DNA from: Candidatus Nomurabacteria bacterium RIFCSPHIGHO2_12_FULL_42_19
Lineage (GTDB): Bacteria; Patescibacteriota; Minisyncoccia; Phycocordibacterales; UBA9973
Length of the DNA stretch: 64,000 bases
Assembly (NCBI GenBank): GCA_001786955.1
Contig: MFUM01000008.1
Coordinates: 11,062 to 75,061 of the forward strand
Reading direction: 5' to 3'
Within the stretch, counting starts at the first letter, position 1. The number at the start of each line of letters is the position of its first letter. Shown here one piece after another: positions 1 to 64,000 of this stretch. The position numbers and the translations under genes were made by a program. The notes under the pieces are model-generated. The model had not been told where the DNA came from, ran no database searches, and saw nothing but the letters and a program-made list of their open reading frames with translations.

Positions 1-441
1 GAAGCTCGGGCGAAAGCTATTGATGCTTATTTTGCCAAGCGTGATATGCCGCTCGAAGGAGTAGGTATGAAAATGGTGCAAGCGGCGGAAGATAACGACC
101 TTGACTGGCGTCTTTTGCCGGCTATTGCCGTGCGGGAATCGACCGGGGGCAAAAATGCCTGCGATAGAGTAGAAAACAATTCCTTCGGCTGGGGTTCCTG
201 CAAAATCGGTTTTAAATCCAACGAAGAAGCGATTAAAACTGTAGCTAAAAATCTTGGCGGAAATAATCCGAATACCGCCCATCACTACGATAATAAAACC
301 ATCAAGCAGATTTTACGCGCCTATAATCCTCCTTACATTGTGCCTCGTTATGCCGAACAGGTAATGTCTATCATGAAAGCGATTGGGACAGAAGATATGG
401 CAATAAAAACGGAAATAGAAATAGCTGTCATTAAAACATAA
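1..441 (+). CDS. Lysozyme-like / lytic transglycosylase-like cell-wall protein (5' partial)
   Basis: Open frame from base 1 (EARAKAIDAYFAKRDMPL...). LDWRLLPAIAVRESTGG and N.FGWG motifs resemble glucosaminidase/SLT folds. Confidence 0.6.
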   Translation, partial: EARAKAIDAYFAKRDMPLEGVGMKMVQAAEDNDLDWRLLPAIAVRESTGGKNACDRVENNSFGWGSCKIGFKSNEEAIKTVAKNLGGNNPNTAHHYDNKTIKQILRAYNPPYIVPRYAEQVMSIMKAIGTEDMAIKTEIEIAVIKT

Positions 442-480
442 CTAAAAAATCCCGCTTAATGCGGGATTTTTTAGTTATGT
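436..480. terminator. Bidirectional intrinsic terminator
   Basis: Perfect 20-bp inverted repeat ACATAACTAAAAAATCCCGC-TTAAT-GCGGGATTTTTTAGTTATGT between convergent genes. Confidence 0.85.
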
Positions 481-1560
481 TTATTCTAGATACACCAAGG
501 TCATCTTCTGGTCTTTTGGCTCAAAAAGTGTAATTTGGAAATTATAATTCTTGCCGAGTTCCAGTTTTTCGCGGAGTTTCGTCTCGGAAGGGAAAGTTGA
601 GTTGTGCACCAGCCCGGCCACGCCCTCTTTGATGGAAACGAGAGCGCCGTGCTTGTTGTATTTTATTACCACTCCCTTAATGATATCTCCTTTCTTTAAT
701 TTCCCTTCAAATTCTTTCCAAGGGTTTTCCTTGAGCGCTTTTATGGAAAGGGATATTTTCCCGTCTTTTATTTCAATCACTTTTGCTTTCACTTTATCTT
801 CCACTTTGAACATATTGCGCGGATCTTCCACTAGCCCCCAATCAAGTTCGGAAATATGCACGAGTCCTTCCAGCCCTTCTTCCAGCTTCAGGAACACGCC
901 GAAATCCACGATTCCGGCGACGATGCAATCCAAATTGTCGCCGATATTGTATTTGCTCAGGATTTCTTTTTTTTCTTCGGGATTGTTGTCTTTTTCGGAA
1001 AAAATCAATTTGCCTTCTTTCGGAAGCGTGGAAATAATCATCACGGAAATATGCTGACCAATAAGCTTTTTCAATTCTTTCAATATTTTATCTTTATCTG
1101 AATCTAAAACGCGAGGATAATGGTCCGCTTTGAGCTGGGAAGCGGGTAGGAACCCCTGGATACCCTGCCATTCTAAAATCAAGCCTCCTTTGTTCGCATC
1201 CTTTACTTCCAAATCTAGGACTGTCTTTGTCTTGATTGCCTTTTCCGCTTCGCTCCAGGCGAGTGCCTGCTTTGCCTCCTTCAGGGAAAGTTCCGTGTAG
1301 CCATCCTCATTTTCCACTTCGACGATTTTTGCCTTGATGATGTCGCCGAGGCTGATTTTTCTTATAATGTCTTTCGCGTTTATAAATTCCCGGCCGTAAA
1401 TAATGCCCGTGCCGAAAGGCGCCAAGTCTACGTAAACAGAGGATTTTTCCACTAAAATTACCGGACCTTCCACCAGAGAATCAACTTCCGGTCTATTGGC
1501 GCTGCGGTCAGTGATGGAACTCAAAATCAAATTTTCTTTGATTATTTCTTCTTTTATCAT
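481..1560 (-). CDS. rpsA: 30S ribosomal protein S1 (four S1 domains)
   Basis: Repeated S1 motifs: NKGGLILE..GIQGFLPASQL, DFGVFLKLEEGLEGLVHISEL, GVAGLVHNS. Confidence 0.9.
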   Translation of the reverse strand: MIKEEIIKENLILSSITDRSANRPEVDSLVEGPVILVEKSSVYVDLAPFGTGIIYGREFINAKDIIRKISLGDIIKAKIVEVENEDGYTELSLKEAKQALAWSEAEKAIKTKTVLDLEVKDANKGGLILEWQGIQGFLPASQLKADHYPRVLDSDKDKILKELKKLIGQHISVMIISTLPKEGKLIFSEKDNNPEEKKEILSKYNIGDNLDCIVAGIVDFGVFLKLEEGLEGLVHISELDWGLVEDPRNMFKVEDKVKAKVIEIKDGKISLSIKALKENPWKEFEGKLKKGDIIKGVVIKYNKHGALVSIKEGVAGLVHNSTFPSETKLREKLELGKNYNFQITLFEPKDQKMTLVYLE

Positions 1561-1572
1561 ATGTTTGATTAA

Positions 1573-1636
1573 ACCCCGACGATTCTGTCGGGGTCCCGAC
1601 TTTACGTCGGGATTAAAAAATCCGCCATAAAGCGGA
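1573..1636. repeat. Cluster of short palindromic elements upstream of rpsA
   Basis: ACCCCGAC-GATTCT-GTCGGGGT, TCCCGAC-TTTAC-GTCGGGA and TCCGC-CATAAA-GCGGA hairpins. Confidence 0.7.
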
Positions 1637-1800
1637 TATAAGGCTTAGGTTTTCCGACGCAAGGCCGGAAGGTTACCCTAAAACACGCTTTTAATAAATA
1701 TTTACTTGTATAAACATACTACTACAAAACCACAAAAATGCAAGTCGGAAGACGTATTCTTTATTTTCTTTTTCTTTGAAATTTTGCTATAATACATAGA

Positions 1801-2427
1801 ATGATAATCACATATTTCGGCAAGCAGTTTTTCAAAATTCAGCAAGGGGAGATGGTCCTGGCTTTTAATCCCGTCAGTAAAAGCTCAAAAACGGGCATTT
1901 CTGCCCATTTTGGCGCGGATATAGCCATGATAACCACTAATCATCCCGACTACAACGGCATTGAACAGCTCTCGCACGGCGAACGGGAACCTTTTGTTAT
2001 TACCGGACCGGGGGATTACGAGATAAAGGAAATTTTTATCAAAGGAGTATTGTCGGACGCGCTGATTGCCTCGAGAAAATATATTAATACCATTTATCTG
2101 TTTTCCGTCGATAATATTAGTATTGCTTTCCTCGGAGCCTTGTCGGATTCCGAACTTTCCAAAGAATCGCGCGAAGCCATAAATAGCCCGGATATTATTT
2201 TTATTCCAGTCGGCGGAAAGGGAATGCTGGACGCCAAGGCATCCGCCAAACTCGCTTCATCGCTGGAACCGAAGTTGGTAATCCCGATGGACTATGACGA
2301 GAGCACACTGAAAATATTTCTTAAAGAAATGGGTGAAGAAAAGGCCGAAACAGCGGACAAACTGACACTCAAGAGAAAAGATTTGGATAATAAAGAAGGG
2401 GAAGTGGTCGTTTTAAAAGCAACATAA
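1801..2427 (+). CDS. MBL-fold metallo-hydrolase-like protein (degenerate metal motif)
   Basis: MIITYFG..FFKI start, ADIAMITTNHPDYN in place of SHxHxDH, GPGDYEI, DIIFIPVGG and LEPKLVIPMDY. Confidence 0.75.
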   Translation: MIITYFGKQFFKIQQGEMVLAFNPVSKSSKTGISAHFGADIAMITTNHPDYNGIEQLSHGEREPFVITGPGDYEIKEIFIKGVLSDALIASRKYINTIYLFSVDNISIAFLGALSDSELSKESREAINSPDIIFIPVGGKGMLDAKASAKLASSLEPKLVIPMDYDESTLKIFLKEMGEEKAETADKLTLKRKDLDNKEGEVVVLKAT

Positions 2428-2466
2428 CAGATAGACCACAGGTCCGACCTGTGGAACAAAAAGATT

Positions 2467-2715
2467 ATGAAAAGAATAATTCATCATATAAGAAAACAGC
2501 CTGAAGAAGTCCGTAGGCACATTTTACATATCCTTACTTTTACGGCTGCCGTAGTTTTAATCCTTCTGTGGATTTATTTTCTGGGAACGACTTTATCGAG
2601 TCCGGATACGCAAGCGAAAATGAGTCAGGATTTAAAACCTCTTTCTGCATTAAAAGATAATATGACAGGCGGATACAACAGCATATTGGAGCCTAATTTG
2701 GGCGTTTCACAATAA
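2467..2715 (+). CDS. Small single-pass membrane protein, hypothetical
   Basis: 82-aa ORF with one hydrophobic segment, filling the intergenic space. Confidence 0.7.
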   Translation: MKRIIHHIRKQPEEVRRHILHILTFTAAVVLILLWIYFLGTTLSSPDTQAKMSQDLKPLSALKDNMTGGYNSILEPNLGVSQ

Positions 2716-2739
2716 TTTTTCCGCCAGAGGCGGACAGGT

Positions 2740-5199
2740 ATGGCAAAAAATAACGAAAAAACAAAAGAAGAATTACAAGCGGATACGATTCTTCCGGTTG
2801 ACGTTGTGGCGGAAATGAAAGAATCCTACCTGGCCTATGCGATGTCGGTTATTACTTCGCGCGCTTTGCCGGATGTTCGCGACGGGCTGAAGCCCGTGCA
2901 CCGCAGAATCCTGTTTGCTATGCACGAGATGGGCTTGACCTCCTCGGCGCGTTTTCGGAAATCTGCCGCAGTCGTCGGAGATGTGCTCGGGAAATATCAT
3001 CCGCATGGCGACACGGCTGTTTACGATTCCATGGTGGGGATGGCCCAGGAATTTTCTTATCGCTACCCTTTGGTTTTAGGGCAGGGGAACTTCGGTTCGA
3101 TTGACGGAGATAACGCCGCCGCAATGCGCTATACCGAAGCAAAAATGTCCAAGATTTCCTCCGAGCTTTTGCGGGATCTGGAAAAAGAAACGGTTGATTT
3201 CCGCCCGAACTACGACCAGACCCGCAAAGAACCGGTAGTCTTTCCTTCTTCCGTGCCGGCATTGCTTCTGAATGGCACGCTCGGCATTGCCGTCGGCATG
3301 GCGACAAATATTCCTTCGCACAATTTAGCGGAAGTGCTGGACGCGACAGATTATTTAATTGAAAATGACGATGCCACGACTGAAGATTTGATGCAATTTA
3401 TAAAAGGGCCCGATTTTCCGACCGGCGGGATTGCTTACGGATCCAAAGATATGCTCCATGCGTATTCATCGGGGCGGGGCGGGATAGTCTGCCGGGGCGA
3501 AGCGGAAATAGTCGAGCAAAAAGACGGGAACTTCTCTATCGTCATCACCTCGATTCCTTTCCGGATAAATAAATCTAATTTAATAATAAGCATTGCGGAG
3601 CTGGTCCAGGAAAAAAAGCTTGAAGGCATCAAAGGGCTCCGGGACGAGTCCGCAAAAGACATCAGAATTGTCATTGATTTAAAAAATAGCGCGCATCCCG
3701 AAAAAGTTTTAAATTATATTTACAAAAATACCCAACTTGAGTCGAATTTTAATTTTAATATGGTTGCTCTGGTGGACGGCGTGCCCCAGACTTTGTCGCT
3801 CAAGTCCATACTGACTGAATTTATCGCGCACCGGAAGGAAGTAGTGAAACGCAGGAGCGCATATGATTTGCGTAAAGCGGAAGAGCGCGAGCATATCCTA
3901 CTCGGTCTGAAAAAGGCTTTGGATAAGATAGACCGGGTGATTGCCGTTATCCGCGGGTCAAATAATTCCCAAATTGCCAAATTGAATTTAATCAAAGAAT
4001 TTAAATTTTCAGACCTGCAGGCGGCAGCCATTTTGGAAATGAAGCTGGCAAAGCTCGCAGGACTCGAGCGAAAAGCCGTCGAAGACGAGCTTGCGGAAAA
4101 ACAAAAATTTATTGCGGGAATGAAAGACCTGCTGGCCAGCCCTAAAAAAATATTGAAAACGATTGCCGGAGAATTGAAAGAAATCCGCGAAAAATATGCC
4201 GATGAGCGCCGCACCAAAATAGTAAAAGGCGGGGTTAAGGAAATTTCCGACGAGGATTTGGTTCCGGAAAAAGAAACAATGCTCGTGCTGACGGCCGGAG
4301 GGTATGTAAAATGCACCGACCCTTCCGAATACCGCGCGCAAAAGCGGGGCGGCGTGGGAGTGATTGACCTGGAAACCAAAGAAGAGGATTTTGTGACGAT
4401 GCTCGTTTCCGGCTCCACTCACAGCAATACTTTGTTCTTTACCAACCTTGGCAAGGTTTATCAGATGAAAATGTATGATATTCCGGAAGGCCGCCGGGCA
4501 ACCCGCGGCAAATCCATTATGAATTTTCTGGCACTTTCGGCGGAAGAAAAAGTAAGTTCCATTTTGGCATTACCAAAAGACATTGGGAAAAATCCTTCTT
4601 CCTTAATGCTTGTCACCAAACATGGCACGGCGAAAAAAATGTCTTCCGAAAGCTTCAAGGATGTGCGCCGGAGCGGTATTATTGCTATCCGACTGGACAA
4701 AAATGACCAGCTTATTTCCGCATTGGTGACGGAAAAAGGCGATGAAGTCATGATTGCGACAGCTGACGGTCAGTCTATCAGGTTTAAGGAATCCGACGTG
4801 CGCGAAATGGGCAGGACGGCCGGAGGAGTGAGCGGCATCAGGCTGGGAAAAAACGATCAAGTTATCGGAGTTGATGTGGTAAAGAAAGGAAGCGAAAAGG
4901 GCTCATTCCTGACAATGAGCGCCAATGGTTTTGGCAAAAAGACTGGCTTGAAAGAATATAAAGTCCAGAAACGCGGGGGTTCCGGAGTGAAGACAGCCAA
5001 GGTAACTGCAAAAACAGGCAAGCTTATCGTGGCGAAAGTACTGACCGGAGAAGAAATGGAACTGATTGCCATGTCCAAGAAAGGGCAGGTAATACGAACG
5101 GCGCTCAAAGATATTTCCTCTTTAGGTCGCCAGACGCAGGGCGTGACCGTTATGCGCTTGCGCGCGGGCGATGGTATTGCGTCTTTAGCTTGTATATAA
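2740..5199 (+). CDS. gyrA: DNA gyrase subunit A
   Basis: [35 protein letters not shown] (catalytic Tyr), GyrA-box QKRGGVG and C-terminal pinwheel repeats. Confidence 0.98.
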
Positions 5200-5206
5200 T
5201 GTATAT

Positions 5207-5722
5207 ATGTTCTCCGACCCGGTAAAAAATTTAAAAGCTTTGGGTTTGCGAGAAAACGACATCGTGGCGGACTTGGGGGCGGGGACCGGGTATTATGCTG
5301 TCGCGGCCGGAACGCTCGTGCCGAAAGGAAAAGTGTATGCTGTTGAATTACAAAAAGATTTTTTAGATACGATCAGAAATAAGGCAAAAGAAGCCCATTT
5401 AGAGAATGTGGAAATCATCTGGGGGAATATTGAAAAAATCGGCGGAACGAAAATAGGCGATGGTGTCGCGGATGCGGTTATTGCTTCAAACGTACTTTTT
5501 CAAGTTGAAGAAAAAGATAAATTTATTGAAGAGGTAAAAAGAATATTGAAACAGAAAGGCCGGGTGTTATTGATCGACTGGTCAGAGTCATCGATTATGG
5601 GCGCAACCGCGGTTATTCCCAAAAACAAAGCCCGGGAAATGTTCGAGAAGAAAGGCTTTATTCCGGAGCGGGAAATTGATGCGGGAAACCACCATTATGG
5701 TATGATATTGATAAAGCAATGA
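5207..5722 (+). CDS. Class I SAM-dependent methyltransferase
   Basis: VADLGAGTG motif I, KVYAVEL, RILKQKGRVLLIDW. Confidence 0.9.
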   Translation: MFSDPVKNLKALGLRENDIVADLGAGTGYYAVAAGTLVPKGKVYAVELQKDFLDTIRNKAKEAHLENVEIIWGNIEKIGGTKIGDGVADAVIASNVLFQVEEKDKFIEEVKRILKQKGRVLLIDWSESSIMGATAVIPKNKAREMFEKKGFIPEREIDAGNHHYGMILIKQ

Positions 5723-7008
5723 GAGGAAATTTCCAACTTATCGTCATAATTGTGTTTATTGTTGCCGCTATTTTAGGCATTTTGGTTTTTTCCGGAGCAA
5801 TACCACTTGGGAGCGACGGAGCAGGCAGTCTCGGAACTGTCGTTTTGTGGGGAACTACCCCAACCCGGTCGATTGCCGGGGCACTGGAAGATTTTAATAA
5901 TACCAATCCTACTTTAATCGTGAAATATGAACAAAAATCTCCCGATACTTTCGACCAGGATTTGCTTGAAGCACTGGCTTCAGGCGCCGGTCCCGATATG
6001 TTTTTCCTGCCCGACAGCCTGGTTTTTAATTATGCCAATAAGATTTTTGCTATTCCATATGCAAGTTATCCGCTAAATACTTTTAAAAATATTTTCGCCG
6101 GCGCCGGAGAAGTGTTTTTGACTTCCAAGGGCGTTTTGGCTTTTCCGATAACCATTGATCCACTTATGATGTATTACAACAGGAGCATTCTGGATGCGAA
6201 CGGAGTTATTTACCCTCCGGCTTCCTGGGATGACTTAATGAATCTCGTGCCAGCCCTGACCAAAAAAGACGACTCAAATAAAATAATAAAAAGCGCGGTA
6301 GCGCTCGGGCATTTCCCGAATGTGGCTCATGCTAAAGACATCCTGGCTGCTCTTTTTATGCAGGCCGGCAATCCGATTGTTGCAGAAAAGGACGGAGTTT
6401 TTAGTTCGGTTTTGAATTCACCGGTTGGAAATTACAATCTTCCTTCAGTTTTAAAATTTTACACGGATTTTGCAGACCCGAGCAAACCTGTATATTCCTG
6501 GAACCGGTCTTTTCCCGATTCTGATAATGTTTTTTCGGCGGAAAATCTGGCATTTTATTTCGGTTATGCCAGCGAACTCCAGTCTTTGGTAAATAAAAAT
6601 CCCAATCAGAACTTTTTTGTCGCGCCAATGCCTCAGATTAAGAATTCCAATTTCAAGCTGACCGGAGCTCGTGTGACCGGTCTGGCTATCTCGTCTTTTT
6701 CCAAGAATTTTGATACGGCTTTCACGGCAGCGAGCCTGATGACTAATGGCGATTTTGCTTCCAAGTTTGCGGCTGCTTTAGATACGCCGCCGGCCCGCCG
6801 AGATTTGCTTGCTACAAAACCGGCTGATGCTTATTCTCCGATTTTTTACAGTTCGGCATTATACGCGAAAAGTTGGCTGGATCCGTCGCCGGAAGATACC
6901 GATAATATTTTCAGCGGAATGGTTAATGCAGTGCTTTCAAATAATCTATCGGTGGGTGATGCCGTCAAAGATGCCAGTTCCAAGCTGAGTCTTTTATTAT
7001 TCAAGTAG
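5719..7008 (+). CDS. Membrane-anchored extracellular solute-binding protein (sugar-binding family-like)
   Basis: N-terminal TM segment, ALASGAGPDMF, AFPITIDPLMMYYNRSIL and PPASWDDL motifs. Confidence 0.85.
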   Translation: MRGNFQLIVIIVFIVAAILGILVFSGAIPLGSDGAGSLGTVVLWGTTPTRSIAGALEDFNNTNPTLIVKYEQKSPDTFDQDLLEALASGAGPDMFFLPDSLVFNYANKIFAIPYASYPLNTFKNIFAGAGEVFLTSKGVLAFPITIDPLMMYYNRSILDANGVIYPPASWDDLMNLVPALTKKDDSNKIIKSAVALGHFPNVAHAKDILAALFMQAGNPIVAEKDGVFSSVLNSPVGNYNLPSVLKFYTDFADPSKPVYSWNRSFPDSDNVFSAENLAFYFGYASELQSLVNKNPNQNFFVAPMPQIKNSNFKLTGARVTGLAISSFSKNFDTAFTAASLMTNGDFASKFAAALDTPPARRDLLATKPADAYSPIFYSSALYAKSWLDPSPEDTDNIFSGMVNAVLSNNLSVGDAVKDASSKLSLLLFK

Positions 7009-7051
7009 TCGCGCTATAATGACGGTTGCGCGACATGATTTCGCGAAATCA
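7008..7051 (+). repeat. Two-hairpin element upstream of pilin gene, copy 1
   Basis: GTCGCGC...GCGCGAC followed by TGATTTCGCGAAATCA. A similar copy is at 7752-7795. Confidence 0.75.
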
Positions 7052-7450
7052 ATGAAAAAAACAAAAAAATTCCTAATTTTTATTTCAATATTTTTAATAC
7101 TAGTTATGCCGGTTCTGTCTTTGGCATACACACTTGGAGAACCCTTAGTGCCACCTTGCAGTACAGCAGCAGCACCAGAGCAATGTGGATGGGGTCAGCT
7201 AATGGGGCTTGTCGATAATGTTATTACTTTTATTTTGAAGTATATGGCTGTGCCGATTGCGGCGATAATGTTCGCTTATGCCGGTTTTCTTTTGGTCACA
7301 GCGGGCGGGGAAGCGGCTGGCGCCAGGACGAAAGCCAAGTCAATTTTTACCAATGCGGCAATTGGCTTGATTCTTGCCGTGGCCGCCTGGCTGATTATTA
7401 AGACGATATTGGCAATTTTGGGCTACGAAGGGGCTTGGATTGGATTTTAA
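7052..7450 (+). CDS. VirB2/TrbC-like pilin
   Basis: Signal peptide, Cys pair, then two TM helices joined by a GGEAAGARTKAK loop. Start placed at MKKTKK. Confidence 0.8.
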   Translation: MKKTKKFLIFISIFLILVMPVLSLAYTLGEPLVPPCSTAAAPEQCGWGQLMGLVDNVITFILKYMAVPIAAIMFAYAGFLLVTAGGEAAGARTKAKSIFTNAAIGLILAVAAWLIIKTILAILGYEGAWIGF

Positions 7451-7470
7451 TATGTGTTACAATTAAAACG

Positions 7471-7737
7471 ATGATTAATAATCCAATACCAAATATAACT
7501 TCAATACCCAATCTCATTCAAACCATTCTGGAAGGCGCGCTGAAAATCGGCATGCCAGTCGTGGCATTGGCGGTTATTTACTGCGGTTTTCTTTTTGTTT
7601 TTGCCCGGGGCAATCCAGAGAAATTGACTAAAGCCAGAGAAGCCCTTCTTTATACATTAATCGGCGCGGCAATACTTCTGGGATCGTGGGCTATTGCCAA
7701 GATGATATCTGCTACCGTGACCGGGCTTGGGTCTTAA
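7471..7737 (+). CDS. VirB2/TrbC-like pilin
   Basis: IYCGFLFVFARGNPEKLTKAREALLYTLIGAAI pilin hairpin. Start placed at ATG 7471, 7 nt after TGTTACAAT. Confidence 0.8.
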   Translation: MINNPIPNITSIPNLIQTILEGALKIGMPVVALAVIYCGFLFVFARGNPEKLTKAREALLYTLIGAAILLGSWAIAKMISATVTGLGS

Positions 7738-7751
7738 AATTATTATTAAGC

Positions 7752-7795
7752 GTCGCGCTTTAATGGACTTTGCGCAACATGATTTCGTGAAATCA
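7752..7795 (+). repeat. Two-hairpin element upstream of pilin gene, copy 2
   Basis: GTCGCGC...GCGCAAC followed by TGATTTCGTGAAATCA. Confidence 0.75.
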
Positions 7796-7798
7796 ATT

Positions 7799-8506
7799 AT
7801 GAAAAAATTATTTAAAATCATTCCCATACTTTTTTTTACAATCTTATTTCCAATTATTGCCTTGGCTGATTTTGTGGGTCCTTGTCCTACAGGTACTCAC
7901 TATACCATTTCAGGTTGTGTTCCTGACGGTTTGGGCGGTATATTATACAATATATCAAAACTCCTTAATTTAATTATCCCAGTTTTACTGTCTTTGGGCG
8001 TGGTCTATTTTGTTTGGGGAGTGGTGCGGTATGTTATTGGCGATAGTGAAGAAGCTAAAAAGAAAGGAAGGGACAGAATGATATATGGCATCATCGGCCT
8101 GACTGTTATCACCAGTTTATGGGGACTTGTGAATATCGTCGTTGAAACTTTTGGTATTGGTGGTGCTTCTGCGCCTTCATTAGAACCTTTAACCGGGCCG
8201 GCTTCTACCTGTAATCTTGCAGGCAATCCTAAATTTCAGGATCTTTTATGCTATATCACCCGCATTATTAACGATTCGGTAATTCCTTTGATTTTTGCCC
8301 TGGCTACGGTTATGTTTGTCTGGGGTATGGTAAACTTTTTTATACTTAATGCTGATGAAGAAGTTAAAAGGGCGCAGGGCAAGCAGTTTATGATTTGGGG
8401 GATTGTTGCTTTGGCGGTAATGCTTTCTGTCTGGGGATTGGTCGGAATACTTGGCAGCACCTTTAATGTTGACAGCTCAATTCTTCCACAGGTAACTCCG
8501 CCCTAA
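7799..8506 (+). CDS. Tandem double VirB2/TrbC-like pilin
   Basis: Signal peptide and two pilin hairpins (FVWGVVRYVIGDSEEAKKKGR; FVWGMVNFFILNADEEVKRAQGK), each preceded by a Cys pair. Confidence 0.8.
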   Translation: MKKLFKIIPILFFTILFPIIALADFVGPCPTGTHYTISGCVPDGLGGILYNISKLLNLIIPVLLSLGVVYFVWGVVRYVIGDSEEAKKKGRDRMIYGIIGLTVITSLWGLVNIVVETFGIGGASAPSLEPLTGPASTCNLAGNPKFQDLLCYITRIINDSVIPLIFALATVMFVWGMVNFFILNADEEVKRAQGKQFMIWGIVALAVMLSVWGLVGILGSTFNVDSSILPQVTPP

Positions 8507-8703
8507 TTTGCCAGCTTATAGATGTTTTACTTTAATTATGCTTGTGCTATAATTAAGGAATAAGAGAAGGATAAATAAGCTTGCTTGTTTATCCCGAACG
8601 AAAGAGTTGATTATATTGTATTTAGTTATATAATTAAGGGACATTATTAGTTATTATAAGGTCGTTTTATTATTAACATTATTATTAGAATATTAGGAAT
8701 CAT

Positions 8704-9096
8704 ATGAAAAAGAAATTAATTGTGTTGTCGGGTTTCGTTTTAGGCTTGGCGCCGGTTGTGGCACTGGCTCAAACTACCGGTGGTTTGGTTGGGTGTACTG
8801 CTGCCAATGCCCCAGGAGGAACTATCCAATATTTAATATGTAAACTGGGTGATCTTCTTAATCTTGTTGTTCCGATTCTTATAGCGCTGGGAGTGGTTTA
8901 TTTTGTCTGGGGAGTCATTACTTATATGATTGGTAGTGATGAAGAGGCAAAAAAAGCGGGAAGAGACCGCATTATCTTTGGTATTATCGGTCTGGCTGTT
9001 ATTATAGCCTTGTGGGGGCTTGTAAGAATATTGACAAATACTTTTGGGGTTCCTACGGCTGGCCAAGGTGTTACTTTGCCGACCACACCTTACTAG
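8704..9096 (+). CDS. VirB2/TrbC-like pilin
   Basis: Signal peptide ending APVVALA, Cys pair, FVWGVITYMIGSDEEAKKAGRDRIIFGIIGL. Confidence 0.8.
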   Translation: MKKKLIVLSGFVLGLAPVVALAQTTGGLVGCTAANAPGGTIQYLICKLGDLLNLVVPILIALGVVYFVWGVITYMIGSDEEAKKAGRDRIIFGIIGLAVIIALWGLVRILTNTFGVPTAGQGVTLPTTPY

Positions 9097-9121
9097 TTCA
9101 TAAAGAAAAAGAAGACAAAAT

Positions 9122-9436
9122 ATGGATTTATTTTCTACGAAGATAGTTTACGCCAGTCTTGATTCTTTTATTGGAAAGGTAGACCGGATGATTATAAATC
9201 CGCTTATTTTGTTTCTCTTTGCTTTGGCCGTGGCGTATTTTCTTTACGGTGTTCTGGAGTTTTTTTTAAATCAGGAAAATGATGAGAAAAAAACAACCGG
9301 CAAAAGCCATATGCTTTGGGGTGTTATCGGGATTACCATAATGCTCGGAGTTTGGACTATTCTTGGTATTATTACAAACACCCTAGGGATATCTGGTCAA
9401 ATAAATCCAGAGCAGGGAACAGTAGACTTGAGATAA
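9122..9436 (+). CDS. VirB2/TrbC-like pilin
   Basis: YFLYGVLEFFLNQENDEKKTTGKSHMLWGVIGITIM pilin hairpin. Confidence 0.78.
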   Translation: MDLFSTKIVYASLDSFIGKVDRMIINPLILFLFALAVAYFLYGVLEFFLNQENDEKKTTGKSHMLWGVIGITIMLGVWTILGIITNTLGISGQINPEQGTVDLR

Positions 9437-9464
9437 TTGTAATAAATCCTGATGCAATAAAAAC

Positions 9465-9495
9465 AAAAAAAATCCCCCTATTGGGGGATTTTTTT
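9465..9495. terminator. Bidirectional intrinsic terminator
   Basis: AAAAAAAATCCCCC-TATT-GGGGGATTTTTTT between convergent genes. Confidence 0.85.
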
Positions 9496-9504
9496 AGGCT
9501 GAGC

Positions 9505-10017
9505 CTATTCGTGCTTCAATGGTGTTGCGTGATAGTTCTCTTTGGTGTTAAAAATTATTCTTGTCAATATAACCAGCAACAAAATGAGTATTGCAAACAT
9601 GATCCACTGGATTAATCCGGAAGGCAGGAAACCGCTTATCCCGTAAAAAGCATTGGCTGCGAGACCGCTGTAAGTGTTGGAATTTTTTGTAGATGCAGAT
9701 GATGCTACGGTTTTTACGGCGCTGGCTGTTTTTACTTTTGCTGTTTTTGGAACAGTTGCCGAGTTTTCCGCATTCGGATTTACGCTATTTGAATAGACTA
9801 TCGGTGTAGGCGCGGGAGCCGGAGGGGGAGTATAAATCGGCGGCTGATAAGGAGATTGATTGGCATTATAATAATAACCATCATTATAATAACCATGAAC
9901 CGGTACAAAAACTTCATTAGCAGAAGCCTTGTTAAAAGGCATAAAAATCAAGACAAACGCCAAAATAGCCAATATTTTCAAGCCATAATTTATTGATTTG
10001 TTGTTTATTTTCTTCAT
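9505..10017 (-). CDS. Hypothetical exported protein with Pro/Tyr-rich linker and C-terminal membrane anchor
   Basis: N-terminal signal-like segment, YQPPIYTPPPAPAPTP, C-terminal FLPSGLIQWIMFAILILLLV. Start placed at MKKINNK. Confidence 0.75.
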   Translation of the reverse strand: MKKINNKSINYGLKILAILAFVLIFMPFNKASANEVFVPVHGYYNDGYYYNANQSPYQPPIYTPPPAPAPTPIVYSNSVNPNAENSATVPKTAKVKTASAVKTVASSASTKNSNTYSGLAANAFYGISGFLPSGLIQWIMFAILILLLVILTRIIFNTKENYHATPLKHE

Positions 10018-10158
10018 ATGCAAGTAGTATATCACTTATTAAGATAAAAGTCAAGCGGTTTTCTGGGGACACAAATAGAAAAGGCATCGATGGTGCCCTT
10101 TCAGGAAACCGGTCGATGCCTGGATTTATTAGACGGGTCCATCGAACCCGTCCGGCTA

Positions 10159-10635
10159 CTATCTGCGCCTGTAGCCGATGATGGGGGCGAACACCCCTTG
10201 CCCCCCCTGGAGTCCGCCGCCGTAGGGCGAGGGGACAACGACCTGCAACGGCCGGTGGTCGTCCCGGCTGTTGTCGCGGCGGACTTCGTTGTCCTGGCGC
10301 GATTGTTCGCCGATGTGGCGGAGTCGCTCGACCTCAGCCGTTGTTTCGGCGGCCAAGATTTTTTTCGCCGCTTCGAGAGCAGACTCGGCTTTCACGAGTG
10401 CCAGCTTCGCTTCAGCGATTTTCGTCGCTGCCTCGATTTCCGCGATCTTTTTGTCGGTCGCGGTGACCGTCGTGGCCGTCATGTCGGTCGCCGTCTGTGC
10501 CGACACCGCCAGTGTGCAAGCCTGCCCGGTCGTGGAGCTGAACGCTGCCCCGGCCGTACAGCCTGCCGGGAAGGTTTGCGCCGACGCGGTGCCGACGAGT
10601 CCGAGAGCGAACACGACGACGAGAGTGAGTTTCAT
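10159..10635 (-). CDS. Hypothetical secreted protein (PAGC...STTGQAC motif, coiled coil), GC-rich
   Basis: SD-like GAGGAG upstream of MKLTLVVVFALGLVGTASA signal peptide, followed by Ala/Glu/Lys heptads. Confidence 0.7.
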   Translation of the reverse strand: MKLTLVVVFALGLVGTASAQTFPAGCTAGAAFSSTTGQACTLAVSAQTATDMTATTVTATDKKIAEIEAATKIAEAKLALVKAESALEAAKKILAAETTAEVERLRHIGEQSRQDNEVRRDNSRDDHRPLQVVVPSPYGGGLQGGQGVFAPIIGYRRR

Positions 10636-10920
10636 GGTAATCTCCTCGTGAACTGGCGGGGTTAGCCACCGGGTTGATGGTATCTTTTTTTGGGTCTCCG
10701 TGCCTGGAAGCACTAATTTTTTTACTTGCAAACACGGAAACCCAATTATTTTAAAGAGCTGACTACTGGGGATAGTATAGCATATCTATACACAAAAGTC
10801 AAGGGTGCCGGGAGGGAAACTCGGTCACAGGTATTTTTCTACTGAAAAATCCTGCGACCCCGTCTCGGTACGTCTGCCTCCGACTTTCGAGTCTGGCAAA
10901 AATATATCCCATATATTTTG

Positions 10921-11002
10921 TGCCGGGAGGGAGACTCGAACTCCCAAGGGTTGCCCCACTAGTTCCTAAAACTAGCGCGTATACCAATTCCGCCATCCCG
11001 GC
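10921..11002 (-). tRNA. tRNA-Leu(TAG)
   Basis: Reverse complement GCCGGGATGGCGGAATTGGTATACGCG-CTAGT-TTTAGGA-ACTAG, long variable arm, GGGAGTTCGAGTCTCCC. Confidence 0.95.
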
Positions 11003-11113
11003 ATGTAAATTCTCTCGTGCTTCGGTCCGCACTTTGTGGTCAGGAATAGTTTTCTGCTGAAAACTTTCCCAACCCGGACTCGCTCCGTCTCGCACAAAGC
11101 ATCCCATGCTTTG

Positions 11114-11186
11114 TGCGCCCTGAAGGGATCGAACCTTCGACCTTATCCTTAAGAGGGATCTGCTCTACCAGCTGAGCTAAGGGCGC
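11114..11186 (-). tRNA. tRNA-Lys(CTT)
   Basis: Reverse complement GCGCCCTTAGCTCAGCTGGTAGAGCAG-ATCC-CTCTTAA-GGAT...GGTTCGATCCC. Confidence 0.95.
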
Positions 11187-11348
11187 AAATATTTTATTTT
11201 TTCAAGAAACAATTATTTATTATCTTATAATCTTTCGACCTACCAAAACAGCTAAGGGCGCATATAAATTTTAAAACAGCTATGCCTGCCCGTCCGTAGC
11301 GTAAGCGAAGGCGGGGGCGCAAATAATTTATTTTTTTAAAAAACAAAG

Positions 11349-11432
11349 TGCCCGGGGTGGGAATCGAACCCACATGACCTTGCGGTCGGGAAATTTTAAG
11401 TCTCCTGCGGCTACCAATTACGCCACCCGGGC
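11349..11432 (-). tRNA. tRNA-Leu(TAA)
   Basis: Reverse complement GCCCGGGTGGCGTAATTGGTAGCCGCA-GGAGA-CTTAAAA-TTTCC, long variable arm, GTGGGTTCGATTCCCAC. Confidence 0.95.
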
Positions 11433-11466
11433 AATTATAATGTTTTAATTTTCAAATTACAAACGG

Positions 11467-11538
11467 AGGCCTGGGGCGGAATTGAACCGCCGTATATTCC
11501 TTTTGCAGAGGAATGCCTTACCACTTGGCTACCAGGCC
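11467..11538 (-). tRNA. tRNA-Cys(GCA)
   Basis: Reverse complement GGCCTGGTAGCCAAGTGGTAAGGCA-TTCCT-CTGCAAA-AGGAA...GGCGGTTCAATTCCGCC, U73 discriminator. Confidence 0.95.
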
Positions 11539-11572
11539 TTACACTTTTTCTTGCTAATATTTTATCCTCTGC

Positions 11573-11621
11573 GCAGAGGAATGGCATATTCGCTACGCTC
11601 ACGCCACTTGGCTACCAGGCC
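11573..11621 (-). pseudogene. Relic 5' half of tRNA-Cys interrupted by foreign sequence
   Basis: GCAGAGGAATG and CCACTTGGCTACCAGGCC match tRNA-Cys exactly but are separated by about 20 unrelated nt. Confidence 0.7.
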
Positions 11622-11746
11622 GAATTTTTTTGAAATAGCTCTTCTCAAAATGCACACATAATTTTCTGCTGAAAATTTGCTCTACTCGGCCCAGTCGGCC
11701 TGCGCAAGGCATTTCTCAAAGACTATTTCAAAACATTCAACTAATC

Positions 11747-12070
11747 CTAACCGTTTCGCAGCAGTTCGTCAATTTTCTGCCTGTTTTTTTCGCCCTGGTC
11801 TATCGCTACGTCCAGAAAAGGGATTATTTTTATCGGCATGCTCTTTTTCAAAAATTCTCGCAGTTCCGATCTCTTGCGTTTCGCAAATTCCAGCGCATCG
11901 TGTTCTTTGGCAGTCGGGAGCACGGTAATGAATATAGTAGCTCGTTTCAGGTCAGGCGAGGTGGTACAGGACATAACCGTGATGAGCGAAGTCCTGTTGT
12001 TTTCGCGCCCCAAAAATTGCGCTGCCAGTTCTTTGATTTGATTCGCTACTTTTTCATTCCTGTTTGTCAT
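11747..12070 (-). CDS. rbfA: Ribosome-binding factor A
   Basis: RNEKVANQIKE, ITV...SPDLKRATIFIT, IPFLDVAID; directly downstream of infB. Confidence 0.9.
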   Translation of the reverse strand: MTNRNEKVANQIKELAAQFLGRENNRTSLITVMSCTTSPDLKRATIFITVLPTAKEHDALEFAKRKRSELREFLKKSMPIKIIPFLDVAIDQGEKNRQKIDELLRNG

Positions 12071-12112
12071 GATGTTTTTCTCCTCCTGCGAAGGGGGAGA
12101 TTAAGAGGGGGT

Positions 12113-13690
12113 CTATTTCTGCACTACGTTGAACGCTTCTATCATGTCTCCGGCCACAACTTCTATTTTTGATTCAATCATCATCCCAAACTCGGCGCCT
12201 TCTTCCACGATGCTTGTTTTTACCTTGTTTTTTTCTAAATTCACGATTTTTCCGCGGCCAATTTCAAATTCCCGGCGCATTATTTTTACCGTGCTATTCA
12301 GGTTGATTTGTCCTTCAATTACTTTGCCTCCGACTATTTGGCGTTCTTTTGTGCGGCTAAAAGCCCGGATAATTTTTGCCCGGCCAGTTGTTTCAATTGT
12401 TTCAATTCTCGGTCTTTTTTCTTCCATTTGTTCCTCGAGCCACTCGGTCAGTTTATAAATAATATTAAAAAAAGAAATTATTACTCCTCTTTTTTGCGCG
12501 ATTTCTATGGCGCTCTTGTCGGTCTTCACGTTGAATCCGATGACCAGCGCGTTAATGCCGGATGCCACTCCTTTTATATCCGATTCGGAAATAGGCCCGA
12601 TGCCTTTTCCGACAATTCTGAATTCGGCATTCTTGCTTACGGTGGCGTTAAGCTCGGAGTTTATTTTGGCGATTTCTTTTTCAATAGCTTCAATTGAGCC
12701 GGAAACGTCGGCTTTTAATATTATCGGTATTACTTTTTTACCACTCCCAACCCCCTCCTTATCAAGGCGGGGAATTTCTCCTCCTCGTTGAGGAGGAGTG
12801 TCTGAAGGGTGAGGTGGTAAATTTTTGGCATATTTTTCAGCGTCCGATTTTTTTTGAAAAGATTTGAATTGCGCTCCGACTCTCGGCATCTTGTCAAAAC
12901 CCACAATGCGTATCGGGGAAGAAAAACTGGCTTCGTCTATCATTTTTCCCGAAAAATTTTCAATTATTCGCGTGGAGCACAGGCTGTCTTCCACGACGAC
13001 GGTCATCCCTTTTTTAATTGACCCGTTTTTTATAATCAAAGTTGCCAGTATTCCGCGCCTGGAATCTAGATTTACTTCGATTACAAAGCCGGAAGCGTCT
13101 TCTTCAATGCTGCCGGTCAAATTTTCCATTTCAGCTAAAATCAAGATTAGCGACAGCAGATTGTCTATTCCCGTGCCGATTTTCGCGGAAATTTCCGCGT
13201 AAGGGACTTTTCCTCCGTAATTTTCCAGATAAATTTCATTTTCCGCCAATTCTTTTTTTGTTTTTTCTACATTGGCGCCCGGCTTATCTATTTTATTTAT
13301 TGCGACAATACACGGAGTTTTGGATTCTACGATGGTTTTCCAGGCCTCAATCGTTTGTGGTTTTACGCCATCTTCAGCCGAAACGACCAGAATGGCAATG
13401 TCAGCTATTTGCGCACCTCGTTCCCGCATTTTTGAAAAAGCCTCGTGTCCGGGAGTGTCCAAAAAAGTTATTTTTCTATCTTTCCCATTTTCACCTGCCT
13501 GCGCAGGCAGGTCTTTATGCACAACTTCATAAGCGGAGATTTTCTGAGTTATGCCTCCGGCTTCATTTTCAGTGATATTCGTCTTCCTGATATAATCAAG
13601 CAACGTTGATTTTCCGTGATCAATATGGCCCATAACAACTACTATAGGCGCACGAACCTCCAAATTTAATTTTTTGTCATTTTTTTCCAT
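12113..13690 (-). CDS. infB: Translation initiation factor IF-2 (short form)
   Basis: PIVVVMGHIDHGKSTLLD, EAGGITQ, FLDTPGHEAF, NKID, ILKADVSGSIEA. Confidence 0.97.
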   Translation of the reverse strand: MEKNDKKLNLEVRAPIVVVMGHIDHGKSTLLDYIRKTNITENEAGGITQKISAYEVVHKDLPAQAGENGKDRKITFLDTPGHEAFSKMRERGAQIADIAILVVSAEDGVKPQTIEAWKTIVESKTPCIVAINKIDKPGANVEKTKKELAENEIYLENYGGKVPYAEISAKIGTGIDNLLSLILILAEMENLTGSIEEDASGFVIEVNLDSRRGILATLIIKNGSIKKGMTVVVEDSLCSTRIIENFSGKMIDEASFSSPIRIVGFDKMPRVGAQFKSFQKKSDAEKYAKNLPPHPSDTPPQRGGEIPRLDKEGVGSGKKVIPIILKADVSGSIEAIEKEIAKINSELNATVSKNAEFRIVGKGIGPISESDIKGVASGINALVIGFNVKTDKSAIEIAQKRGVIISFFNIIYKLTEWLEEQMEEKRPRIETIETTGRAKIIRAFSRTKERQIVGGKVIEGQINLNSTVKIMRREFEIGRGKIVNLEKNKVKTSIVEEGAEFGMMIESKIEVVAGDMIEAFNVVQK

Positions 13691-13693
13691 ATA

Positions 13694-14161
13694 TTATACT
13701 TTGGCTTTTTGCAGCGCCTCTTTTTCTTCAGCCGAGAGTTCGTATTCGGATTTTCCATTCTTGACAGGCTTGGCAAATACGCTCATTCGTTCACGGGAAT
13801 ATAAGCTTGAAATTACCAGACCATCGCCTTCCTCATCCAGCATTCCAATCGCAAAACTCTGATTGCTACCCTGGTCGGGAAACGGGTTGAAACGTATTGT
13901 CTCAAGCCCACGAATGCTTTTTTTAAGCTTGGTATTTATCACGGAAATATTTTTTTCCATGTTTTCTTTTGCGATTTTTAATTTGCCGATTTCTTGTTCC
14001 AGCACAACAATAGTATCCTCTAAATTCTTCGCTTTTTTACCGAGGAAAAATCTCTTTAGGCGTTTTTCGGTAACTATCGCCCAAACAGCGCCAATCAAAA
14101 CGGCGATTCCGATAAAAACAAAAAAAGCCAAGAGAAAAATATTATCGAGCTTTATATTCAT
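13694..14161 (-). CDS. DUF4446-like membrane protein
   Basis: N-terminal TM, coiled coil, RFNPFPDQGSNQSFAI..LD..GDGLVISSLYSRE...FAKP..ELSAEE. Confidence 0.8.
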   Translation of the reverse strand: MNIKLDNIFLLAFFVFIGIAVLIGAVWAIVTEKRLKRFFLGKKAKNLEDTIVVLEQEIGKLKIAKENMEKNISVINTKLKKSIRGLETIRFNPFPDQGSNQSFAIGMLDEEGDGLVISSLYSRERMSVFAKPVKNGKSEYELSAEEKEALQKAKV

Positions 14162-14185
14162 GCACTTTCAATATATACTATTTTC

Positions 14186-15457
14186 ATGCCTAAATCAAAT
14201 AAAAATAAGCTAAAAAATATATATCTTGACTATGCCGCTTCGGTCTCGGCTAACCCAAGTTCGATACATTTACTGGGAACAGAAGCCAAAAATGAACTTC
14301 AAAATGCGCGGAGAGTTGTTGCGGGGGTTTTGGGCGTCCGATTCGAAGAAATAATTTTTACGAGCAACGGCACAGAAAGCAATAATCTTGCAATTCAGGG
14401 AATAATTTATGCTGCAGAAAAGCCAGGTTTTCTTCCGCATATTATAACCACCAATATAGAACATCCTTCTGTGTTTGAAACCTGTAAGTTGCTGCAAAAA
14501 AGAAAACTGGCGGAAATTTCTATCATACCGGTCGAGGAGAGTGGAATAGTGGACCCTAAAAAAATAAAAAGAGAAATTAAAAAAAACACGGTGCTTGTTT
14601 CGGTAATGTATGCGAACAATGAAATTGGAACCATCCAGCCGATAAAAGAAATTGCAAAAGAAATTAGACACTTTAAGAAAGTGAAGGCAGGAAGTTTTTC
14701 GAATGGTCTGGCCGGGATTGGGCTGGAATCTGCCCTAAAGACAGATTCCAAAGAGAACCGAGGACCTGAGAAAAATTTACTGCCTTCACGAACTTATCCT
14801 TTTTTCCACACTGATGCTGTGCAGGCGGCAAATTATCTTGATTTAAATGTGGAGAAACTCGGTGTAGATATGTTGACGCTCTCCGGTTCAAAAATTGAAG
14901 GAGCAGGCAGGGTGGGGGTTCTTTATAAAAAGAAGTCAGTACCGCTTGCACCGATATTCGGTGGAGGGGATCAGGAAATGGGACTGCGGCCTGGGACGGA
15001 AAATTTACCGGAGATTTTAAAATTTGTTGAAGCGTTAAAATTAGTCCAGAATGTAAAAGAAAAAGAGGCGAAACGTTTAGCCAAACTCCGCGATTATTTC
15101 ATAAATAAAATTTTTAAAAATACTAGAAACTCAGCGATAGCAGAAAGTTTAGTAATTTTGAATGGAGACGGTAAGAAGCGTTTACCGAATAATGTAAATA
15201 TTAGTTTTCCAAAAATTCCGAGTGATCTTTTAGTTATTGAACTTTCAGCCAAAGGTATAATGGTGTCTTCAAAAAGCGCCTGCAAAAGCGGAGAGAGTGG
15301 AGGTTCGTATGTTATCAAAGCGATACATCCTGAAATAGATTCTGAAACCGGCGGATTGCGTTTTTCATTAGGCCGACAGACAACTAAATCTGACATCGAT
15401 TATACCGTTAAAGTTTTATCCGAAATTTTGACAAAACTGAAAAAATGGTATAATTAA
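14186..15457 (+). CDS. iscS: Cysteine desulfurase (IscS/NifS family)
   Basis: IYLDYAAS, NPSSIH, FTSNGTESNN, ANNEIGTIQPI, HTDAVQA, LRPGTEN, SSKSAC. Confidence 0.92.
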   Translation: MPKSNKNKLKNIYLDYAASVSANPSSIHLLGTEAKNELQNARRVVAGVLGVRFEEIIFTSNGTESNNLAIQGIIYAAEKPGFLPHIITTNIEHPSVFETCKLLQKRKLAEISIIPVEESGIVDPKKIKREIKKNTVLVSVMYANNEIGTIQPIKEIAKEIRHFKKVKAGSFSNGLAGIGLESALKTDSKENRGPEKNLLPSRTYPFFHTDAVQAANYLDLNVEKLGVDMLTLSGSKIEGAGRVGVLYKKKSVPLAPIFGGGDQEMGLRPGTENLPEILKFVEALKLVQNVKEKEAKRLAKLRDYFINKIFKNTRNSAIAESLVILNGDGKKRLPNNVNISFPKIPSDLLVIELSAKGIMVSSKSACKSGESGGSYVIKAIHPEIDSETGGLRFSLGRQTTKSDIDYTVKVLSEILTKLKKWYN

Positions 15458-15460
15458 AAA

Positions 15461-16234
15461 ATGGATATCAAGGAATTAAACAAATCACAACTTATATTAT
15501 TGGCAGTGCTTTTGAGTTTCATTACCTCTATCGCCACCGGCATTACGACTGTAACCCTGATGCAGCAGGCACCGGCATCTTTTACCGTGCCTGTTAACCG
15601 TATCATCAAGCAGACAATTGAAAAGATAGAGCAGGTGGAAGGCAAGACCACGGTCCAGACTGTAATTGTCAAAGAAGAAGATTTAGTGGTAGATGCCATA
15701 GCAAAAAGTAGGTCTGCCGTATTTGTCGTAAGCAAAGAGATCCTTGATACGGATGGAAAAACTATTGAAGTTTCAGCTGGCAGGGGATTTGCAGTTTCCG
15801 CGGACGGCATAGTCGCAGTTGATGCCAATCTTGTATCGGATAAGGGGGTTTATTACGTAAAAAATGACAGCGGAAAATTTAAAGCGGATTTTATGTCTTT
15901 AGACAAAGCGGGTTTTTCTTTCCTTAAAATAGGAGCCTCGCTTGACGAAAAGAATAAGCTTGTTTTTACCGTTCCCGCTTTTGGAGATCTGGAGAAGATG
16001 AAGATCGGACAGAAGGTTTTATTATTGGGCAATACAATATCTTCTTCTATTTTTGAAGGGAATAAAAATGTCAACATTAATGTTGCAAAATCAAATGCCG
16101 GAGGGCTGGTCCTTAATTTAGACGGCGAGGCTCTCGGCATCGCCCTCTTTGGTGACACGACAAATTTTGCTTCAATTGGAGCAATCACTGAGGCTTTAAA
16201 GTCAACAGAAACAGTAATTCCTAAAACGCCGTAA
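15461..16234 (+). CDS. HtrA/trypsin-like membrane protein with degenerate catalytic triad
   Basis: N-terminal TM, SAGRGFAVSADG, NAGGLVLNLDGEALGI. The His and Ser positions are substituted. Confidence 0.7.
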   Translation: MDIKELNKSQLILLAVLLSFITSIATGITTVTLMQQAPASFTVPVNRIIKQTIEKIEQVEGKTTVQTVIVKEEDLVVDAIAKSRSAVFVVSKEILDTDGKTIEVSAGRGFAVSADGIVAVDANLVSDKGVYYVKNDSGKFKADFMSLDKAGFSFLKIGASLDEKNKLVFTVPAFGDLEKMKIGQKVLLLGNTISSSIFEGNKNVNINVAKSNAGGLVLNLDGEALGIALFGDTTNFASIGAITEALKSTETVIPKTP

Positions 16235-16283
16235 GCAATAAAATTATTTTAAAATTGAAAATTAGAAATCAATAATCAAATAT

Positions 16284-19004
16284 ATGCCGCCATTAAATAA
16301 ATTTACAACCAAAGCCAAAGACGCCATTAAAAAAGCCCATGAGCTGGCTATTGAGCGCGGGATGAACCACGTGTCTTCGCTTCACTTGCTGGCGGCGCTT
16401 TTGCTTCAGGAAGAGTCTATGGTGAATTCTATTTTGGATAAATTAGAGATTGACACGATGCTTTTGACTGATTCCGTCGTGGAACTAATCGAACTGCCGG
16501 AATCGCGCAGTACTCTTTCGCCGTCGTATCAAATTTATCTGAATCCCGATTTAGCCCAAGTCATCGAACAATCGGCCAAATTGGCGGAATATATGAAAGA
16601 CGATTTCGTTTCAACCGAACATCTTTTTATCGCTATCTTGGAAGTCACTAGTGAAGCGCGCGAGACTTTGGCGCGGTTCAGGATCCATAAAGACCAGGTA
16701 ATAAAAGTTTTAGAAGAGCTTCGCAGCCAGAATATCACCGATGTTTCCGAACCGAAAAAATTTAAATTATTGATAAAATACACCCGCAATCTGACCAAGC
16801 TGGCCAAAGAAGACAAGCTGGATCCGGTTATCGGCCGCGATAATGAAATAACCCGCATCATGCAGATACTCTCGCGCCGGACCAAGAATAATCCGATTTT
16901 GATAGGCGAAGCGGGAACTGGCAAGACAGCCGTGGTGGAAGGCCTGGCCCAGATGATTGCAAAAAATAATGTTCCCGAATCTTTAAAAGACAAAGAACTT
17001 GTTTCGCTTGATTTAGGATTGCTCGTGGCCGGCACAAAATATCGCGGAGAGTTTGAGGAAAGGCTGAAAGGCATTATGAAAGAAATTGAGCGGTCCGACG
17101 GAAAAATTATTCTCTTTATTGACGAGATTCATACAATTGTCGGCGCCGGAGGAGCCGAAGGCACGATGGATGCCTCAAATATGCTGAAGCCGGCGCTTTC
17201 TCGCGGGGAATTGCGGGCTATCGGCGCGACGACTTTGCGGGAATATCAGAAGCACATTGAAAAAGATCCGGCTCTGGCCCGCCGATTTCAGCCGGTTTAT
17301 ATTGACGAGCCCAGCGTGGAAGACGCTATTGCCATCCTGCGCGGACTTAAAGAAAAATACGAACTTTTTCATGGTATACGTATTACGGACGATAGCATAA
17401 TTGCCGCGGTCAATCTTTCTTCCCGCTACATCACCAACAGATTCCTACCGGATAAAGCCGTAGATTTGGTTGATGAAGCTTCTTCGTCGCTTAAAATAAT
17501 GCTTGAAAACAAGCCGCCAGTCTTAGAGGACGCGCACAGAAGGACAATGCGTCTAGAAATAGAGAAAGAAGCGCTGAAAAAAGAAATCATTTCTTCAAAT
17601 GGCGGTCAGAAAGATAAGCAAAAAGAAAAGGAAATCAAAAACAGAATTAAAGAAATAGACAAGGAAATAGGCAATTTGTCCGAAAAAACCAGGGAGCTTG
17701 AATTAAAATGGCAGAACGAAAAATCAACCGTAATTGAAATCCGGGCAATCAAGAAAGAATTGGAAAGCATCCGTCTGGAGGCCGAGGATGCGGAAATGAA
17801 AGCGAATCTTTCCCGGGCGGCTGAAATACGCTATGGAAAAATACCTGAGTTGAAAAAAGAACTTGAAATAAAGCTCGCGCGGCTGAAGAAATTGCAAAAA
17901 TCGCGCAGAATTTTGAAAGAAGAAATTACCGCCGAAGATATTGCCGAAGTAGTCGCTCGTTGGACCGGCATACCGCTTACCAAAATGCTTGAAGAAGAGC
18001 GCGAGAAGCTTGATAAGATGGAAACAGAATTAAGGAAAAGAATTGTCGGCCAGGATGCGGCAATCAAGCGGGTTGCCGACGTCATTCGCCGTTCGCGCGC
18101 CGGCATCGGGGATCCGAACCGCCCGATTGGTTCCTTCATATTTTTGGGACCGACCGGGGTCGGCAAGACCGAGCTCACCAAAGCCTTGGGTCAATTCATG
18201 TTCAATGACGACAATGCGATTATCCGGGTAGATATGTCCGAATACATGGAAAGGCATTCAATGTCCAAGCTAATCGGTTCTCCGCCGGGCTATGTGGGTT
18301 ATGATGAAGCGGGTCAGCTGACCGAAGCCGTCCGGCACCGGCCTTATGCCGTCATACTTTTTGACGAAATTGAAAAAGCTCACCCGGAAGTTTTCAATGT
18401 GCTTCTGCAGGTTATCGACGAAGGCAGACTGACTGACGGGAAAGGAAGAGTGGTTAACTTCAAAAACACCATTATTATTCTTACCTCCAATATCGGCTCG
18501 CAATTCGTGGAAAAAATGGAATCAATCGGATTTTCCAATAATTCCAAGAAACAGGATTACGGCAACATGAAGGAAAAAGTTATGGAAGCGTTGAAAGATA
18601 ATTTCCGCCCGGAATTTCTGAATCGCCTGGATGAAATTATTGTTTTTGACGTTTTGTCGGAAGAGTCTCTCAAAGAAATAGTCGGCCTACGGATTAAAAT
18701 AGTCCGGGATCGCCTGGCAGGCAAAGGAATAAATCTTGAAATTTCCGATGAGGCTCTTTCATACTTGGCAAAAGAAGGCTATGACCCGCACTATGGCGCT
18801 CGCCCCCTGAATCGCCTGATTCAAAATAAAATTTTGAATCCAGTCGCTTCATATATCATTTCAAACGGAGTCAAGAAAGGAGATGCTGTTTTTGTGTCTG
18901 TCAAAAATAGTGAACTTGCCATTGAAACCAAAAAAGGCCTGTTCACCGGTAGGCGTGGAAAGATTAAGAGTTCCATTCGCGTACAATCTCATTCTGCGGT
19001 ATAA
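16284..19004 (+). CDS. clpB: ATP-dependent chaperone ClpB
   Basis: Clp N-domain, two AAA+ modules ([16 protein letters not shown]), long middle coiled coil, [11 protein letters not shown]. Confidence 0.95.
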
Positions 19005-19088
19005 AAATCTATTAAAAAAGATGCAAAAATAACAATTTTGTGTTATTTTATACTTGTCCTGCCGAAACTTTAGTGAAGGCGGATGCAC

Positions 19089-19171
19089 GCGTCGGTGGTA
19101 GAGTGGTCAATTACAACAGACTGTAAATCTGTCGCCTTAGGGCTACGAAGGTTCGAATCCTTCCCGACGCA
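19089..19171 (+). tRNA. tRNA-Tyr(GTA)
   Basis: GCGTCGG...ACAGA-CTGTAAA-TCTGT, long variable arm, GAAGGTTCGAATCCTTC-CCGACGCA. Confidence 0.95.
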
Positions 19172-19271
19172 CAAAAACTTGCAGTTTTTATAAAATTATG
19201 TTATAATATCAAGTAATAAGAAATATAGAGAAAGCCTGAAGGCTTTTTTGTTTGATTTATATAAAAATAAA

Positions 19272-21152
19272 ATGGAAATCAGGAACATAGCAATTATAGC
19301 TCACGTGGACCACGGCAAGACGACTTTGACCGATGCGCTGATGAAGCAAAACGGTGGGCTTCAAGACGAGGGAGTATCAATGGATTCGAACGATCTTGAA
19401 AAAGAGCGCGGTATTACCATTTATTCTAAAAACACTTCTATCTACTATAAAGACACGAAAATTAATATTGTTGATACTCCCGGTCACGCGGATTTCGGTT
19501 CAGAAGTAGAACGCGTTCTTCGGGCTGTTGACTCGGTTTTACTGCTAGTCGACAGCGCGGAAGGGCCGATGCCGCAGACCCGGTTCGTTTTGAAAAAGTC
19601 TTTGGAACTGGGGCTGAAGCCGATAGTTGTCATAAATAAAATAGACAAACCAGCTTCCGACCCGCACAGGGTGCACGAGGAAATTCTGGAATTATTTTTT
19701 GAATTGGGGGCTAATGAAGAACAGGCAAATTTTGAAACGGTTTATGCAATCGGGCGCGAAGGACTGGCTTTTAGAAACTACCCCACCCCAACCCTCCCCA
19801 AAGGAGAGGGGGAAATTCACAGTCTCCCCCTTGGGGGGAGAGAAAGAGGGGGTGATCTCTCGCCGCTCCTTGACGTAATTTTGGAAAAAGTTCCGCCGGC
19901 TTCCGTAAATGAAAATGGAAAAATGTCCGCGCAAGTTTTTAATCTGGGTTATGATAATTTCTTGGGTCGGATGGCTGTTGCGCGTATTTATTCCGGAAAA
20001 ATATTGTCCGGAAGTCAGATTTTTGTAAAAGGAGAAAACGGCACAAGAAAGGGAAAAATAACGAAGCTTTTTAGTTTTAAGGGCATAGCGAGAAAAGAAA
20101 CAGATTCGGCAATTTCCGGCGACATCGTTCTTTTGGCCGGAATTCCGGACATATATATCGGGGAAACATTATGCGAAGACGAGAGTATCGAGCCGCTCCC
20201 GCATATCGCCATTGATGAGCCGACTCTTTCTCTCAATTTTTTAGTGAACGATTCTCCGTTTGCGGGTCGGGAAGGGAAATTTGTCACTTCTAGACAGCTT
20301 AAAGAAAGGCTGGAAAAAGAATTGGAAATCAACGTCGGCCTCAAAGTTGATTTTTCCCTGCCTGCGCAGACAGGTCCCGACCAAGGCAAAAATAAAATGG
20401 GTCCGTCTTTTTTCAAGGTATACGGCCGGGGAGAACTTCATGTTGCTATTCTGCTGGAAAATATGCGCCGGGAAGGTTTTGAAATGCAGGTATCCCAGCC
20501 GGAAGTTATTATCAAAGAAAATAATGGAGTTAAGACAGAGCCATATGAAGAGTTGATAGTTGATGTTCCGATGGAATATTCCGGAGGGGCGATTGAAAAA
20601 CTCAGCAAAAGGCGCGGTATTATGAAAGACATGGTGGAAAAAGAGGGCATTGCGAGGATTATTTTTGACATACCGACGCGTGGGCTATTGGGTTATCGCG
20701 GCGAATTTATCATAGATACGAAGGGAGAAGGCATAATGTCTTCGCGGGTTACGGGTTTTAAAGAATACGCCGGAGAAATAAAAAAGCGCGAATACGGTTC
20801 CATGACATCCATGGTCGCCGGCAAGGCAGTAGCTTTTTCCCTTGCAAATTTACAGGAACGTGGTATATTATATATTAGTCACGGAACCGAGGTTTATGAA
20901 GGCATGGTGGTTGGCAATGTTTTAAAAGGGGATGACATGTCGGTGAATCCCACAAAAGGGAAACAGCTTACCAATATGCGGGCTTCCGGCACAGACGAAG
21001 CCATAATCCTGAATCCTGTTTTTATTTTGAATATTGAGCGCGGCCTAGAAGTGATGAACGGAGATGATTATTTGGAAATCACGCCGAAATTTGTTAGACT
21101 CCGCAAGAAGTATCTGACGGAACTTGACCGGGTTAAGGCAAAGAGACAATAG
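19272..21152 (+). CDS. typA: Translational GTPase TypA/BipA
   Basis: IRNIAIIAHVDHGKTTL, ERGITI, DTPGHADF, GRGELH, VNPTKGKQLTNMRASG. Confidence 0.97.
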   Translation: MEIRNIAIIAHVDHGKTTLTDALMKQNGGLQDEGVSMDSNDLEKERGITIYSKNTSIYYKDTKINIVDTPGHADFGSEVERVLRAVDSVLLLVDSAEGPMPQTRFVLKKSLELGLKPIVVINKIDKPASDPHRVHEEILELFFELGANEEQANFETVYAIGREGLAFRNYPTPTLPKGEGEIHSLPLGGRERGGDLSPLLDVILEKVPPASVNENGKMSAQVFNLGYDNFLGRMAVARIYSGKILSGSQIFVKGENGTRKGKITKLFSFKGIARKETDSAISGDIVLLAGIPDIYIGETLCEDESIEPLPHIAIDEPTLSLNFLVNDSPFAGREGKFVTSRQLKERLEKELEINVGLKVDFSLPAQTGPDQGKNKMGPSFFKVYGRGELHVAILLENMRREGFEMQVSQPEVIIKENNGVKTEPYEELIVDVPMEYSGGAIEKLSKRRGIMKDMVEKEGIARIIFDIPTRGLLGYRGEFIIDTKGEGIMSSRVTGFKEYAGEIKKREYGSMTSMVAGKAVAFSLANLQERGILYISHGTEVYEGMVVGNVLKGDDMSVNPTKGKQLTNMRASGTDEAIILNPVFILNIERGLEVMNGDDYLEITPKFVRLRKKYLTELDRVKAKRQ

Positions 21153-21189
21153 GATTAACTTTAGAAAAAATAACTTTTAACCAATAATT

Positions 21190-22218
21190 ATGTCAGCAAT
21201 ATCTTTCAAGCCTAAAAAAGTCACCAAGAAAATAACTTCGCATCTTCAAGACCGCGCTTCGGACGTGATTATGAATCGTTTTGGCTTGACTTCTGACGGA
21301 AAGAAAAAAACTCTCGAAGAAATCGGCAAAAAATACAATATCACCAGAGAGCGCGTCCGGCAGGTGGAAGATGCAGCTCTGGCTCTCATCAAAAAGTCTA
21401 ACGCCTACAAGGGTGAACAGGCGGTTTTTGAAGAACTGAAGCAATTAATACACAAGCTGGGGTCAATTGTTGCCGAGCACGAACTCTTGTCTTATATTTC
21501 AAAGGACCAAACAACCCAAAACCACATTCATTTTTTCTTGGTGCTGGGCGATGCTTTTAAAAAATACCGTGAAGACGAGCATTTCCACGCCCGCTGGAGC
21601 GTAGATGATGCCATGACCGACAAAGTCCATGATTCTTTGAAGAAGCTTTACGCCAGCCTGAAAGACGAGGACCTTGTTCCGGAAACTGAAATGATTAAGA
21701 AGTTTTTTGACCAAATGAAAGATTTCGCGGAACAATACAAAAACGAAGAAGTGGCCCGCCGATGGCTTTCTATGTCCAAATCTGTCGCGAAAAATCCATT
21801 AGGCGAATGGGGCAAGGCCTCTTCGCCCAATATCCGTACTCGCGGGGTCAAAGATTATGCTTTTCTGGTGATGCGGCGCCATGGCTCGCCGATGCATTTC
21901 AGAGAAGTGGCGGATGCTATCTCTAAAACTTTCGGCAAGAAAACGCACTATGCCACCTGCCACAACGAGCTTATCAAAGATTCCCGGTTTGTTTTGGTCG
22001 GCAGAGGCATGTATGCTCTTGCCGAATGGGGCTATAAGACGGGTATTGCCCGTGAAGTCATTCAGGATATCTTGAGAAGAGAAGGGCCGCTATCCAAAGA
22101 TGAAGTTGTAAAAAAAATGATGAAAGAAAGGTATTTCAAAAAAAATACCATTTTGGTAAATTTGGCTAATCCGAAATATTTCAAGAAAAACAAAAGCGGG
22201 CTTTATACTGTTGTTTAA
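21190..22218 (+). CDS. Sigma-70 region 4-like HTH plus winged-HTH DNA-binding protein
   Basis: RFGL...[20 protein letters not shown] at the N-terminus; PMHFREVA...[25 protein letters not shown] near the C-terminus. Confidence 0.75.
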
Positions 22219-22221
22219 AAA

Positions 22222-22298
22222 ACTCTCCCCCAGTCTCTCCCTTGTCAGGGCGAGGAAAAAAGCAGCAAGTTCCCTTGATAAGGGGGACATAGGGGGTT
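22222..22298. repeat. Intergenic CCCC/GGGG multi-hairpin element
   Basis: CTCCCTTGTCAGGG and TCCCTTGATAAGGGGGACATAGGGGG; similar to the in-frame element in mnmA at 26132-26205. Confidence 0.75.
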
Positions 22299-22345
22299 TG
22301 TATTTTTTGCTTTGTATTTTTGCATTTCTGTATTAAAATATAAGC

Positions 22346-23695
22346 ATGATTGATGTTGTGATTTTTTGGGCGTATAAGATATTGATAGGTCTTTTACCTG
22401 TGGCTGGAGTGATAGCGCTTGGGTGGGTTGCTTGGAAATTCTGGGTTCACTACATACAGCAGGATTTTATTTCCGGAATAGACTTTGTCCTGCTTGAAAT
22501 AGTCCCGCCGCGCGATGTTTTACGGAGTCCGAAAGCAATGGAACTTTTTATAACTAATGCTCTTTATCACTGGAGCATGAAAGGAGGCAAGGAAGAATAT
22601 TGGCAAGGAGCCGTATGGTTTTGGTTTTCTCTGGAGATTGCGTCGATTGACGGGCAGGTGCATTTTTACATCCGGACGCCGACGCGCATCAGGGGCTTGA
22701 TTGAAACCCAAATGTATGCCCAATATCCCCAGGCGCAAGTCAAGGCAGTGGAGGACTATACTTTGGGAGTTGATGAGATAACTCCCAAGGGCGCCTGGAA
22801 CGGCTGGGGGTGCGAATTTAAGCTGACGAAACCCGAGGCGTTTCCTATCAGAACTTATGTTGATTATGGATTGGATAAAGACCCGGACGAGGAAGTGAAA
22901 GTTGACCCTATTTCTCCGGTGGTGGAATTTTTCGGGTCGCTAGGGAAAGGAGAACAAGCATGGATGCAGATTATTGTTACACCTTCAAAGAAAGTATATC
23001 GTACTAAGGGGACATTGTTTGGATATCACGACTGGGTTAGAGAATCCAGATTGCAGGTAGAAAAGTTTTTGAAACCTTTTACCCGTTTTCACCCGGACCC
23101 GACCGAACCCGGAAGATATGCGAAAGAAATTCGCGTTCCGGGATTTTTGGATGCTACCATGAAGGCCATGAGCGCGAAAACCTCCAAGCTTGGCTTTGAT
23201 ACCGGGGTTAGGTTAATGTATGTTGCCAAGAAAGAGATATATCCTCCAGGTTCTAGAACCAATAATTCTAGAGATATCCGTTTAGTTTTGCGTCAATATG
23301 CGAAACCTGACTGTAATGAGTTTTATCGCATAAATTCAGCCCAAGGAGATGCTCTTAATAGCAGCATACTTACGCTTTCCCGTTTTCAAGTAATGACTTT
23401 AGCAAATAGAATGCTTCATGAATATCGCGAAAGAGCATTTTTCCATCTCCCTCTTAGGCATCATATTTTTTCCGTACATATTTTTGAAGCTATATTTCCA
23501 AAACCCATTATTCATGCAATATTCATGACTATGATAAAACCATTTTTCTTGCCTTATGTGCACCACAAAACTTTCGTCTTAAATACCGAGGAGTTGGCGA
23601 CGATGTGGCACTTCCCGGGCCAGATTTTGAAAGTTCCTACTCTTGAACGCATTGAGTCCAAGGAAGCTTCTCCTCCTTCGAACTTACCGACTTAA
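22346..23695 (+). CDS. Conserved CPR membrane-anchored protein, similar to domains associated with VirB4/VirD4-like ATPases
   Basis: N-terminal TM, LLEIVPP....SPKAME, FSLEIAS.DG.VHFYI, YAQYP, PIRTY, VLNTEELATMWHFP. Family assignment is from recall. Confidence 0.6.
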   Translation: MIDVVIFWAYKILIGLLPVAGVIALGWVAWKFWVHYIQQDFISGIDFVLLEIVPPRDVLRSPKAMELFITNALYHWSMKGGKEEYWQGAVWFWFSLEIASIDGQVHFYIRTPTRIRGLIETQMYAQYPQAQVKAVEDYTLGVDEITPKGAWNGWGCEFKLTKPEAFPIRTYVDYGLDKDPDEEVKVDPISPVVEFFGSLGKGEQAWMQIIVTPSKKVYRTKGTLFGYHDWVRESRLQVEKFLKPFTRFHPDPTEPGRYAKEIRVPGFLDATMKAMSAKTSKLGFDTGVRLMYVAKKEIYPPGSRTNNSRDIRLVLRQYAKPDCNEFYRINSAQGDALNSSILTLSRFQVMTLANRMLHEYRERAFFHLPLRHHIFSVHIFEAIFPKPIIHAIFMTMIKPFFLPYVHHKTFVLNTEELATMWHFPGQILKVPTLERIESKEASPPSNLPT

Positions 23696-23698
23696 ATT

Positions 23699-24616
23699 AT
23701 GGAAAATGAAGAATTAAAAAGCTCTAATGGGATGGATAAAACCAGGAAAATTATTTTTTGCTTTTTGGGCGTATTTTTGTTTTTTATTTTAGTTTATATT
23801 TTTACTATTTCTGCTCCAAAGAATTTTCCCAAAGGCGTTATTTTTAACATAGAGCAAGGAGCCAGCTTAAGAAGCGTGTCTTTTAATTTGAAGAAAACGA
23901 ATATCATACGATCCCGTATTTTATTTGAGGCCTTCGTCATTATATATGGCGGAGACAAGCATGTTATTTCTGCTGATTATTTATTTGAAAATAAAATTCC
24001 AGTTTTTGAAGCTGCCAGGCGCATCTCCAGAGGTGAACGCCATTTGGCTCCCGTTAAAATTACGATTCCGGAAGGTTTTACTACCGAAGACATAGCATCC
24101 GCCTGCATTTCCAAGCTTCCATATTTTGATAAAGAAAAATTTTTGCTTTCCGCGAAAGGGTCCGAGGGGTATCTTTTCCCGGATACTTATTTCTTTTTTA
24201 CCACTGCAGACGAGAGAGATGTAATTAAATCCTTAACTGACAATTTTCAGAAGAAAGTTTCTTTTTTAGATAAGGATATAATACAAAATGGCAAGAGCAG
24301 GGAAGACATTATCACAATGGCTTCAATCATCGAGAGGGAGGCAAAGGGGGATATCGATAGGGGAGTCATTTCCGGGATTTTATGGAAAAGGATTAAAATC
24401 GGCATGCCGCTTCAGGCTGATGCTGCGCCCGGGACTTATAAAACAAAAGGATTACCCAAGAGTCCGATTTCAAACCCCGGATTGGAAGCCATAAAAGCGG
24501 CTATTTATCCGCAAAATTCGCCTTATCTTTACTATCTGCACGACAAAAATGGCATTATCCATTATGCGAAAAATTTTACGGAACATATGAAAAATATATC
24601 AAAATACTTAAAATAA
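23699..24616 (+). CDS. mltG: Endolytic transglycosylase MltG
   Basis: ITIPEGFT, EGYLFPDTY, MASIIERE, LQADA, GLPKSPISNPG, YLYYLHD. Confidence 0.93.
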   Translation: MENEELKSSNGMDKTRKIIFCFLGVFLFFILVYIFTISAPKNFPKGVIFNIEQGASLRSVSFNLKKTNIIRSRILFEAFVIIYGGDKHVISADYLFENKIPVFEAARRISRGERHLAPVKITIPEGFTTEDIASACISKLPYFDKEKFLLSAKGSEGYLFPDTYFFFTTADERDVIKSLTDNFQKKVSFLDKDIIQNGKSREDIITMASIIEREAKGDIDRGVISGILWKRIKIGMPLQADAAPGTYKTKGLPKSPISNPGLEAIKAAIYPQNSPYLYYLHDKNGIIHYAKNFTEHMKNISKYLK

Positions 24617-24617
24617 A

Positions 24618-25145
24618 ATGAGAAAACACAATTTTGCTTTTATTGACATAGAAACTACCGGACTGGATGTTATTAATCATGAAATCATTGAAATCGGTTG
24701 CGTCTTGACGACACCCGAACTTCAAGTTATAGAAGAATTTGAAATGAAAATAAAGCCGGAACACCTGGAAAATGCCGATCCGGTTTCGCTTAAAATCAGT
24801 CATTACGAGGAGAATTTATGGACGGATGCACTTACACTCAAAGAAGCGATTAAAACATTGTCGGAAAAAGTTCAGGATGCGATTATGGTCGGGCAGAATG
24901 TTGCTTTTGATTCGGGCTTTTTAGAACATGCATTTTCTAAAACCGGAGTAAAAAATAGCATGCATTATCACAAACTAGATACCATTGCTATCGCTTGGGC
25001 GAAGTTTCATCAAGATACGAGCTTCGAGCATTTTTCACTTCGGGAAATGTGCGAGCGTTTCGGCATAAAAAATGAACGCTCTCATACCGCCCTTTCTGAC
25101 GCGCGCGCGACTTTTGAGCTTTACAAAAAGCTGATGTCTATATAG
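24618..25145 (+). CDS. DEDDh 3'-5' exonuclease (DnaQ/oligoribonuclease-like)
   Basis: FIDIETTGLD, VGQNVAFD, HTALSDA. Confidence 0.9.
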   Translation: MRKHNFAFIDIETTGLDVINHEIIEIGCVLTTPELQVIEEFEMKIKPEHLENADPVSLKISHYEENLWTDALTLKEAIKTLSEKVQDAIMVGQNVAFDSGFLEHAFSKTGVKNSMHYHKLDTIAIAWAKFHQDTSFEHFSLREMCERFGIKNERSHTALSDARATFELYKKLMSI

Positions 25146-25157
25146 AATCAAATTGTC

Positions 25158-25269
25158 AAACTTTTCGAAACATGAATTTTTCCGGTACGGATTTTTTAAA
25201 GCTTAAAAAATCCTGAAATTCTCGCGCCGTCGCGCTCGAAACCCCTTCAAAATTATGTTTCAAAAAGTT
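25158..25269 (+). mobile_element. ~110-bp MITE-like element, copy 1
   Basis: Imperfect terminal inverted repeats and internal hairpin GGATTTTTT..AAAAAATCC. A homologous inverted copy is at 41456-41568. Confidence 0.7.
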
Positions 25270-25278
25270 CTATTATTT

Positions 25279-26433
25279 ATGAAGAAAAAAAAAGTATTTG
25301 TCGGACTTTCGGGGGGCGTAGATAGCGCTGTGAGTGCTGCAATCCTGAAGAAAAAAAATTATGAAGTTGTCGGGGTTTTTATCAAAACCTGGCACCCGGA
25401 CTTTTTAATATGCAATGAAGAAGAAGAACGCCGGGACGCTATGCGTGTGGCGGCCTTTTTAGATATCCCATTCCTGGCTTTTGATTTTGAAGATGTATAT
25501 AAAAAAGAAGTTGCCGATTATATGATTAGGGAATATAAAGCCGGCAAAACGCCTAATCCGGATGTGATGTGTAACAAAGAAGTGAAGTTCGGCATTTTTC
25601 TTAAAAAAGCGTTGTCTATGGGGGCGGATTATATAGCGACAGGACATTATGCAAGAGTGAGCGGGGCAGGGAATTCTTTTTCTCGGGAATATCCTGCTTC
25701 GCATCGTCACCACTCAAAAAAGTATTCCCTGCTCCGCTCCCCGGATAACACGAAAGACCAGAGTTATTTTCTTTGGACGCTCAAACAGGAGCAATTAAAG
25801 AAGATTTTATTTCCCATCGGGCATTTAAAAAAAACGAAAGTCCGCAAATTGGCAAAAAAATTCAATTTACCGGTTGCGGAAAAAAAAGACAGCCAAGGCA
25901 TATGCTTTTTGGGCGCGGTGGATTTAAAAGAATTTTTAAAGCATTATATCAAGTCTAAAAAGGGGAAAGTGTTGGACGAAAAAGGAGAAGAAATAGGTTT
26001 TCACGATGGCGTTGCATTTCATACACTGGGAGAAAGGCATGGTTTCACGATTACTAAAAAAAGTCCGGCTGGCGGTCCGTATTACATAGTAGGCAAAAAT
26101 GTAAAGAAGAATATTTTAATTGCTTCTCAAATCCCCCCTGATAAGGGGGGACAAAGGGGGGTTGAATTTAAAAAACCCCTCCCGACCTCCCCTTATCAAG
26201 GGAGGCTAAAAATACAAATAGAAAATACAAATTGGATTACTAAAGTCCCAAACCCAAAAAAGACTTACACGGCTCAAATCCGCTATCATGGCGAATTTTT
26301 ACCCTGCAAAGTAATTTGCGCAAAGTCGAATTTTGCACAGGTGATTTTTGAAAAGCCGATTTTAGTTGCCTCCGGCCAGTCTTGTGTTGTTTATGACAAA
26401 GATATTTGCTTGGGCGGGGGAGTAGTTGTATGA
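25279..26433 (+). CDS. mnmA: tRNA 2-thiouridylase MnmA
   Basis: SGGVDSAV, TPNPDVMCNKEVKF, ATGHY, KDQSYFL, KKDSQGICF, GQSCVVY. Confidence 0.96.
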   Translation: MKKKKVFVGLSGGVDSAVSAAILKKKNYEVVGVFIKTWHPDFLICNEEEERRDAMRVAAFLDIPFLAFDFEDVYKKEVADYMIREYKAGKTPNPDVMCNKEVKFGIFLKKALSMGADYIATGHYARVSGAGNSFSREYPASHRHHSKKYSLLRSPDNTKDQSYFLWTLKQEQLKKILFPIGHLKKTKVRKLAKKFNLPVAEKKDSQGICFLGAVDLKEFLKHYIKSKKGKVLDEKGEEIGFHDGVAFHTLGERHGFTITKKSPAGGPYYIVGKNVKKNILIASQIPPDKGGQRGVEFKKPLPTSPYQGRLKIQIENTNWITKVPNPKKTYTAQIRYHGEFLPCKVICAKSNFAQVIFEKPILVASGQSCVVYDKDICLGGGVVV

Positions 26434-26440
26434 TATATCT

Positions 26441-26914
26441 ATGACTCAATTTTTTGCACAAAATAGTGAAATTATTATTAGATTATTAATAGCGGGAGGT
26501 CTTGGATTATTAATAGGGGGGGAAAGGCTTTTTGTACACAAAGAAGCCGGCATGAAGACTCATGCGCTTGTGTCGATGGGTTCAGCTTTGTTTGTAATTA
26601 TTTCGGAAATGATTGCCATTAAATATTCCAGTATTGGAGGTTTTGATCCGACGAGAATTGCTTCACAAATCATTGTCGGTATTGGATTTTTGGGCGCCGG
26701 GTCAATAATGTTACAAGGCTCCAGATTGAAAGGTCTAACCACAGCCAGTGGCCTCTGGGTAACAGCCGGCATAGGTATGGCTGCCGGTTTTGGATTTTTT
26801 AGTTTGGCTGTTATAACCATGGTTCTTGTGCTTTTTGTTTTTGTAGTTGTGAATAAATTTGAGAAGCCTATTAGAAAAATTTCCGAGAACAGTGAAGAGC
26901 AAGATTTTAATTAA
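26441..26914 (+). CDS. MgtC/SapB family membrane protein
   Basis: IGGER...KEAGMKTH, DPTRIASQIIVGIGFLGAG, GLTTASGLW. Confidence 0.92.
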   Translation: MTQFFAQNSEIIIRLLIAGGLGLLIGGERLFVHKEAGMKTHALVSMGSALFVIISEMIAIKYSSIGGFDPTRIASQIIVGIGFLGAGSIMLQGSRLKGLTTASGLWVTAGIGMAAGFGFFSLAVITMVLVLFVFVVVNKFEKPIRKISENSEEQDFN

Positions 26915-28563
26915 TGAAACAAATGCAATCGGAAGAGATTAGGTCCAGGTTTTTAAAATTTTTTTCCGCCAAAGGCGGACCCGCCTCGGGCGGGGAAGGG
27001 CATAAAATAATTCCTTCCGCTTCTTTGGTGCCGGAAAACGACCCTTCGGTGCTTTTTACGACTGCCGGAATGCAGCAATTCAAGCTGTATTATACGGGCG
27101 AAAAAAATGCGGAAAAAGATTTTGAAACAAAAAATGTTGTTTCTGTACAAAAATGCATCAGAACTTCGGATATAGACGAAGTAGGGGACGACACGCATAA
27201 CACATTTTTTGAAATGTTGGGCAACTTCTCTTTCGGCGGGTATTGGAAGAAAGAAGCCATAGAATATGCTTATGAATTTATCACACAAGAATTGGAACTC
27301 ACGATAGATTATGTTTCTGTTTTTGAAGGAGATGCGGAAACGTCAGCCGACAATGAATCAAGAGAAATCTGGAAAAATATTAACCCGAAACTTGTTATTA
27401 AAAATCACAATCGCGCGGATAATTTTTGGGGACCAACTGGGGATGAAGGCCCCTGTGGCCCGACGACGGAGATATATATAAATGGGGTAGAAATATGGAA
27501 TATTGTTTTTAACGAGTTTTATAAAACCAAAGAAGGGAAGTATGAGCCTTTAAAAATAAAAGGAATTGATACGGGCATGGGACTTGAGAGACTTTTAGTG
27601 CAGGTGCAAAAGAAAAATAATATTTACGAGACTGATTTATTTAATAATGAAAAAACTAGAGAAGAACGCATCGTGGCTGACCACGTGAAAGCAGCTCTTT
27701 TTATGATTTCCGACGGAGTTACTCCTTCAAATACAGGAACTGGATATGTTTTACGGAGATTAATCAGGCGAGCAGTTAGATTTTCTAAAAATCCACTAAA
27801 GGAAGAAATTAAGAAAATTCAAAAAATATATAAAGATGTATATGTTTTAGATAGTAAAAGAGAAATAGAGAAAGAAGAAAATAAATTTAAAGAAACTTTA
27901 AATAAAGGTTTGAGAGAATTTGAAAAAGGCATTGATCCTTTTATTTTGGCAACTACTTATGGTTTTCCAATTGAATTAACTCTCGAACTTGCCAAAGAAA
28001 AAGGCCAAAATATAGACCTGGAAGATTTTAATAATAAACTAAAAGCGCATGTTATGCTTTCCCAGACTTCCTCGGCCGGAATGTTCAAGGGCGGGTTGGC
28101 TAATCACAATGAAAAAACAATAAAACTGCATACCGCTCACCACTTGCTCCTGGCGGGCCTACAGGCCATTGTGAGCCCGGAAATCAAGCAAAGGGGGAGC
28201 AACATTACCGAAGAGCGCTTACGCATGGATTTTTTATGCGACCATAAATTGACCGACGAGGAGAAGAAAAAAGTAGAAGATTGGGTAAATGACAAAATCA
28301 AGGAAGGTTTAAATATTGAACGCCGCGAAATGCCTCTAGCTGAAGCGAAAAAAATCGGAGCCGAAATGGAATTTGGCGCCAAATATCCGGATGTTGTATC
28401 CCTGTATTTCATAGAAGATAAAAACGGCAATCCTGTTTCTAAAGAATTTTGCGGAGGTCCGCACGTAAAAAATACCTCAGAATTGGGCCGATTTAAAATT
28501 CAAAAAGAAGAAGCGGTGGCACAGGGAATCAGGCGTATAAAGGCTGCACTTATGCTACAATAA
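26914..28563 (+). CDS. alaS: Alanine--tRNA ligase (short form, no C-Ala domain)
   Basis: DPSVLFTTAGMQ, QKCIR, FFEMLGNFSFG, IDTGMGLER, HTAHHLL and EFCGGPH editing motifs; ends just after GIRRIKA. Confidence 0.95.
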   Translation: MKQMQSEEIRSRFLKFFSAKGGPASGGEGHKIIPSASLVPENDPSVLFTTAGMQQFKLYYTGEKNAEKDFETKNVVSVQKCIRTSDIDEVGDDTHNTFFEMLGNFSFGGYWKKEAIEYAYEFITQELELTIDYVSVFEGDAETSADNESREIWKNINPKLVIKNHNRADNFWGPTGDEGPCGPTTEIYINGVEIWNIVFNEFYKTKEGKYEPLKIKGIDTGMGLERLLVQVQKKNNIYETDLFNNEKTREERIVADHVKAALFMISDGVTPSNTGTGYVLRRLIRRAVRFSKNPLKEEIKKIQKIYKDVYVLDSKREIEKEENKFKETLNKGLREFEKGIDPFILATTYGFPIELTLELAKEKGQNIDLEDFNNKLKAHVMLSQTSSAGMFKGGLANHNEKTIKLHTAHHLLLAGLQAIVSPEIKQRGSNITEERLRMDFLCDHKLTDEEKKKVEDWVNDKIKEGLNIERREMPLAEAKKIGAEMEFGAKYPDVVSLYFIEDKNGNPVSKEFCGGPHVKNTSELGRFKIQKEEAVAQGIRRIKAALMLQ

Positions 28564-28567
28564 CATT

Positions 28568-29749
28568 ATGAGTATTTTCCCCGGGTCTAAAGAAAAAGGC
28601 GAGTTGGTATTGGTTTTCAATATCGGGTCTTCTTCGGTCGGGGGAGCGCTTTTTTGGGCGCAAAGTTCTGGAATCCCCAAAATAATTTTTTCCATTCAAG
28701 AACCGGTGGCCATTGAAGATAAAATTGATATTGACCGATTTTTATTCCTAACGATGCAATCATTGAAAATTGTTGTTGAAAAAATTTATAAAGCTGGCGT
28801 GGGTGCTCCCTCCCGGATTTTTTGCGTTCTTTCCTCGCCTTGGTATGTTTCCCAAACGCGGATAATCAATCTTAAAAAAAACACACCTTTTATATTTACC
28901 GCAAAGCTGGCTGATGACTTGATTCAAAAAGAAGTAAATCTTTTTGAGGAAGAACATTCAAAAAGAAAAAAGAATATTGGCAACTCTGTCCGCACAATTG
29001 AGCTTAAAAATATAAAAATAATATTAAACGGCTATGAAACATCAAAACCCTTAAATCAAAAAACAAAAGAATTGGAAATGATTATTTTTATTTCCATGAG
29101 CGGGGAACAGGTGTTGAAAAAGATAGAAGATACAATCAGCAAGCATTTTCACTTCAAGCAAATAACTTTTTCTTCTTTTGTGATGGCATCTTTTACCGTG
29201 GTGCGCGATATGTACATGCAAAAGGGAGATTTTCTTTTGGTTGATATCGGCGGGGAGATGACGGATATTTCAATGATAAAGAAAAATATATTGCGCGAGT
29301 CGATTTCGTTTCCTTTAGGCCGGAATTTTTTGACACGCGGAGTCGCATCCAACCTGGGTTGCACCCTGGATGAAGCAGACCCCCTAATTTCTCTTTTTAA
29401 AGACAAGCACGCGGAAAAATCTGTAGTCAAAAAACTTACGCCAATTATGGACCAGTTAAAAACAGAATGGCTCAAGAAGTTTCAGGAATCTTTAGCCAAT
29501 CTTTCCAACGATCTTTCTATTCCGGCGACTATTTACATAGCCATTGATAAAGACTTGGCAGATTTTTTTTCCGAAACAATCAAAACTGAGCAATTTAATC
29601 AGTATACTTTGACGGAATCAAAATTTGAAATTATTTTTTTAAACACCCAGATGCTTCATGATACCGCAGTGTTTGAAGAAAACGTAATTCGCGAGCCATT
29701 TCTTATTATTGACTCTATTTACATTAATCGTTTTTTGACTAAAATATAA
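28568..29749 (+). CDS. FtsA/PilM-like actin-fold protein
   Basis: LVFNIGSSSVGG and LLVDIGGEMTDI phosphate-loop-like motifs, SFPLGRN. Confidence 0.65.
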   Translation: MSIFPGSKEKGELVLVFNIGSSSVGGALFWAQSSGIPKIIFSIQEPVAIEDKIDIDRFLFLTMQSLKIVVEKIYKAGVGAPSRIFCVLSSPWYVSQTRIINLKKNTPFIFTAKLADDLIQKEVNLFEEEHSKRKKNIGNSVRTIELKNIKIILNGYETSKPLNQKTKELEMIIFISMSGEQVLKKIEDTISKHFHFKQITFSSFVMASFTVVRDMYMQKGDFLLVDIGGEMTDISMIKKNILRESISFPLGRNFLTRGVASNLGCTLDEADPLISLFKDKHAEKSVVKKLTPIMDQLKTEWLKKFQESLANLSNDLSIPATIYIAIDKDLADFFSETIKTEQFNQYTLTESKFEIIFLNTQMLHDTAVFEENVIREPFLIIDSIYINRFLTKI

Positions 29750-29751
29750 CT

Positions 29752-30993
29752 ATGTCCAAACATTTACTGGAAGATATGGTAAGAGTTAAGCATATCAGAA
29801 AAGAAACTGAGGCGAAAGAAATGCGGGGAACGGGAGAAATCAAGACAAATCGCGCCAAAAACAGGCCCCGATACATGCTCTGGAGCGTGGCATTTATTTC
29901 GGTTGTTTTTTTTGTTTTTGCCCTCTCTTTTTTATTTTCCTCAGCGGAAGTCGCGGTTAATCCAAAAACGAAAGATATAGTTTTAAACGAAAATTTGTTT
30001 GCCAGCAAAGACTCTAAAATCGACGGTTTATCTTTTGACTTGGTGGTTATTTCCGGCGAAGAAAATGCAGCAGTAAAAGCATCGGGAGAGAAAGATATTT
30101 TTCAAAAAGCTACAGGCACCGTTGTAATTTACAATACTTTCAGTTTTTCTCCCCAGGCACTCAGCATAGATACGAGACTGGAAGGTTCAAATGGAAAAAT
30201 TTATAAAACACAGACCAAAACTGTTGTGCCCGGGGAGCCAAAAACCGGCACTCCGGGATCAGTCGAAGTGAAAATTTATGGAGCAGAAGCCGGGCAAGAA
30301 TACAACAGCGGTCCGCTTGATTTCAAGATTTTTGGCTTTAAAGGGACTCCCAAATACTCCAAATTTTACGCCAGATCCAAAGGAGAGATTACCGGCGGAT
30401 TCAAAGGCAAGGCTCCTGCTGTTTCTGATACCGAAAAAGCAGCCGCTGTCGGTAATTTGAAAACTGCCCTGCAAACGAAACTCCTGAAAAAAGCAATTGA
30501 TCAGATTCCGGGCGGATTTGTCTTATTCAAGGATGCGATTTTTCTTGATATAGATGACGCGAATACCCCACTTGCTACCAAAAATAATGAGTTAATTATG
30601 ACGCTTAAGGGCAAGCTATACGGTTTTCTTTTTAATGAGCAAAAACTGACGAAAAAAATTGCCGAGAATAATATTGAAAAATATGACGGAAATGAAGTTC
30701 TTATTCCAAACATCAGAGATTTGATTTTTTCCCTTTCCGGCAAAAACAATATTTCATTCGACAATATGAAAAATATAAATTTTAATTTATCAGGCGCGGC
30801 AAAAATTATCTGGAAACTTGATACAAATAAATTTACCGCTGATTTATTGGGCAAATCAAAAAAGGATTTTAATCAAATACTTTTACGATACCCGAACATT
30901 GATTCTGCCACTTTAACGCTCAGTCCTGCGTGGAAAACCTCCATCCCCGGCCAATTCAAAGATATAAAAATAAATGTAAATTATTCGAAATAA
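29752..30993 (+). CDS. Single-pass membrane protein with baseplate J-like extracytoplasmic region (CPR-type)
   Basis: TM segment, then KATGTVVIYN, TRL, PGSVEVKIYG...GQEYN, ITGG. Family call is from recall. Confidence 0.55.
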   Translation: MSKHLLEDMVRVKHIRKETEAKEMRGTGEIKTNRAKNRPRYMLWSVAFISVVFFVFALSFLFSSAEVAVNPKTKDIVLNENLFASKDSKIDGLSFDLVVISGEENAAVKASGEKDIFQKATGTVVIYNTFSFSPQALSIDTRLEGSNGKIYKTQTKTVVPGEPKTGTPGSVEVKIYGAEAGQEYNSGPLDFKIFGFKGTPKYSKFYARSKGEITGGFKGKAPAVSDTEKAAAVGNLKTALQTKLLKKAIDQIPGGFVLFKDAIFLDIDDANTPLATKNNELIMTLKGKLYGFLFNEQKLTKKIAENNIEKYDGNEVLIPNIRDLIFSLSGKNNISFDNMKNINFNLSGAAKIIWKLDTNKFTADLLGKSKKDFNQILLRYPNIDSATLTLSPAWKTSIPGQFKDIKINVNYSK

Positions 30994-31056
30994 TCTTTTT
31001 CCTACCAGTATTGGTTTGACATAATCTCTTAATTTTATTATAGTTATAACCTATAC

Positions 31057-31323
31057 ATGAATGAGCCCAAAAGTGAAAAAATCGTAACAGCAAAAGGAAT
31101 TGTTACCGAGGCCCTGCCTAGTACTTTGTTTAAAGTCAAAATACATGCCCGTCCTCACGATGGTTTAGGAGCAAGCGGGGAAGATAAAGACGGCGAGAAG
31201 GAGATTCTCGCATACCTTGGAGGGAAAATGCGGATGCATAGAATTAAAGTTCTGATTGGAGATTCAGTAGAAGTTGTGCTCGATTCTTATGGCGGGAAAG
31301 GCAGGATAATTAAAAGGTTGTAA
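31057..31323 (+). CDS. infA: Translation initiation factor IF-1
   Basis: GIVTEALPSTLFKV, ILAYLGGKMRMHRIKVLIGD.V.V, GRII.R. Confidence 0.95.
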   Translation: MNEPKSEKIVTAKGIVTEALPSTLFKVKIHARPHDGLGASGEDKDGEKEILAYLGGKMRMHRIKVLIGDSVEVVLDSYGGKGRIIKRL

Positions 31324-31442
31324 TTTTTTTTAATATGGTGTATTATAGGGCTTGCGGTTTGTTGGCGGTTTTTAAAAAGTTATAGCATTGAAAAATAAGG
31401 GTTTTTTCCTTATTTTTCTTCTGTCATTTTAAAAAAGTTTTT

Positions 31443-31553
31443 ATGAAAATAAGGTCATCTGTAAAAAAAATTTGCGATAATTGTAAAATGGTCAGACGAG
31501 CCAGGCATTTAAGGATAATTTGCTCTAATCCGAAACATAAGCAAAAACAATAA
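31443..31553 (+). CDS. rpmJ: 50S ribosomal protein L36 (below the ORF-track size cutoff)
   Basis: Manual translation [36 protein letters not shown]; lies between infA and rpsM. Confidence 0.95.
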
Positions 31554-31556
31554 TTT

Positions 31557-31937
31557 ATGAGAATTCTTGGAATTACTGTGCCAAATGAGAAAAGACTTGA
31601 AATCGGCCTGACCTGCCTTTACGGTATAGGCATTCCATCCGCCCGTAAAATTTTAGATCAAGTCGGCATTAATCGCGGAAAGAAGGCTAAGGATTTGACC
31701 CCAGATGAAGAAAATAAAATTCGCCTTGTTGTGGAAAAAATTTTGATTGAAGGAAATTTAAAAAGGGAAATATCGGCGAATATCAAAAGATTGAAAGATA
31801 TAAAAAGCTACAGGGGTATCCGCCATACAAAAAGATTGCCGGTTCGGGGACAGCGCACCAAGACGAATTCCCGAACCATCAGAGGCAATGTCCGAAAAAC
31901 GATGGCGTCAGGCAAGAGGAAGGAAAGCAAGACCTAA
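31557..31937 (+). CDS. rpsM: 30S ribosomal protein S13
   Basis: LYGIG, IKSYRGIRH..RLPVRGQRTKTNSRT. Confidence 0.98.
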   Translation: MRILGITVPNEKRLEIGLTCLYGIGIPSARKILDQVGINRGKKAKDLTPDEENKIRLVVEKILIEGNLKREISANIKRLKDIKSYRGIRHTKRLPVRGQRTKTNSRTIRGNVRKTMASGKRKESKT

Positions 31938-31939
31938 AA

Positions 31940-32005
31940 TTAGTGGCTAGGGGCTAGGGACTAGAAAAATCTAGAACCTAAAACCTAGAAACTAGAACCT
32001 AATTT
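31940..32005 (+). repeat. 7-bp tandem repeat (CTAGAAM-like) between rpsM and rpsK
   Basis: TTAGTGG CTAGGGG CTAGGGA CTAGAAA .. CTAGAAC CTAAAAC CTAGAAA CTAGAAC CTAATTT. Confidence 0.8.
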
Positions 32006-32009
32006 ATTT

Positions 32010-32471
32010 ATGGGAAAGACAAAAATTACAACAGAAAAAAATAATGAAGAAATCGGAGCAAAAGCGGAAATCCGCTCTGCCGAAAATGAGGCAAAAAAGG
32101 CTCCGTCAAAAACGCCAAAAAAGAAAGTAATTTCCGGTATTTTGCATGTTGAAGCTACCTTCAATAATACGAAAGTCCTTTTTGGAGACAAATTGGGCAA
32201 TACGTTATTTTGGTCAAGCGCGGGAAGTTTGGGTTTTAGGGGGGCTAAGAAAGGAACTCCTTTTGCGGCTTCCAAGGTAGGCGATGCAATTGGCAGCAAG
32301 GCTTCAGTGCTTGGAGTAAAAGATGCGGATGTGGTTGTTTTGGGAGTCGGGTCCGGACGCGAACCGGCCATCAGGTCTTTTATGGCTCACGGGATTGAAA
32401 TTACCTCCATATTGGATGCGACACCGGTGCCTCACAACGGGCCGAAAGCCAAAAAGCCGCGAAGAGTTTAA
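32010..32471 (+). CDS. rpsK: 30S ribosomal protein S11
   Basis: ATFNNT, WSSAG.LGFRGAKKGTPFAA, DATPVPHNG. Confidence 0.98.
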   Translation: MGKTKITTEKNNEEIGAKAEIRSAENEAKKAPSKTPKKKVISGILHVEATFNNTKVLFGDKLGNTLFWSSAGSLGFRGAKKGTPFAASKVGDAIGSKASVLGVKDADVVVLGVGSGREPAIRSFMAHGIEITSILDATPVPHNGPKAKKPRRV

Positions 32472-32489
32472 AAAGCAAGGAAAAAATTT

Positions 32490-33092
32490 ATGATATCCAA
32501 ACCAAAATTTAAAATTTGCAGAAGACTGGGTCCGGGGGTTTATGACAAATGTCAAACCGCCAAATTTTCCTCATCCTCAAAGGGGTCTTTGTCGGGCGGA
32601 CGCCGTCCCAAGGCTCCTACGGAGTATGGGGCGCAACTCATAGAAAAGCAAAAAATACGTTTTTCATACGGCATATCCGAACGCCAGCTTTCCAATTATG
32701 TTAAAAAAGCCTCTCACATTAAAGGTGCCGGCACAGCTGAAAAGCTTTATGAGAGCCTGGAGTCCCGTCTTGATAATGTAATCTATCGGATGGGCTTGGG
32801 TAGCAGCAGGCGCGCCACCAGGCAAATGGTTTCCCATGGGCACTTTATTGTCAATAATCACAGGGTTACCATCCCGTCTTTTGAAATTAAAACAGGAGAT
32901 ATCGTAAAAATTCGCGAAGGAAGCAAAAGCAAGAAAATTTTTGAAAACCTGACCGACCGGCTGAAAGATTACAGTGCTCCGGTCTGGGTGGCATTTGACC
33001 CGAACAATATGGAAGGAAAAATTTTAGCCAAACCGAAAAAAATCGAAACCTTTCTTGACCTTAATGCCGTGCTTGAATTTTACAGCCGCTAA
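32490..33092 (+). CDS. rpsD: 30S ribosomal protein S4
   Basis: KICRRLG, QLIEKQK, LESRLDNVIYRMG, RQMVSHGH, EFYSR. Confidence 0.98.
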   Translation: MISKPKFKICRRLGPGVYDKCQTAKFSSSSKGSLSGGRRPKAPTEYGAQLIEKQKIRFSYGISERQLSNYVKKASHIKGAGTAEKLYESLESRLDNVIYRMGLGSSRRATRQMVSHGHFIVNNHRVTIPSFEIKTGDIVKIREGSKSKKIFENLTDRLKDYSAPVWVAFDPNNMEGKILAKPKKIETFLDLNAVLEFYSR

Positions 33093-33140
33093 TTTTATTA
33101 TTTTGTTTATTTATTATTAAAAATTAAGATTACAAAAATT

Positions 33141-34124
33141 ATGCCTGAATATAAAATAATTATGCCTTCCAAGCCTCGTGTTGTTTTAGAAGAAGGTAAT
33201 AAGGGAGTATTTGAAATAGACGGCTTATACCCCGGGTACGGCCATACTTTAGGCAACAGCTTGAGGAGAATAATTCTTTCTTCATTACCGGGAGCCAGCA
33301 TTGTCTCTGTCAAGATTGACGGAGTATCGCACGAATTTCAAACAATGAATGGAATCAAAGAAGATGTAATCATAATAATTCTGAACCTGAAAAAAATTCG
33401 TTTCAGAATGCTGTCCGACGAGCCTCAGACGGTCACGCTCTCCATCAAAGGCCCGAAGGAAGTCACGGCAACAGACATAAAAACCGGGGGGCAAGTGGAG
33501 ATTTTAAATCCGGAACTCCACATAGCGGAGGTTACAGGCAAGGTGAATTTGAACATAGAAATGAAAATTGAAAAGGGCTTGGGTTTTATTCCGAAAGAAA
33601 TTTTTCAAAAAGAAAAAGTTGATGTCGGCACTATTGCGGTTGATGCGATTTTTACCCCGATTCGCCGGGTTGCCTATGAAGTTGAAAATATGCGTGTTGG
33701 CGACAAGACCAACCACAATCGCCTGAGAATTTCAATCGAGACGGACGGTACTTTGACCGCCCGCGAGGCTCTTTCGCATTCTATTGAAATTATGATAAAT
33801 CAACTGAAAGCTATTATTGATTTTAAGGAAACAGAAGAAGTTCCAGTTGAGAACAAAGAAGAAGAGAAAAAACCTGCCCGCAATGCTTCGCATAGCGAAG
33901 CAGGTGGGGGAGGTGATTTCGTTGACATTTTAAAAACCCGCACGGACAGCCTGGATCTTTCCACCAGAACCCTAAATGCGCTTACTTCCGCGAATATCCG
34001 GACACTGGGAGGCTTGGCTCGAAAAAAGCGCGAAGATTTGTTGGAAGTGGAAGGCATCGGCGAGAAAGGAATTACGGAAATTAAAAAAGTTTTAAATAAA
34101 TTCGGACTTAACCTGAAGGAATAA
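33141..34124 (+). CDS. rpoA: RNA polymerase alpha subunit
   Basis: GYGHTLGNSLRRIILSSLPG, VDAIFTPI, VENMRVG, alpha-CTD LSTRTLNAL. Confidence 0.98.
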   Translation: MPEYKIIMPSKPRVVLEEGNKGVFEIDGLYPGYGHTLGNSLRRIILSSLPGASIVSVKIDGVSHEFQTMNGIKEDVIIIILNLKKIRFRMLSDEPQTVTLSIKGPKEVTATDIKTGGQVEILNPELHIAEVTGKVNLNIEMKIEKGLGFIPKEIFQKEKVDVGTIAVDAIFTPIRRVAYEVENMRVGDKTNHNRLRISIETDGTLTAREALSHSIEIMINQLKAIIDFKETEEVPVENKEEEKKPARNASHSEAGGGGDFVDILKTRTDSLDLSTRTLNALTSANIRTLGGLARKKREDLLEVEGIGEKGITEIKKVLNKFGLNLKE

Positions 34125-34127
34125 TTA

Positions 34128-34155
34128 CTAGCACCTAGAAACTAGAACCTAATTT
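34128..34155 (+). repeat. 7-bp tandem repeat upstream of rplQ
   Basis: CTAGCAC CTAGAAA CTAGAAC CTAATTT directly before the ATG; same unit as upstream of rpsK. Confidence 0.75.
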
Positions 34156-34509
34156 ATGAGACACCACAACAATACAAGAAAATTCGGTAGGGGTAAAACA
34201 CAAAGGCATGCATTGCTTAATTCTTTGGCGCTTAATTTGATTGTGCGTGAAAAAATAAAAACAACCGAACCGAAAGCCAAAGAGTTGAGACCTTTTATGG
34301 AAAAACTTGTGACTCGAGCCAAGAAAGGCGATTTGGCGACCCGCAGGTCGGTTATTTCCAAACTTTCTAACCGCAGCAAAGAAGTGAAAAAGCTTTTTGA
34401 AGTTATTGCGCCCAAATACGCGGATAAAAAAGGAGGATATACGAGAGTTTTAAAATTAGGAGCCAGAAAATCGGACGGCGCCAAGATGGCGGTTATAGAA
34501 TTTGTATAA
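34156..34509 (+). CDS. rplQ: 50S ribosomal protein L17
   Basis: MRH, IKTTEPKAKELR, GGYTRVLK, DGAKMAVIE. Confidence 0.98.
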   Translation: MRHHNNTRKFGRGKTQRHALLNSLALNLIVREKIKTTEPKAKELRPFMEKLVTRAKKGDLATRRSVISKLSNRSKEVKKLFEVIAPKYADKKGGYTRVLKLGARKSDGAKMAVIEFV

Positions 34510-34540
34510 ATATAGAAAATAAAGTAGGATAAAGCAACCA

Positions 34541-34897
34541 ATGAATAATAAAACTTTAAAAACAATAGACGCGGCAGGAAGGACCCTGGGAAGGGTTGCG
34601 AGCGAAGTTGCTATGTCGCTGATGGGCAAGACCAAGGCGACTTTTGAACGTAATAAATATTCAGGTTTTCCCGTCCGAGTGGTAAATGCTTCCAAGCTCC
34701 GCATCACGGATAAAAAACTGGAAGAAATTTATCATACCCGATATTCCGGCATTCCGGGCGGGCTCCGCATTTTAAAAGGCACGGAAACAGCCGATAAAAA
34801 GGGTTTAAAAGAATTAATCAGGCTTGCGACATACCAAATGCTGCCTTCAAACAAATTGCGCAGAATCATGATGAAAAATTTAAGGATCGAAGACTAG
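34541..34897 (+). CDS. rplM: 50S ribosomal protein L13 (short)
   Basis: IDAAGRTLGRVAS..A..LMGK, VVNASK, YSGIPGGL, MLP.NKL. Confidence 0.95.
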   Translation: MNNKTLKTIDAAGRTLGRVASEVAMSLMGKTKATFERNKYSGFPVRVVNASKLRITDKKLEEIYHTRYSGIPGGLRILKGTETADKKGLKELIRLATYQMLPSNKLRRIMMKNLRIED

Positions 34898-34904
34898 AAA
34901 CACT

Positions 34905-35366
34905 ATGAAAAAAGAAACAAAAGAAAAATCTCTTGGCCATAAACCTGCGAGCGAGGCAAAAGGAAAATATATCGAAGCCGTGGGAAGACGCAAAACCTCT
35001 ACCGCTAGAGTGCGGATTTGGAAAGGTGATAAAGCGGATTTTATTGTAAACGGAAAAAGTGCCAAAGAATATTTTAAAACGGAAGACCAACGTCGTTTGA
35101 TTTTAGACCCGATAATGAAAGGAATACCCGCTGGCCCAGCCAAAAATCTAAAGTGGGTCGTGGAGGTGCATACATCAGGCGGCGGAATTCATTCCCAAGC
35201 TGAAGCTGTTCGTCATGGATTATCCCGTGCCCTAGTAGCATCAGATGCGAGCCTGCGCGGGAATTTAAAAAGTTTAGGATTTTTGAAACGCGACCCGAGA
35301 GCCAAAGAACGCAGAAAATTCGGTCTCAAAAAAGCAAGAAAAGCGCCACAGTGGAGCAAGCGCTAG
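34905..35366 (+). CDS. rpsI: 30S ribosomal protein S9
   Basis: GRRKTSTARV, GGGIHSQAEAVRHG, RDPR.KERRKFGLKKARKAPQWSKR. Confidence 0.98.
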   Translation: MKKETKEKSLGHKPASEAKGKYIEAVGRRKTSTARVRIWKGDKADFIVNGKSAKEYFKTEDQRRLILDPIMKGIPAGPAKNLKWVVEVHTSGGGIHSQAEAVRHGLSRALVASDASLRGNLKSLGFLKRDPRAKERRKFGLKKARKAPQWSKR

Positions 35367-35371
35367 AAAAT

Positions 35372-35395
35372 AGCCGGCCTGCGCCGGCTTTTTTT
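35372..35395 (+). terminator. Intrinsic terminator after rpsI
   Basis: AGCCGGC-CTGC-GCCGGCT followed by a T run. Confidence 0.8.
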
Positions 35396-35504
35396 GCGCT
35401 TGCTCGGCCGGAGCTTTATTGTGAGTAGTAGCGAACAAAAGCGAGGCGGGGGCTGCGACCGAGTCTGAGCGACGGCGAGGACGAGAGTTGTGGTCTAAGA
35501 GATA

Positions 35505-35540
35505 ATAAAAAAATCCCTCTTCCGAGAGGGATTTTTTTAT
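35505..35540. terminator. Terminator-like hairpin upstream of grpE
   Basis: ATAAAAAAATCCCTCT-TCCG-AGAGGGATTTTTTTAT perfect inverted repeat. Confidence 0.75.
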
Positions 35541-35555
35541 GCTAATATATCACTT

Positions 35556-36164
35556 ATGAGCGATGAAGAAGATAAAAAACCGGAAAATATCGAGCCAAAA
35601 GAAGAATCAAAGCAAGACGACTCCGAAGTTTTAGAGTTTGAATTCAACGAGGACGGGGAAGAAGACCTCAAAAAAACTTTAAAAAAATTGAGGGCCGACT
35701 TGAAGCAGGCCAAAAAGGAAAAGGAAGAGTATCTGACCGGCTGGCAGAAAGAGCGGGCGGATTTTATCAACTACAAGAAGCAGGAAGACGACCGAAGGAC
35801 CGTTTTTTCCGAAGCCATACGGGAGCGGATTCTGACTCGTTTTCTTTCGGTGATTGACAGTTTTAATATGGCTTTTGCCAGCAAGGAAGCCTGGGATAAA
35901 ATTGACGAAACATGGCGCAAGGGGGTGGAACATATTTACGCGCAAATGAATGGAATCTTTGAAGAATACGGAGTGAAACCTGTGGGGGAAGCCGGGGAAA
36001 ATTTTGACCCGAATATTCACCAGTCCATAGATGTAGTAGAGACAGATAATAAAGATTTAGAGCACAAAGTCGCAACTGTAATCCAAAAAGGATACAAATT
36101 AGGTGAACGCGTAATTCGTCCGGCGAGGGTAAATATTTATGAGTTTAAGGAAAGTGAGCAATAA
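35556..36164 (+). CDS. grpE: Nucleotide exchange factor GrpE
   Basis: ERADFINYKK, FDPNIHQSI, VIQKGYKLGERVIRPARV. Confidence 0.95.
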   Translation: MSDEEDKKPENIEPKEESKQDDSEVLEFEFNEDGEEDLKKTLKKLRADLKQAKKEKEEYLTGWQKERADFINYKKQEDDRRTVFSEAIRERILTRFLSVIDSFNMAFASKEAWDKIDETWRKGVEHIYAQMNGIFEEYGVKPVGEAGENFDPNIHQSIDVVETDNKDLEHKVATVIQKGYKLGERVIRPARVNIYEFKESEQ

Positions 36165-36195
36165 TCTATTCTATAATTCTATAGAATATTAGAAT
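36165..36195 (+). repeat. 31-bp near-palindromic site, copy A
   Basis: TCTATTCTATAATTCTATAGAATATTAGAAT; identical at 47813-47843 and reverse-complemented at 39677-39707. Confidence 0.95.
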
Positions 36196-37849
36196 GAAAA
36201 CAGAAGCAAAAATCTGTGTTGATTGTAAAAAAGAATTCGAAATAAATTCGGGTGATTTGAATTTATACGAAAAAGTCGATATTGAATTGCCGACACTCTG
36301 TTTTTTTTGCCGAATAAAACTGCATTTATCTTTCTGGATGTTTGGAAAATTTCGTAAAGGTAAATCAGACCTCTCGGGGAAAAGTCTGATTACGGTTTTA
36401 CCGGAGATAAACAGGTATCCTATTTATACGCTTCACGAATGGCATAGTGATAAATGGGATGCTATGAATTTCGGGATAGATTATGATTCAAGCAGACCTT
36501 TTTTTGAGCAATTAAAAGAATTACAGGAAAAAGTTCCTCATCCGCATCAAAATGGCATAAAAAATACCGGATGCGATTGGTGCGATGATGTTTGGAATTC
36601 TAAAAATTGCTACCTTTCTCGTTCAATGGAAGAATGTGAAGATTTATACTATTCATATCGAAATGTTAAGGTGAAGAATTCTATAGATATGACCATCTGC
36701 TTTAACACAGAAAAATCTTATGATTCCGGTGATTGTCATAATTCATTCAGACTCTTTTATTCCAAGCATTCTCGTGATTGCATAGATTCACTTTTTTTAT
36801 ATGATTGCCGAAATTGCCAGAATTGTTTTATGTGCTGGAATTTACGCAATAAGTCATATTACATAGAGAATATTCAATACACAAAAGAAGCATACGAAGA
36901 AAAATTAAAATCATTTCAACTCGGTTCATATAAATTTATTCAATCTCTTAAAAAAAATTTTGAAGAAATAATCAAGAAAGAAGCAATTCATAGGGGAAAC
37001 TTCAACTTAAGAACATATAATTCAGACGGAGACTACTTATTGGATGTTAAAAACTGCCATAACTGTAATACCATTAGTGATTCGGAAGATTGTTGTAATT
37101 GCATTCGCGGGTTACATCAAAAATCCGACATTGATTCCGATGGTTGCTGGTATTCCGAAATGATAGGAAATTGTAGTTGTTGTATAGGGGGATATGCTCT
37201 TAAGTATTCTACTTGGTCCTCTTCGCGATATTCAGAGTATTTGGATTTGTGTATTGAGTGTGAATATTGCTTCGGCTGTATTGGATTAAAGAAAAAAAAG
37301 TATTGCATTTTAAATAAGCAATATAATAAAGAAGAATATGAGATTTTGAAAAATAAAATTATTTCTGACATGAGAAAAAGAGGGGAATACGGTCAATTTC
37401 TGCCCTATTCTATGAGCGCTGGTCCCTTCAACTTTTCTACCAGTTTTTTATATTTTCCGGAAACCAAAAAGGAAGATATTTTTAAACTCGGCGGTTATTG
37501 GGAAGATATAAGCGAAAATCAAATTGAAGGTATGCCGACGAACGAACTGCCCGACGATATAAAAGATGTTCCGGACACCATAATAAAAGAGGCTCTGATA
37601 TGCCCCGAAACAGGTTGGCGTTTCAATATTGCCCAAAATGAGCTTTCTTTCTATAAGGAAAACAATATTCCACTTCCGCGATATCATTTTGATGTACGAA
37701 CCAAAAATGCCCTGAAATACCTGACTGTCCTGGAATCTTACCCTTACAAATGTTTTTACTGCAAAAAGGATATAATGGCCTATTATCCGCCGGAATGGGG
37801 CTACCAAAAAATAGCCTGCGAGGAATGTTATAAACAGAATATCGCATAA
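36194..37849 (+). CDS. Cys-rich zinc-ribbon / Cys-periodic repeat protein, paralog 1
   Basis: CVDC..CFFC N-terminus, YDSSRPFFEQL, dense CxxCxxC core, C-terminal CFYC..CEECY. Confidence 0.85.
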   Translation: MKTEAKICVDCKKEFEINSGDLNLYEKVDIELPTLCFFCRIKLHLSFWMFGKFRKGKSDLSGKSLITVLPEINRYPIYTLHEWHSDKWDAMNFGIDYDSSRPFFEQLKELQEKVPHPHQNGIKNTGCDWCDDVWNSKNCYLSRSMEECEDLYYSYRNVKVKNSIDMTICFNTEKSYDSGDCHNSFRLFYSKHSRDCIDSLFLYDCRNCQNCFMCWNLRNKSYYIENIQYTKEAYEEKLKSFQLGSYKFIQSLKKNFEEIIKKEAIHRGNFNLRTYNSDGDYLLDVKNCHNCNTISDSEDCCNCIRGLHQKSDIDSDGCWYSEMIGNCSCCIGGYALKYSTWSSSRYSEYLDLCIECEYCFGCIGLKKKKYCILNKQYNKEEYEILKNKIISDMRKRGEYGQFLPYSMSAGPFNFSTSFLYFPETKKEDIFKLGGYWEDISENQIEGMPTNELPDDIKDVPDTIIKEALICPETGWRFNIAQNELSFYKENNIPLPRYHFDVRTKNALKYLTVLESYPYKCFYCKKDIMAYYPPEWGYQKIACEECYKQNIA

Positions 37850-37887
37850 CAGATTTTCACGGTCGCGATAAAGTGTTATATTTAAAA

Positions 37888-37963
37888 ATGAATCAAGAAA
37901 CTAAACAATGCCAAAACCCCGAACCAGAGCGAAGCTCGGTACGGGGCAGGTTGTAAAAAAGAT
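37888..37963 (+). pseudogene. Relic 5' end of a further Cys-rich paralog, frameshifted by a 34-bp palindromic insert
   Basis: Reads MNQETKQCQN-[CCCGAACCAGAGCGAAGCTCGGTACGGGGCAGGT]-CKKD, matching the family start MKSETKNCQNCKKD. Confidence 0.75.
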
Positions 37964-39667
37964 ATGGAGTATAAATCACAAAATGTGGTGTGTCAGAACT
38001 GTAAAGGTAATTTTATAATAGAGCCGGAGGATTTTTATTTCTATGAAAAAATAAAAGTCCCTCCGCCAACCTGGTGCCCGGAATGCCGGCAGCTTCGCCG
38101 CTATGCCTGGCGTAATGAACGCACCCTATACAGAAGGAACTGCGATTTATGCGGCAAGAACACGGTAACGATTTATTCTCCAAATAAGCCGCACAAGATG
38201 TATTGCCAGCCCTGTTGGTGGGGCGACGGCTGGGATCCGGCTTCCTATGGCCGTGATTTTGATTTTTCTCGGCCTTTTTTCGATCAATTTGCCGAATTGC
38301 AATTGGATGTGCCCCGCATGGCGCTCCTGAGTAAAAACAGCGTAAATTCAGAATACACCAACCATTCAGGGGACAATAAGAATGTTTACCTTTCTTTTGC
38401 AGCTTGGTCAGCCGAAGACGTTCTTTATAGCACCTGGGTTATGAAGTCCCGTGATTGTATGGACTGCAGTTTTGTTTACGATAAAGGCGAACGGCTGTAT
38501 GAAATAATCGATTCCCGAACCTCTTACGAGTGCCAGTACGGGCTATTTTTAAAAGATTGTTCCTCTTGTTACTATTGCTATGATTGCCGCGGGTGCAACC
38601 ATTGTTTTATGTCTTCTAACTTGCGCAATAAAAGTTATGTTTTTAAAAACAAACAATACACTCGGGAGGAATATTTAAAAAAAATAAAAGAATACGAATT
38701 ATCTTCTTTCTCAGCGCGAGAAAAACTGCAAAAAGAATTCCAGGACTTGATTGAAAAGGGTTCCATTCACCGCTACATAATCAGCGAACGTAATGTGAAT
38801 TCTGTCGGTTCTCTGATTTTTGACTGCAAAAATGTGACTCAATCTTTTGAAGTGAACAATGGGGAAGACAGCAAGTATATCTACGGCGCTCTGGATTTGA
38901 AAGATTGTATGGATATATATCATGTTGGATGGGCCACTACCGCGCTTGATTACGAATGCCATGGCTGCACTCGGATTTATGATTGTAAATTCTGCCATCT
39001 TTGTTATGACGACAACGGCGTGTCGTATTCCGACAGTTGCCAAAACAGCCAGAACCTTTTTGGTTGCGTGAGTATAAAAAAGGGCGAATATATGATTTTC
39101 AATAAAAAATACTCAAAAACCAATTATCTAGCGCTTAAGGAAAAAATAATAGAGCATATGAGAAAAATAGGAGAGTATGGGGGATTTTTCCCGCCGGCAA
39201 TTTCCCCAGTCGGCTACAACGAAACACAGGGGGCACTCTATGCTCCAATGACAAAAGAAGAAGTTTTGGCCAAGGGCTGGAAATGGGAGGAAAACATTCT
39301 GGGCACTTTCGGCAAAGAAACTATATTTCTCTCCGACATACCGGACAAAATTGAGGATGTTCCCGATAGTTTCTTGAAAGAAGTATTTTCCTGTATGGAA
39401 TGTTCCAAGAATTACAATATTACTCAAAATGAACTTCTTTTTTTGAAAAAAGAAAAAATTCCTTTACCCAGAAAGTGCCCGAATTGTCGTTACAAAAGAA
39501 GATTTAACCTCCGGCCTTTGCGAAAATTATGGCACCGGAGTTGTATGTGCGGTAAATCGGAGCACGGGCATTCGGCTAAATGCCCGAACGAATTTAAGAC
39601 CCCCTATGCCCCCGACCGGCCGGAAAAAGTGTATTGTGAGAGCTGCTACAACAAAGAAGTGTATTAA
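37964..39667 (+). CDS. Cys-rich zinc-ribbon / Cys-periodic repeat protein, paralog 2
   Basis: CQNC..PPPTWCPEC, WRNERTLY, CDLC..YCQPCWW, C-terminal PDRPEKVYCESCYNKEVY. Confidence 0.88.
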   Translation: MEYKSQNVVCQNCKGNFIIEPEDFYFYEKIKVPPPTWCPECRQLRRYAWRNERTLYRRNCDLCGKNTVTIYSPNKPHKMYCQPCWWGDGWDPASYGRDFDFSRPFFDQFAELQLDVPRMALLSKNSVNSEYTNHSGDNKNVYLSFAAWSAEDVLYSTWVMKSRDCMDCSFVYDKGERLYEIIDSRTSYECQYGLFLKDCSSCYYCYDCRGCNHCFMSSNLRNKSYVFKNKQYTREEYLKKIKEYELSSFSAREKLQKEFQDLIEKGSIHRYIISERNVNSVGSLIFDCKNVTQSFEVNNGEDSKYIYGALDLKDCMDIYHVGWATTALDYECHGCTRIYDCKFCHLCYDDNGVSYSDSCQNSQNLFGCVSIKKGEYMIFNKKYSKTNYLALKEKIIEHMRKIGEYGGFFPPAISPVGYNETQGALYAPMTKEEVLAKGWKWEENILGTFGKETIFLSDIPDKIEDVPDSFLKEVFSCMECSKNYNITQNELLFLKKEKIPLPRKCPNCRYKRRFNLRPLRKLWHRSCMCGKSEHGHSAKCPNEFKTPYAPDRPEKVYCESCYNKEVY

Positions 39668-39676
39668 ATATAAAGT

Positions 39677-39707
39677 ATTCTAATATTCTATAGAATTATA
39701 GAATAGA
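39677..39707 (-). repeat. 31-bp near-palindromic site, copy B (inverted)
   Basis: ATTCTAATATTCTATAGAATTATAGAATAGA is the exact reverse complement of copy A. Confidence 0.95.
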
Positions 39708-39712
39708 TAATT

Positions 39713-41455
39713 ATGAAAAGCGAGACAAAAAACTGCCAAAATTGCAAAAAGGATTTCACGATAGAACCGGATGATTTTGGGTTTTATGAGAAAATAAAAG
39801 TTCCGCCGCCGACTTTTTGTCCGGAATGCCGGCTTATTCGTCGGCTTGTCTGGCGCAACGAGAGAATATTATATCGCCGGATTTGTAATCTTTGCAATAA
39901 GAATATCATTTCCATGTATCATGAATCTGTGCCTTTTCCTGTGTATTGTCGGGAGTGCTGGTATGGGGACGGCTGGGACCCCACCTCTTACGGACGGGAA
40001 TACGATATGGCAAGGCCGTTTTTTGAGCAATATAAAGAGTTTTCCAATACTGTCCCGAGGCTGATGTTTTGGCAAAGAAATGCGATTAACTCGGATTATT
40101 CAAATCATGTAGCAGAATCAAGGAATGCTTACATGTCTGCATCTGTGATAAAAGAGTCGGAGAATGTTTTTTATTCAAAAAATATAGATGATTCAAGGGA
40201 TATAGTAGACTGTTTAAATATAATAAACGGATCGGAGCAACTATATGAGACCGTAGAAGCGCAGGGGAATTACAACTCGCAATATCTTCTCCTTTGCCGG
40301 AACACCCTGGATTCGTATTATTCGTTTGATTGCATAAATTGCAGTAATTGTTTTCTTTCTTATAACCTGCGCAATAAAAAATTCTGTATTAGAAATAAAC
40401 AATATTCGCAAAAAGAATATTTTCAAGAACTGGAAAAATTTAACTTAAAAAGCAGAACTTCGCGCGAGGTTTTACTTAAAGAATTTGAAGAGGTTAAAAA
40501 ACAAGCCATCTTCCGCTTTGGCAATATAACCAAGTGTGTGAATGTTACGGGTAACAATATGCTGAATGTGAAAAACGGCAAAAATTGTTTTGAAATATAT
40601 AATATAGAAAATGCAAGTTATTGTTATAGAATTCTTGATTCTAAAGATTGTGTGGATACGAGTTTTAGTATGAAATCAGAGTTACTCTATGAATATAGCT
40701 CGGGTGGTATGAATGATTACAATGTAAAATTTTCCTATTCCGCCATGAATTTTGTCCGAAATGCGGATTATGCCGAGTCCTGTATGAATTGCAGCAATAT
40801 TTTCGGCTGTATCTCACTTCGCGATGCGGAAAATGCCATTTTAAACAAAGTTTATTCCAAAAAAGAATTTGAAACACTAAGGTCAGAAATCATCAAGCAA
40901 ATGAGCGCCTTGCCTTTCATAGATAAAGGCGGAAGAAAATACGAGTACGGGGAATTTTTTCCCATAGAAATCAGTCCATGGGCATATAATGAAACATCAG
41001 CACAAGAAATTGCTCCCCTAAGCAAAGAATCAGCCCAAAAAAGCGGCTATTCGTGGCGCGACGCAGATGAAAAAAATTTCAATATTACAATGTCGGGAAA
41101 TATGATACCGGACAATATAGACGAAGTAGGGGAGAGTATTCTGAAAGAAGTTTTGGGCTGCGCGCATGAAGGGAAATGCAACCATCAATGTAATATCGCT
41201 TTTCGTATAACCGATTACGAGTTTAAGTTTTACAAAAAACACGACATACCTTTGCCGATTTTTTGCCCGAATTGCCGTTATTATGAGAGATTTAAAGTGA
41301 TGCCAGGGCTAAAATTATATAAAAGAAATTGCATGTGCGACAAAGCCGGTCACGGGCACAATGAAAAATGCCCGAATGAATTTGAGACAAGTTATTCCCC
41401 CGACCGGCCGGAAAAAGTGTATTGCGAAAGTTGTTACAACAAAGAAGTTTACTGA
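39713..41455 (+). CDS. Cys-rich zinc-ribbon / Cys-periodic repeat protein, paralog 3
   Basis: MKSETKNCQNCKKDFTIEP...CPEC; C-terminal PDRPEKVYCESCYNKEVY. Confidence 0.88.
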   Translation: MKSETKNCQNCKKDFTIEPDDFGFYEKIKVPPPTFCPECRLIRRLVWRNERILYRRICNLCNKNIISMYHESVPFPVYCRECWYGDGWDPTSYGREYDMARPFFEQYKEFSNTVPRLMFWQRNAINSDYSNHVAESRNAYMSASVIKESENVFYSKNIDDSRDIVDCLNIINGSEQLYETVEAQGNYNSQYLLLCRNTLDSYYSFDCINCSNCFLSYNLRNKKFCIRNKQYSQKEYFQELEKFNLKSRTSREVLLKEFEEVKKQAIFRFGNITKCVNVTGNNMLNVKNGKNCFEIYNIENASYCYRILDSKDCVDTSFSMKSELLYEYSSGGMNDYNVKFSYSAMNFVRNADYAESCMNCSNIFGCISLRDAENAILNKVYSKKEFETLRSEIIKQMSALPFIDKGGRKYEYGEFFPIEISPWAYNETSAQEIAPLSKESAQKSGYSWRDADEKNFNITMSGNMIPDNIDEVGESILKEVLGCAHEGKCNHQCNIAFRITDYEFKFYKKHDIPLPIFCPNCRYYERFKVMPGLKLYKRNCMCDKAGHGHNEKCPNEFETSYSPDRPEKVYCESCYNKEVY

Positions 41456-41568
41456 AAACTCTTGAAAACAACTTTTTGCAGGGGTTTTGAGCTTGACGGA
41501 GCGAAAACTTCAGAATTTTTTAAGCTTCAAAAAATTCGTACCGGAAAAAAGTTTGTTTTCAGGGTTTT
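41456..41568 (-). mobile_element. ~110-bp MITE-like element, copy 2 (inverted)
   Basis: Reverse complement TTTTTCCGGTACGAATTTTTTGAAGCTTAAAAAATTCTGAAG...CCGTC..GCTC.AAACCCCT aligns with 25158-25269. Confidence 0.7.
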
Positions 41569-42071
41569 TTCCCAAAAGCTTCAAATAAAATTTTCTTTGT
41601 TTCCTCGTCAATATTTTCGCTGACAATAATCATCATTTCGGTTGTCAGGCCCAAATCTTTTTTTATATTTGTAAATAAATGCTCAAAAGGGTAAGGAGAA
41701 ATCCAGGCGGAATTTTTCAGGCAGACGAAGCCGGCTTTTTTCAAAAGGTAGCGTAGGGATTCGCGTTCACTTTTTCTGCTCTCCGGCAAGTCGAGCAAAA
41801 TAATTCTCCAGAATCCGTCCCAACTTACCGGCACCGGCATCTCCTCATTCACCAACGTAATGCTGTGCAACTTCGCCTTACCTTTTTGGGTAATGCGTAA
41901 AAATGGCTGGTTGTCGGAGTTCTGTATCTCCGCATATCCGCCTTCTACCAGGTTTTTTACTGATCGGGTAAGGGCATAGGATGTTTTAAGCTCTGCAGTC
42001 GGTATAGCCGGTTTTTGGCCCAAAACCTCCAATATTTTCTTTGTATATCCTGATTTACTTGACATACCCAT
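41559..42071 (-). CDS. PaaX-like transcriptional regulator (wHTH plus PaaX-central / Cas2-like ferredoxin fold)
   Basis: LRITQKG wing, WDGFWRIILLDLPE..KSERESLR..LKKAGF..LKNSAWISPY. Confidence 0.8.
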   Translation of the reverse strand: MGMSSKSGYTKKILEVLGQKPAIPTAELKTSYALTRSVKNLVEGGYAEIQNSDNQPFLRITQKGKAKLHSITLVNEEMPVPVSWDGFWRIILLDLPESRKSERESLRYLLKKAGFVCLKNSAWISPYPFEHLFTNIKKDLGLTTEMMIIVSENIDEETKKILFEAFGKKP

Positions 42072-42122
42072 ATATTATAATATATATTACCTTTTGACAA
42101 GCATTCCGCGACCACGAAATAC

Positions 42123-42151
42123 TTGCTAAAAATAAATGATTGGTATATAAT
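42123..42151 (+). promoter_or_regulatory. Sigma-70-type promoter of dnaK
   Basis: TTGCTA-N17-TATAAT about 125 nt upstream of the dnaK ATG. Confidence 0.55.
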
Positions 42152-42274
42152 GAGTTTACAAAATTATTTATAAGCATTGCTCGAAGAAAATCAAACTTTC
42201 CTGCGTTAGGTCATAAGGATAATGCTCTTGGAAAGTTTATTTTCTTCTCGCAATAATTAATTATTAAAAAATAT

Positions 42275-44179
42275 ATGTCAAAAATAATAGGTATAGATTT
42301 GGGGACAACAAATTCGGCAGTTGCTGTGATTGAAGGAGGTGCGCCGAAAATTATTGAAAACGTTGAAGGCAACCGCACGACGCCTTCCGTTGTCGCGACC
42401 GCAAAAAATGGCGACCGCATCGTCGGTCTTCTTGCCAAGAGGCAGGCGGTGACAAATCCGGAAAACACGATAGCTGAAATCAAGCGTCTTATGGGGCACC
42501 GCTTTGATGACGTGGAAGTGCAGAAAGATAAGGAAACGGCCGCATTTAAAATTGAAGCGGGAGACGGCGGCGGAACGAAAGTAAAAATGTCGGACAAGTT
42601 CTACCGGCCAGAAGAAATCTCCGCGATGATTTTACAGAAAATAAAAACCGATGTTGAAGCAAAACTGGGAGAAAAAATTACCGAAGCGGTTATTACCGTG
42701 CCGGCCTATTTCAATGATGCGCAGAGAAAAGCGACCAAAGATGCCGGGGCCATCGCCGGACTGGATGTAAAACGCATCATCAACGAGCCGACGGCTGCCG
42801 CGTTGGCTTACGGATTTAATAAAAAGAAAAATGAAAAGATAGTCGTCTACGACTTCGGCGGAGGAACTTTTGATGTATCGGTGCTGGAAATCGGCGATGA
42901 TGTCATTGAAGTCAAGTCCACCGACGGCGACAGCCATATGGGCGGGGGCGACATAGACAGAAAGATAATAGCTTACATTGCCGAAGAATATAAAAAAGAT
43001 TCCGGTATTGATGTAATCAAAGACCCTCTGGCGCACCAGAGATTGAAGGAAGCGGCCGAAAAAGCCAAACACGAGCTTTCAACTACGATTGAAACCGAAA
43101 TCAACATACCCTTTATTACCTCAGATAGCTCCGGGCCAAAGCATTTATTGATGAAAATGACCCGCGCGACTTTGGAGTCTCTCGCCAAAGACTTGATTGA
43201 CCGTTCCATTGAAATTACCAAGAGAGCCTTGGCTGCTTCGCCGTTCAAGATGAATGAAATTAATGAAATTATTATGGTCGGCGGGCAGACCCGCATGCCG
43301 ATGATTGTGGAAGCCGTCAAGAATCTTTTCGGCAAAGACCCGAATATGTCCATCAATCCGGACGAAGTCGTCGCCTTGGGCGCCGCGGTCCAAGCCGGAG
43401 TGCTTCAGGGCGACGTGCGCGATGTTTTACTGCTTGATGTCATACCGCTTTCTTTGGGGATAGAGACATTGGGAGGCGTGGCCACAAAATTAATTGAAAG
43501 AAACACAACTATTCCTTCAAGCAAATCCCAGACATTCTCAACTGCCGCCGATAACCAAACTTCTGTGGAAATACACATTGTCCAGGGAGAGCGCCCGATG
43601 GCCTCCGACAACAAATCTCTCGGGCGATTTATCCTGGACGGAATTCCACCGGCGCCTCGGGGCATGCCGCAGATTGAAGTTGCTTTTGATGTGGATGCGA
43701 ATGGAATTCTGAATGTGGCGGCCAAAGATAAGGCTTCCGGCAAAAGCCAGTCCATTAGGATAGAAGCAAGCTCCGGACTGAAAGAAGAAGATATAAAGAA
43801 AATGCAGGCGGATGCGGAACTGCATGCCGAGGAAGACAAGAAGAAAAAAGAAAATGCCGAAGTGAAAAATACCGCGGAGATGATTATTTATACTGCCGAG
43901 AAAGCGCTAAAAGATAATGAAGAGAAAATTCCTGCAGATGTAAAAGATGGCGTAAATGCCAAGATAACCGCCTTGCGGGGAGTGAAAGATGGTGCCGACG
44001 GAGAGGCCATTAAAAAAGCCACCGAAGAGCTTTCCGCCGAAATGTCCAAAATTGGCGAAGCGATGGCCAAGGCCGGCGCAACTCCTCAATCTCCCAAAAC
44101 TCCCGAAGAGCAAAATCCCGAAGTTCACGATGCAGAATTCAAGGAGAAAAAAGAAGGGGAGGAAGGCGAAGTAAAATAA
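42275..44179 (+). CDS. dnaK: Chaperone DnaK
   Basis: [49 protein letters not shown]. Confidence 0.99.
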
Positions 44180-44976
44180 TGAAATTACCCCTAAATAATT
44201 TAAATTATCCAGTAAAAATTTCAATTGGAAATAGCTCTGGCTCTGGTTTTTTGATTAGTTATGAGAATAATATATACCTTGTTACAGCTAAACATGTTGT
44301 TTATCAGCAAGACAACATAACAAAAAATTATGTATTATTTGGCGATAAATTAAAAATTACTTGCTATACCTTCCTAGAGCAGTTATCACCACATATACCA
44401 AGAGTATATGAAATTGAAGTTACAAAAATTTTATTAGATAATAATTTAAAGTCTCATCCTACAGCAGATATTGTAGTTATAAAATTAGGGTCCAAAGACG
44501 ACAAATCAGTACTTAGTTTTGTGCCTGGTATTTCAGTAATACAAAATGCCGAAGGGGCACTTGTCCATTATTTAATGGATGGGTCAAGAAAATTTGATGA
44601 TTTAGAAATAACAAATGATGTATTCGTCTTAGGGTATCCAGTTTCCTTGAGTACTTCGGAAATGAAACAAATAAATTATGATGCACCCCTTGTACGTAAG
44701 GGAATAATAGCAGGTAAGAATTATGAAAATAAAACTATTGTGTTAGATTGCCCAGTATATGGTGGAAATAGTGGAGGCATGGTACTTGAAATGAATTCAG
44801 AAAAATCAAAAATACATTTGATTGGAGTAGTAGTACAATTTATTCCGTTTGTGGATCAATGGAGGAATGTTAGATTTCCAGAACTTTACAATTCGAATTT
44901 CCAAAATTCTGGCTATTCGATTGCCCTGCCAGTAGATTATATATACGATTTGATTAAAGAAATTGGAACAACTTAA
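44179..44976 (+). CDS. Trypsin-like serine protease (AT-rich gene)
   Basis: GSGFLI, VTAKHV (His), ADIVVI (Asp), GGNSGG (Ser). Confidence 0.85.
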   Translation: MKLPLNNLNYPVKISIGNSSGSGFLISYENNIYLVTAKHVVYQQDNITKNYVLFGDKLKITCYTFLEQLSPHIPRVYEIEVTKILLDNNLKSHPTADIVVIKLGSKDDKSVLSFVPGISVIQNAEGALVHYLMDGSRKFDDLEITNDVFVLGYPVSLSTSEMKQINYDAPLVRKGIIAGKNYENKTIVLDCPVYGGNSGGMVLEMNSEKSKIHLIGVVVQFIPFVDQWRNVRFPELYNSNFQNSGYSIALPVDYIYDLIKEIGTT

Positions 44977-45018
44977 ATAGGGCTTTTTGGTTTGGCTAAT
45001 TTTTGCTATAATTTAAAA

Positions 45019-45666
45019 ATGAAATACTCTGCGGTGATTTTTGACTGGGACGGGACACTAGGAATGACGCTTCATATATGGCTGGAAGCATATAAAAGTG
45101 AACTAAAAAATCTAGGTATAGAACTATCAGACCAAACTATTATTGAGGATTTTTTCTATGAGCACAAAAAGACAGCAACAAAATATCCAAATATTGATTT
45201 CGATCCTTATATAGAAAAAGTCCGCAAATATATGATTAGTCATGCACCTTTAATGAAACTTTATTCCGGAGTGAATGAGACATTAGAGAAATTACAAACG
45301 AGAGGTATTGTTCTCGCTTTGGTTTCTTCAAGCCCCAGAAAATTACTTGAAGAAGTGCTTGAACTGACCGGGCTGTCGAAATTTTTCTCAGCCATTTCCG
45401 GGTTTGACGATATTATGAAACACAAACCTGACCCAGAACCTTTTTTGTATATTATGGAAATTGCAAAACTTGATCCGAAAACCACAATTATTTTAGGAGA
45501 TTCACCACACGACATCATTGCCGCAAAAGCAGCAGGCATAGATTCTTGTCTTTTCTTGCCTCCGGAAAATAAAATATTTTATGATTTCGATCAGCTTAAA
45601 AAGACAAACCCAAATTATTCCATTGAAACTCTGGAAGAATTTTTGGAGCTTATTTTAAATAGTTAA
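45019..45666 (+). CDS. HAD-superfamily hydrolase (phosphoglycolate phosphatase-like)
   Basis: FDWDGTL, LVSS, KPDPEP, GDSPHDI.AAKAAG. Confidence 0.92.
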   Translation: MKYSAVIFDWDGTLGMTLHIWLEAYKSELKNLGIELSDQTIIEDFFYEHKKTATKYPNIDFDPYIEKVRKYMISHAPLMKLYSGVNETLEKLQTRGIVLALVSSSPRKLLEEVLELTGLSKFFSAISGFDDIMKHKPDPEPFLYIMEIAKLDPKTTIILGDSPHDIIAAKAAGIDSCLFLPPENKIFYDFDQLKKTNPNYSIETLEEFLELILNS

Positions 45667-45707
45667 AAATACTGGCAAAAAAGACCATTTTATTGTAAAA
45701 TATTAAC

Positions 45708-47810
45708 ATGGATTTGCCGGAAATACCCATAAATAAAGATGTTACTTATCTCGGTCTAACGACTTATCGGGACAAAAACACACTTTTTGGCATTAAGCGC
45801 AAAGACCGGCGTCAGCATGTTTATCTGCTCGGAAAATCCGGGACCGGTAAATCTGTCCTAATGTTCAACATGATTATCCAGAATATCCAGAACGGCGAAG
45901 GGGTTTGCTTGGTTGACCCGCACGGAGAGAATGTTGAAGCGGTTTTATCCGCCATTCCGCCTCATCGCATGAAAGATGTCATTTATTTTAATCCGGCCGA
46001 TGCGGACTATCATATCGGTTTTAACGTTTTGGAGCTGATTGACCCGCAATACAAGCATCTGGTGGCTTCCGGCTTGATGGGTATTTTTACCAAAATCTGG
46101 GCCAATGCTTGGAGTGCCCGGATGGAATATATTTTAAATAATACGATTTTGGCCCTGCTGGATACGCCGGGCACGACGCTTCTTGGTATTCCCCGAATGC
46201 TGGTGGATAAAGATTACCGTCAGAAAATAATTTCCAATTTGAAAGACCCCGTCATCAAGGCTTTTTGGGTTCACGAATACGAAGCTTGGCAGGATAAATT
46301 CAGAAATGAAGCCATTGCGCCGATTCAGAACAAAGTTGGGCAGTTTCTTTCCACTTCTATCATCCGGAATGTTGTCGGCCAGTCCAAAAGCACCATCAAT
46401 GTTTTTGACATGATGAATGAGGGAAAGATTTTCCTGGTAAATGTTTCCAAAGGGCGTATCGGCGAAGACAACTCCGCCTTGCTGGGCGGCATGATTATTA
46501 CCAAAATCCAGCTGGCAGCCATGGAACGTGTGCGCATTCCCGAAGAACATCGCAGGGACTTTTACCTTTACGTGGATGAATTCCAGAATTTCGTGACGGA
46601 TGCTTTCGCGGGCATTTTATCCGAAGCCAGAAAATACAGACTGAATCTGACCGTGGCTCATCAATATACTGCCCAACTTGTTTCGGATAAAAGCACGGCG
46701 GTGCGCGATGCCGTTTTCGGCAACGTCGGGACGATGATAGTTTTTCGTGTTGGTGCGGACGATGCCGATTTTCTGGAAAAAGAATTCGAACCGGAATTTA
46801 TTCCTCAGGACATAGTTAATTTACCGAACTATAAAGTTTATATGAAATTAATGATAGACGGCGTAACTTCCAGGCCGTTTTCCGCCAAGACTTTGCCACA
46901 GATGGTAAAGTCCGGTGATAAAAAAATAGAAGAAGAGGTTATCCAGTCTTCGCGCGCCCTTTATTGCCGTCCGAAAGAGGTTGTGGAGCGGGAAATCAAT
47001 GACTGGAGCGGAATGTCTCTCGGCAATGACAATGAAACTGCCCCGGGAAGCCTGGAAAAATTTCCGGCTGTTTGTTCATTTTGCAAGAAAGAAACAACCG
47101 TGCCTTTCAAGCCGGAGCCGGGCAGGACAGTTTATTGCAAAGATTGCATAGCCAGAATAAAATCCGGGGAGATAAAAGTGGAAAAGAGCGGAGAACATCA
47201 AATCAAGCATGATGAAACAAAATTTTTTAAGCCATTAGCCGACATAGGGATAGAGTTTGAACAAAAAGACAGGGGTAAAATAGAAGAAGGGGAGAGATAT
47301 CCGGAGCGGGGAGATCACCACTTGGATAAACCTAAATCTGGAGTATTCGGAGCGATTAAAAAAGTTTTTACCTCGCCGCCGAAAGTTTCTAAACCTGCCC
47401 ACGCAGGCGGGGATAATTCGGCCTTGAGAGAAGTTTTAAAAAAGATAGATGAACCTATTTCACTCGATACGCTAAAAAATAAAACTAAAGAAGTCAGTAA
47501 AATTTCTATGCCCTCAAAAGACAGAGCCGCCAGCCCGGAAGATATGAATAAATTAAAAGATTTGATTGCGGAAAAAATTCCTGCCCGCAATGCTTCTAGC
47601 ATAGCTGATGCAGGCGGGGAACCCAAAGAAGAAAACACCACCCCGGCTAAAGCCACCCCTCCTCCGAAAGGAGGGGAAGAAATTCCCCAAAAACCTACAC
47701 CCGTCTCTACTCAAGGCTCCGGCGAGGCAAAGCCAGTTCAAGAGCCTCCACTGACAAAAGGAAACATTCAAGAAATCCCCGAAGATGTCTTAAGAAAAAT
47801 TTTAGAATAG
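45708..47810 (+). CDS. VirD4/VirB4 (TraD/HerA-like) ATPase with CxxC-x17-CxxC domain and disordered tail
   Basis: DRRQHVYLLGKSGTGKS, VDPHGE, LYVDEFQNF, ILSEARKY; CSFC-x17-CKDC. Confidence 0.88.
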   Translation: MDLPEIPINKDVTYLGLTTYRDKNTLFGIKRKDRRQHVYLLGKSGTGKSVLMFNMIIQNIQNGEGVCLVDPHGENVEAVLSAIPPHRMKDVIYFNPADADYHIGFNVLELIDPQYKHLVASGLMGIFTKIWANAWSARMEYILNNTILALLDTPGTTLLGIPRMLVDKDYRQKIISNLKDPVIKAFWVHEYEAWQDKFRNEAIAPIQNKVGQFLSTSIIRNVVGQSKSTINVFDMMNEGKIFLVNVSKGRIGEDNSALLGGMIITKIQLAAMERVRIPEEHRRDFYLYVDEFQNFVTDAFAGILSEARKYRLNLTVAHQYTAQLVSDKSTAVRDAVFGNVGTMIVFRVGADDADFLEKEFEPEFIPQDIVNLPNYKVYMKLMIDGVTSRPFSAKTLPQMVKSGDKKIEEEVIQSSRALYCRPKEVVEREINDWSGMSLGNDNETAPGSLEKFPAVCSFCKKETTVPFKPEPGRTVYCKDCIARIKSGEIKVEKSGEHQIKHDETKFFKPLADIGIEFEQKDRGKIEEGERYPERGDHHLDKPKSGVFGAIKKVFTSPPKVSKPAHAGGDNSALREVLKKIDEPISLDTLKNKTKEVSKISMPSKDRAASPEDMNKLKDLIAEKIPARNASSIADAGGEPKEENTTPAKATPPPKGGEEIPQKPTPVSTQGSGEAKPVQEPPLTKGNIQEIPEDVLRKILE

Positions 47811-47812
47811 AG

Positions 47813-47843
47813 TCTATTCTATAATTCTATAGAATATTAGAAT
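47813..47843 (+). repeat. 31-bp near-palindromic site, copy C
   Basis: Identical to copy A; identity extends through ATGAAAACAGAA. Confidence 0.95.
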
Positions 47844-49602
47844 GAAAACAGAAACAAGAAATTGTCAAAACTGTAAAAAGGACTTCACGATAGAACCCGA
47901 GGATTTTAATTTCTACGAGAAAATCAAAGTTCCTCCGCCGACCTTTTGTCATTTGTGTCGGGCACAGAGGAGATTGGCCTTTAGAAATGAGAGAAAACTT
48001 TTTAAAGTAAAAGATGCTTTTACTGGAGAAAGTATTTTTTCCACTTTTCCCACAGAAAGTGGCAGAAAGATAATTAAGAGAGAAATCTGGATGGGAGACA
48101 CTTGGGATGGCATGGAATACGGTCGGGAGTATGATTTTTCAAAACCTTTTCTACAGCAGTTGCGCGAACTTATCAACTCTTTGCCGATATACAATTTTAA
48201 CGTTATACGCATGGTAAATAGTCCATATTCTTTCAATGCTACGGACCTCAAAAATAGTTATCTTGTCTGCAACTCAAGTTATTCAGAGGATTGCATGTAC
48301 GGGAACGCCATTGATAATTGTAAAGATTGTGTAGATAACTCTCATATTCATGAGTCCGAGCGGTGTTATGAATCCTTTTGGCTCGCCAAATGTTATCAAT
48401 GCTATTTTACCCAGAGGGCAGAGGAGTCCAGAAATCTATGGTTTTGTCGTGGGTGTGTAGGCTGCCAAGATTGTTTCGGGTGTGCTAATTTAGTCAATGC
48501 TTCGTATTGCATTTTTAATAAAAAATATAACCCAGATGAATATCGTAATATTATAAAAGGAATGGAGTTAGATACATACGAAGGAATAATGGTGGCCAGA
48601 GAAAAGGCGCGCGTATTTTGGGATACCCAGCCCGTAAAAAGTATTCAAGGAATAAAGAATGTGAACTCTTCTGGTTCCTATATTACTCACTGCAGGAATG
48701 TTAAGGATAGTTATTTAGTTCGGGAGAGTGAAAACATCCGCTACTGCCAATATCTGCAAGTACCCTCCAGTAAAGAGAATTACGATGTGACAGTGTGGGG
48801 AAACAATACCGAGCTTTGTTACGAGACGGTAGAGTGCGGAGATGATTCGTATAATAATAAATTTACTTGGAATTGTTGGCCTGCTTGTAGAAATCTTGAA
48901 TACTCTACGCATCTTTTCAGTTCTTCGGATTGTTTTGGATGTTCAGGACTAAAGAAAAAACAATATTGCATTTTAAACAAGCAGTATACGAAAGAGGACT
49001 ATAAAGCAATGGTGGAGAAGATTAAAAAACACATGGATGAAATGCCTTATGTCGATGTTCGTGGCCTAATCTATAAATACGGAGAATTTTTACCAATAGA
49101 ATTTTGTCCTTTCGGTTATAACAATACTTTAGCAGGCCAGCATTTTACCTTATCTAAAGAAGAAGCGCTAAAGAATAATTATGGATGGGTTGACGGAGAA
49201 CGAGGAGAATACACTATTACTAAAAAATCTTCGGAACTCCCGGAGTCTATTACCAGCACTTCAGATGATATTTTGAAAGAAGTTTTCGAATGTCAATCAT
49301 GCAAAAATGCTTACCGCGTTCTCGAAAATGAATTGATTTTTTTGCGCAAGGAAAATTTGTCGGCTCCACGTCTCTGTAGTGAATGTAGGCATGAGCGTAG
49401 AATCAACGACAGGCTGAAATTATTTTTATACGAAAGATCCTGTATGTGCGCTGGTATTACCGACCAGACCAATACATATAAAAATACCATTTCTCATAAT
49501 CACAAAGATTTTCCGTGTGGAGAGGTATTCAAAACCGGCTATGCTCCAGACCGCCCGGAAATTGTTTACTGCGAGAAATGTTACCAACAAGAAGTGTATT
49601 GA
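47842..49602 (+). CDS. Cys-rich zinc-ribbon / Cys-periodic repeat protein, paralog 4
   Basis: MKTETRNCQNCKKDFTIEP..CHLC; C-terminal PDRPEIVYCEKCYQQEVY. Confidence 0.88.
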   Translation: MKTETRNCQNCKKDFTIEPEDFNFYEKIKVPPPTFCHLCRAQRRLAFRNERKLFKVKDAFTGESIFSTFPTESGRKIIKREIWMGDTWDGMEYGREYDFSKPFLQQLRELINSLPIYNFNVIRMVNSPYSFNATDLKNSYLVCNSSYSEDCMYGNAIDNCKDCVDNSHIHESERCYESFWLAKCYQCYFTQRAEESRNLWFCRGCVGCQDCFGCANLVNASYCIFNKKYNPDEYRNIIKGMELDTYEGIMVAREKARVFWDTQPVKSIQGIKNVNSSGSYITHCRNVKDSYLVRESENIRYCQYLQVPSSKENYDVTVWGNNTELCYETVECGDDSYNNKFTWNCWPACRNLEYSTHLFSSSDCFGCSGLKKKQYCILNKQYTKEDYKAMVEKIKKHMDEMPYVDVRGLIYKYGEFLPIEFCPFGYNNTLAGQHFTLSKEEALKNNYGWVDGERGEYTITKKSSELPESITSTSDDILKEVFECQSCKNAYRVLENELIFLRKENLSAPRLCSECRHERRINDRLKLFLYERSCMCAGITDQTNTYKNTISHNHKDFPCGEVFKTGYAPDRPEIVYCEKCYQQEVY

Positions 49603-49639
49603 AAACTAAGATTTCTGCTATCGCAGAGTTTTAAGTAAA

Positions 49640-51391
49640 ATGAATACAAAAACAGAAACTAGAATATGCCAGAACTGTAAAAAGGACTTCACGATAGAAC
49701 CGGAGGATTTTAATTTTTATGAGAAAATGGCGGTGCCAGCTCCGACTTGGTGTCCTGATTGTCGTTTGCAGAGGCGCCTCACTTTTCGCAACGAAAGAAC
49801 TTTTTACAAACGCCCATGCGATCTATGTGGTGTAAGCACTATTTCAAGATATGATCCCTCTAAGGGAGAGTTAAGTTATTGTGGGGAATGCTGGTGGAGT
49901 GACAAATGGAATCCCGCAAGCTACGGACAGGGCTATGATTTTTCGAGACCATTTTTTGAGCAATTTTCGGAGCTTATGAAAAAAGTTCCGCATCAAAATC
50001 TATCTGTAAGCTATAAGACACTCACTAACAGTGATTTTACAAACATGAATCATTACTTGAAAAATTGTTATTATATATTTAACTCCGACTACGATGAGAG
50101 ATGTTTGTACGGAGAGGAGATAGAACACAGTGCCGATTGTATGGATATGACGATGGCCGAAAACACCCAACTTGCCTATGAGAGCGTAAATTGCAATAAA
50201 TGCTATCAAATTTATTATTCCGTAGATTGCGAAAGTTCCCATGATATTTGGTTTTCTAAGAATTTAGTTGGCTGTTCGAATTGCTTCAGTTGTATTAATT
50301 TGCGTGGTCAACAATATTGCATTTTCAACGAAAAATATAGCCGAGAAGATTATCTAAAAAAACTACAGAAGTTTAATCTAGGTTCTTATGCTGGCACTCA
50401 AGGAATTAAAAAAGAAGCTGCAGGATTCTGGCTCAAATTCCCAAATAAATACATGCATGGAATTCAGAATTTGGATTCCACCGGTGACTATATCTATAAT
50501 TCCAAATATGTAAAAAAATCATTCGTTATTGCAGGAGGAGAATATTGCAAATATTGTTTCCTGCTGATTGGTAAAAATAATAAAGAATGTTATGACTTCA
50601 CGCAGTTTGGCGAGAACACGGAAAAAGTATACGAATCATTAGTTTCTGGGAATGGCATCAGTAATGTTATTGGGGGCATCGTGACTCTCGAAGGAAGAAA
50701 TATAAGATATTCTGTGGATTGCCGTGATAGCAATAGATTTGGTTGTGTAGGGATACGTGATAAAAAACATTATATTTTCAACAAAGAATATACAAAGGAG
50801 GAATATGAAAATTTAGTGCCGAAAATAGTTGAACACATGAATAGCATGCCTTATATTGACAAGAAGGGCTGCCAATATGTTTACGGCGATTTCTTCCCGA
50901 CAGAAATTTCTCCCTATAGTTATAATGAAACCACTGCTCAGGAATTTTTTCCATTAACTAAGCAAGAAGCCGGAGAACAAGGATATTCATGGAAAGAACC
51001 GAAGGAAAGAAATTATAAAATAACTATAGAATCGGAAAATTTACCCGATAATATTAAGGATATTCCAGACGATATGGTATCCGCGGTAATCGGTTGTGAG
51101 CATGGAGGTAAATGCAAAGAACAATGCACTATCGCTTTTAAAATCATAGAACCTGAATTGCAATTTTATAAATCACAAAATTTGCCACTTCCGCATTTGT
51201 GTCCTAATTGCAGACATTACCAAAGAGTTTTAAACAGAAACCCAAATAAATTTTGGCATAGACAATGCATGTGCGACAAAAAGCATGTTCATCACGAAGG
51301 GCAATGTGAAGTCGAATTTGAGACTTCATACGCCCCCGAGCGACCAGAAATTGTATATTGCGAAAAATGTTACCAGCAAGAGGTGTATTAA
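49640..51391 (+). CDS. Cys-rich zinc-ribbon / Cys-periodic repeat protein, paralog 5
   Basis: CQNCKKDFTIEP..CPDC; C-terminal PERPEIVYCEKCYQQEVY. Confidence 0.88.
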   Translation: MNTKTETRICQNCKKDFTIEPEDFNFYEKMAVPAPTWCPDCRLQRRLTFRNERTFYKRPCDLCGVSTISRYDPSKGELSYCGECWWSDKWNPASYGQGYDFSRPFFEQFSELMKKVPHQNLSVSYKTLTNSDFTNMNHYLKNCYYIFNSDYDERCLYGEEIEHSADCMDMTMAENTQLAYESVNCNKCYQIYYSVDCESSHDIWFSKNLVGCSNCFSCINLRGQQYCIFNEKYSREDYLKKLQKFNLGSYAGTQGIKKEAAGFWLKFPNKYMHGIQNLDSTGDYIYNSKYVKKSFVIAGGEYCKYCFLLIGKNNKECYDFTQFGENTEKVYESLVSGNGISNVIGGIVTLEGRNIRYSVDCRDSNRFGCVGIRDKKHYIFNKEYTKEEYENLVPKIVEHMNSMPYIDKKGCQYVYGDFFPTEISPYSYNETTAQEFFPLTKQEAGEQGYSWKEPKERNYKITIESENLPDNIKDIPDDMVSAVIGCEHGGKCKEQCTIAFKIIEPELQFYKSQNLPLPHLCPNCRHYQRVLNRNPNKFWHRQCMCDKKHVHHEGQCEVEFETSYAPERPEIVYCEKCYQQEVY

Positions 51392-51434
51392 TATCTTATT
51401 CTAGTGTTTTGCAAAAGACTGAAATAATAAAAAC

Positions 51435-53207
51435 ATGAAAAGCGAAACTAAAAATTGTCAAAATTGCAAAAAAGATTTCATGATAGAATCGGAGGATTTT
51501 AATTTTTATGAGAAAATTAAAGTTCCTCCGCCGACTTTTTGCCCTGAATGTAGGCTAATTCGCAGAATGACTTGGCGCAACGAGCGATCACTTTTTAAAA
51601 GAGTTTGCGCAAAAACGGGAGAACAAATAATAACCATGTTTCATCCCGAAATTAATATGGTGGTGTATGACCACGACGTGTGGTGGAGCGATAAATGGGA
51701 GCCGACGGATTACGGAAAAGATTACGATTTTTCTCGACCTTTTTTTGAACAGTTTAGGGAACTATTCCAAAAAGTACCGCTTGCAAATTTAGGGAATTCA
51801 AACTGTAAAGGAAGTCCGTACGGTAATCACAATGCGGATTGCAAATATTGCTATTTGACATACGCTTCTTTTAATAATGAACGAACACATTATTCTTATG
51901 GAGTAGTTGAAACGAAAGATTGTGTAGATATGTATAAATGCGGTAAATCTGAATTAAGTTACAACGACACCCTTTGTGCCGGCTTATATAAAACCCATTT
52001 TTCTTACGATTCCGATGAGTCGATAAATTCTTTTTTCTTAAAGTATTGCAAAAATCTGCAGGATTGCATTGGCTGTGTTAATTTAAGGAACAAGAGTCAT
52101 TGCATTTTAAATGTGCAATATACGAAGGAAGAATATAAAAAGAAAAAAAAAGAATTGGACTTCGGCAGCTATCGAATTCTCTCTGAATTTAAAGATTCTT
52201 ACGACAAATTTGTTCTTAATTTTCCAAACAGATACGCAAGTATTATAAAATCCACCGAAGCAACTGGCGACGAAATTATGAATTCCAAAAATATAAAAAA
52301 TTCTTTTGATATTTTTGGAGAGGCTGAAGATTCAAAATATTTATTTCACTGCGTAAGTATTAAAGACAGTTATGACATGTATGGCGCCGGATTGGCGTCT
52401 CTTATGTATGAGGGGATAGATGCTGGCATAGACGCGTCAAAAGAACTGTTCTGCGCGATTGCCCATAGTTGTTTGGATATTTATTATTCTTATATGTGTT
52501 TTAGCTCAAAAAATCTTTTTGGCTGTATTGGGTTGCGAGGTAAGCAATATTGTATTTTAAATAAGCAATATTCCAAAGAGGAATACTTTAATTTATTACC
52601 TAAAATTATTGAACACATGAACACCATGCCTTTTAAAGATAAAAAAGGTCTAATTTACAAATATGGAGAATTTTTTCCATCCGAATTGTCGCCTTTTGCT
52701 TATAATGAAACGATGGCTCAGGAGTATTTTACTAAAACAAAAGAAGAAATAATTCAAAAGGGGCATGTTTACCGAACACCAACTGAAAAAGATTATCAAG
52801 TTACCATATTGAGTAAAGATTTGCCGGATCACATCAGAGATGTTCCTGAAACCATACTTGAGGAAATTATCGCTTGTCCTAACAATGGACAAGAATCAAC
52901 TCAATGCACTAAGGCTTATCGCATCACTAAACCGGAATTAGATTTTTTAAAAAATAATAATATTACACTACCAAGATATTGTCCGAATTGTAGACACTAC
53001 GGAAGGCTGAAGCAAAGAAATCCGTTTCATCTTTGGCGAGGCAAATGCCAGTGTGCTGGAGATTATTCCAAAAACAAAAAATATAAAAACACAATGGAGC
53101 ATATCCACGGAAACAAACCATGTCTGAATGAGTTTGAAACCCCATACGCTCCCGAGCGGTCGGAAATAATTTACTGCGAAAAGTGTTATCAGCAGGAAGT
53201 ATATTAG
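51435..53207 (+). CDS. Cys-rich zinc-ribbon / Cys-periodic repeat protein, paralog 6
   Basis: MKSETKNCQNCKKDF..CPEC; C-terminal PERSEIIYCEKCYQQEVY. Confidence 0.88.
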   Translation: MKSETKNCQNCKKDFMIESEDFNFYEKIKVPPPTFCPECRLIRRMTWRNERSLFKRVCAKTGEQIITMFHPEINMVVYDHDVWWSDKWEPTDYGKDYDFSRPFFEQFRELFQKVPLANLGNSNCKGSPYGNHNADCKYCYLTYASFNNERTHYSYGVVETKDCVDMYKCGKSELSYNDTLCAGLYKTHFSYDSDESINSFFLKYCKNLQDCIGCVNLRNKSHCILNVQYTKEEYKKKKKELDFGSYRILSEFKDSYDKFVLNFPNRYASIIKSTEATGDEIMNSKNIKNSFDIFGEAEDSKYLFHCVSIKDSYDMYGAGLASLMYEGIDAGIDASKELFCAIAHSCLDIYYSYMCFSSKNLFGCIGLRGKQYCILNKQYSKEEYFNLLPKIIEHMNTMPFKDKKGLIYKYGEFFPSELSPFAYNETMAQEYFTKTKEEIIQKGHVYRTPTEKDYQVTILSKDLPDHIRDVPETILEEIIACPNNGQESTQCTKAYRITKPELDFLKNNNITLPRYCPNCRHYGRLKQRNPFHLWRGKCQCAGDYSKNKKYKNTMEHIHGNKPCLNEFETPYAPERSEIIYCEKCYQQEVY

Positions 53208-53245
53208 AACCCTTCCCGCCTGCGAAGGAGGGGATTGAGGGGTGG

Positions 53246-53962
53246 TTAGATGCCTTTTACCGTCCGGTAAGTGGCTATAATGGCGGCAGTTTCGGCGCGT
53301 AGAGTAAGTGACCCCAGGGAATAAATATTATAACCAGAATTTTTTGCCAAGTTTATCTCCTTTTCCGTAAAACCGCCTTCGGGACCGATAAAAATGCTGA
53401 TATTCTGTGCTTCCTTGTTCGGGATATATAAATTATTTCCTAAATGAAAAATTATTTTTTCTTCTGCTTTGTTTCCGTCAGTTAAGGCGTCTTTAAATTT
53501 TAGAATAGGAAATAATTCCGGGACGAAACTTCTCCCGGACTGCTCACTTGCTTCCAAGATTATTTTTTTTAGACGGTCTGTGTTTAATCCGGTTTTTATT
53601 GTTCTTTCAGTGATTGTCGGTATGATTTCCGAAACTCCGGCCTCAACCGCTTTCTGTACCGCTAACTCGAAATTTTCTTTTTTCAAAATTGCCAGATACA
53701 GACTCACTTTTCTTTTGGTTTTGTCTTTTTTTTCTACTTTATTAATGATACCCGTAACTTTATTTGCAGATACTAGAACCAAAGTTACTTCCGCATTATT
53801 TCCCTTGCCATCTGCGAGAATTATTATATCGTCTTTTTTTAATCTCAAAACGCCCTTTATTTGCTTGATTATTTTGGTATCAAGAATTTCCACTTCTGTA
53901 CCCGAGATAAATCCCTGTCCGCCTTTGGTGGAATAGTTCCCGATAAATCTGTTTAGTCGCAT
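53246..53962 (-). CDS. rsmE: 16S rRNA m3U1498 methyltransferase RsmE
   Basis: VLRLK, QKAVEAGV, EASEQSGR, IGPEGGFT, LG..TLRAETA. Confidence 0.95.
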   Translation of the reverse strand: MRLNRFIGNYSTKGGQGFISGTEVEILDTKIIKQIKGVLRLKKDDIIILADGKGNNAEVTLVLVSANKVTGIINKVEKKDKTKRKVSLYLAILKKENFELAVQKAVEAGVSEIIPTITERTIKTGLNTDRLKKIILEASEQSGRSFVPELFPILKFKDALTDGNKAEEKIIFHLGNNLYIPNKEAQNISIFIGPEGGFTEKEINLAKNSGYNIYSLGSLTLRAETAAIIATYRTVKGI

Positions 53963-54025
53963 TCTTTTATGATACACTTTCAACGTTGAACAATCAATAA
54001 ATAAGTGTTAAAATCATTAATATCT

Positions 54026-55534
54026 ATGGCCAAACCGAATCGAGTGCAAATAATCAAATACGGTCCGCCGCCGCCGGAACTGCCTATATTCGGGAAGGTC
54101 AAGCCCGAAGAGGTTTCTTTTATCGGCCGGACCAATTATGTCGCGGCTCTGGAAGAAAAAAAGTTTATTTTCGGCATCAAACGGGTGGACCGCCGGAGGC
54201 ATCTTTACATTATCGGCAAATCGGGGGTAGGCAAATCGAAACTTTTGGAACTTCTGGTCAGGCAGGATGTAAGTTATGGGCATGGATTGTGTTTTATTGA
54301 TCCGCACGGCGATGAATTTAAAAACATTCTGGATTTTGTTCCCAAGGAACGCATTGAGGATGTTTGTGTGATTGATCCCACTGACGTTGATTTCCCGGCT
54401 TCATTTAATCCTCTGGCCAACGTTGATCCCGCTTTTAAATTCATTTTGACCCAAGGGTTGATTGAGGTATTTCAAAAACAATTCGGAGCAAATTGGACGC
54501 CCCGCCTGGAGCACGTTTTTCGTTTTACTTGCCTAGCGCTGCTGGATTATCCTCATGCCACTATGCGCGGAATGATTTCCATGCTGACGGACCGGAATTA
54601 CCGGCAGAAAGTAGTGGAGTATATTACGGACGACATGGTAAAAAGATTCTTCGCGATTGAATTCGCGGACTGGTCGGAAAAATTTGATACGGATGCGATT
54701 ATCCCGCTGGTTAACAAACTCGGACAATTTCTTTCGGATCCGCTTCTGCGAAATATCTTCGGTCAGAAAGAAAATAAAATAGACATTAGCAAACTGATGA
54801 ATGAAGGCAAAATTATCCTGATAAACATTTCCAAAGGCCGACTCGGAGAAGAGAATTCCTCTTTTCTCGGTTCTATCTTTTTGACGAAAATAAAACAGGC
54901 CGGCATGGAGCGCGCTTCAATGGACGAGTCTGCGCGCACGGATTTCTATCTCTATGTGGACGAGTTCCAAAATGTGGTAACCCAAACCTTTGAAAATATT
55001 TTATCGGAGGCCCGTAAATACGGACTTAATCTGACTATCGCGCATCAGTATGTGGGCCAGATTATTACCAAGGTGCACCAAGCCGTACTCGGTAATTGCG
55101 GCAGTATTATAACTTTCCGTGTGGGTGGCGAAGACGCGGTAAAAATGAAGCCGGAATTCGCTCCGCTTTTTGATGTGAAAGATATGATCAACCTGGCTGT
55201 CGGTGAAATCTATATAAAAATGACGATAGACGGCGAATCTTATGATCCATTCTCTGCCGAAACCCTAAGAGTCCTTCCCCCGACTCATCCATCCTATCGA
55301 GAGGAAATTATAGAGGCTTCGCATCGAAAATATACGATACCGAAAGATGCGGCCGCCAAGCTTATCGCCGAAGAAGAAGCGACAATTATCCGGAGCGCCG
55401 AAGAAAAAGCGATAATTGAAGGGAGGGCTAAAAGGAAAGCAAGAGAGCGCGGGGAGACGGTAGAGACGGATGACGGCGGCGAAAAAGAAGAAATAAAAGA
55501 AAAAACTTCACAAGAGGCCGAGCCCATGATTTAG
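54026..55534 (+). CDS. VirD4/VirB4 (TraD/HerA-like) ATPase, second paralog
   Basis: DRRRHLYIIGKSGVGKS, IDPHGD, LYVDEFQN, ILSEARKYGL, AHQY. Confidence 0.88.
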   Translation: MAKPNRVQIIKYGPPPPELPIFGKVKPEEVSFIGRTNYVAALEEKKFIFGIKRVDRRRHLYIIGKSGVGKSKLLELLVRQDVSYGHGLCFIDPHGDEFKNILDFVPKERIEDVCVIDPTDVDFPASFNPLANVDPAFKFILTQGLIEVFQKQFGANWTPRLEHVFRFTCLALLDYPHATMRGMISMLTDRNYRQKVVEYITDDMVKRFFAIEFADWSEKFDTDAIIPLVNKLGQFLSDPLLRNIFGQKENKIDISKLMNEGKIILINISKGRLGEENSSFLGSIFLTKIKQAGMERASMDESARTDFYLYVDEFQNVVTQTFENILSEARKYGLNLTIAHQYVGQIITKVHQAVLGNCGSIITFRVGGEDAVKMKPEFAPLFDVKDMINLAVGEIYIKMTIDGESYDPFSAETLRVLPPTHPSYREEIIEASHRKYTIPKDAAAKLIAEEEATIIRSAEEKAIIEGRAKRKARERGETVETDDGGEKEEIKEKTSQEAEPMI

Positions 55535-55611
55535 AATTAGATTCTAAGTTCTGGTGATTAAGTTCTAGAAAAAATATTGAAATTTTATAAAAATCTGTTA
55601 ATATATAGTTT

Positions 55612-56715
55612 ATGTCAAAAGACTACTATGAGACATTGGGAGTAAATAAGAGCGCATCCAAAGACGAGATTAAGAAGGCTTTTTATAAATTGGCGCACAA
55701 GTATCATCCCGACAAAAAAGGCGGCAATGAAGCGAAATTCAAGCAGGTCAACGAGGCTTATCAGGTGCTTTCGGATGATGCCAAGCGCACAAAATATGAC
55801 CAGTTCGGTAGCGCCTACGCCGAAGGCTTCGGCGGTTCGCAGTCCGGTGGATTTAAAGGCGGTTTTGAAGGTTTTGATTTTTCCGGAAGAGGCGGACAAG
55901 CATACGGCGGCGCGGATTTTGACTTCGGGAATCTTAACGATATTTTCAGCGATTTTTTCGGAGGCGGAATGGGGGAAGAAAGGTCACAGGCGCGCCGCGG
56001 CCGGGATATTTCCACCGAAATTCAGATTTCTTTTTCCGATTCTATTTTTGGAATGAATCGGAAAATTCTAATTACTAAAACTTCAAATTGTCTCACTTGC
56101 AATGGTTTCGGCGCCAAGGCCGGCTCCAAGATGGAGACTTGCAAGCATTGCAATGGCCAAGGTAAGATTCGCGAATCCAAGAGAACGATTTTTGGGACTA
56201 TCGCCAATACAAAGATTTGCGAAGCCTGTCTGGGGACGGGAGAAGTGCCGAAAGAGATTTGCGACAGATGTAAGGGCAGGGGGGTGCTTCGCCGCGAAGA
56301 GGAAGTTTCAATTATTATTCCTCCGGGCATACGCGACGGCGAGATGGTCCGGATGACGAGCTATGGCGAAGCGATTTCCAGGGGAACAGCGGGGGATCTT
56401 TATATAAAAATAAATGTAACACCGCATCCCGTCTTCAAACGGGAAGGCAATGATTTGGCAATGAACTTAAATCTGAAGCTTTCTGACGCGCTTCTCGGAA
56501 CCAAATATCCGATTCAAACTCTGGATGGGGATATTGAGGTTACGATTCCGGAGGGCGTCGCGATGAATGAAATTCTGCGAGTGCGGGGGAAAGGTGTGCC
56601 GGTTTCCAAGAACAAACGCGGCGATTTGTTAATTAAACTCAACATAAAACTCCCCGGCAGGCTTTCCCGCAAATCTCAAGAACTCATCGAGGAGCTCAAA
56701 AAAGAGGGGATCTAA
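55612..56715 (+). CDS. dnaJ: Chaperone DnaJ
   Basis: J-domain with HPD, G/F-rich region, four CxxCxGxG repeats. Confidence 0.98.
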   Translation: MSKDYYETLGVNKSASKDEIKKAFYKLAHKYHPDKKGGNEAKFKQVNEAYQVLSDDAKRTKYDQFGSAYAEGFGGSQSGGFKGGFEGFDFSGRGGQAYGGADFDFGNLNDIFSDFFGGGMGEERSQARRGRDISTEIQISFSDSIFGMNRKILITKTSNCLTCNGFGAKAGSKMETCKHCNGQGKIRESKRTIFGTIANTKICEACLGTGEVPKEICDRCKGRGVLRREEEVSIIIPPGIRDGEMVRMTSYGEAISRGTAGDLYIKINVTPHPVFKREGNDLAMNLNLKLSDALLGTKYPIQTLDGDIEVTIPEGVAMNEILRVRGKGVPVSKNKRGDLLIKLNIKLPGRLSRKSQELIEELKKEGI

Positions 56716-56721
56716 GAAATT

Positions 56722-57315
56722 ATGCTTCCTGAACAAATTATTTATCTTACTTTTGCCTTTTACATCCCCGGGTATTATTTTTATCTGCGGGATATTGTCT
56801 ACGGACAAAACAAACCGAATTTAATTTCCTGGTTTTTTTGGATGTTGGGCCCGTTCCTTGGTGCTTTTTTTCAATTTAAGGCGGGGGCGGGATTGGTTGC
56901 GCTCCCTACTTTTATGGCGGGTTTTGGCCCGCTTGTAGTAGTCCTTTTTTTTATTTGGCACAAAAATGCATACTGGAAATTAACGGTTTTTGATATTTTT
57001 TGCGGAGTGTTTTCGTTATTAGCATTGATATTATATACAATAACACACAACTTGGTCGTTTCGATTATTTTTGCCATTTTGAGCGATTTCTTTGCCGCTA
57101 TTCCAACCTTTACAAAATCCTGGAAGTTTCCGGAAAACGAATCGCCCCAACCATATATAATCGGTCTGGCTACTAATATGTTCGGTTTATTAATCGTAAA
57201 AAACTGGATTTTCTCCTTTTATTCTTTCGGGATTTATCTCATACTCCTCAATCTGGTAATGACGTTTTTTATCTATCGTAAAAAGATTTTAAAAACTACT
57301 TCAATTTCTTCCTGA
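56722..57315 (+). CDS. Multi-pass membrane protein, hypothetical
   Basis: About 7 hydrophobic segments; KPNLISWFFW and IPTFTKSWKFPENE motifs. Confidence 0.75.
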   Translation: MLPEQIIYLTFAFYIPGYYFYLRDIVYGQNKPNLISWFFWMLGPFLGAFFQFKAGAGLVALPTFMAGFGPLVVVLFFIWHKNAYWKLTVFDIFCGVFSLLALILYTITHNLVVSIIFAILSDFFAAIPTFTKSWKFPENESPQPYIIGLATNMFGLLIVKNWIFSFYSFGIYLILLNLVMTFFIYRKKILKTTSISS

Positions 57316-58186
57316 ATTTATTTGTCATGATTTTATAGCAGAGCAGGGCAGCGCCGAATTCGGTAAGGACTGACCCGGATATCGTGGAGACTTCCACGAT
57401 ATCCGCGCCGATTACGTTTTTTTCCCGGAACAATTTTTCTATCAGATTGAGCGTATAATTCCAGTCCAGTCCTCCCTGTACCGGCGTGCCGGTGCCGGGC
57501 ATAAAACCGGGATCTATGCCATCCACATCCAGAGATAAATAAACCTTTTTTGTTTTAATGGATTTTACAATATCGCCGATTTTGGGAATTTTGTTGTCCT
57601 TGGTCCAGGGAAATACTTTTATTGTTTTTTTATTTTTTTGCCAAAAATTATATTCATATTTGGAAAAAGTTCGGATGCCGACCTGGACAATGGGAAAACC
57701 AATATCATGCGCCCTGCGCATTGTGCAGGAATGGGCGTATTTTGTAATATGGTCGCTATAATCACTGTTGTCTTCTCGCAAATCCTGATGAGCGTCTATT
57801 TGGAAAATAGTGATATCTTCCGGATTTTCTTTTTTTAGGATTGCGTCCAATGCGCCGAGCGCCACTGTATGCTCGCCGCCAAGCATGATTACAAATTTTT
57901 TATCACTGAATAGTTTCTCATATTCGGAACTTATTTTCTTGATTGCTTTTTCCGGAATAAGTTTTTTAAGGCCGGATATTTCCCTGTGAGCGGTTTTTAT
58001 TTTTTTTGCCGGCTCGCACAATAAATCGGTATCAAAAAGCTCCAAATTTTCATTAAGAATTTTCAGTATTTTTTGGGGTGCTTTCGCGGTTCCTCCCATA
58101 AAAGAAACACCCCCCTCATAGGGAGCACTTAGTATCACAATGTCGGCTTTTTTTGCATCTTTTGTATTTATGACAGTATCTATCAT
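57296..58186 (-). CDS. speB: Agmatinase (ureohydrolase family)
   Basis: LGGEHT, IDAHQDLR, SLDVDGIDP..MPGTGTPVQGG, GADIVE. Confidence 0.88.
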   Translation of the reverse strand: MIDTVINTKDAKKADIVILSAPYEGGVSFMGGTAKAPQKILKILNENLELFDTDLLCEPAKKIKTAHREISGLKKLIPEKAIKKISSEYEKLFSDKKFVIMLGGEHTVALGALDAILKKENPEDITIFQIDAHQDLREDNSDYSDHITKYAHSCTMRRAHDIGFPIVQVGIRTFSKYEYNFWQKNKKTIKVFPWTKDNKIPKIGDIVKSIKTKKVYLSLDVDGIDPGFMPGTGTPVQGGLDWNYTLNLIEKLFREKNVIGADIVEVSTISGSVLTEFGAALLCYKIMTNKFRKKLK

Positions 58187-58224
58187 AAAATATATGTTAT
58201 CAGTTTTCAGTTTTTATGCAAATT

Positions 58225-59643
58225 TCAGATTTTCTTTTTTGTAAAAGTGGTTCCTGTTGCTGTATTTTTTACTTCATATTCCCACTTTTTTTCTATTTTT
58301 TCTCTTATTCTATCAGATTCTTTGAAGTTTTTATTTTTACGAGCCTCCTCTATTTTTTCGCCTAACTTCAATATTTCCTCCGGAATTATTTCTTCTTTTA
58401 AATCTGCAAAACCAAGTCCAAATATTTTATCAAAATCCAGAATTGTCGCTTTTTTGTCGGCATTTGAGATATTTTCGTCTTTGAATACATCCCACAACAG
58501 CGACAATGCCCGTGGCGTATCCAGGTCGTCCTCCAGGAATTCTTTGAACTTATTTTGATATTCCTGGTGAATGTGTCCAACCTGCCCCGTCCTTGGCGGG
58601 GTCTCGTTTTCCAGGTCCAAATAGAGCCCATATAGGCGTTTTAAGGCTGTTTCTGCGCCCTCCAGGGCTTCCCAGACAAAGTTTACTTTAGTGCGGTAGT
58701 TTGCCATTAATAGCCAAAAACGGTAGGTTGCAGGGCTGATATTCTTAACAGCCAAACTTTCCAGTCTCAGAAAATTGTTTTCTGATTTTGACATTTTTAC
58801 GCCGCCAGTATCAACAAATTCACTGTGCATCCAAAACCTGACGAAAGGTTTTTTACCGGTTGCGCATTCCGACTGGGCTATTTCATTAGTGTGATGCGTG
58901 GGAATAAGGTCAATGCCCCCCGTGTGAATATCAAATTGTTCGCCTAAAAATTTCATGCCCATGGCAGAACATTCTATATGCCAGCCCGGAAAGCCTTTGC
59001 CCCATGGAGATTCAAAACCGATTTTTGAATTAAATTTCCAAAGCGCGAAATCTTCCGAGTTTATCTTTTCTGAATTTTCAATAATTCTTGACCTGGATTC
59101 CTCTCGATTTTTAGCAACTCCCCACAATATTCCATAATCAGGCATTTTTGAAGTATTAAAATAAATTCCATCGCTTATTTTGTATGTATATCCTTTTTCT
59201 TCCAACTTCTGCACAAGTTCTATATCTTCTTTCACATAATCGCTTGCATAATAAATATTCTCCGGTATTTCAATGTTTAATGCCTGCAAATCCTCTTTAA
59301 ATTTTTCTGTATAAAATTCTGCCATCTCCCGCATATTTTTGAGCGTGAATTCTTTGCCTTCGCGCAAAAGGCCTTTCGTCATTTTATCTTCTCCCGAATC
59401 CGCATCGCTGGAAAGATGCCCGATGTCGGTAATATTCATTACTCGCCTGACTTTATATCCGCTATATTCTAAAGTTTTTTGCAAAATATCGGCAAAGACA
59501 TAGGCTCGTAAATTGCCAATGTGGGCATAATCATAAACCGTCGGTCCGCAGGAATAAAAACTTACGTCCGGCGGATTAATCGGGGCAAAAATTTCTTTTT
59601 TCCGCGAGAGTGTATTATAAAATTGGATTTTGCTTGAATTCAT
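58225..59643 (-). CDS. cysS: Cysteine--tRNA ligase
   Basis: CGPTVY..AHIGN, PGWHIECSAM, DIHTGG, KMSKS. Confidence 0.97.
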   Translation of the reverse strand: MNSSKIQFYNTLSRKKEIFAPINPPDVSFYSCGPTVYDYAHIGNLRAYVFADILQKTLEYSGYKVRRVMNITDIGHLSSDADSGEDKMTKGLLREGKEFTLKNMREMAEFYTEKFKEDLQALNIEIPENIYYASDYVKEDIELVQKLEEKGYTYKISDGIYFNTSKMPDYGILWGVAKNREESRSRIIENSEKINSEDFALWKFNSKIGFESPWGKGFPGWHIECSAMGMKFLGEQFDIHTGGIDLIPTHHTNEIAQSECATGKKPFVRFWMHSEFVDTGGVKMSKSENNFLRLESLAVKNISPATYRFWLLMANYRTKVNFVWEALEGAETALKRLYGLYLDLENETPPRTGQVGHIHQEYQNKFKEFLEDDLDTPRALSLLWDVFKDENISNADKKATILDFDKIFGLGFADLKEEIIPEEILKLGEKIEEARKNKNFKESDRIREKIEKKWEYEVKNTATGTTFTKKKI

Positions 59644-60637
59644 TTCTATATATGGAAATCAAAGTGTAAAGCAGACTTATAACCAAAGGCCCGACCAGGA
59701 TTCCAACCGGACCCAGGAGCGACAATCCGCCCAGCACCGCAAAAAGAATGAGGAGCGGAGGCACATTAGTTTTCTCGGAGATTATGAGCGGGCTTAAAAA
59801 GTTGTCCACCATTCCTACCATAATAACAGACCAGATTAAGAGGCCGATAGCGGGTGCGGCGTTTCCCGCGATAAAGAGAAAAACAATTGCCGGAACCGAG
59901 ACTAGGGCAGTTCCGATGGTTGGCAGAAGAGAAGCGACAGCGGCCACGATACCCCAAAGCGCGCTGTTTGGTATGCCGAAAATCCAAAGCCCGATACCCA
60001 TAAGCACGCCCTGAACGAGGGCGATAAAAAGACTTCCTTTTATCACGCTGTTGATAGCTTGTCTTAATCTCATGATTATTTTTTCATCATCACGGTCGGA
60101 AAGGGGACTAAGCACGACGATAGCCCTTCTCCATTGAGCTCCGTCTTTCAGGAAATAAAAAATAATCAGCAGCATTAACAGAAATGAAAAGAAAGCGGAA
60201 ATAGTGCTGCTGAATATACTGGCTATGTTTTGCGAGACAAAAGAAATAAAATCCGTTGCTTTTTCGTTTGCATCAAAAACTATGCCCTCCGGCAATATAT
60301 TATTAATTTTATTGCTTATGGAATTCATAAATGGCCCTACGCTCCCATTATCAACAACAACATGATAAACGTCCTGGCTTTGGTTGAAAATTATAACGCC
60401 GATGCCCAAAAGCGGCCCGCAAAGTATTATTACAAAAATAAAAACAGTTACGAGCGAAGAAAGCCAGTGGGGCAGACGTCTCTTATTCAGCCATTCATAA
60501 AAAGGATAAAAAACAATGGAAAAGGAAATGCCCAATACCAGTATTGTCCAAAAGGGCCGGAATATCAGGAAAGTAAAAATTAGAGTGGCGAGCAATAGCC
60601 CGAAGAAAAAATACTTCTCAATAATTTTTGTTTGCAT
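59615..60637 (-). CDS. AI-2E family transporter
   Basis: About 8 TM segments, YFLKDG, LPTIGTALV, VDNFLSP, GPVGILVGP. Confidence 0.9.
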   Translation of the reverse strand: MQTKIIEKYFFFGLLLATLIFTFLIFRPFWTILVLGISFSIVFYPFYEWLNKRRLPHWLSSLVTVFIFVIILCGPLLGIGVIIFNQSQDVYHVVVDNGSVGPFMNSISNKINNILPEGIVFDANEKATDFISFVSQNIASIFSSTISAFFSFLLMLLIIFYFLKDGAQWRRAIVVLSPLSDRDDEKIIMRLRQAINSVIKGSLFIALVQGVLMGIGLWIFGIPNSALWGIVAAVASLLPTIGTALVSVPAIVFLFIAGNAAPAIGLLIWSVIMVGMVDNFLSPLIISEKTNVPPLLILFAVLGGLSLLGPVGILVGPLVISLLYTLISIYRNEFKQNPIL

Positions 60638-60696
60638 AGGAGCTATTATAGCAAAAACCTTGCTTTTTTACAAAAATTCATATAATATAGGCCGAT

Positions 60697-61023
60697 ATGA
60701 GCAAAGAAGAATTTGCAATAATACAAACTGGCGGAAAGCAATACAAGGTCTCCAAAGGGAGCCTTGTTTCCATTGAAAAAATAAAGGGGGAGTATACCAA
60801 AGGAGATAAAATTTCTTTTGACAAAGTTTTGCTCGTTGATGACGGCAAAGACACAACTATTGGCACACCTTATATAAAAGGCGCAAAAGTAGATGCGGAA
60901 ATCGTAGAAATCGGCCGTTCCAGAAAAATTATGGTTATAAAATATAAACAAAAATCCCGTTATCTTCGCCGCAACGGCCACCGCCAGCCATTCTTTAGAG
61001 TAAAGATTACCTCTATAAAATAA
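60697..61023 (+). CDS. rplU: 50S ribosomal protein L21
   Basis: FAIIQTGGKQYKV, GTPYI.GAKV, GHRQ. Confidence 0.98.
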   Translation: MSKEEFAIIQTGGKQYKVSKGSLVSIEKIKGEYTKGDKISFDKVLLVDDGKDTTIGTPYIKGAKVDAEIVEIGRSRKIMVIKYKQKSRYLRRNGHRQPFFRVKITSIK

Positions 61024-61051
61024 AAAACGAAGGTTGGTCCTTCGTTTTTTA
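61021..61051. terminator. Bidirectional intrinsic terminator
   Basis: AAAAAACGAAGG-TTGGT-CCTTCGTTTTTT between convergent genes. Confidence 0.85.
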
Positions 61052-62017
61052 TTTGAACAATTTGCTCAACTTTCTTTCAATAGGTGTTAATTTTTTTTCT
61101 GCCTCCAAAAGATGTCCAATTGATACTTTTGTTAAAAATTGCTCAGATAATTTGTTATCAATATAGTATTCTATTCCATGAAGCACAATACCCAGAACAT
61201 AATAATGAAGCATATTTATAAGTTCAATTTTTTCTTTTTTACTTAATTTTCTGGTGCCAGTATATCCTAGATAAAATTGTTTCATCTTTTTTAGATTAAA
61301 TTCATTGTTTTCATAGCTATACCAAATAAGTGCGCCAGCTAAATCAAGGATTAAGGGTCCATTATATGAATTATCAAAATCAACAACGCCAGTTAATTTT
61401 CCATTATGGAATAAAACATTTTCAGGTCTGATATCAAGGTGCATCGCGCCGTCCGGCAATAATTTATCTATTTTGTATTTAAATGCATTTTTTTCTATAT
61501 ACGTGATAGCATTTTTTATTTTTTTATTTATTATAAAGTTTCTCGCCCGAAGTACGTGATTCATTTTTGAATGCGTAATACCATATAATTCATTTCTTTT
61601 TATCTTTGAGTGAAAATTTCTTGTCTGGAGATGAAGTTTTGCCAAAAATTTTCCGACAGCAGATGAAATTTTGTGATTTATATTCTCTGTCTTTTTCCCT
61701 GGCAGATAGGGATAGAGTAATATTTGATGTTTTTTATACATCACCAAAAATTTACCGTTTCTTGCTTTTAGGGGCTTGGGAATCGGAAGATTTTTTATTT
61801 TATTTAATAGTTCAACTTCATAATTAACCCGATAAGGGTTGTTGCGTATAACAATTTTTAAAACGAAATTACCTTTCGTTGTTTTTATTTTATAAACAAC
61901 ATTTGCTACTCCGCCTTCAAGTTTTTTAAAATTAAGAACCCTGCCTATATTAGGATAGTGGCTTAAATGTTTTTCCAAACTTTCTTCGGTGAAAGTTGGG
62001 GACTTCAAGATATTCAT
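61049..62017 (-). CDS. Aminoglycoside phosphotransferase / homoserine kinase type II-like kinase
   Basis: GGVANVVY, FVLK, LAKLH, HLDIRPENVLF, VVDFD. Confidence 0.85.
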   Translation of the reverse strand: MNILKSPTFTEESLEKHLSHYPNIGRVLNFKKLEGGVANVVYKIKTTKGNFVLKIVIRNNPYRVNYEVELLNKIKNLPIPKPLKARNGKFLVMYKKHQILLYPYLPGKKTENINHKISSAVGKFLAKLHLQTRNFHSKIKRNELYGITHSKMNHVLRARNFIINKKIKNAITYIEKNAFKYKIDKLLPDGAMHLDIRPENVLFHNGKLTGVVDFDNSYNGPLILDLAGALIWYSYENNEFNLKKMKQFYLGYTGTRKLSKKEKIELINMLHYYVLGIVLHGIEYYIDNKLSEQFLTKVSIGHLLEAEKKLTPIERKLSKLFK

Positions 62018-62018
62018 T

Positions 62019-62630
62019 TTATTGTCTATTTTTGAGGGCATTTTTGAGCGTGTCGTTGTCCGAATATTCCAACTCGGTGCCGGTAGAGAGGCCCTTGCCG
62101 AGGGAGGAGATTTTGATGTTTAATTTTTCCGCAACTTCTTTCAATTGGGTTCGCACATAAGAGTCAGTATGGTCGCCTTGGGGGCTTAGGGAAAAAGCCA
62201 GAATAATTTCTTTCAAATTTTTTTCTTTTTTAACTCTCTCCTTTAATTCTTCAATCCGGACCCGGCTTTTGGTGTTTTTTTCCACAATCGGCACCAGTCC
62301 GCCCAAGATAAAATATTTGCCGTGATAAACTCTGCTCTTTCGGATGCTTTCCAAATCCGAATCTTTTTCCACAGCCATCAGCAAGCTGTTGTCGGTATTC
62401 GGATTTCTGCAAATTTCACACAACTTTTCTTTTTTATTGTTTAAAATAAAAAACCTAAAACATTCTCCACATTGGGCTACTTCTTTTTTCAATTCCACTA
62501 TTAAACCGGATAAATTTTCGGAATAAGCCGGAGTTCTGGACATTAAAAAATAAACGAAGCGCCGCGCCTGCCTTTCCCCGATACCGGGAAATTCCTTAAA
62601 AATTTCGGTTAATTTGTCTATGATATCCAT
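62019..62630 (-). CDS. recR: Recombination protein RecR
   Basis: FPGIGERQARR HhH motif, CGEC..CEIC zinc finger, TOPRIM VEK..D, GTELEY.D..TL..AL..R. Confidence 0.93.
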   Translation of the reverse strand: MDIIDKLTEIFKEFPGIGERQARRFVYFLMSRTPAYSENLSGLIVELKKEVAQCGECFRFFILNNKKEKLCEICRNPNTDNSLLMAVEKDSDLESIRKSRVYHGKYFILGGLVPIVEKNTKSRVRIEELKERVKKEKNLKEIILAFSLSPQGDHTDSYVRTQLKEVAEKLNIKISSLGKGLSTGTELEYSDNDTLKNALKNRQ

Positions 62631-62645
62631 AATTTATATTATATA

Positions 62646-62697
62646 CCCCCTCCGCCTCTGGCACCTCCCCCTATGTAGGGGGAGGATGGGAGGGGGT
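62646..62697. repeat. Intergenic CCCC/GGGG hairpin element
   Basis: CCCCCTCC...CCTCCCCCTATGTAGGGGGAGG..GGAGGGGG; related elements at 12079-12112 and 53210-53246. Confidence 0.75.
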
Positions 62698-62700
62698 AAT

Positions 62701-64000
62701 TTAGAATTCATCCAGATCGCCTTTTATTTTTGACGGGGCAAATTCGCTGACATTGCTTTTTTCAAGATTCAGAAATGTCGTGGTTTTTTCGTCAAAATAA
62801 AGTTCGATTTTTCCCGTCGGGCCGTTGCGATGCTTTTCAATCAGAATCTCGGCGATATTTGTTTTTTCCGATTCGTTTTTGCCTTTATCCTCACGATGGA
62901 TAAACATCACGACATCCGCGTCCTGCTCGATGGAACCAGAATCGCGCAGGTCGGAAAGCCGGGGCTTGCCGCCTCTTGACTCTACCGCGCGGGAAAGCTG
63001 CGAAAGCGCGAGCACCGGCACATCCAGTTCTTTCGCCAAGCTCTTCAACGATCTTGAAATCTCCGTCACTTGGTTGACCATTGAATCATAATTTTTTGAA
63101 GTAGTCATCAACTGCAGGTAATCCACCACGATTAAGTCAAGCCCTTTTTCGGCTTTTAGCCGGCGGGAAAGAGCCTTCATCCGAACAATTGAATTTCCGG
63201 GCTGGTCGTCAATATAAATTTTAGCTTTAGCCAGCTTGTCCAGCGAATCCCGGAGCATTGAAAATTCCCGGTCGGAAGACAGGCGCCCGGTGCGGAGGTT
63301 CCAAGCATTTACCCGGCTTTCCGCAGAAAGCATACGGTCCACCAATTGCTGGGAAGACATTTCCAGGGAAAATATTACTACCGATTTTTCATGCAGGACT
63401 CCGGACATGCGCGCGATGTCAAGAGCCAGCGTAGTCTTGCCCATGCTTGGCCGCGCGGCAATAATAATCAAATCGGATTTCTGCAAACCGGAAAGCATCA
63501 CATCCAAATCCTTGAATCCGGTTGCCAGCCCGCGGAGCATTCCCTTATTTTCGTGCAATTTTTCCAGGCGCTCGTAAGCCTCGGGCAGGGCATCTTTTAA
63601 ATTTACATATTTTTGGTTCTTGGGAGACGAGACGACGCTGAATATTTTCTTTTCCGCCATATCCAGGATGTCATCCATGTGGTCGTCGCTTTCTTCAAAA
63701 GCGAGTTCCGATACATAATCCGCTGCTTCAATCAGGCTCCGGAGGACATATTTCTTTTGCACGATGTCGGCATAATGCCTGACATTGGCGGAAGAGGGAA
63801 CGATATTTACAATCTCGGCAAGATATTGATTGCCTCCGACGCTATCGAGCAACTTCTGTTCACTTAGTTTGGTGGAGAGCGAAAGCATATCTATCGGTTC
63901 GTTTTTTATAGATAGGTCAAGCATTGCCCGAAAAATCATCTTATGCTTTTCAACATAAAAAGAATCCGGGCCGAGCATGTCTTCAACCTCGTGCATTGCG
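62701..64000 (-). CDS. dnaB: Replicative DNA helicase (5' end outside the window)
   Basis: AARPSMGKT, FSLEMS, VVDYLQLM, LSQLSR, SDLRDSGSIEQDAD, KHRNGPTG. Confidence 0.98.
   Translation of the reverse strand, partial: AMHEVEDMLGPDSFYVEKHKMIFRAMLDLSIKNEPIDMLSLSTKLSEQKLLDSVGGNQYLAEIVNIVPSSANVRHYADIVQKKYVLRSLIEAADYVSELAFEESDDHMDDILDMAEKKIFSVVSSPKNQKYVNLKDALPEAYERLEKLHENKGMLRGLATGFKDLDVMLSGLQKSDLIIIAARPSMGKTTLALDIARMSGVLHEKSVVIFSLEMSSQQLVDRMLSAESRVNAWNLRTGRLSSDREFSMLRDSLDKLAKAKIYIDDQPGNSIVRMKALSRRLKAEKGLDLIVVDYLQLMTTSKNYDSMVNQVTEISRSLKSLAKELDVPVLALSQLSRAVESRGGKPRLSDLRDSGSIEQDADVVMFIHREDKGKNESEKTNIAEILIEKHRNGPTGKIELYFDEKTTTFLNLEKSNVSEFAPSKIKGDLDEF

Follow-up and report, generated by a model that had tools for sequence, protein, structure and literature searches.

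Short palindromic hairpins of several families lie in frame within loops of core proteins of this bacterium and also flank small nuclease genes, and we consider it likely that they are non-autonomous mobile elements copied by the nucleases together with host repair. The window, which is the whole stretch of 64,000 nucleotides that was analysed, belongs to a genome of 656 kb (G000) that is about 90% coding; G006, G007, G017 and G018 are other genomes compared. Hairpins scoring at least 20 number 24 in the window, as opposed to 1–5 in five shuffles. Genome-wide, the motifs of families A, B and C occur 18, 14 and 9 times and never in three shuffles, and the family D motif occurs 71 times (6–9 in the shuffles), so the expectation that the motifs would recur above background is borne out. 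Two further motifs were uninformative, a loose sixth one (B2; 57 matches versus 20–38 in three shuffles, not clearly above background) and motif E (one copy versus 0–1 in three shuffles). Copies lie inside open reading frames for 17 of 18 A, 10 of 14 B, 7 of 10 C and 29 of 61 D elements, and 44 of 384 core genes, or about one in nine, carry a family motif. Genome-specific insertions number 57, in 47 of the 384 core genes; a strong stem is present in 25 of the 57, compared with 8% of control segments.

An earlier note had listed 22 stretches of the window as palindromic elements within or between genes. All 22 are at the coordinates given, and the genes were correctly named. The coding sites are as follows, together with two hairpins absent from or additional to that list; a strand is stated where one was assigned.

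13494..13511 (gene on minus strand): IF2, family A; 18-nt perfect palindrome read LPAQAG, exact gain of 6 aa, absent in 5/5 orthologs
12738..12820: IF2 linker, family D double hairpin in a length-variable region; copies of nearly full length occur at other places in G000 and also in G018
14681..14789: IscS, long element with 20-nt inverted arms and a GC-rich inner unit; +21 to +34 aa
15121..15153: IscS, second hairpin, absent from the earlier list; inverted copy at 49605-49637; +3 to +7 aa
18937..18954: ClpB, C-terminal candidate; doubtful
19780..19853: TypA, family D double hairpin; +19 aa, in a loop with pLDDT<50 (residues 174-193)
20357..20374: TypA, family A 18-mer; exact +6 aa, target duplication absent, loop at residues 363-379
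25659..25739: MnmA, long-armed element; inner unit recurs on contig C4 of G000, other hairpins in the same loop in relatives
26132..26205: MnmA, family D double hairpin; resembles the hairpins that border the genome's DUF559 gene on its right
26965..26995: AlaRS, family C tandem hairpin pair; +8 aa, resembles an element that precedes a GIY-YIG gene of G007
31146..31179, plus strand: IF1, family B variant; +9 to +15 aa, second in-frame copy on contig C9 of G000
33873..33908, plus strand: RpoA linker, family B 36-mer read PARNASHSEAGG; no net length gain
47394..47729, plus strand: VirD4-like tail, four pieces in a length-variable region (A-type 47394-47411; B 39-mer 47580-47618; D hairpin 47656-47676; degenerate piece near 47698-47729)
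53914..53932: RsmE, family C; +7 aa, inverted match to 2714-2741
55813..55835: DnaJ G/F region hairpin; resembles sequences flanking GIY-YIG genes of this same genome, without net length gain
55877-55903: DnaJ, second hairpin, C-like
58580..58602: CysRS, short hairpin; +7 aa, two more copies in G000

The intergenic copies are:

2720..2738: family C, ending 1 nt ahead of the gyrA start codon
11284..11316, plus strand: family B2, within a tRNA cluster (6 B2 copies in G000)
12079..12112: half element of family D, directly adjacent to the stop codon of IF2
19058..19083, plus strand: family B2, 5 nt ahead of a tRNA gene
22222..22298: family D double hairpin, matched best (score 22) by the DUF559 cassette of this genome at its right end
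53210..53246: family D half element
62646..62697: family D element

When each site was compared with three to six same-genus orthologs, 10 of the 15 coding sites proved to be lineage-specific insertions; for these the idea of palindromes inserted in frame into core proteins stands, whereas RpoA and DnaJ show no gain and ClpB is doubtful. The RpoA and DnaJ hairpins are family-like replacements without length gain, and IF2 12738..12820 and the VirD4-like tail, the latter once taken for a single element of 336 nt, are family copies within variable regions. The two sites first described as degenerate candidates fared differently: IF1 shows a gain and has a second copy, whereas the ClpB hairpin was rejected as a likely member, with two of five orthologs equally long and no second copy found. 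The inner unit of the long IscS element recurs intergenically and also at the same IscS site in G006, with other arms. Both MnmA sites count as insertions, the relatives being either short or equipped with other hairpins. For the long-armed elements in IscS (14681..14789) and MnmA (25659..25739), no nuclease partner was found among the families compared. The larger TypA insert is present in 1 of 29 TypA sequences, and, with a first half that matches a DUF559 cassette at its left end, it reads as a cassette minus its gene; the 18-mer is present in 1 of the 27 sequences that cover its site. Both TypA inserts map to loops in a model of moderate quality (mean pLDDT 64.5, C-terminal domain unresolved).

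Insertion is often exact, with clean gaps in the ortholog alignments. The net gain equals the element length at 8 of 13 A and 8 of 17 B non-terminal sites, and the non-exact sites are mostly in variable regions. Clean sites of family A (an 18-mer) and family B (a 36/39-mer) lack target-site duplications. Elements at the listed sites are 18–109 nt long, and the lengths of in-gene elements are multiples of three. The ortholog gaps, the motif families and the TypA loop model thus uphold the proposal that several families of mini-elements insert and survive where they preserve the frame, in loops. That proposal had only frame-preserving hits in loops survive, which fits the lengths but is incomplete, in that one stop-free frame is also strongly preferred: 23 of 25 B and 13 of 15 A copies in genes of five genomes use it, as do 35 of 43 B copies across phyla and 35 of 51 A copies in metagenomes, while junction dinucleotides predict about one-third per frame. 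The use of mostly one frame per family, among several that are free of stops and number five in the 36-mer, speaks for translation of the inserts and for selection on their peptides. Selection therefore appears to work on more than insert length, and the bias suggests that the inserts add new peptide sequence to proteins. Matches of a loose A/B pattern in viral contigs are probably due to chance (0 of 121 unique loci with a GIY-YIG neighbour, no frame signal).

No mobilising enzyme had been seen in the window, and none is there; the genome, however, has a DUF559 nuclease gene about 20 kb past the window's end, flanked by family D hairpins, as well as seven small GIY-YIG genes and two RAYT-like genes. 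Family D pairs with DUF559, families A and B each pair with one small GIY-YIG clade, and other palindromes pair with RAYT-like genes; these enzymes are the putative mobilisers.

All 15 full-length DUF559 genes examined have hairpins on both sides, recognised by pattern for 12 and by eye for 3 (21 genes were found, of which 6 without a locus were left out), and none of eight weak matches has them. Family D copies that do not adjoin the gene are present in 9 of the 12 genomes that have DUF559 and in 3 of the 139 that lack it, a comparison in which the pattern was built after the DUF559 flanks had been seen, a reversed control matched in one of the positive genomes, and related genomes are not independent. 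Family D shares its ends with the cassette of this PD-(D/E)xK-type nuclease. Two nuclease cassettes sit in frame within housekeeping genes, and for three there are empty sites in relatives, implying that the cassettes themselves are recent insertions. G017 is almost free of hairpin inserts despite having a DUF559 gene with flanks: 0 of its 24 inserts has a hairpin, and 1 of 364 genes is affected.

The GIY-YIG tree, from which 2 of 60 fetched loci without an ORF were left out and in which the ‘ABC’ call at locus L214 is the tRNA's own end, contains two supported three-member clades, one with A upstream (3/3) and one with B upstream (3/3); 62 of the 71 GIY-YIG genes have no such element. A GIY-YIG gene starts 17–31 nt from 7 of 120 B loci, all seven being nearest to the B clade, and an A-clade gene is beside only 1 of 119 A18 loci. 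Neither clade is in the G000 assembly, though A and B are abundant there. Ahead of the nuclease, A and B lie within tRNA remnants at varying positions and orientations, and hence could be passengers in these remnants. An NCBIfam search with the small GIY-YIG proteins gave weak, unrelated GIY-YIG matches only. In-frame copies also exist of the palindromes that belong to the RAYT-like genes, and these palindromes are often restricted to the genome with the matching gene (12 were picked automatically, one being a low-complexity word and one having no copies away from the gene); none matches the listed inserts of the window. A blanket test, in which every insert was set against every nuclease flank, was weak, with a modest excess over random gene ends (9 of 57 inserts versus 5 in G000; 27 of 73 versus 13 in G007). 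For the families in the window, the DUF559 and GIY-YIG nucleases are the best candidates as partners, rather than a RAYT.

A possible mechanism is that each nuclease recognises its own hairpin and then cuts; as with Ssn, recognition would probably take place on single-stranded DNA. Repair or template switching would afterwards write a copy of the hairpin at a new site. Because about 90% of the genome is coding, most landings would strike genes. Purifying selection would then keep insertions whose length is a multiple of three, which fall in tolerant loops and whose translation is a small polar peptide. Families A and B may be orphans in this assembly, their partner clades having been lost or unassembled. 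We put forward more tentatively, at somewhat less than even probability, that minimal nuclease genes of two unrelated folds, DUF559 and the tiny GIY-YIG clades, make up transposase-free mobile elements when placed between cognate hairpins, elements that copy themselves and their hairpins precisely, without target duplication, across phyla.

Other scenarios must be weighed against copying by nucleases. Host processes such as replication template switching, gene conversion or recombination after DNA uptake could spread the hairpins, which the nucleases would use merely as targets (limiting transformation, as for Ssn and its NTS), or for which tRNA remnants and cassette ends would be neutral sinks. 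The weakness of the blanket flank test fits such a scenario, as do the abundance of A and B in a genome without their GIY-YIG clades and the nesting of elements in one another and in tRNA remnants; for Ssn itself, the portions of PMC11893778 used here report cutting but not copying. We nonetheless consider host processes unlikely, given that an identical 36-mer is present in many phyla, that copies track the cognate enzyme between genomes, and that cassettes were recently inserted, even within housekeeping genes.

If the inserts were mini-introns or regulatory stems and were excised or disregarded ahead of translation, this would account for the covariation of the hairpin stems at the nucleotide level; the multiples of three, the dominance of one of several stop-free frames and an Rfam scan of the window that returned five tRNAs and no match to any hairpin element make such RNA-level roles very improbable. 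Just as improbable is selection of the peptides for a function, for example as interaction tags or flexible linkers, beyond mere tolerance. The preferred frame is in keeping with it, as are repeated hits in the same loops, including one site where G000 and G007 both have B at an identical junction, but each insert is either missing from close relatives or replaced there by unrelated ones, and G017 does almost without them. Chance runs of GC-rich Pro/Gly codons or assembly artefacts fit ClpB and possibly DnaJ, and are refuted for most sites by motif counts far above shuffles, clean ortholog gaps and identical sequence in contigs of other runs, which span both IF2 inserts, the IscS insert and both TypA inserts without difference (the runs possibly being from one sampling campaign); as a general explanation their probability is negligible.

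If nuclease-driven copying is correct, transposase-free elements would be the missing engine for coding palindromes like those of Rickettsia, and would steadily supply new peptide sequence to essential proteins of ultra-small bacteria. The spread of REP-like palindromes without RAYT is an open question, with no enzyme found for CGTC repeats in PMC3733652, and the mobility of Ssn cassettes is put forward as a hypothesis in PMC11893778; specific pairs of hairpin and small, easily expressed enzyme can now be named, including the DUF559 pairing. The one-frame bias amounts to a natural experiment that can tell which random peptides are tolerated by essential proteins. In this lineage, marker-gene alignments and phylogenies are distorted by the inserts, which also show that a streamlined genome can bear a heavy load of selfish DNA within genes.

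Finally, we compare these elements with known systems, as described in the portions of the cited papers on which we draw. In-frame palindromes (Rickettsia palindromic elements, intragenic REPs) and the pairing of GIY-YIG with hairpins (Ssn) are already known; in the open-access literature we found no description for this lineage or of DUF559 linked with palindromes. Neisseria Drg (PMC4269198), considered as a putative precedent, is unrelated, and bioRxiv 10.1101/2023.02.02.526783 is irrelevant. Rickettsia palindromic elements comprise several families in frame in unrelated housekeeping genes, with a conserved peptide (Ogata et al. 2000, 2002, as summarised in PMC10969869 and PMC3733652). By description, the present elements resemble them in interrupting conserved genes, in being absent from orthologs and in preferring one frame; they differ in size (mostly 18–110 nt rather than about 150 bp), in having identifiable candidate partner nucleases and in the share of core genes hit in so small a genome. 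A dedicated enzyme was not found for the CGTC class, including RPE-4 and RPE-6, according to the part of PMC3733652 used.

REP/REPIN elements with RAYT or TIRYT have Y1 HUH genes with inverted palindrome flanks and same-genome copies, some intragenic, e.g., in O. terrae (PMC3733652, PMC6006769). A Y1 HUH gene flanked by a dispersed palindrome, as in a REPtron, occurs here only for palindromes outside the window; unlike RAYT, the RAYT-like genes are patchily distributed and multiple, and relatives have the corresponding sites empty. Neither GTAG nor CGTC stands as a terminal tag in the flanking 5 nt of the A, B and C copies, and B2 has both words internally only. REPs are mostly extragenic, whereas A, B and C are mostly in ORFs, and D in just under half of its copies. 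Prokaryotic MITEs are non-autonomous derivatives of the ends of a coding element, with in-frame fusions known (PMC10969869, PMC3184786). Family D is MITE-like in sharing ends with a coding cassette; clean A and B sites, unlike those of MITEs, have no target-site duplication, and the partners are nucleases rather than DDE transposases. In the Ssn systems with their NTS/SRM repeats, small single-domain GIY-YIG genes have cognate hairpin flanks that recur genome-wide, and the authors hypothesise an IS-like origin (PMC11893778). Small single-domain GIY-YIG genes beside cognate hairpins are found here too; however, families A–D differ from the NTS consensus by inspection, NTS are seldom intragenic (2% in N. 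meningitidis) whereas A and B are predominantly so, and the cassettes here are at tRNA genes and extend the same layout to the DUF559 family.

Short hairpin elements were followed through the source genome, G000 (656 kb, 41% GC, 11 contigs, about 90% coding by our own ORF set). Every stretch listed in the earlier note was found at its place, and the window contains 24 hairpins scoring at least 20, versus 1–5 in shuffled sequences. The elements are of the following types:

Family A: 18-nt palindrome
Family B: nested hairpin of 36 or 39 nt, with ends of the same kind as A
Family B2: a relative of B
Family C: 15–16-nt hairpin, often doubled
Family D: double hairpin with C-run/G-run
Long-armed type: additional, found in IscS and MnmA

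Several families do recur genome-wide above background: counts in G000 versus shuffles are 18 versus 0 for A, 14 versus 0 for B, 9 versus 0 for C and 71 versus 6–9 for D. Copies lie inside ORFs in 17/18 (A), 10/14 (B), 7/10 (C) and about half (D, 29/61) of cases, and changes in the variable inner stem of B compensate. The comparison set comprised four nearly whole genomes of the same genus (G007, G013, G017 and G018; median identity 68–75%) and parts of two more. Family motifs, among which the D pattern has some background, mark 44/384 core genes of G000 and 36/374 of G007, versus 8/372, 10/366 and 1/364 in the others. Independently of motifs, 47 G000 core genes carry 57 lineage-specific insertions, with a strong stem in 25, versus 8% of control segments; the corresponding shares are 36/73 in G007, 5/16 in G013, 3/23 in G018 and 0/24 in G017. 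The exact B 36-mer extends to an estimated 430 or so stretches in Patescibacteria, Kiritimatiellia, Verrucomicrobia, Lentisphaerae and some Proteobacteria records. At one gene junction shared by G000 (G000:C8:7390) and G007 (G007:C1:73885), B is present in two forms that differ in the inner stem (36 and 39 nt) and is absent from the two genomes nearer to G000, reflecting a hotspot, loss or recombination. Elements are also nested within others of their own family (loci L219 and L229; G000:C4:13061), which suggests that hairpins are preferred targets.

In-frame insertion had been proposed for 15 coding sites, with gene names that NCBIfam backs except for the VirD4-like name (weak hits under the cut-off). 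Ortholog alignment sustained ten:

IF2 (13493): one insertion
TypA: two insertions
MnmA: two insertions
AlaRS, CysRS, RsmE, IscS and IF1: one insertion each

Of the other five, RpoA and DnaJ contain hairpins at unchanged length, the IF2 linker and VirD4 tail carry family copies within variable regions, and the ClpB site is of doubtful membership. The long TypA insert occurs in this genome alone out of 29 sequences of the protein, and other genomes have different palindromes in the same or adjoining loops. Contigs from other groundwater and soil runs span the IF2, IscS and TypA inserts with zero differences. The expected location in loops agrees with an AlphaFold model of TypA (20 sequences, moderate quality, C-terminal domain unresolved), in which both inserts are predicted to lie in low-confidence loops (174–193 and 363–379) between secondary-structure elements.

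Several further features of the window were observed. IscS has a second, previously unlisted in-frame hairpin (15121–15153), with an inverted intergenic copy at 49605–49637. CysRS (58225–59643) exceeds its orthologs at two more segments lacking a clear hairpin, near residues 74 and 91, and the relatives may have another type of CysRS. An AT-rich near-palindrome heads Cys-rich paralogous genes (36160–36195, 39677–39712, 47813–47843); there are six such paralogs around dnaK, and neither of two tested matched NCBIfam. An intergenic 102-nt inverted repeat pair, 80% alike (25168–25269 and 41457–41558), is possibly another element family. A GC-rich ORF adjoining a tRNA cluster (10090–10665) has no NCBIfam match.

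Insertion is often precise. Net gain equals the exact element length at 8/13 A and 8/17 B non-terminal sites, the remainder being mostly in variable regions or nested; where it lies in IF2 and TypA, the 18-mer interrupts a host codon between bases 2 and 3 with zero duplication. The common form of B has five stop-free frames, and the frame PARNA...DAGG is read in 23 of 25 genic copies (five genomes, some copies possibly co-inherited). Across phyla it is read in 35 of the 43 B loci with one single long open frame (of 120 loci, 69 have none and eight have several). The A frame LPAQAG is read in 13/15 copies and in 35/51 of a second set. From junction dinucleotides, the frames would be expected in equal shares. 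Non-preferred frames hold more Cys, more Arg or more hydrophobic residues; Gly and Pro are over-represented in hairpin inserts. From these sequence patterns we infer that the cell translates the inserts and that selection sieves them.

As the earlier note stated, no mobilising enzyme lies in the window; G000 itself nevertheless encodes candidates, namely one DUF559, seven small GIY-YIG and two RAYT-like genes. We suggest that the hairpins are probably non-autonomous elements that descend from small nuclease cassettes and are recognised by them, a reading drawn from sequence. The nuclease Ssn cuts single-stranded DNA next to its own hairpin (PMC11893778). By analogy, once a nuclease had cut, host repair or template switching would place a copy elsewhere without duplication, and selection would then retain copies of fitting length, place and frame.

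The single full-length DUF559 gene in G000, about 20 kb beyond the window, has D hairpins on both sides, and these closely resemble the element at 22222 and the one in MnmA. Full-length DUF559 genes number 21 among 151 genomes of the order, and all 15 examined are flanked on both sides (12 by pattern, three by eye), versus 0/8 weak hits. D copies that do not adjoin the gene are present in 9/12 genomes with DUF559 versus 3/139 without, the pattern having been made after the flanks were seen and kin being non-independent. Two whole cassettes (L186 and L209) sit in frame within long genes, free of stop codons and with hairpin ends translated in the open frame; from their motifs, we take these genes to be LeuRS-like and Tgt-like. 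One of these cassettes can be aligned, at its left end, with the first half of the long TypA insert. Relatives have empty sites for three G000 cassettes: DUF559 (2/4), one GIY-YIG (3/3 comparable) and one RAYT-like (4/4).

For the GIY-YIG proteins, a tree of 71 places A upstream of 3/3 members of one supported clade and B of 3/3 in another; C is beside two unplaced genes, and 62 genes have no element. From the element side, a GIY-YIG gene lies within 300 nt of 9/120 B loci; seven of the nine start 17–31 nt from B. The B clade is the closest match for all seven, one of which is identical to a tree protein. The corresponding layout occurs at 1/119 A loci. In several clades of small GIY-YIG genes, inverted repeats of some 20 nt enclose the gene (L211, L215, L220, L224, L227 and L032), and an in-frame insert at G000:C9:32019 is similar to one of these pairs. 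As to a linked HUH/RAYT gene, five palindromes that flank RAYT-like genes occur wholly or almost wholly in the genome that has the gene in question, in-frame copies included, and the G007 MnmA insert is one such palindrome. G007 (646 kb) has ten RAYT-like genes, most with their own palindrome.

The main rival, which we consider unlikely, is that hairpins spread via host processes and that nucleases are their users or neighbours. A tRNA gene follows the element-bearing GIY-YIG genes in the tree, and a duplicated tRNA 5′ piece contains the element; A and B vary there in position and orientation and could be passengers in tRNA remnants. Neither the A nor the B clade occurs in G000, G017 has zero hairpin inserts although its DUF559 gene is flanked, no partner was found for the long-armed elements in IscS and MnmA, and a blanket match of inserts to nuclease flanks was weak (9/57 versus 5 in the control). 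The regular DUF559 flanks and the genome-matched RAYT palindromes are consistent with derivation from cassettes, which we prefer.

Searches of the open-access literature yielded no account of such elements in Patescibacteria and no pairing of DUF559 with palindromic repeats. The phenomenon is real, and works like known intragenic palindromes. Rickettsia palindromic elements and intragenic REPs (PMC10969869, PMC3733652, PMC3184786) work alike, and the present hairpins are set apart from them by lengths, tags and genomic placement. With Ssn, the GIY-YIG/hairpin pairing shares a parallel layout, a likeness of arrangement and not a family assignment.

Follow-up and report, generated by a model that had tools for sequence, protein, structure and literature searches.

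Zinc-finger-capped twin β-solenoid proteins as candidate partners of a soluble VirD4-like ATPase clade in CPR bacteria

Results

The window, by which we mean the whole 64,000-nucleotide stretch of DNA analyzed here, comes from a Nomurabacteria-type genome with nine members in total of an unnamed and very large family of proteins from the ultra-small (CPR) bacteria. Six of its genes are considered here, namely paralogs 1 (36194-37849, 551 aa), 2 (37964-39667, 567 aa), 3 (39713-41455, 580 aa), 4 (47842-49602, 586 aa), 5 (49640-51391, 583 aa) and 6 (51435-53207, 590 aa). An initial sequence-only reading had described six co-oriented open reading frames of 551-590 aa with recurrent end motifs (CQNCKKDF.., YDFSRPFF.., VYCE..); the frames are real and all on the plus strand, the motifs are present in the paralogs, and paralog 1, at 29-35% identity to the other five, is the most diverged, as had been said. 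Directly 5' of paralog 2, at 37888-37963 (+), is a remnant of another family member's 5' end (~14 codons) with a 34-nt hairpin inside. The type represented by paralog 1 stands first after grpE in four other members of the genus, and that of paralog 4 stands first after ATPase A in three, while the closest aligned relative of paralog 5, in genome G009, occupies a different slot beside mreBCD-like genes.

The chaperone, PaaX-like and ATPase genes reported to interleave with the paralogs are indeed their neighbors, but the PaaX_M gene (Cas2-like domain; 41559-42071) is on the minus strand, and ATPase B (from 54005) and dnaJ (from 55612) lie beyond 36165-53207. The PaaX_M gene belongs to the genus backbone and occurs even in genomes in which grpE is not followed by a family gene; rsmE (53246-53983, minus strand) separates paralog 6 from ATPase B. 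The count of two ATPases was likewise correct, but the VirB4 part of their label was not, both being VirD4/TraG-like.

An exact 29-bp palindromic element precedes paralog 1 (36165-36193, +), paralog 3 (39679-39707, inverted, -) and paralog 4 (47813-47841, +), three copies where none would be expected by chance. The "shared upstream sites" of the earlier reading are thus real as an exact repeat, but they precede only three of the six genes, and the element is flanking sequence of a small ArsR-like gene. Among 20 palindrome sites, of which 18 were inspected, 10 touch a family gene, three lie at the ArsR-like gene and five at other genes; with only 10 of 20 touching the family, a family-specific site was rejected, and the element is likely a scar or an operator. 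The ArsR-like proteins seen have no obvious Cys metal site. No common (attC-like) attachment site was found at the gene ends, where the spacers hold unrelated palindrome types or just 2-6 bp.

Each paralog is predicted to carry a double zinc-finger module at either end and, between them, two 12-residue Cys-ladder β-solenoids (AlphaFold pLDDT 91; a model from the six-sequence alignment alone reached pLDDT 53 and was discarded). In the model of paralog 6, residues 1-115 form a zinc module, 116-277 the first solenoid and its cap, 278-450 the second solenoid and its cap, and 479-590 another zinc module. The earlier guess of a zinc-capped Cys-ladder solenoid with a periodic Cys pattern is supported by this predicted structure and by a periodicity of 3 and 12 in the Cys spacing. 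The Cys of the first finger are kept in 102-108 of 108 family members and those of the last in 106-108 (paired CxxC, treble-clef spacing); the second finger is kept by only 46 of the 108 at three ligand positions. The two zinc modules are homologous to each other (hhalign 99.7%), and the C-terminal one has a net charge of about +5. Cysteine makes up 5-6% of the proteins, the counts ranging from 3 to 16 in one core and from 1 to 13 in the other. No 19-residue window reaches a hydropathy of 1.6 in any of the 108 members, in line with the reported lack of signal peptides and transmembrane segments. The only longer homologues are two tandem fusions, which is weak evidence against a recurrent fused effector domain. 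A GNAT fusion occurs in a single case.

The six proteins have no match above cut-off in Pfam, NCBIfam, PHROGs or PADLOC, and three of them weakly match phrog_15341 (function unknown); with PADLOC 2023 the count was zero of six. The curated cut-offs of zf_Tbcl (PF13451), zf_Tbcl_2 (PF23477) and TIGR04272 were not reached (best 21.0 of 27, 19.0 of 24 and 17.2 of 36 bits). A sequence search of the PDB returned LIM-domain Cys-pattern matches only, Foldseek gave nothing at E<=0.001 against the PDB and viral models, the ESM Atlas offered unnamed clusters only, and the best VIA match to the whole 590-aa model (Z 5.0) is within the noise of that search. No library or fold search revealed a characterized enzyme family, a catalytic or toxin domain, or a domain or fold of the nuclease, recombinase or reverse transcriptase kind. 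The database label for such proteins is presumably "CaiB/BaiF family protein." The main texts of the open literature yielded no description of the family, which may yet be mentioned in a supplementary table.

The closest likeness is to the CxxC-x17-CxxC proteins covered by those three zinc-finger models. Each end of the present proteins is a tandem pair of such fingers; direct matches are weak (best 21 bits), the family profile also picks up small, free-standing proteins of CPR bacteria that clear both Pfam cut-offs, and predicted viral zinc-ribbon proteins superpose, model on model, at 0.6 Å over ~40 residues. Small Methanosarcina proteins of this pattern are reported to bind zinc (PMC12704099). 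Known members are small or single fused domains, whereas here two modules cap two β-solenoids in multi-copy proteins of 550-600 aa. For core 1, the best match is the narrow β-helix of the Tenebrio molitor antifreeze protein (PDB 1ezg; Z 5.0, 81 residues, rmsd 8.4), for which homology is not claimed; it shares the 12-residue Cys periodicity, but the family here is capped, duplicated and, by sequence, cytoplasmic.

Mean pairwise identity among the six paralogs is 0.51 in the N-terminal zinc module, 0.26 in core 1, 0.33 in cap 1, 0.27 in core 2, 0.45 in cap 2 and 0.44 in the C-terminal zinc module. The strong divergence of the center relative to the ends therefore stands as first described, but it is not a single block of ~300 aa: the variable part is two cores with a conserved cap between them. 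Within a type, compared across species (24 pairs), core identity is 0.73 and 0.69 versus 0.72-0.73 for the ends. Synonymous differences in these pairs are saturated (0.63-1.06), so dN/dS is not computable; the pattern of identity indicates purifying selection on the cores inside each type. In a FastTree phylogeny of 108 family proteins, members of one type come from different slots depending on the genome, and the genus tree has no recent within-genome duplicates. Nearest neighbors of core 1 and core 2 disagree in 8 of 65 sequences, so some shuffling may occur.

The six genes are thus old, fixed types that have been gained, lost and moved between gene slots, and are not hypervariable. Of the proposed "diversifying system," the varying copy number and the conserved neighborhood hold up, but the diversification itself has to be qualified. 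An active hypervariable mechanism, DGR-like or driven by an arms race, would suit the 2,596 clusters that the family forms at 50% identity and the discordant core neighbors; against it stand a within-type conservation of the cores equal to that of the ends, the lack of any PF00078 (reverse transcriptase) match in a genome rated 100% complete, and sequence pieces (0.75-1.9 kb) from two other runs that span the cores with zero differences, although contigs drop rare variants. We consider it the least credible of the explanations weighed here. No near-identical template/variable repeat pair of the DGR kind occurs within 35400-56800. Read tables from other samples at 85% likeness were crowded by other organisms.

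All 24 of 24 genus members have matches to the family, 1-26 each, so copy number is not fixed between relatives; across a wider set the range is 1-31. The genus has many insertion slots, in which the genes are co-oriented with the operon. Family genes lie inside housekeeping operons, and 121 of 134 upstream neighbors share their strand. Viral contigs contained one partial match. In other classes, divergent TrmB regulators and PIN, HicB, MazE and Fic genes adjoin the arrays.

ATPase B ("V4b"; 54005-55534, +) has intact Walker A and B motifs, matches TrwB_AAD_bind, T4SS-DNA_transf, TraG-D_C and DUF87, and finds TrwB as its only solved-structure match. It has no transmembrane segment (maximum hydropathy 1.06), its orthologues likewise lack an N-terminal segment, and an acidic linker precedes its conserved C-terminal tail, [E/A/P]-P-[L/M/I]-[I/V/L]. 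Its clade has a support of 100/100 and a stem of 0.34, and the tree groups by host lineage. ATPase A (45708-47810, +) belongs to a widespread clade. In four of four genus members checked, a CxxC-x17-CxxC finger (residues 451-482) is fused into it, and this finger falls in the Pfam family to which the end fingers of the repertoire show resemblance. At 22346-23695 (+) is a stand-alone homologue of the domain found at the N terminus in full-length CPR coupling ATPases; with its own N-terminal hydrophobic segment, it is a possible membrane anchor for the soluble ATPases. VirB4-like and PrgI genes are on contig C5, unlinked to ATPase B.

A genome that has the family nearly always has the B clade too. 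In a draw of 300 genomes from the phylum, 16 had both, none the family only and one the ATPase only, placing the clade in 16 of 16 family-bearing genomes versus 1 of 284 others. An independent draw of 300 from the class gave 33 with both, three with the family only, nine with the ATPase only and 255 with neither (33/36 versus 9/264); counted by taxonomic family, 11 had both, none the repeat family only, three the ATPase only and 75 neither. Four taxonomic families include genomes with both and genomes with neither (f30, 3 and 4; f105, 1 and 1; f48, 4 and 2; f66, 1 and 1). Because kin genomes are not independent, the Fisher values overstate the association. One ATPase profile was built from family-bearing genomes, whose top ranks are circular, and only the scores of other genomes were used.

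The association extends to gene order, such that the survey across Patescibacteria bears out a conserved neighborhood with the VirD4-like ATPase as constant partner. The ATPase immediately adjoins a family gene in 9 of 15 out-of-class genomes and lies within two genes in 11, in different backbones; among class genomes, 20 of 33 have the two within 2 kb of each other, where no more than four family candidates were scored per genome. The ATPase is the commonest neighbor over 76 GTDB loci (24/76), about two thirds of which have no ATPase within 5 kb, and in two genus members the ATPase is there but an intact family copy is not. Chaperone genes at the same loci (dnaK 6, grpE 3, dnaJ 13) are all lineage-local, and none was seen at the out-of-class ATPase loci. 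The Hsp70 context is therefore confined to one lineage, and the suggested tie to heat shock or metal buffering finds no support: outside this lineage the neighbor is the ATPase, in other backbones. At the 76 loci, the pair is not accompanied by any nuclease or other effector gene, nor do substrate genes recur beside the types there or in the genus arrays. Beside the repeats, the arrays examined have no gene for a cognate partner, in keeping with an external target.

Discussion

Given this near-constant co-occurrence and frequent adjacency, the family is likely the dedicated cargo or partner of the ATPase, rather than a hypervariable or heat-shock system. A functional partnership with the B clade is very probable, and the balance tips slightly toward direct, still putative, binding. 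VirD4-type proteins bring substrates to type IV systems. We tentatively favor a reading in which the six genes encode zinc-finger-capped twin β-solenoid types that are clients of the soluble ATPase clade and are exported through a type IV system to the host. Here, the conserved zinc-finger ends would dock on the ATPase, perhaps at its conserved C-terminal tail, the ATPase would hand the proteins to the cell's type IV secretion system, and each type, once delivered into the host, would bind its own conserved target. Taken by itself, export is a plausible step about which we are more doubtful than confident. Besides co-occurrence and adjacency, the reading as a whole draws on the finger fused to ATPase A, the cores conserved within each type, the lack of a signal or transmembrane segment, the C-terminal charge and the VirB4-like and PrgI genes on contig C5. 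Against it speak the lack of a catalytic or toxin domain, an ATPase B with neither membrane anchor nor nearby virB4, and the unfolding that export would presumably demand of a protein so compact, with as many as four zinc sites. The genomes with only one of the two partners, the loci with no ATPase within 5 kb and the dispensable homologue of Southlakia epibionticum (PMC12102498) weigh against it as well. Of the "receptor or effector repertoire" first imagined, the secreted-substrate and receptor branch survives and the heat-shock/metal-buffer branch does not.

The proteins might instead act inside the cell as sensors, each type detecting a conserved molecule of a phage or mobile element and switching on the soluble HerA/FtsK-superfamily ATPase as a defense motor, with no secretion. 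Patchy presence at 1-31 matches per genome, cores conserved by type, the company that the arrays keep in other classes (TrmB, PIN, HicB, MazE, Fic), the solubility of the ATPase and a low-GC trypsin-like gene in the window that matches defense-associated models would all fit; we nonetheless judge this rather unlikely, as PADLOC finds none of the six proteins, no nuclease or effector gene accompanies the pair, the ATPase tree follows host lineage and the genes run with housekeeping operons. A little less probable still is that they would remain in the cytoplasm as adaptors, docked on the coupling ATPase and each picking substrates for export, much as Legionella DotL carries a chaperone/adaptor set. 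A non-catalytic scaffold, the conserved ATPase tail after its acidic linker and the fusion of the same finger family in cis to ATPase A agree with such a role, but substrate genes do not recur beside the types, and a 0.8-Mb genome with as many as 26 matches seems to have more than adaptors would call for.

A role in buffering metals or redox state, tied either to heat shock or to an ArsR-type regulator, could draw on the Cys content, the position among grpE/dnaK/dnaJ in this genus, the 10 of 20 ArsR-flank palindromes that touch a family gene and the zinc binding of the related small proteins (PMC12704099). It is highly improbable, given that chaperone neighbors are lineage-local and fewer than the ATPase's 24 and are missing at out-of-class loci, that core Cys counts are unsteady, that the ArsR-like proteins lack an obvious Cys metal site, and that neither many conserved types nor a dedicated ATPase would be needed. 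A selfish, cassette-like gene spreading by itself between intergenic slots is no more credible and largely refuted: although one type does occupy different slots, the many slots are co-oriented with their operons, a 5' remnant persists at 37888 and palindromes occur in spacers, the proteins show neither the domains nor the folds of a nuclease, recombinase or reverse transcriptase, and the genus tree without recent duplicates, strong purifying selection, spacers without a common attachment site and a single partial viral match all tell against it.

Known systems resemble the client-and-ATPase pair in part. Like the type IV coupling proteins VirD4, TraG and TrwB, ATPase B has an FtsK/HerA-type core with intact Walker motifs; unlike them, it has no membrane anchor, lies away from virB4 and relaxase, and makes up a sub-clade within CPR that a minority of genomes have and that keeps company with a protein repertoire rather than a relaxosome. 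The cysteine-rich proteins of Peribacteria are also multi-copy in a CPR genome, but they average 1,655 aa, mostly have signal peptides (PMC4736985) and are a separate family. NTP-dependent ternary conflict systems likewise combine an NTPase with variable components, some with Hsp70/GrpE genes; as far as the main text goes (PMC7159879), they use MoxR AAA+ or TRAFAC GTPases with effector domains and "VirD4" is absent, whereas no effector domain is present here.

According to a recent account (PMC12102498), most CPR type IV systems have no relaxase, just 148 of 5,713 coupling-protein homologues lie near virB4, and a homologue in Southlakia epibionticum is not essential and possibly exapted. What the relaxase-less systems carry or sense, and what thousands of orphan coupling ATPases do, are standing questions there, and the co-occurrence found here makes them testable, since it singles out one ATPase clade together with the candidates for its clients. 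With 20-30 matches in some genomes of 0.7-0.9 Mb, the family is a large investment for streamlined cells. We offer as a possibility, and a doubtful one, that the pair is an undescribed two-part CPR machine, neither conjugation nor a catalogued effector or defense system, in which a dedicated soluble FtsK/HerA-type motor would work with thousands of zinc-capped solenoid recognition proteins, up to ~30 per genome and swapped between lineages, to set which host or invader molecules these episymbionts recognize. The types could set host range or phage resistance.

Family and predicted fold

The six ORFs of the window (paralogs 1–6, starting at 36194, 37964, 39713, 47842, 49640 and 51435) stand where an earlier sequence-only reading had placed them, and they belong to a real, uncharacterised family. 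Domain and profile libraries gave the six proteins no family name, named homologues are "hypothetical protein" entries from Candidatus Nomurabacteria and other Paceibacteria, and a search of main-text literature yielded no account of the family. Paralog 1 aligns end to end with the other five at 29–35% identity; nine copies are present in the genome, which is 656 kb long and rated 100% complete. Of 8,000 homologue candidates 5,525 scored significant, and a 108-member family profile matches 2,596 clusters at 50% identity (E ≤ 1e-30, fragments counted in). Members are present in 15 genomes outside the class in a draw of the phylum; others come from records that bear the names Gracilibacteria and Abawacabacteria.

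Homology links the N-terminal 115 residues to the C-terminal module (hhalign 99.7%) and the first core-plus-cap unit to the second (hhalign 99.9%), and two treble-clef-type fingers make up each end. These ends resemble CxxC-x17-CxxC zinc fingers, yet fall below curated cut-offs; those of Pfam zf_Tbcl and zf_Tbcl_2 are exceeded by small free-standing CPR proteins that have this finger pair. Cys ligands of the first and last fingers are kept in 102–108 of 108 sequences, those of the second finger in under half. The finger pairs, a Cys periodicity of 3 and 12, and an AlphaFold model from the 108-row alignment (pLDDT 90.7, pTM 0.90, with confidence dropping to 70–79 in type-specific core parts) agree with the Cys-ladder β-solenoid capped by zinc modules that had been proposed, and the reported lack of a signal peptide or TM segment extends to the family, a hydrophobic segment being absent in 108 of 108 members. 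Structural resemblance is weak and to narrow β-helices only (best Z 5.0). Cores are acidic, about −5 each, and the C module basic, about +5.

Partial forms also occur. Some 35 phylum-draw genomes give weak, short matches only, mostly to a stand-alone double finger of 90–130 aa resembling the end module (e.g., loci L041:5011-5286 and L043:5264-5551). A 237-aa protein (L042:4955-5668), in a genome without full-length members, has one solenoid and cap without a zinc module, and a single family protein, P0238, carries what looks by eye like a GNAT-like N-terminal extension.

Types and core conservation

The family had been described as having conserved ends, variable cores and a diversifying character. 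Between the six paralogs this stands, with cores 26–27% and ends 44–51% identical. Within types, i.e., old, separately conserved lineages each with its own core sequence, it does not: across 24 pairs picked from a 108-protein tree, core identities are 0.73 and 0.69 versus 0.72–0.73 for the ends. With core conservation equal to that of the ends and synonymous sites saturated, each type's own core is, on these alignments, evidently held under purifying selection. The tree is a deep, poorly resolved radiation with many tight types, in which genes lying in tandem within the genus do not pair as sisters. The slot is constant across species for some types (first after grpE, first after ATPase A, before mraY); others sit in different slots in different genomes. 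The nearest neighbours of the two cores are discordant in 8 of 65 sequences, so some shuffling is possible. All 24 genus members of one draw have matches, between 1 and 26 each (in one of them a 33-residue remnant only), two further members gave no match, and a disrupted 5' end, from a member since lost, lies at window positions 37888-37963.

Genomic neighbourhood and the ATPase B clade

The genus backbone reads grpE, paaX-like, dnaK, ATPase A (45708-47810, +), rsmE, ATPase B (54005-55534, +), dnaJ, with family genes in variable number in most gaps and in other slots. Among 76 GTDB loci selected for their similarity to paralog 6, the most frequent neighbour is a VirD4-like ATPase, present within 5 kb in 24 and within one gene in 21. 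Outside the class, a family gene adjoins an ATPase B orthologue in 9 of 15 family-bearing genomes and lies within two genes of it in 11; the surrounding backbones, dnaN-recF among them, are unrelated. The neighbourhood is conserved, with the VirD4-like ATPase as its recurring element.

Among the several VirD4-like paralogues found in CPR genomes, ATPase B falls in a single clade (FastTree 100, 90 rows; IQ-TREE 100/100, stem 0.34, 41 rows) with a conserved C-terminal tail motif. In the phylum draw of 300 genomes, the best 14 out-of-genus matches to ATPase B each come from a different one of the 15 family-bearing genomes, and the one genome left over has a truncated orthologue; 20 upper-ranked sequences among the 69 other listed matches, and 10 same-order genomes, were placed on the tree and none fell in the clade. 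Both partners occur in 16 of these genomes, the family only in none, the ATPase only in 1 and neither in 283; within taxonomic families f30, f105, f48 and f66, 9 genomes have both and 8 neither. In a class draw of 300, made independently, the corresponding counts were 33, 3, 9 and 255, the nine ATPase-only cases being assigned by score, not tree, and four of them doubtful; counted by taxonomic family, the figures are 11, 0, 3 and 75. In at least 20 of the 33 class-draw genomes with both, a listed family gene lies within 2 kb of the ATPase. Fisher tests give 1e-32 by genome and 1e-11 by taxonomic family, values that are overstated since kin are not independent. The co-occurrence pattern holds across classes.

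The slot after dnaK holds low-GC (31–35%) trypsin-like and HAD genes (44179-45666) where relatives hold other genes, and the trypsin-like gene matches the defence-associated PADLOC models PDC-S45 and LmuA. Some relatives (L010:9013-9318, L023:17682-17987, L079:3651-3956) have a conserved 101-aa gene, cutA-like by eye, that separates grpE from the PaaX-like gene; it is missing in the window. The long imperfect hairpin of ~115 nt after paralog 3 (41456-41570; −22 kcal/mol as DNA) is likely a common CPR repeat, given the very high read depth there from other organisms. Short similar peptide inserts, PARNAS...AGG, in rpoA (33141-34124) and ATPase A may reflect in-frame insertion of a palindromic repeat. 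Six out-of-class arrays (L024–L028 and L037) stand head to head with ~250-aa TrmB regulators, several per locus.

The upstream 29-bp element

The shared upstream site is real and enriched at family arrays, but not specific to them: of 20 sites, spread over 10 of the 41 genomes, 10 touch a family gene. Copies of it also stand on both sides of a small ArsR-like winged-helix gene (contig C2, ~13,600-13,930), overlapping the gene's last codons, and at L143 (9674-9943) such a bracketed gene stands directly before a family gene. A sister ArsR-like gene, in L105 (4714-4995) and genome G002, has a different palindrome, the core of which also precedes paralog 6. The element is likely a scar or operator of the small ArsR-like gene. 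A further such gene (L023:13480-13749) is likewise bracketed and overlapped at its last codons; solo copies of the two variants' two palindromes lie dispersed among spacers, facing either way.

Possible function

VirD4-type proteins link substrates to type IV channels (PMC12102498). ATPase B resembles a type IV coupling protein but is without a membrane anchor. VirB4-like and PrgI genes lie on another contig, window positions 22346-23695 encode a free-standing membrane-anchored protein homologous to the N-terminal domain of CPR coupling ATPases, and ATPase A in the genus has, fused to it, a finger of the Pfam family that the end fingers resemble. In genome G013 (L006), a family gene directly follows a homologue of the 22346 protein. 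The conserved zinc modules may engage the ATPase, with each solenoid pair binding one conserved target, which would be external since the arrays hold no genes for cognate partners. Export of the family proteins into the host is the best reading, if a tentative one; against it stand the lack of a catalytic domain, a fold stabilised by zinc, the soluble ATPase, and genomes that hold the family or the ATPase only.

That the proteins are instead intracellular sensors of invaders is a serious if somewhat less probable alternative, and that they serve as adaptors is another, slightly less probable still. In some out-of-class lineages the arrays are accompanied by divergent TrmB regulators and toxin-antitoxin genes. 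The metal or redox buffer tied to heat shock suggested earlier fares worse, and metal or heat buffering is unlikely: dnaJ (13), dnaK (6) and grpE (3) are rarer neighbours than the ATPase in the 76 loci. Selfish spread of the family genes is also unlikely; viral contigs gave one partial match. Hypervariation is unlikely too; a reverse transcriptase sought in the genome was not found, and contigs from two other runs span the cores in 0.75–1.9 kb pieces with 0 differences. The system is best read as a dedicated ATPase with a repertoire of binding proteins of predicted fixed specificity.

Follow-up and report, generated by a model that had tools for sequence, protein, structure and literature searches.

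A palindrome in front of Cys-rich genes of a Nomurabacteria genome as a probable dispersed copy of the site bracketing a small winged-helix gene

A 31-bp sequence standing in three identical copies in the analysed window (64,000 nucleotides of Candidatus Nomurabacteria bacterium RIFCSPHIGHO2_12_FULL_42_19, hereafter G000) is, with a probability of roughly 0.57, a dispersed copy of a 28-bp palindrome that brackets a regulator gene elsewhere in this genome, i.e. a −10 box and a predicted binding site left behind as the unit (site, gene, site) moved. The winged-helix protein would bind the 28-bp site, probably as two dimers, and in the bound state would cover a leaderless promoter, repressing both its own gene and whichever gene follows a copy, which in the window means Cys-rich paralogs 1, 3 and 4. 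Recombination between the two direct repeats of about 30 bp would drop the gene and leave one site in place, re-entry at existing sites would move the regulator gene and homogenise the copies, while template switching between the arms would flip inner spacers and lengthen arms. Sites in long open reading frames or between convergent genes are hard to reconcile with promoter control and with a scar alike. The features discussed, in window coordinates, are as follows.

35556..36164, forward strand: gene that we take from its sequence to be grpE-like; its stop codon abuts copy A
36165..36195, forward strand: copy A, 28-bp core 36168-36195
36194..37849, forward strand: Cys-rich paralog 1, 551 aa, putative target
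37964..39667, forward strand: Cys-rich paralog 2, 567 aa, no site copy in front
39677..39707, reverse strand: copy B, core 39677-39704
39713..41455, forward strand: Cys-rich paralog 3, 580 aa, putative target
41559..42071, reverse strand: PaaX-like gene (PF20803); a different repeat of roughly 70 bp lies at its 3′ end
45708..47810, forward strand: ATPase gene resembling type IV coupling proteins (T4CP-like), ending 2 nt before copy C
47813..47843, forward strand: copy C, core 47816-47843
47842..49602, forward strand: Cys-rich paralog 4, 586 aa, putative target
49640..53207, forward strand: Cys-rich paralogs 5 and 6, neither of them preceded by the site

The three copies agree without a mismatch, and none of 100 shuffles gave any match even with up to 3 mismatches allowed. 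Copy A directly follows the grpE-like stop codon (36164), and its last 2 nt belong to the ATG at 36194; copy C, which follows the T4CP-like stop (47810), likewise runs into the ATG at 47842. The preliminary description, according to which the repeat fills the gap from the upstream stop to the ATG of paralogs 1 and 4 and recurs as a reverse complement before paralog 3, was thus confirmed, as was its remark that the site is perfectly conserved while the genes have diverged (27–45% identity among the six paralogs of the window). Copy B lies 9 nt downstream of the paralog 2 stop codon, and its core ends 8 nt upstream of the ATG at 39713. The core consists of four ATTCTA/TAGAAT boxes with 2-nt spacers, and the central hexamer of the window sites is itself palindromic. 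The 28-bp dyad described earlier was recovered with 12 of 14 pairs complementary, but the direction ascribed to it is not kept in relatives. Folding of the window copies as single strands was weak and not significant (z from −1.7 to −1.9), an Rfam search of 35000-54000 gave no match, and a sigma-70 scan of 35400-48200 listed no full −35/−10 promoter on the TAGAAT boxes of the sites.

Two further copies in G000 were found on another contig (C2:13615 and C2:13895), away from Cys-rich genes. They flank on both sides a gene for an ArsR/HlyU-like winged-helix protein of 90 aa (C2:13652-13924); the downstream copy codes for the last nine codons of the regulator, and the site upstream is identical to the core of copy B. 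In G000 this gene starts with ATA, its sites being intact, and since ATG is missing the protein may not be made there; a homologue in a relative (L031:5832-6104) has an intact start. Bracketing was registered for 65 of 66 distinct homologues found in metagenomes by protein search (loose pattern, one weak upstream match), and for 54 of 64 members of a mixed homologue set vs 1 of 582 control open reading frames. Together with the spacing to ATG, the 65 bracketed genes place an inverted repeat over the regulator's own predicted promoter. Upstream and downstream copies vary jointly from one subfamily to the next, the palindrome at one locus (L049) being of a very different sequence, and a second regulator in G000 has its own site variant with two lone copies; the site of the paralog on contig C1 is GCGC-centred.

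The ArsR-type winged helix was recognised by PF01022 above cut-off in all five regulators tested, while all NCBIfam matches stayed below cut-off (48.3 vs 55 bits). The nearest solved relatives by sequence are HlyU (best, E 6e-10), CadC, SqrR, CzrA and NolR, and in the structural model helices and wing follow in the order of the ArsR family. The centromere-binding protein AspA ranks fourth among fold matches (rmsd 1.3 over 66 columns), and fold scores do not separate it from HlyU or MarR. ArsR/SmtB metalloregulators carry metal sites of recognised types; compared with these, 14 aligned regulators have no Cys and no C-terminal His/Asp cluster, which does not place them among metal sensors. The bracketed protein showed no nuclease domain. 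No homologues were found in viral contigs or in the plasmids searched, and site-pattern searches of viral contigs matched 0 and 2 loci.

Among known systems, non-metal ArsR/SmtB proteins (HlyU, NolR, PagR, SqrR/BigR, SdpR) resemble the regulator in their winged helix of about 90 aa and in the same order of helices and wing. HlyU is reported to occupy a 17-bp imperfect palindrome as a dimer (PMC4330345) and to attenuate a DNA cruciform (PMC10325908). In contrast to this group, the site here is a 28-bp four-box element that stands on either side of the gene, once within its last codons, lone copies are dispersed and homogenised, and the regulator falls below every NCBIfam cut-off. A search of the open-access literature returned no paper on the operator of an ArsR-type regulator from Patescibacteria.

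Position relative to the start codon points to a promoter role. The inner TAGAAT box ends 6 nt upstream of ATG in copy A (36182-36187) and in copy C, while in copy B it is the outer TAGAAT of the forward strand, ending 8 nt upstream. These distances of 6–8 nt coincide with the leaderless −10 peak of G000, where −10-like hexamers end 6 nt before ATG at 96 of 563 starts, as compared with 2–32 at other distances. Distances from site to ATG peak at −2 (28 of 111), which is partly forced because the final AT of the site can start the ATG, and from +6 to +9 (53 of 111). The −10 spacing and the bias to starts of Cys-rich genes suggest selection for function. The putative target family itself is poorly annotated: above-cut-off matches numbered 0 of 6 in Pfam and 0 of 3 tested in NCBIfam, paralog 2 gave weak treble-clef zinc-finger matches below cut-off, the model of paralog 3 (pLDDT 81.7) had no PDB fold match at E ≤ 0.001, and Atlas neighbours of the family are unnamed zinc-binding clusters. 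Only 3 of its 9 members in G000 have the site in front.

Across 212 congeneric genomes the site tracks the bracketed regulator gene, which is present in 22 of 25 genomes with at least 3 sites vs 21 of 142 site-free ones. A regulator match is missing in 19 of 70 site-bearing congeners; one genome (G239) has 3 sites and no match, another (G240) 8 sites and a single weak unbracketed match. The preliminary description had named scattering in front of many unrelated genes as a sign of a generic repeat, and this turned out to be half the case, as 27 of 57 lone sites of the genus lie upstream of a Cys-rich gene and 30 do not. Its proposal of an operator is supported as far as sequence can suggest one, though the partner is likely the ArsR-like gene on C2 rather than the PaaX-like gene.

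Lone copies are likely scars of departed units, since the junctions that hold copies B and C carry the whole unit in relatives. The full unit occupies the junction between T4CP-like and Cys-rich genes in one genome (G069, L270), and stands at other Cys-rich junctions as well, downstream of the paralog 1 orthologue (L267) or between two Cys-rich genes (L263, L280); the order Cys-rich gene, cassette, Cys-rich gene, as at copy B, is seen in G151 and G166. At the junction between fba and FAD-oxidase genes one genome (G003) has a lone hybrid-looking site where G026 and G066 have a unit. Lone sites are nearer to the unit of their own genome than to permuted ones (mean distance 3.10 vs 3.80, p=0.016, 42 sites), only 10 of the 42 matching exactly their own unit or its hybrid, and a single origin of the Cys-locus units was rejected (p-AU 0.0016) but not after two purN-locus units were added (p-AU 0.053); all these p-values overstate significance, as related genomes are not independent. 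Microhomology with Glu-stop gene ends was also considered; it is present at grpE and T4CP junctions, absent at Cys, thyA and rseP ends, and was not adopted.

At the grpE junction orthologous to copy A the core is flipped in five relatives with unchanged flanks and gene order, and in other relatives the junction is empty. Because the core of copy A was flipped in place there, the reversed copy B is likely a micro-inversion. Inversion of 36.2-39.7 kb through copies A and B, suggested previously, found no counterpart: none of the 30 grpE and 30 T4CP junctions contained an inverted Cys-rich gene, although this is a weak test. Nor was the suggested excision of the dnaK block through copies A and C seen, again in a weak test. 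Logan contigs of four runs were inspected over 33500-53400; in run X1, which may be the sample the genome came from, unique pieces had a depth of 57–68 both inside and outside the block, and none of the 15 joints listed (of 364) linked two sites, which excludes nothing rare, because such contigs end at the repeat and lose variants of low frequency.

The rival that survives best, though we consider it rather unlikely, is a selfish palindrome of REP/RPE type copied by a trans-acting nuclease into tolerant places, such as those after stop codons or in protein loops, with the winged helix as binder or passenger and incidental effects on Cys-rich genes. It accounts for 15 of 131 genus sites (plus L012) inside long open reading frames, for in-frame copies at recurring positions in genes presumed from motifs to be mnmA-, iscS- and tsaD-like, for a clean 13-residue insertion in a presumably murD-like gene, and for the 26–31 almost identical copies of three Phycisphaerae genomes, some of them paired at a distance of 72 bp within longer repeats. 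Copies, extragenic and in frame, are dispersed as in REP/RAYT systems; changes in one arm are matched in the other at unconstrained positions, and pairing continues beyond the site (on average by 3.1 nt, vs 0.86 nt in shuffled sequences, 132 sites). G000 is rich in other palindrome families, and in relatives the same junctions are taken by other families. A single gene flanked by two palindromes, with lone and partly intragenic copies elsewhere, is also the layout of REPtrons and TIRtrons (PMC3733652). However, the flanked gene here codes for a DNA-binding protein without HUH/Tyr catalytic motifs, the two Y1/RAYT-like genes of G000 are flanked by other palindromes, the site is AT-rich with no GTAG/CGTC tag in the flanks of 132 sites, and it occurs in 1–31 copies vs hundreds. 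Weak folding of the window copies and the apparent functional selection at gene starts also speak against it. The tiny mobile element proposed earlier is partly supported, by copies gained at junctions empty in most relatives and by in-frame copies inside genes.

Still less probable is a true recombination site at which a host recombinase would shuffle accessory genes as in integrons, the site downstream of the regulator serving as promoter for newcomers. Xer/dif sites, pdif modules and attC arrays resemble the present case in the 28-bp length, readable as 11-6-11, the position from stop to start and the variable adjacent accessory genes. The gene behind the unit is indeed highly variable, certain accessory genes may stand before or after the regulator, and a third good site in 8 of 66 metagenome loci makes arrays of alternating sites and genes, which in three cases (L430, L433, L451) enclose a Cys-rich gene; for the other 58 loci no second site was found for the accessory gene. 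Tyrosine recombinases require matched overlaps, whereas in most units the two sites do not share the same central six bases, and orientation flips without rearrangement. No recombinase is tied to the site: all five site-free genomes checked have an Xer-family gene, and the sole tyrosine recombinase of G000, Xer-like, scores 131 vs 265 bits for TIGR02249, no integron integrase exceeding cut-off. The Xer/integron version was rejected on these grounds, and absence of inverted Cys-rich genes agrees with that. What stands of the recombination proposal is some support for regulator movement and reshuffling of accessory genes.

We regard as very unlikely a chromosome-organising site of AspA-centromere or matS type, where a protein would cover or link dispersed palindromes, each of them being of use wherever it lies. 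Copies located in genes or between convergent ones (L002, L011, L026, L030) would suit it, and AspA of plasmid pNOB8 is likewise a small winged-helix dimer, several of which occupy a palindrome upstream of its own gene (PMC5120986). Against this stand the inability of fold scores to single out AspA, the absence of ParA/ParB genes beside the unit in the loci read and of homologues on the plasmids and viral contigs searched, and a patchy distribution, with the TATA-centred pattern unmatched in 142 of 212 congeners and copy number ranging from 0 to 31. Control of the Cys-rich genes by the PaaX-like protein, favoured by proximity only, is extremely improbable and that partner was rejected, since its gene also occurs in all five site-free congeners checked, has no site copy in its own upstream region, and the site brackets another gene.

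The dispersed-copy reading has a bolder, tentative extension, to which we give considerably less credit. The palindromes and the gene may together make up a mobile regulatory unit of minimal size (about 310 bp). Its winged-helix gene would write its own site into its last codons, hop between such sites without its own nuclease, leave promoter-operators before new genes (the Cys-rich family) and shuffle accessory genes; it would also have passed between Patescibacteria and Planctomycetota, in which the site forms a REP-like family. The analysis yields a candidate protein–site pair and a rule for promoters (the −10 box lies 6 nt ahead of ATG), with an uncharacterised multi-copy putative zinc-ribbon family as candidate targets. 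If the hopping-and-scar reading is true, this would be a REPtron-like layout without a transposase, and a regulon would grow and be rewired as a 30-bp promoter-operator is copied to new places.

The preliminary description reported an identical 31-mer in front of three Cys-rich paralogs, one copy being flipped, and this was borne out: the window holds three exact occurrences versus none in 100 shuffles. The core is built of four 6-bp boxes with 2-nt spacers, ATTCTA twice and then TAGAAT twice. Cys-rich paralogs 1 and 4 each have an ATG that copies A and C, respectively, run into, while copy B ends 8 nt before paralog 3. The genes have indeed diverged although the site is conserved, mutual identity of the Cys-rich paralogs being 27–45%. 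The source genome (G000, 656 kb) has nine such paralogs and the site at only three of them; contig C2 adds two further copies at a spacing of 280 bp. The features considered are as follows.

36165–36195, plus strand: site copy A, between the grpE-like gene and paralog 1
37846–37879: imperfect palindrome with a CGCG-rich core, unlike the site, directly after the paralog 1 stop
37888–37960: remnant of a Cys-gene start (MNQETKQCQN...), just upstream of paralog 2
37917–37946: GC-rich hairpin interrupting this remnant (z −4.8)
39677–39707, minus strand: site copy B, before paralog 3
about 41480–41555: one of some 11 genomic copies of a repeat of about 70 bp, placed at the PaaX-like gene’s 3′ end
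47813–47843, plus strand: site copy C, between the T4CP-like (type IV coupling-protein) gene and paralog 4
contig C10, 52321–53070, and contig C3, 17208–17967: two Y1/RAYT-like genes

Close relatives of the palindrome at 37846–37879 were seen at the grpE–Cys junction in genomes G069 and G086. Each Y1/RAYT-like gene is bracketed by its own perfect palindrome, lone copies of which lie elsewhere.

Both C2 copies enclose a 90-codon ArsR-type winged-helix frame, whose last nine residues and stop are encoded by the downstream copy. Its first codon in G000 is ATA; in all 66 distinct metagenome homologues, retrieved by protein search and not by motif, a start codon (ATG, GTG or TTG) lies no more than six codons from the expected position, and 65 of these homologues have sites on both sides (loose pattern, one weak match). 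Bracketing was registered for 54 members of a 64-member mixed set, partly retrieved by motif, versus 1 of 582 control ORFs of G000. Upstream and downstream copies covary across regulator subfamilies. The nearest relative by sequence is HlyU, and a structure model (pLDDT 81.7) gave roughly equal fold matches to MarR, HlyU and AspA. Judging from bracketing, covariation, and sequence and fold matches, this regulator is a candidate binder of the site. A second ArsR-like paralog (C1:5606–5905) is bracketed by its own GCGC-centred variant (span C1:5569–5934), with two lone copies at C8:81310 and 83861; one of these stands at a gene end, and in G081 the other site type comes after the orthologue of that gene. 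At one locus (L061, genome G009) about nine tandem copies of the site’s 8-bp unit follow the regulator stop, and then comes a full site.

The TATA-centred site was detected in 70 of 212 congeneric genomes (reversed-pattern control 0) and the regulator gene in 72. The latter is present in 22 of 25 genomes with at least three sites versus 21 of 142 with none, kin not being independent; the threshold was three because the site–regulator–site unit itself accounts for one or two of a genome’s sites. Nineteen of the 70 site-bearing congeners gave no regulator match. Congener tallies of site, gene, lone sites, junctions and trees include genomes G112 and G113, and one of them also G114; none of the conclusions depends solely on these genomes. 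Since 61 of 80 titled loci in a GTDB scan (at least 127 loci) name Patescibacteria groups, the motif is mainly Patescibacterial. A single site was also present in each of two viral contigs. Among the open-access papers listed by a search for this site–regulator system, none was relevant.

The genus has at least 131 distinct sites; of the 131 listed, 59 are next to the regulator and 15 are within long ORFs, which leaves 57 lone ones. The proposed test for enrichment before the Cys-rich family gave a divided outcome: 27 of the 57 listed lone sites are directly 5′ of such a gene (9 of about 593 G000 ORFs are Cys-rich), but 30 are elsewhere, 5 of them only 3′ of one. These 27 come from about ten junctions that recur, so they do not count as 27 events. 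Further lone sites are located between convergent genes; others we take to lie at a thyA–folA junction and after rseP, and in-frame sites presumably belong to mnmA-, iscS- and tsaD-like genes, as assigned by motif. One mnmA-like gene (L132) has two in-frame copies 66 bp apart. In genome G056 (L002, L020–L027) there are eleven palindromes, all perfect and identical to each other; most are extended by inverted arms of 7–10 bp whose sequence is specific to the locus.

Among the best 30 grpE-junction loci of 120 genomes with a match, the site is present in 3, a different palindrome in 2, and a site-free Cys-rich ORF overlaps the grpE stop in 15; the T4CP junction has the site in 2 of 30 loci. Most units sit behind fba. 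Full units were also found at the T4CP–Cys junction, that of copy C (G069), behind the paralog 1 orthologue (G155) and between Cys genes, the junction type of copy B (G151 and G166), while in G003 a lone hybrid-looking site occupies the position holding a unit in G026 and G066. Lone sites are modestly nearer to their own genome’s unit than to permuted ones (42 sites, 14 genomes, p = 0.016), and 10 of the 42 match it, or a hybrid of it, exactly. A single origin of the Cys-locus units was rejected in a 222-nt tree of 8 rows (p-AU 0.0007) and after pruning of one duplicate, one row with unknown upstream gene and one long outgroup (0.0016), but no longer once two purN-locus units were added (0.053). 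We infer that the unit moves, leaving lone sites behind; plain recombination between the repeats accounts for its loss better than for its gain. The next gene after the regulator varies widely (tens of different proteins at 63 loci, L384–L463), and the region between fba and an FAD-oxidase-like gene is an accessory-gene hotspot.

The rival view, that the site is a REP-like palindrome, draws its main support from three genomes titled Phycisphaerae, where copy numbers (26, 30 and 31) and the arrangement of some sites as 72-bp doublets inside longer repeats are REP-like. Each of the three also has a regulator homologue (53% identical in G236) with the site on one or both sides; two further genomes with 3 and 8 sites have no bracketed regulator. 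Site-mediated rearrangement, proposed earlier, fared unevenly: of 66 metagenome loci, 8 have an accessory gene enclosed with the help of a third good site (the loose pattern matched 16, 8 being judged chance), so some shuffling is possible, but no inverted Cys gene was seen among the 60 junctions examined (30 grpE, 30 T4CP). The PaaX-like gene, once suggested as the site’s regulator, was dismissed, as 5 of 5 genomes without the site carry it; a Xer-family gene was likewise found in 5 of 5.

At the orthologous grpE junction the core has the orientation of copy B in G034, G067, G072, G073 and G088, with flanks and gene order unchanged. In 132 GTDB sites, complementarity at the free positions and for up to five bases into the flanks is far above that of shuffles, the mean arm extension being 3.1 nt vs 0.86 (inflated by related sequences). 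Template switching has been described, in yeast, as a cause of arm homogenisation and spacer inversion (PMC8604942). Flips in place and arm complementarity together mean that the asymmetry carries no conserved direction, and the notion that its 2 bp orient the site was abandoned.

In 96 of 563 G000 starts a −10-like hexamer ends 6 nt upstream of the first ATG (2–32 at other distances); this peak points to leaderless genes and, as far as sequence can tell, suggests that leaderless mRNAs are widespread in this organism. The site-to-ATG distance peaks at −2 (28 of 111), which sets the inner TAGAAT precisely 6 nt ahead of the ATG, the arrangement of copies A and C. It peaks again at +6 to +9 (53 of 111), where the outer box is used as in copy B. 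The regulator bound at the site would cover the TAGAAT −10-like box. The site is real and conserved, and most likely, with odds somewhat better than even (roughly 0.57), it is a promoter–operator of the small ArsR-like regulator that was spread as the regulator’s own gene moved.
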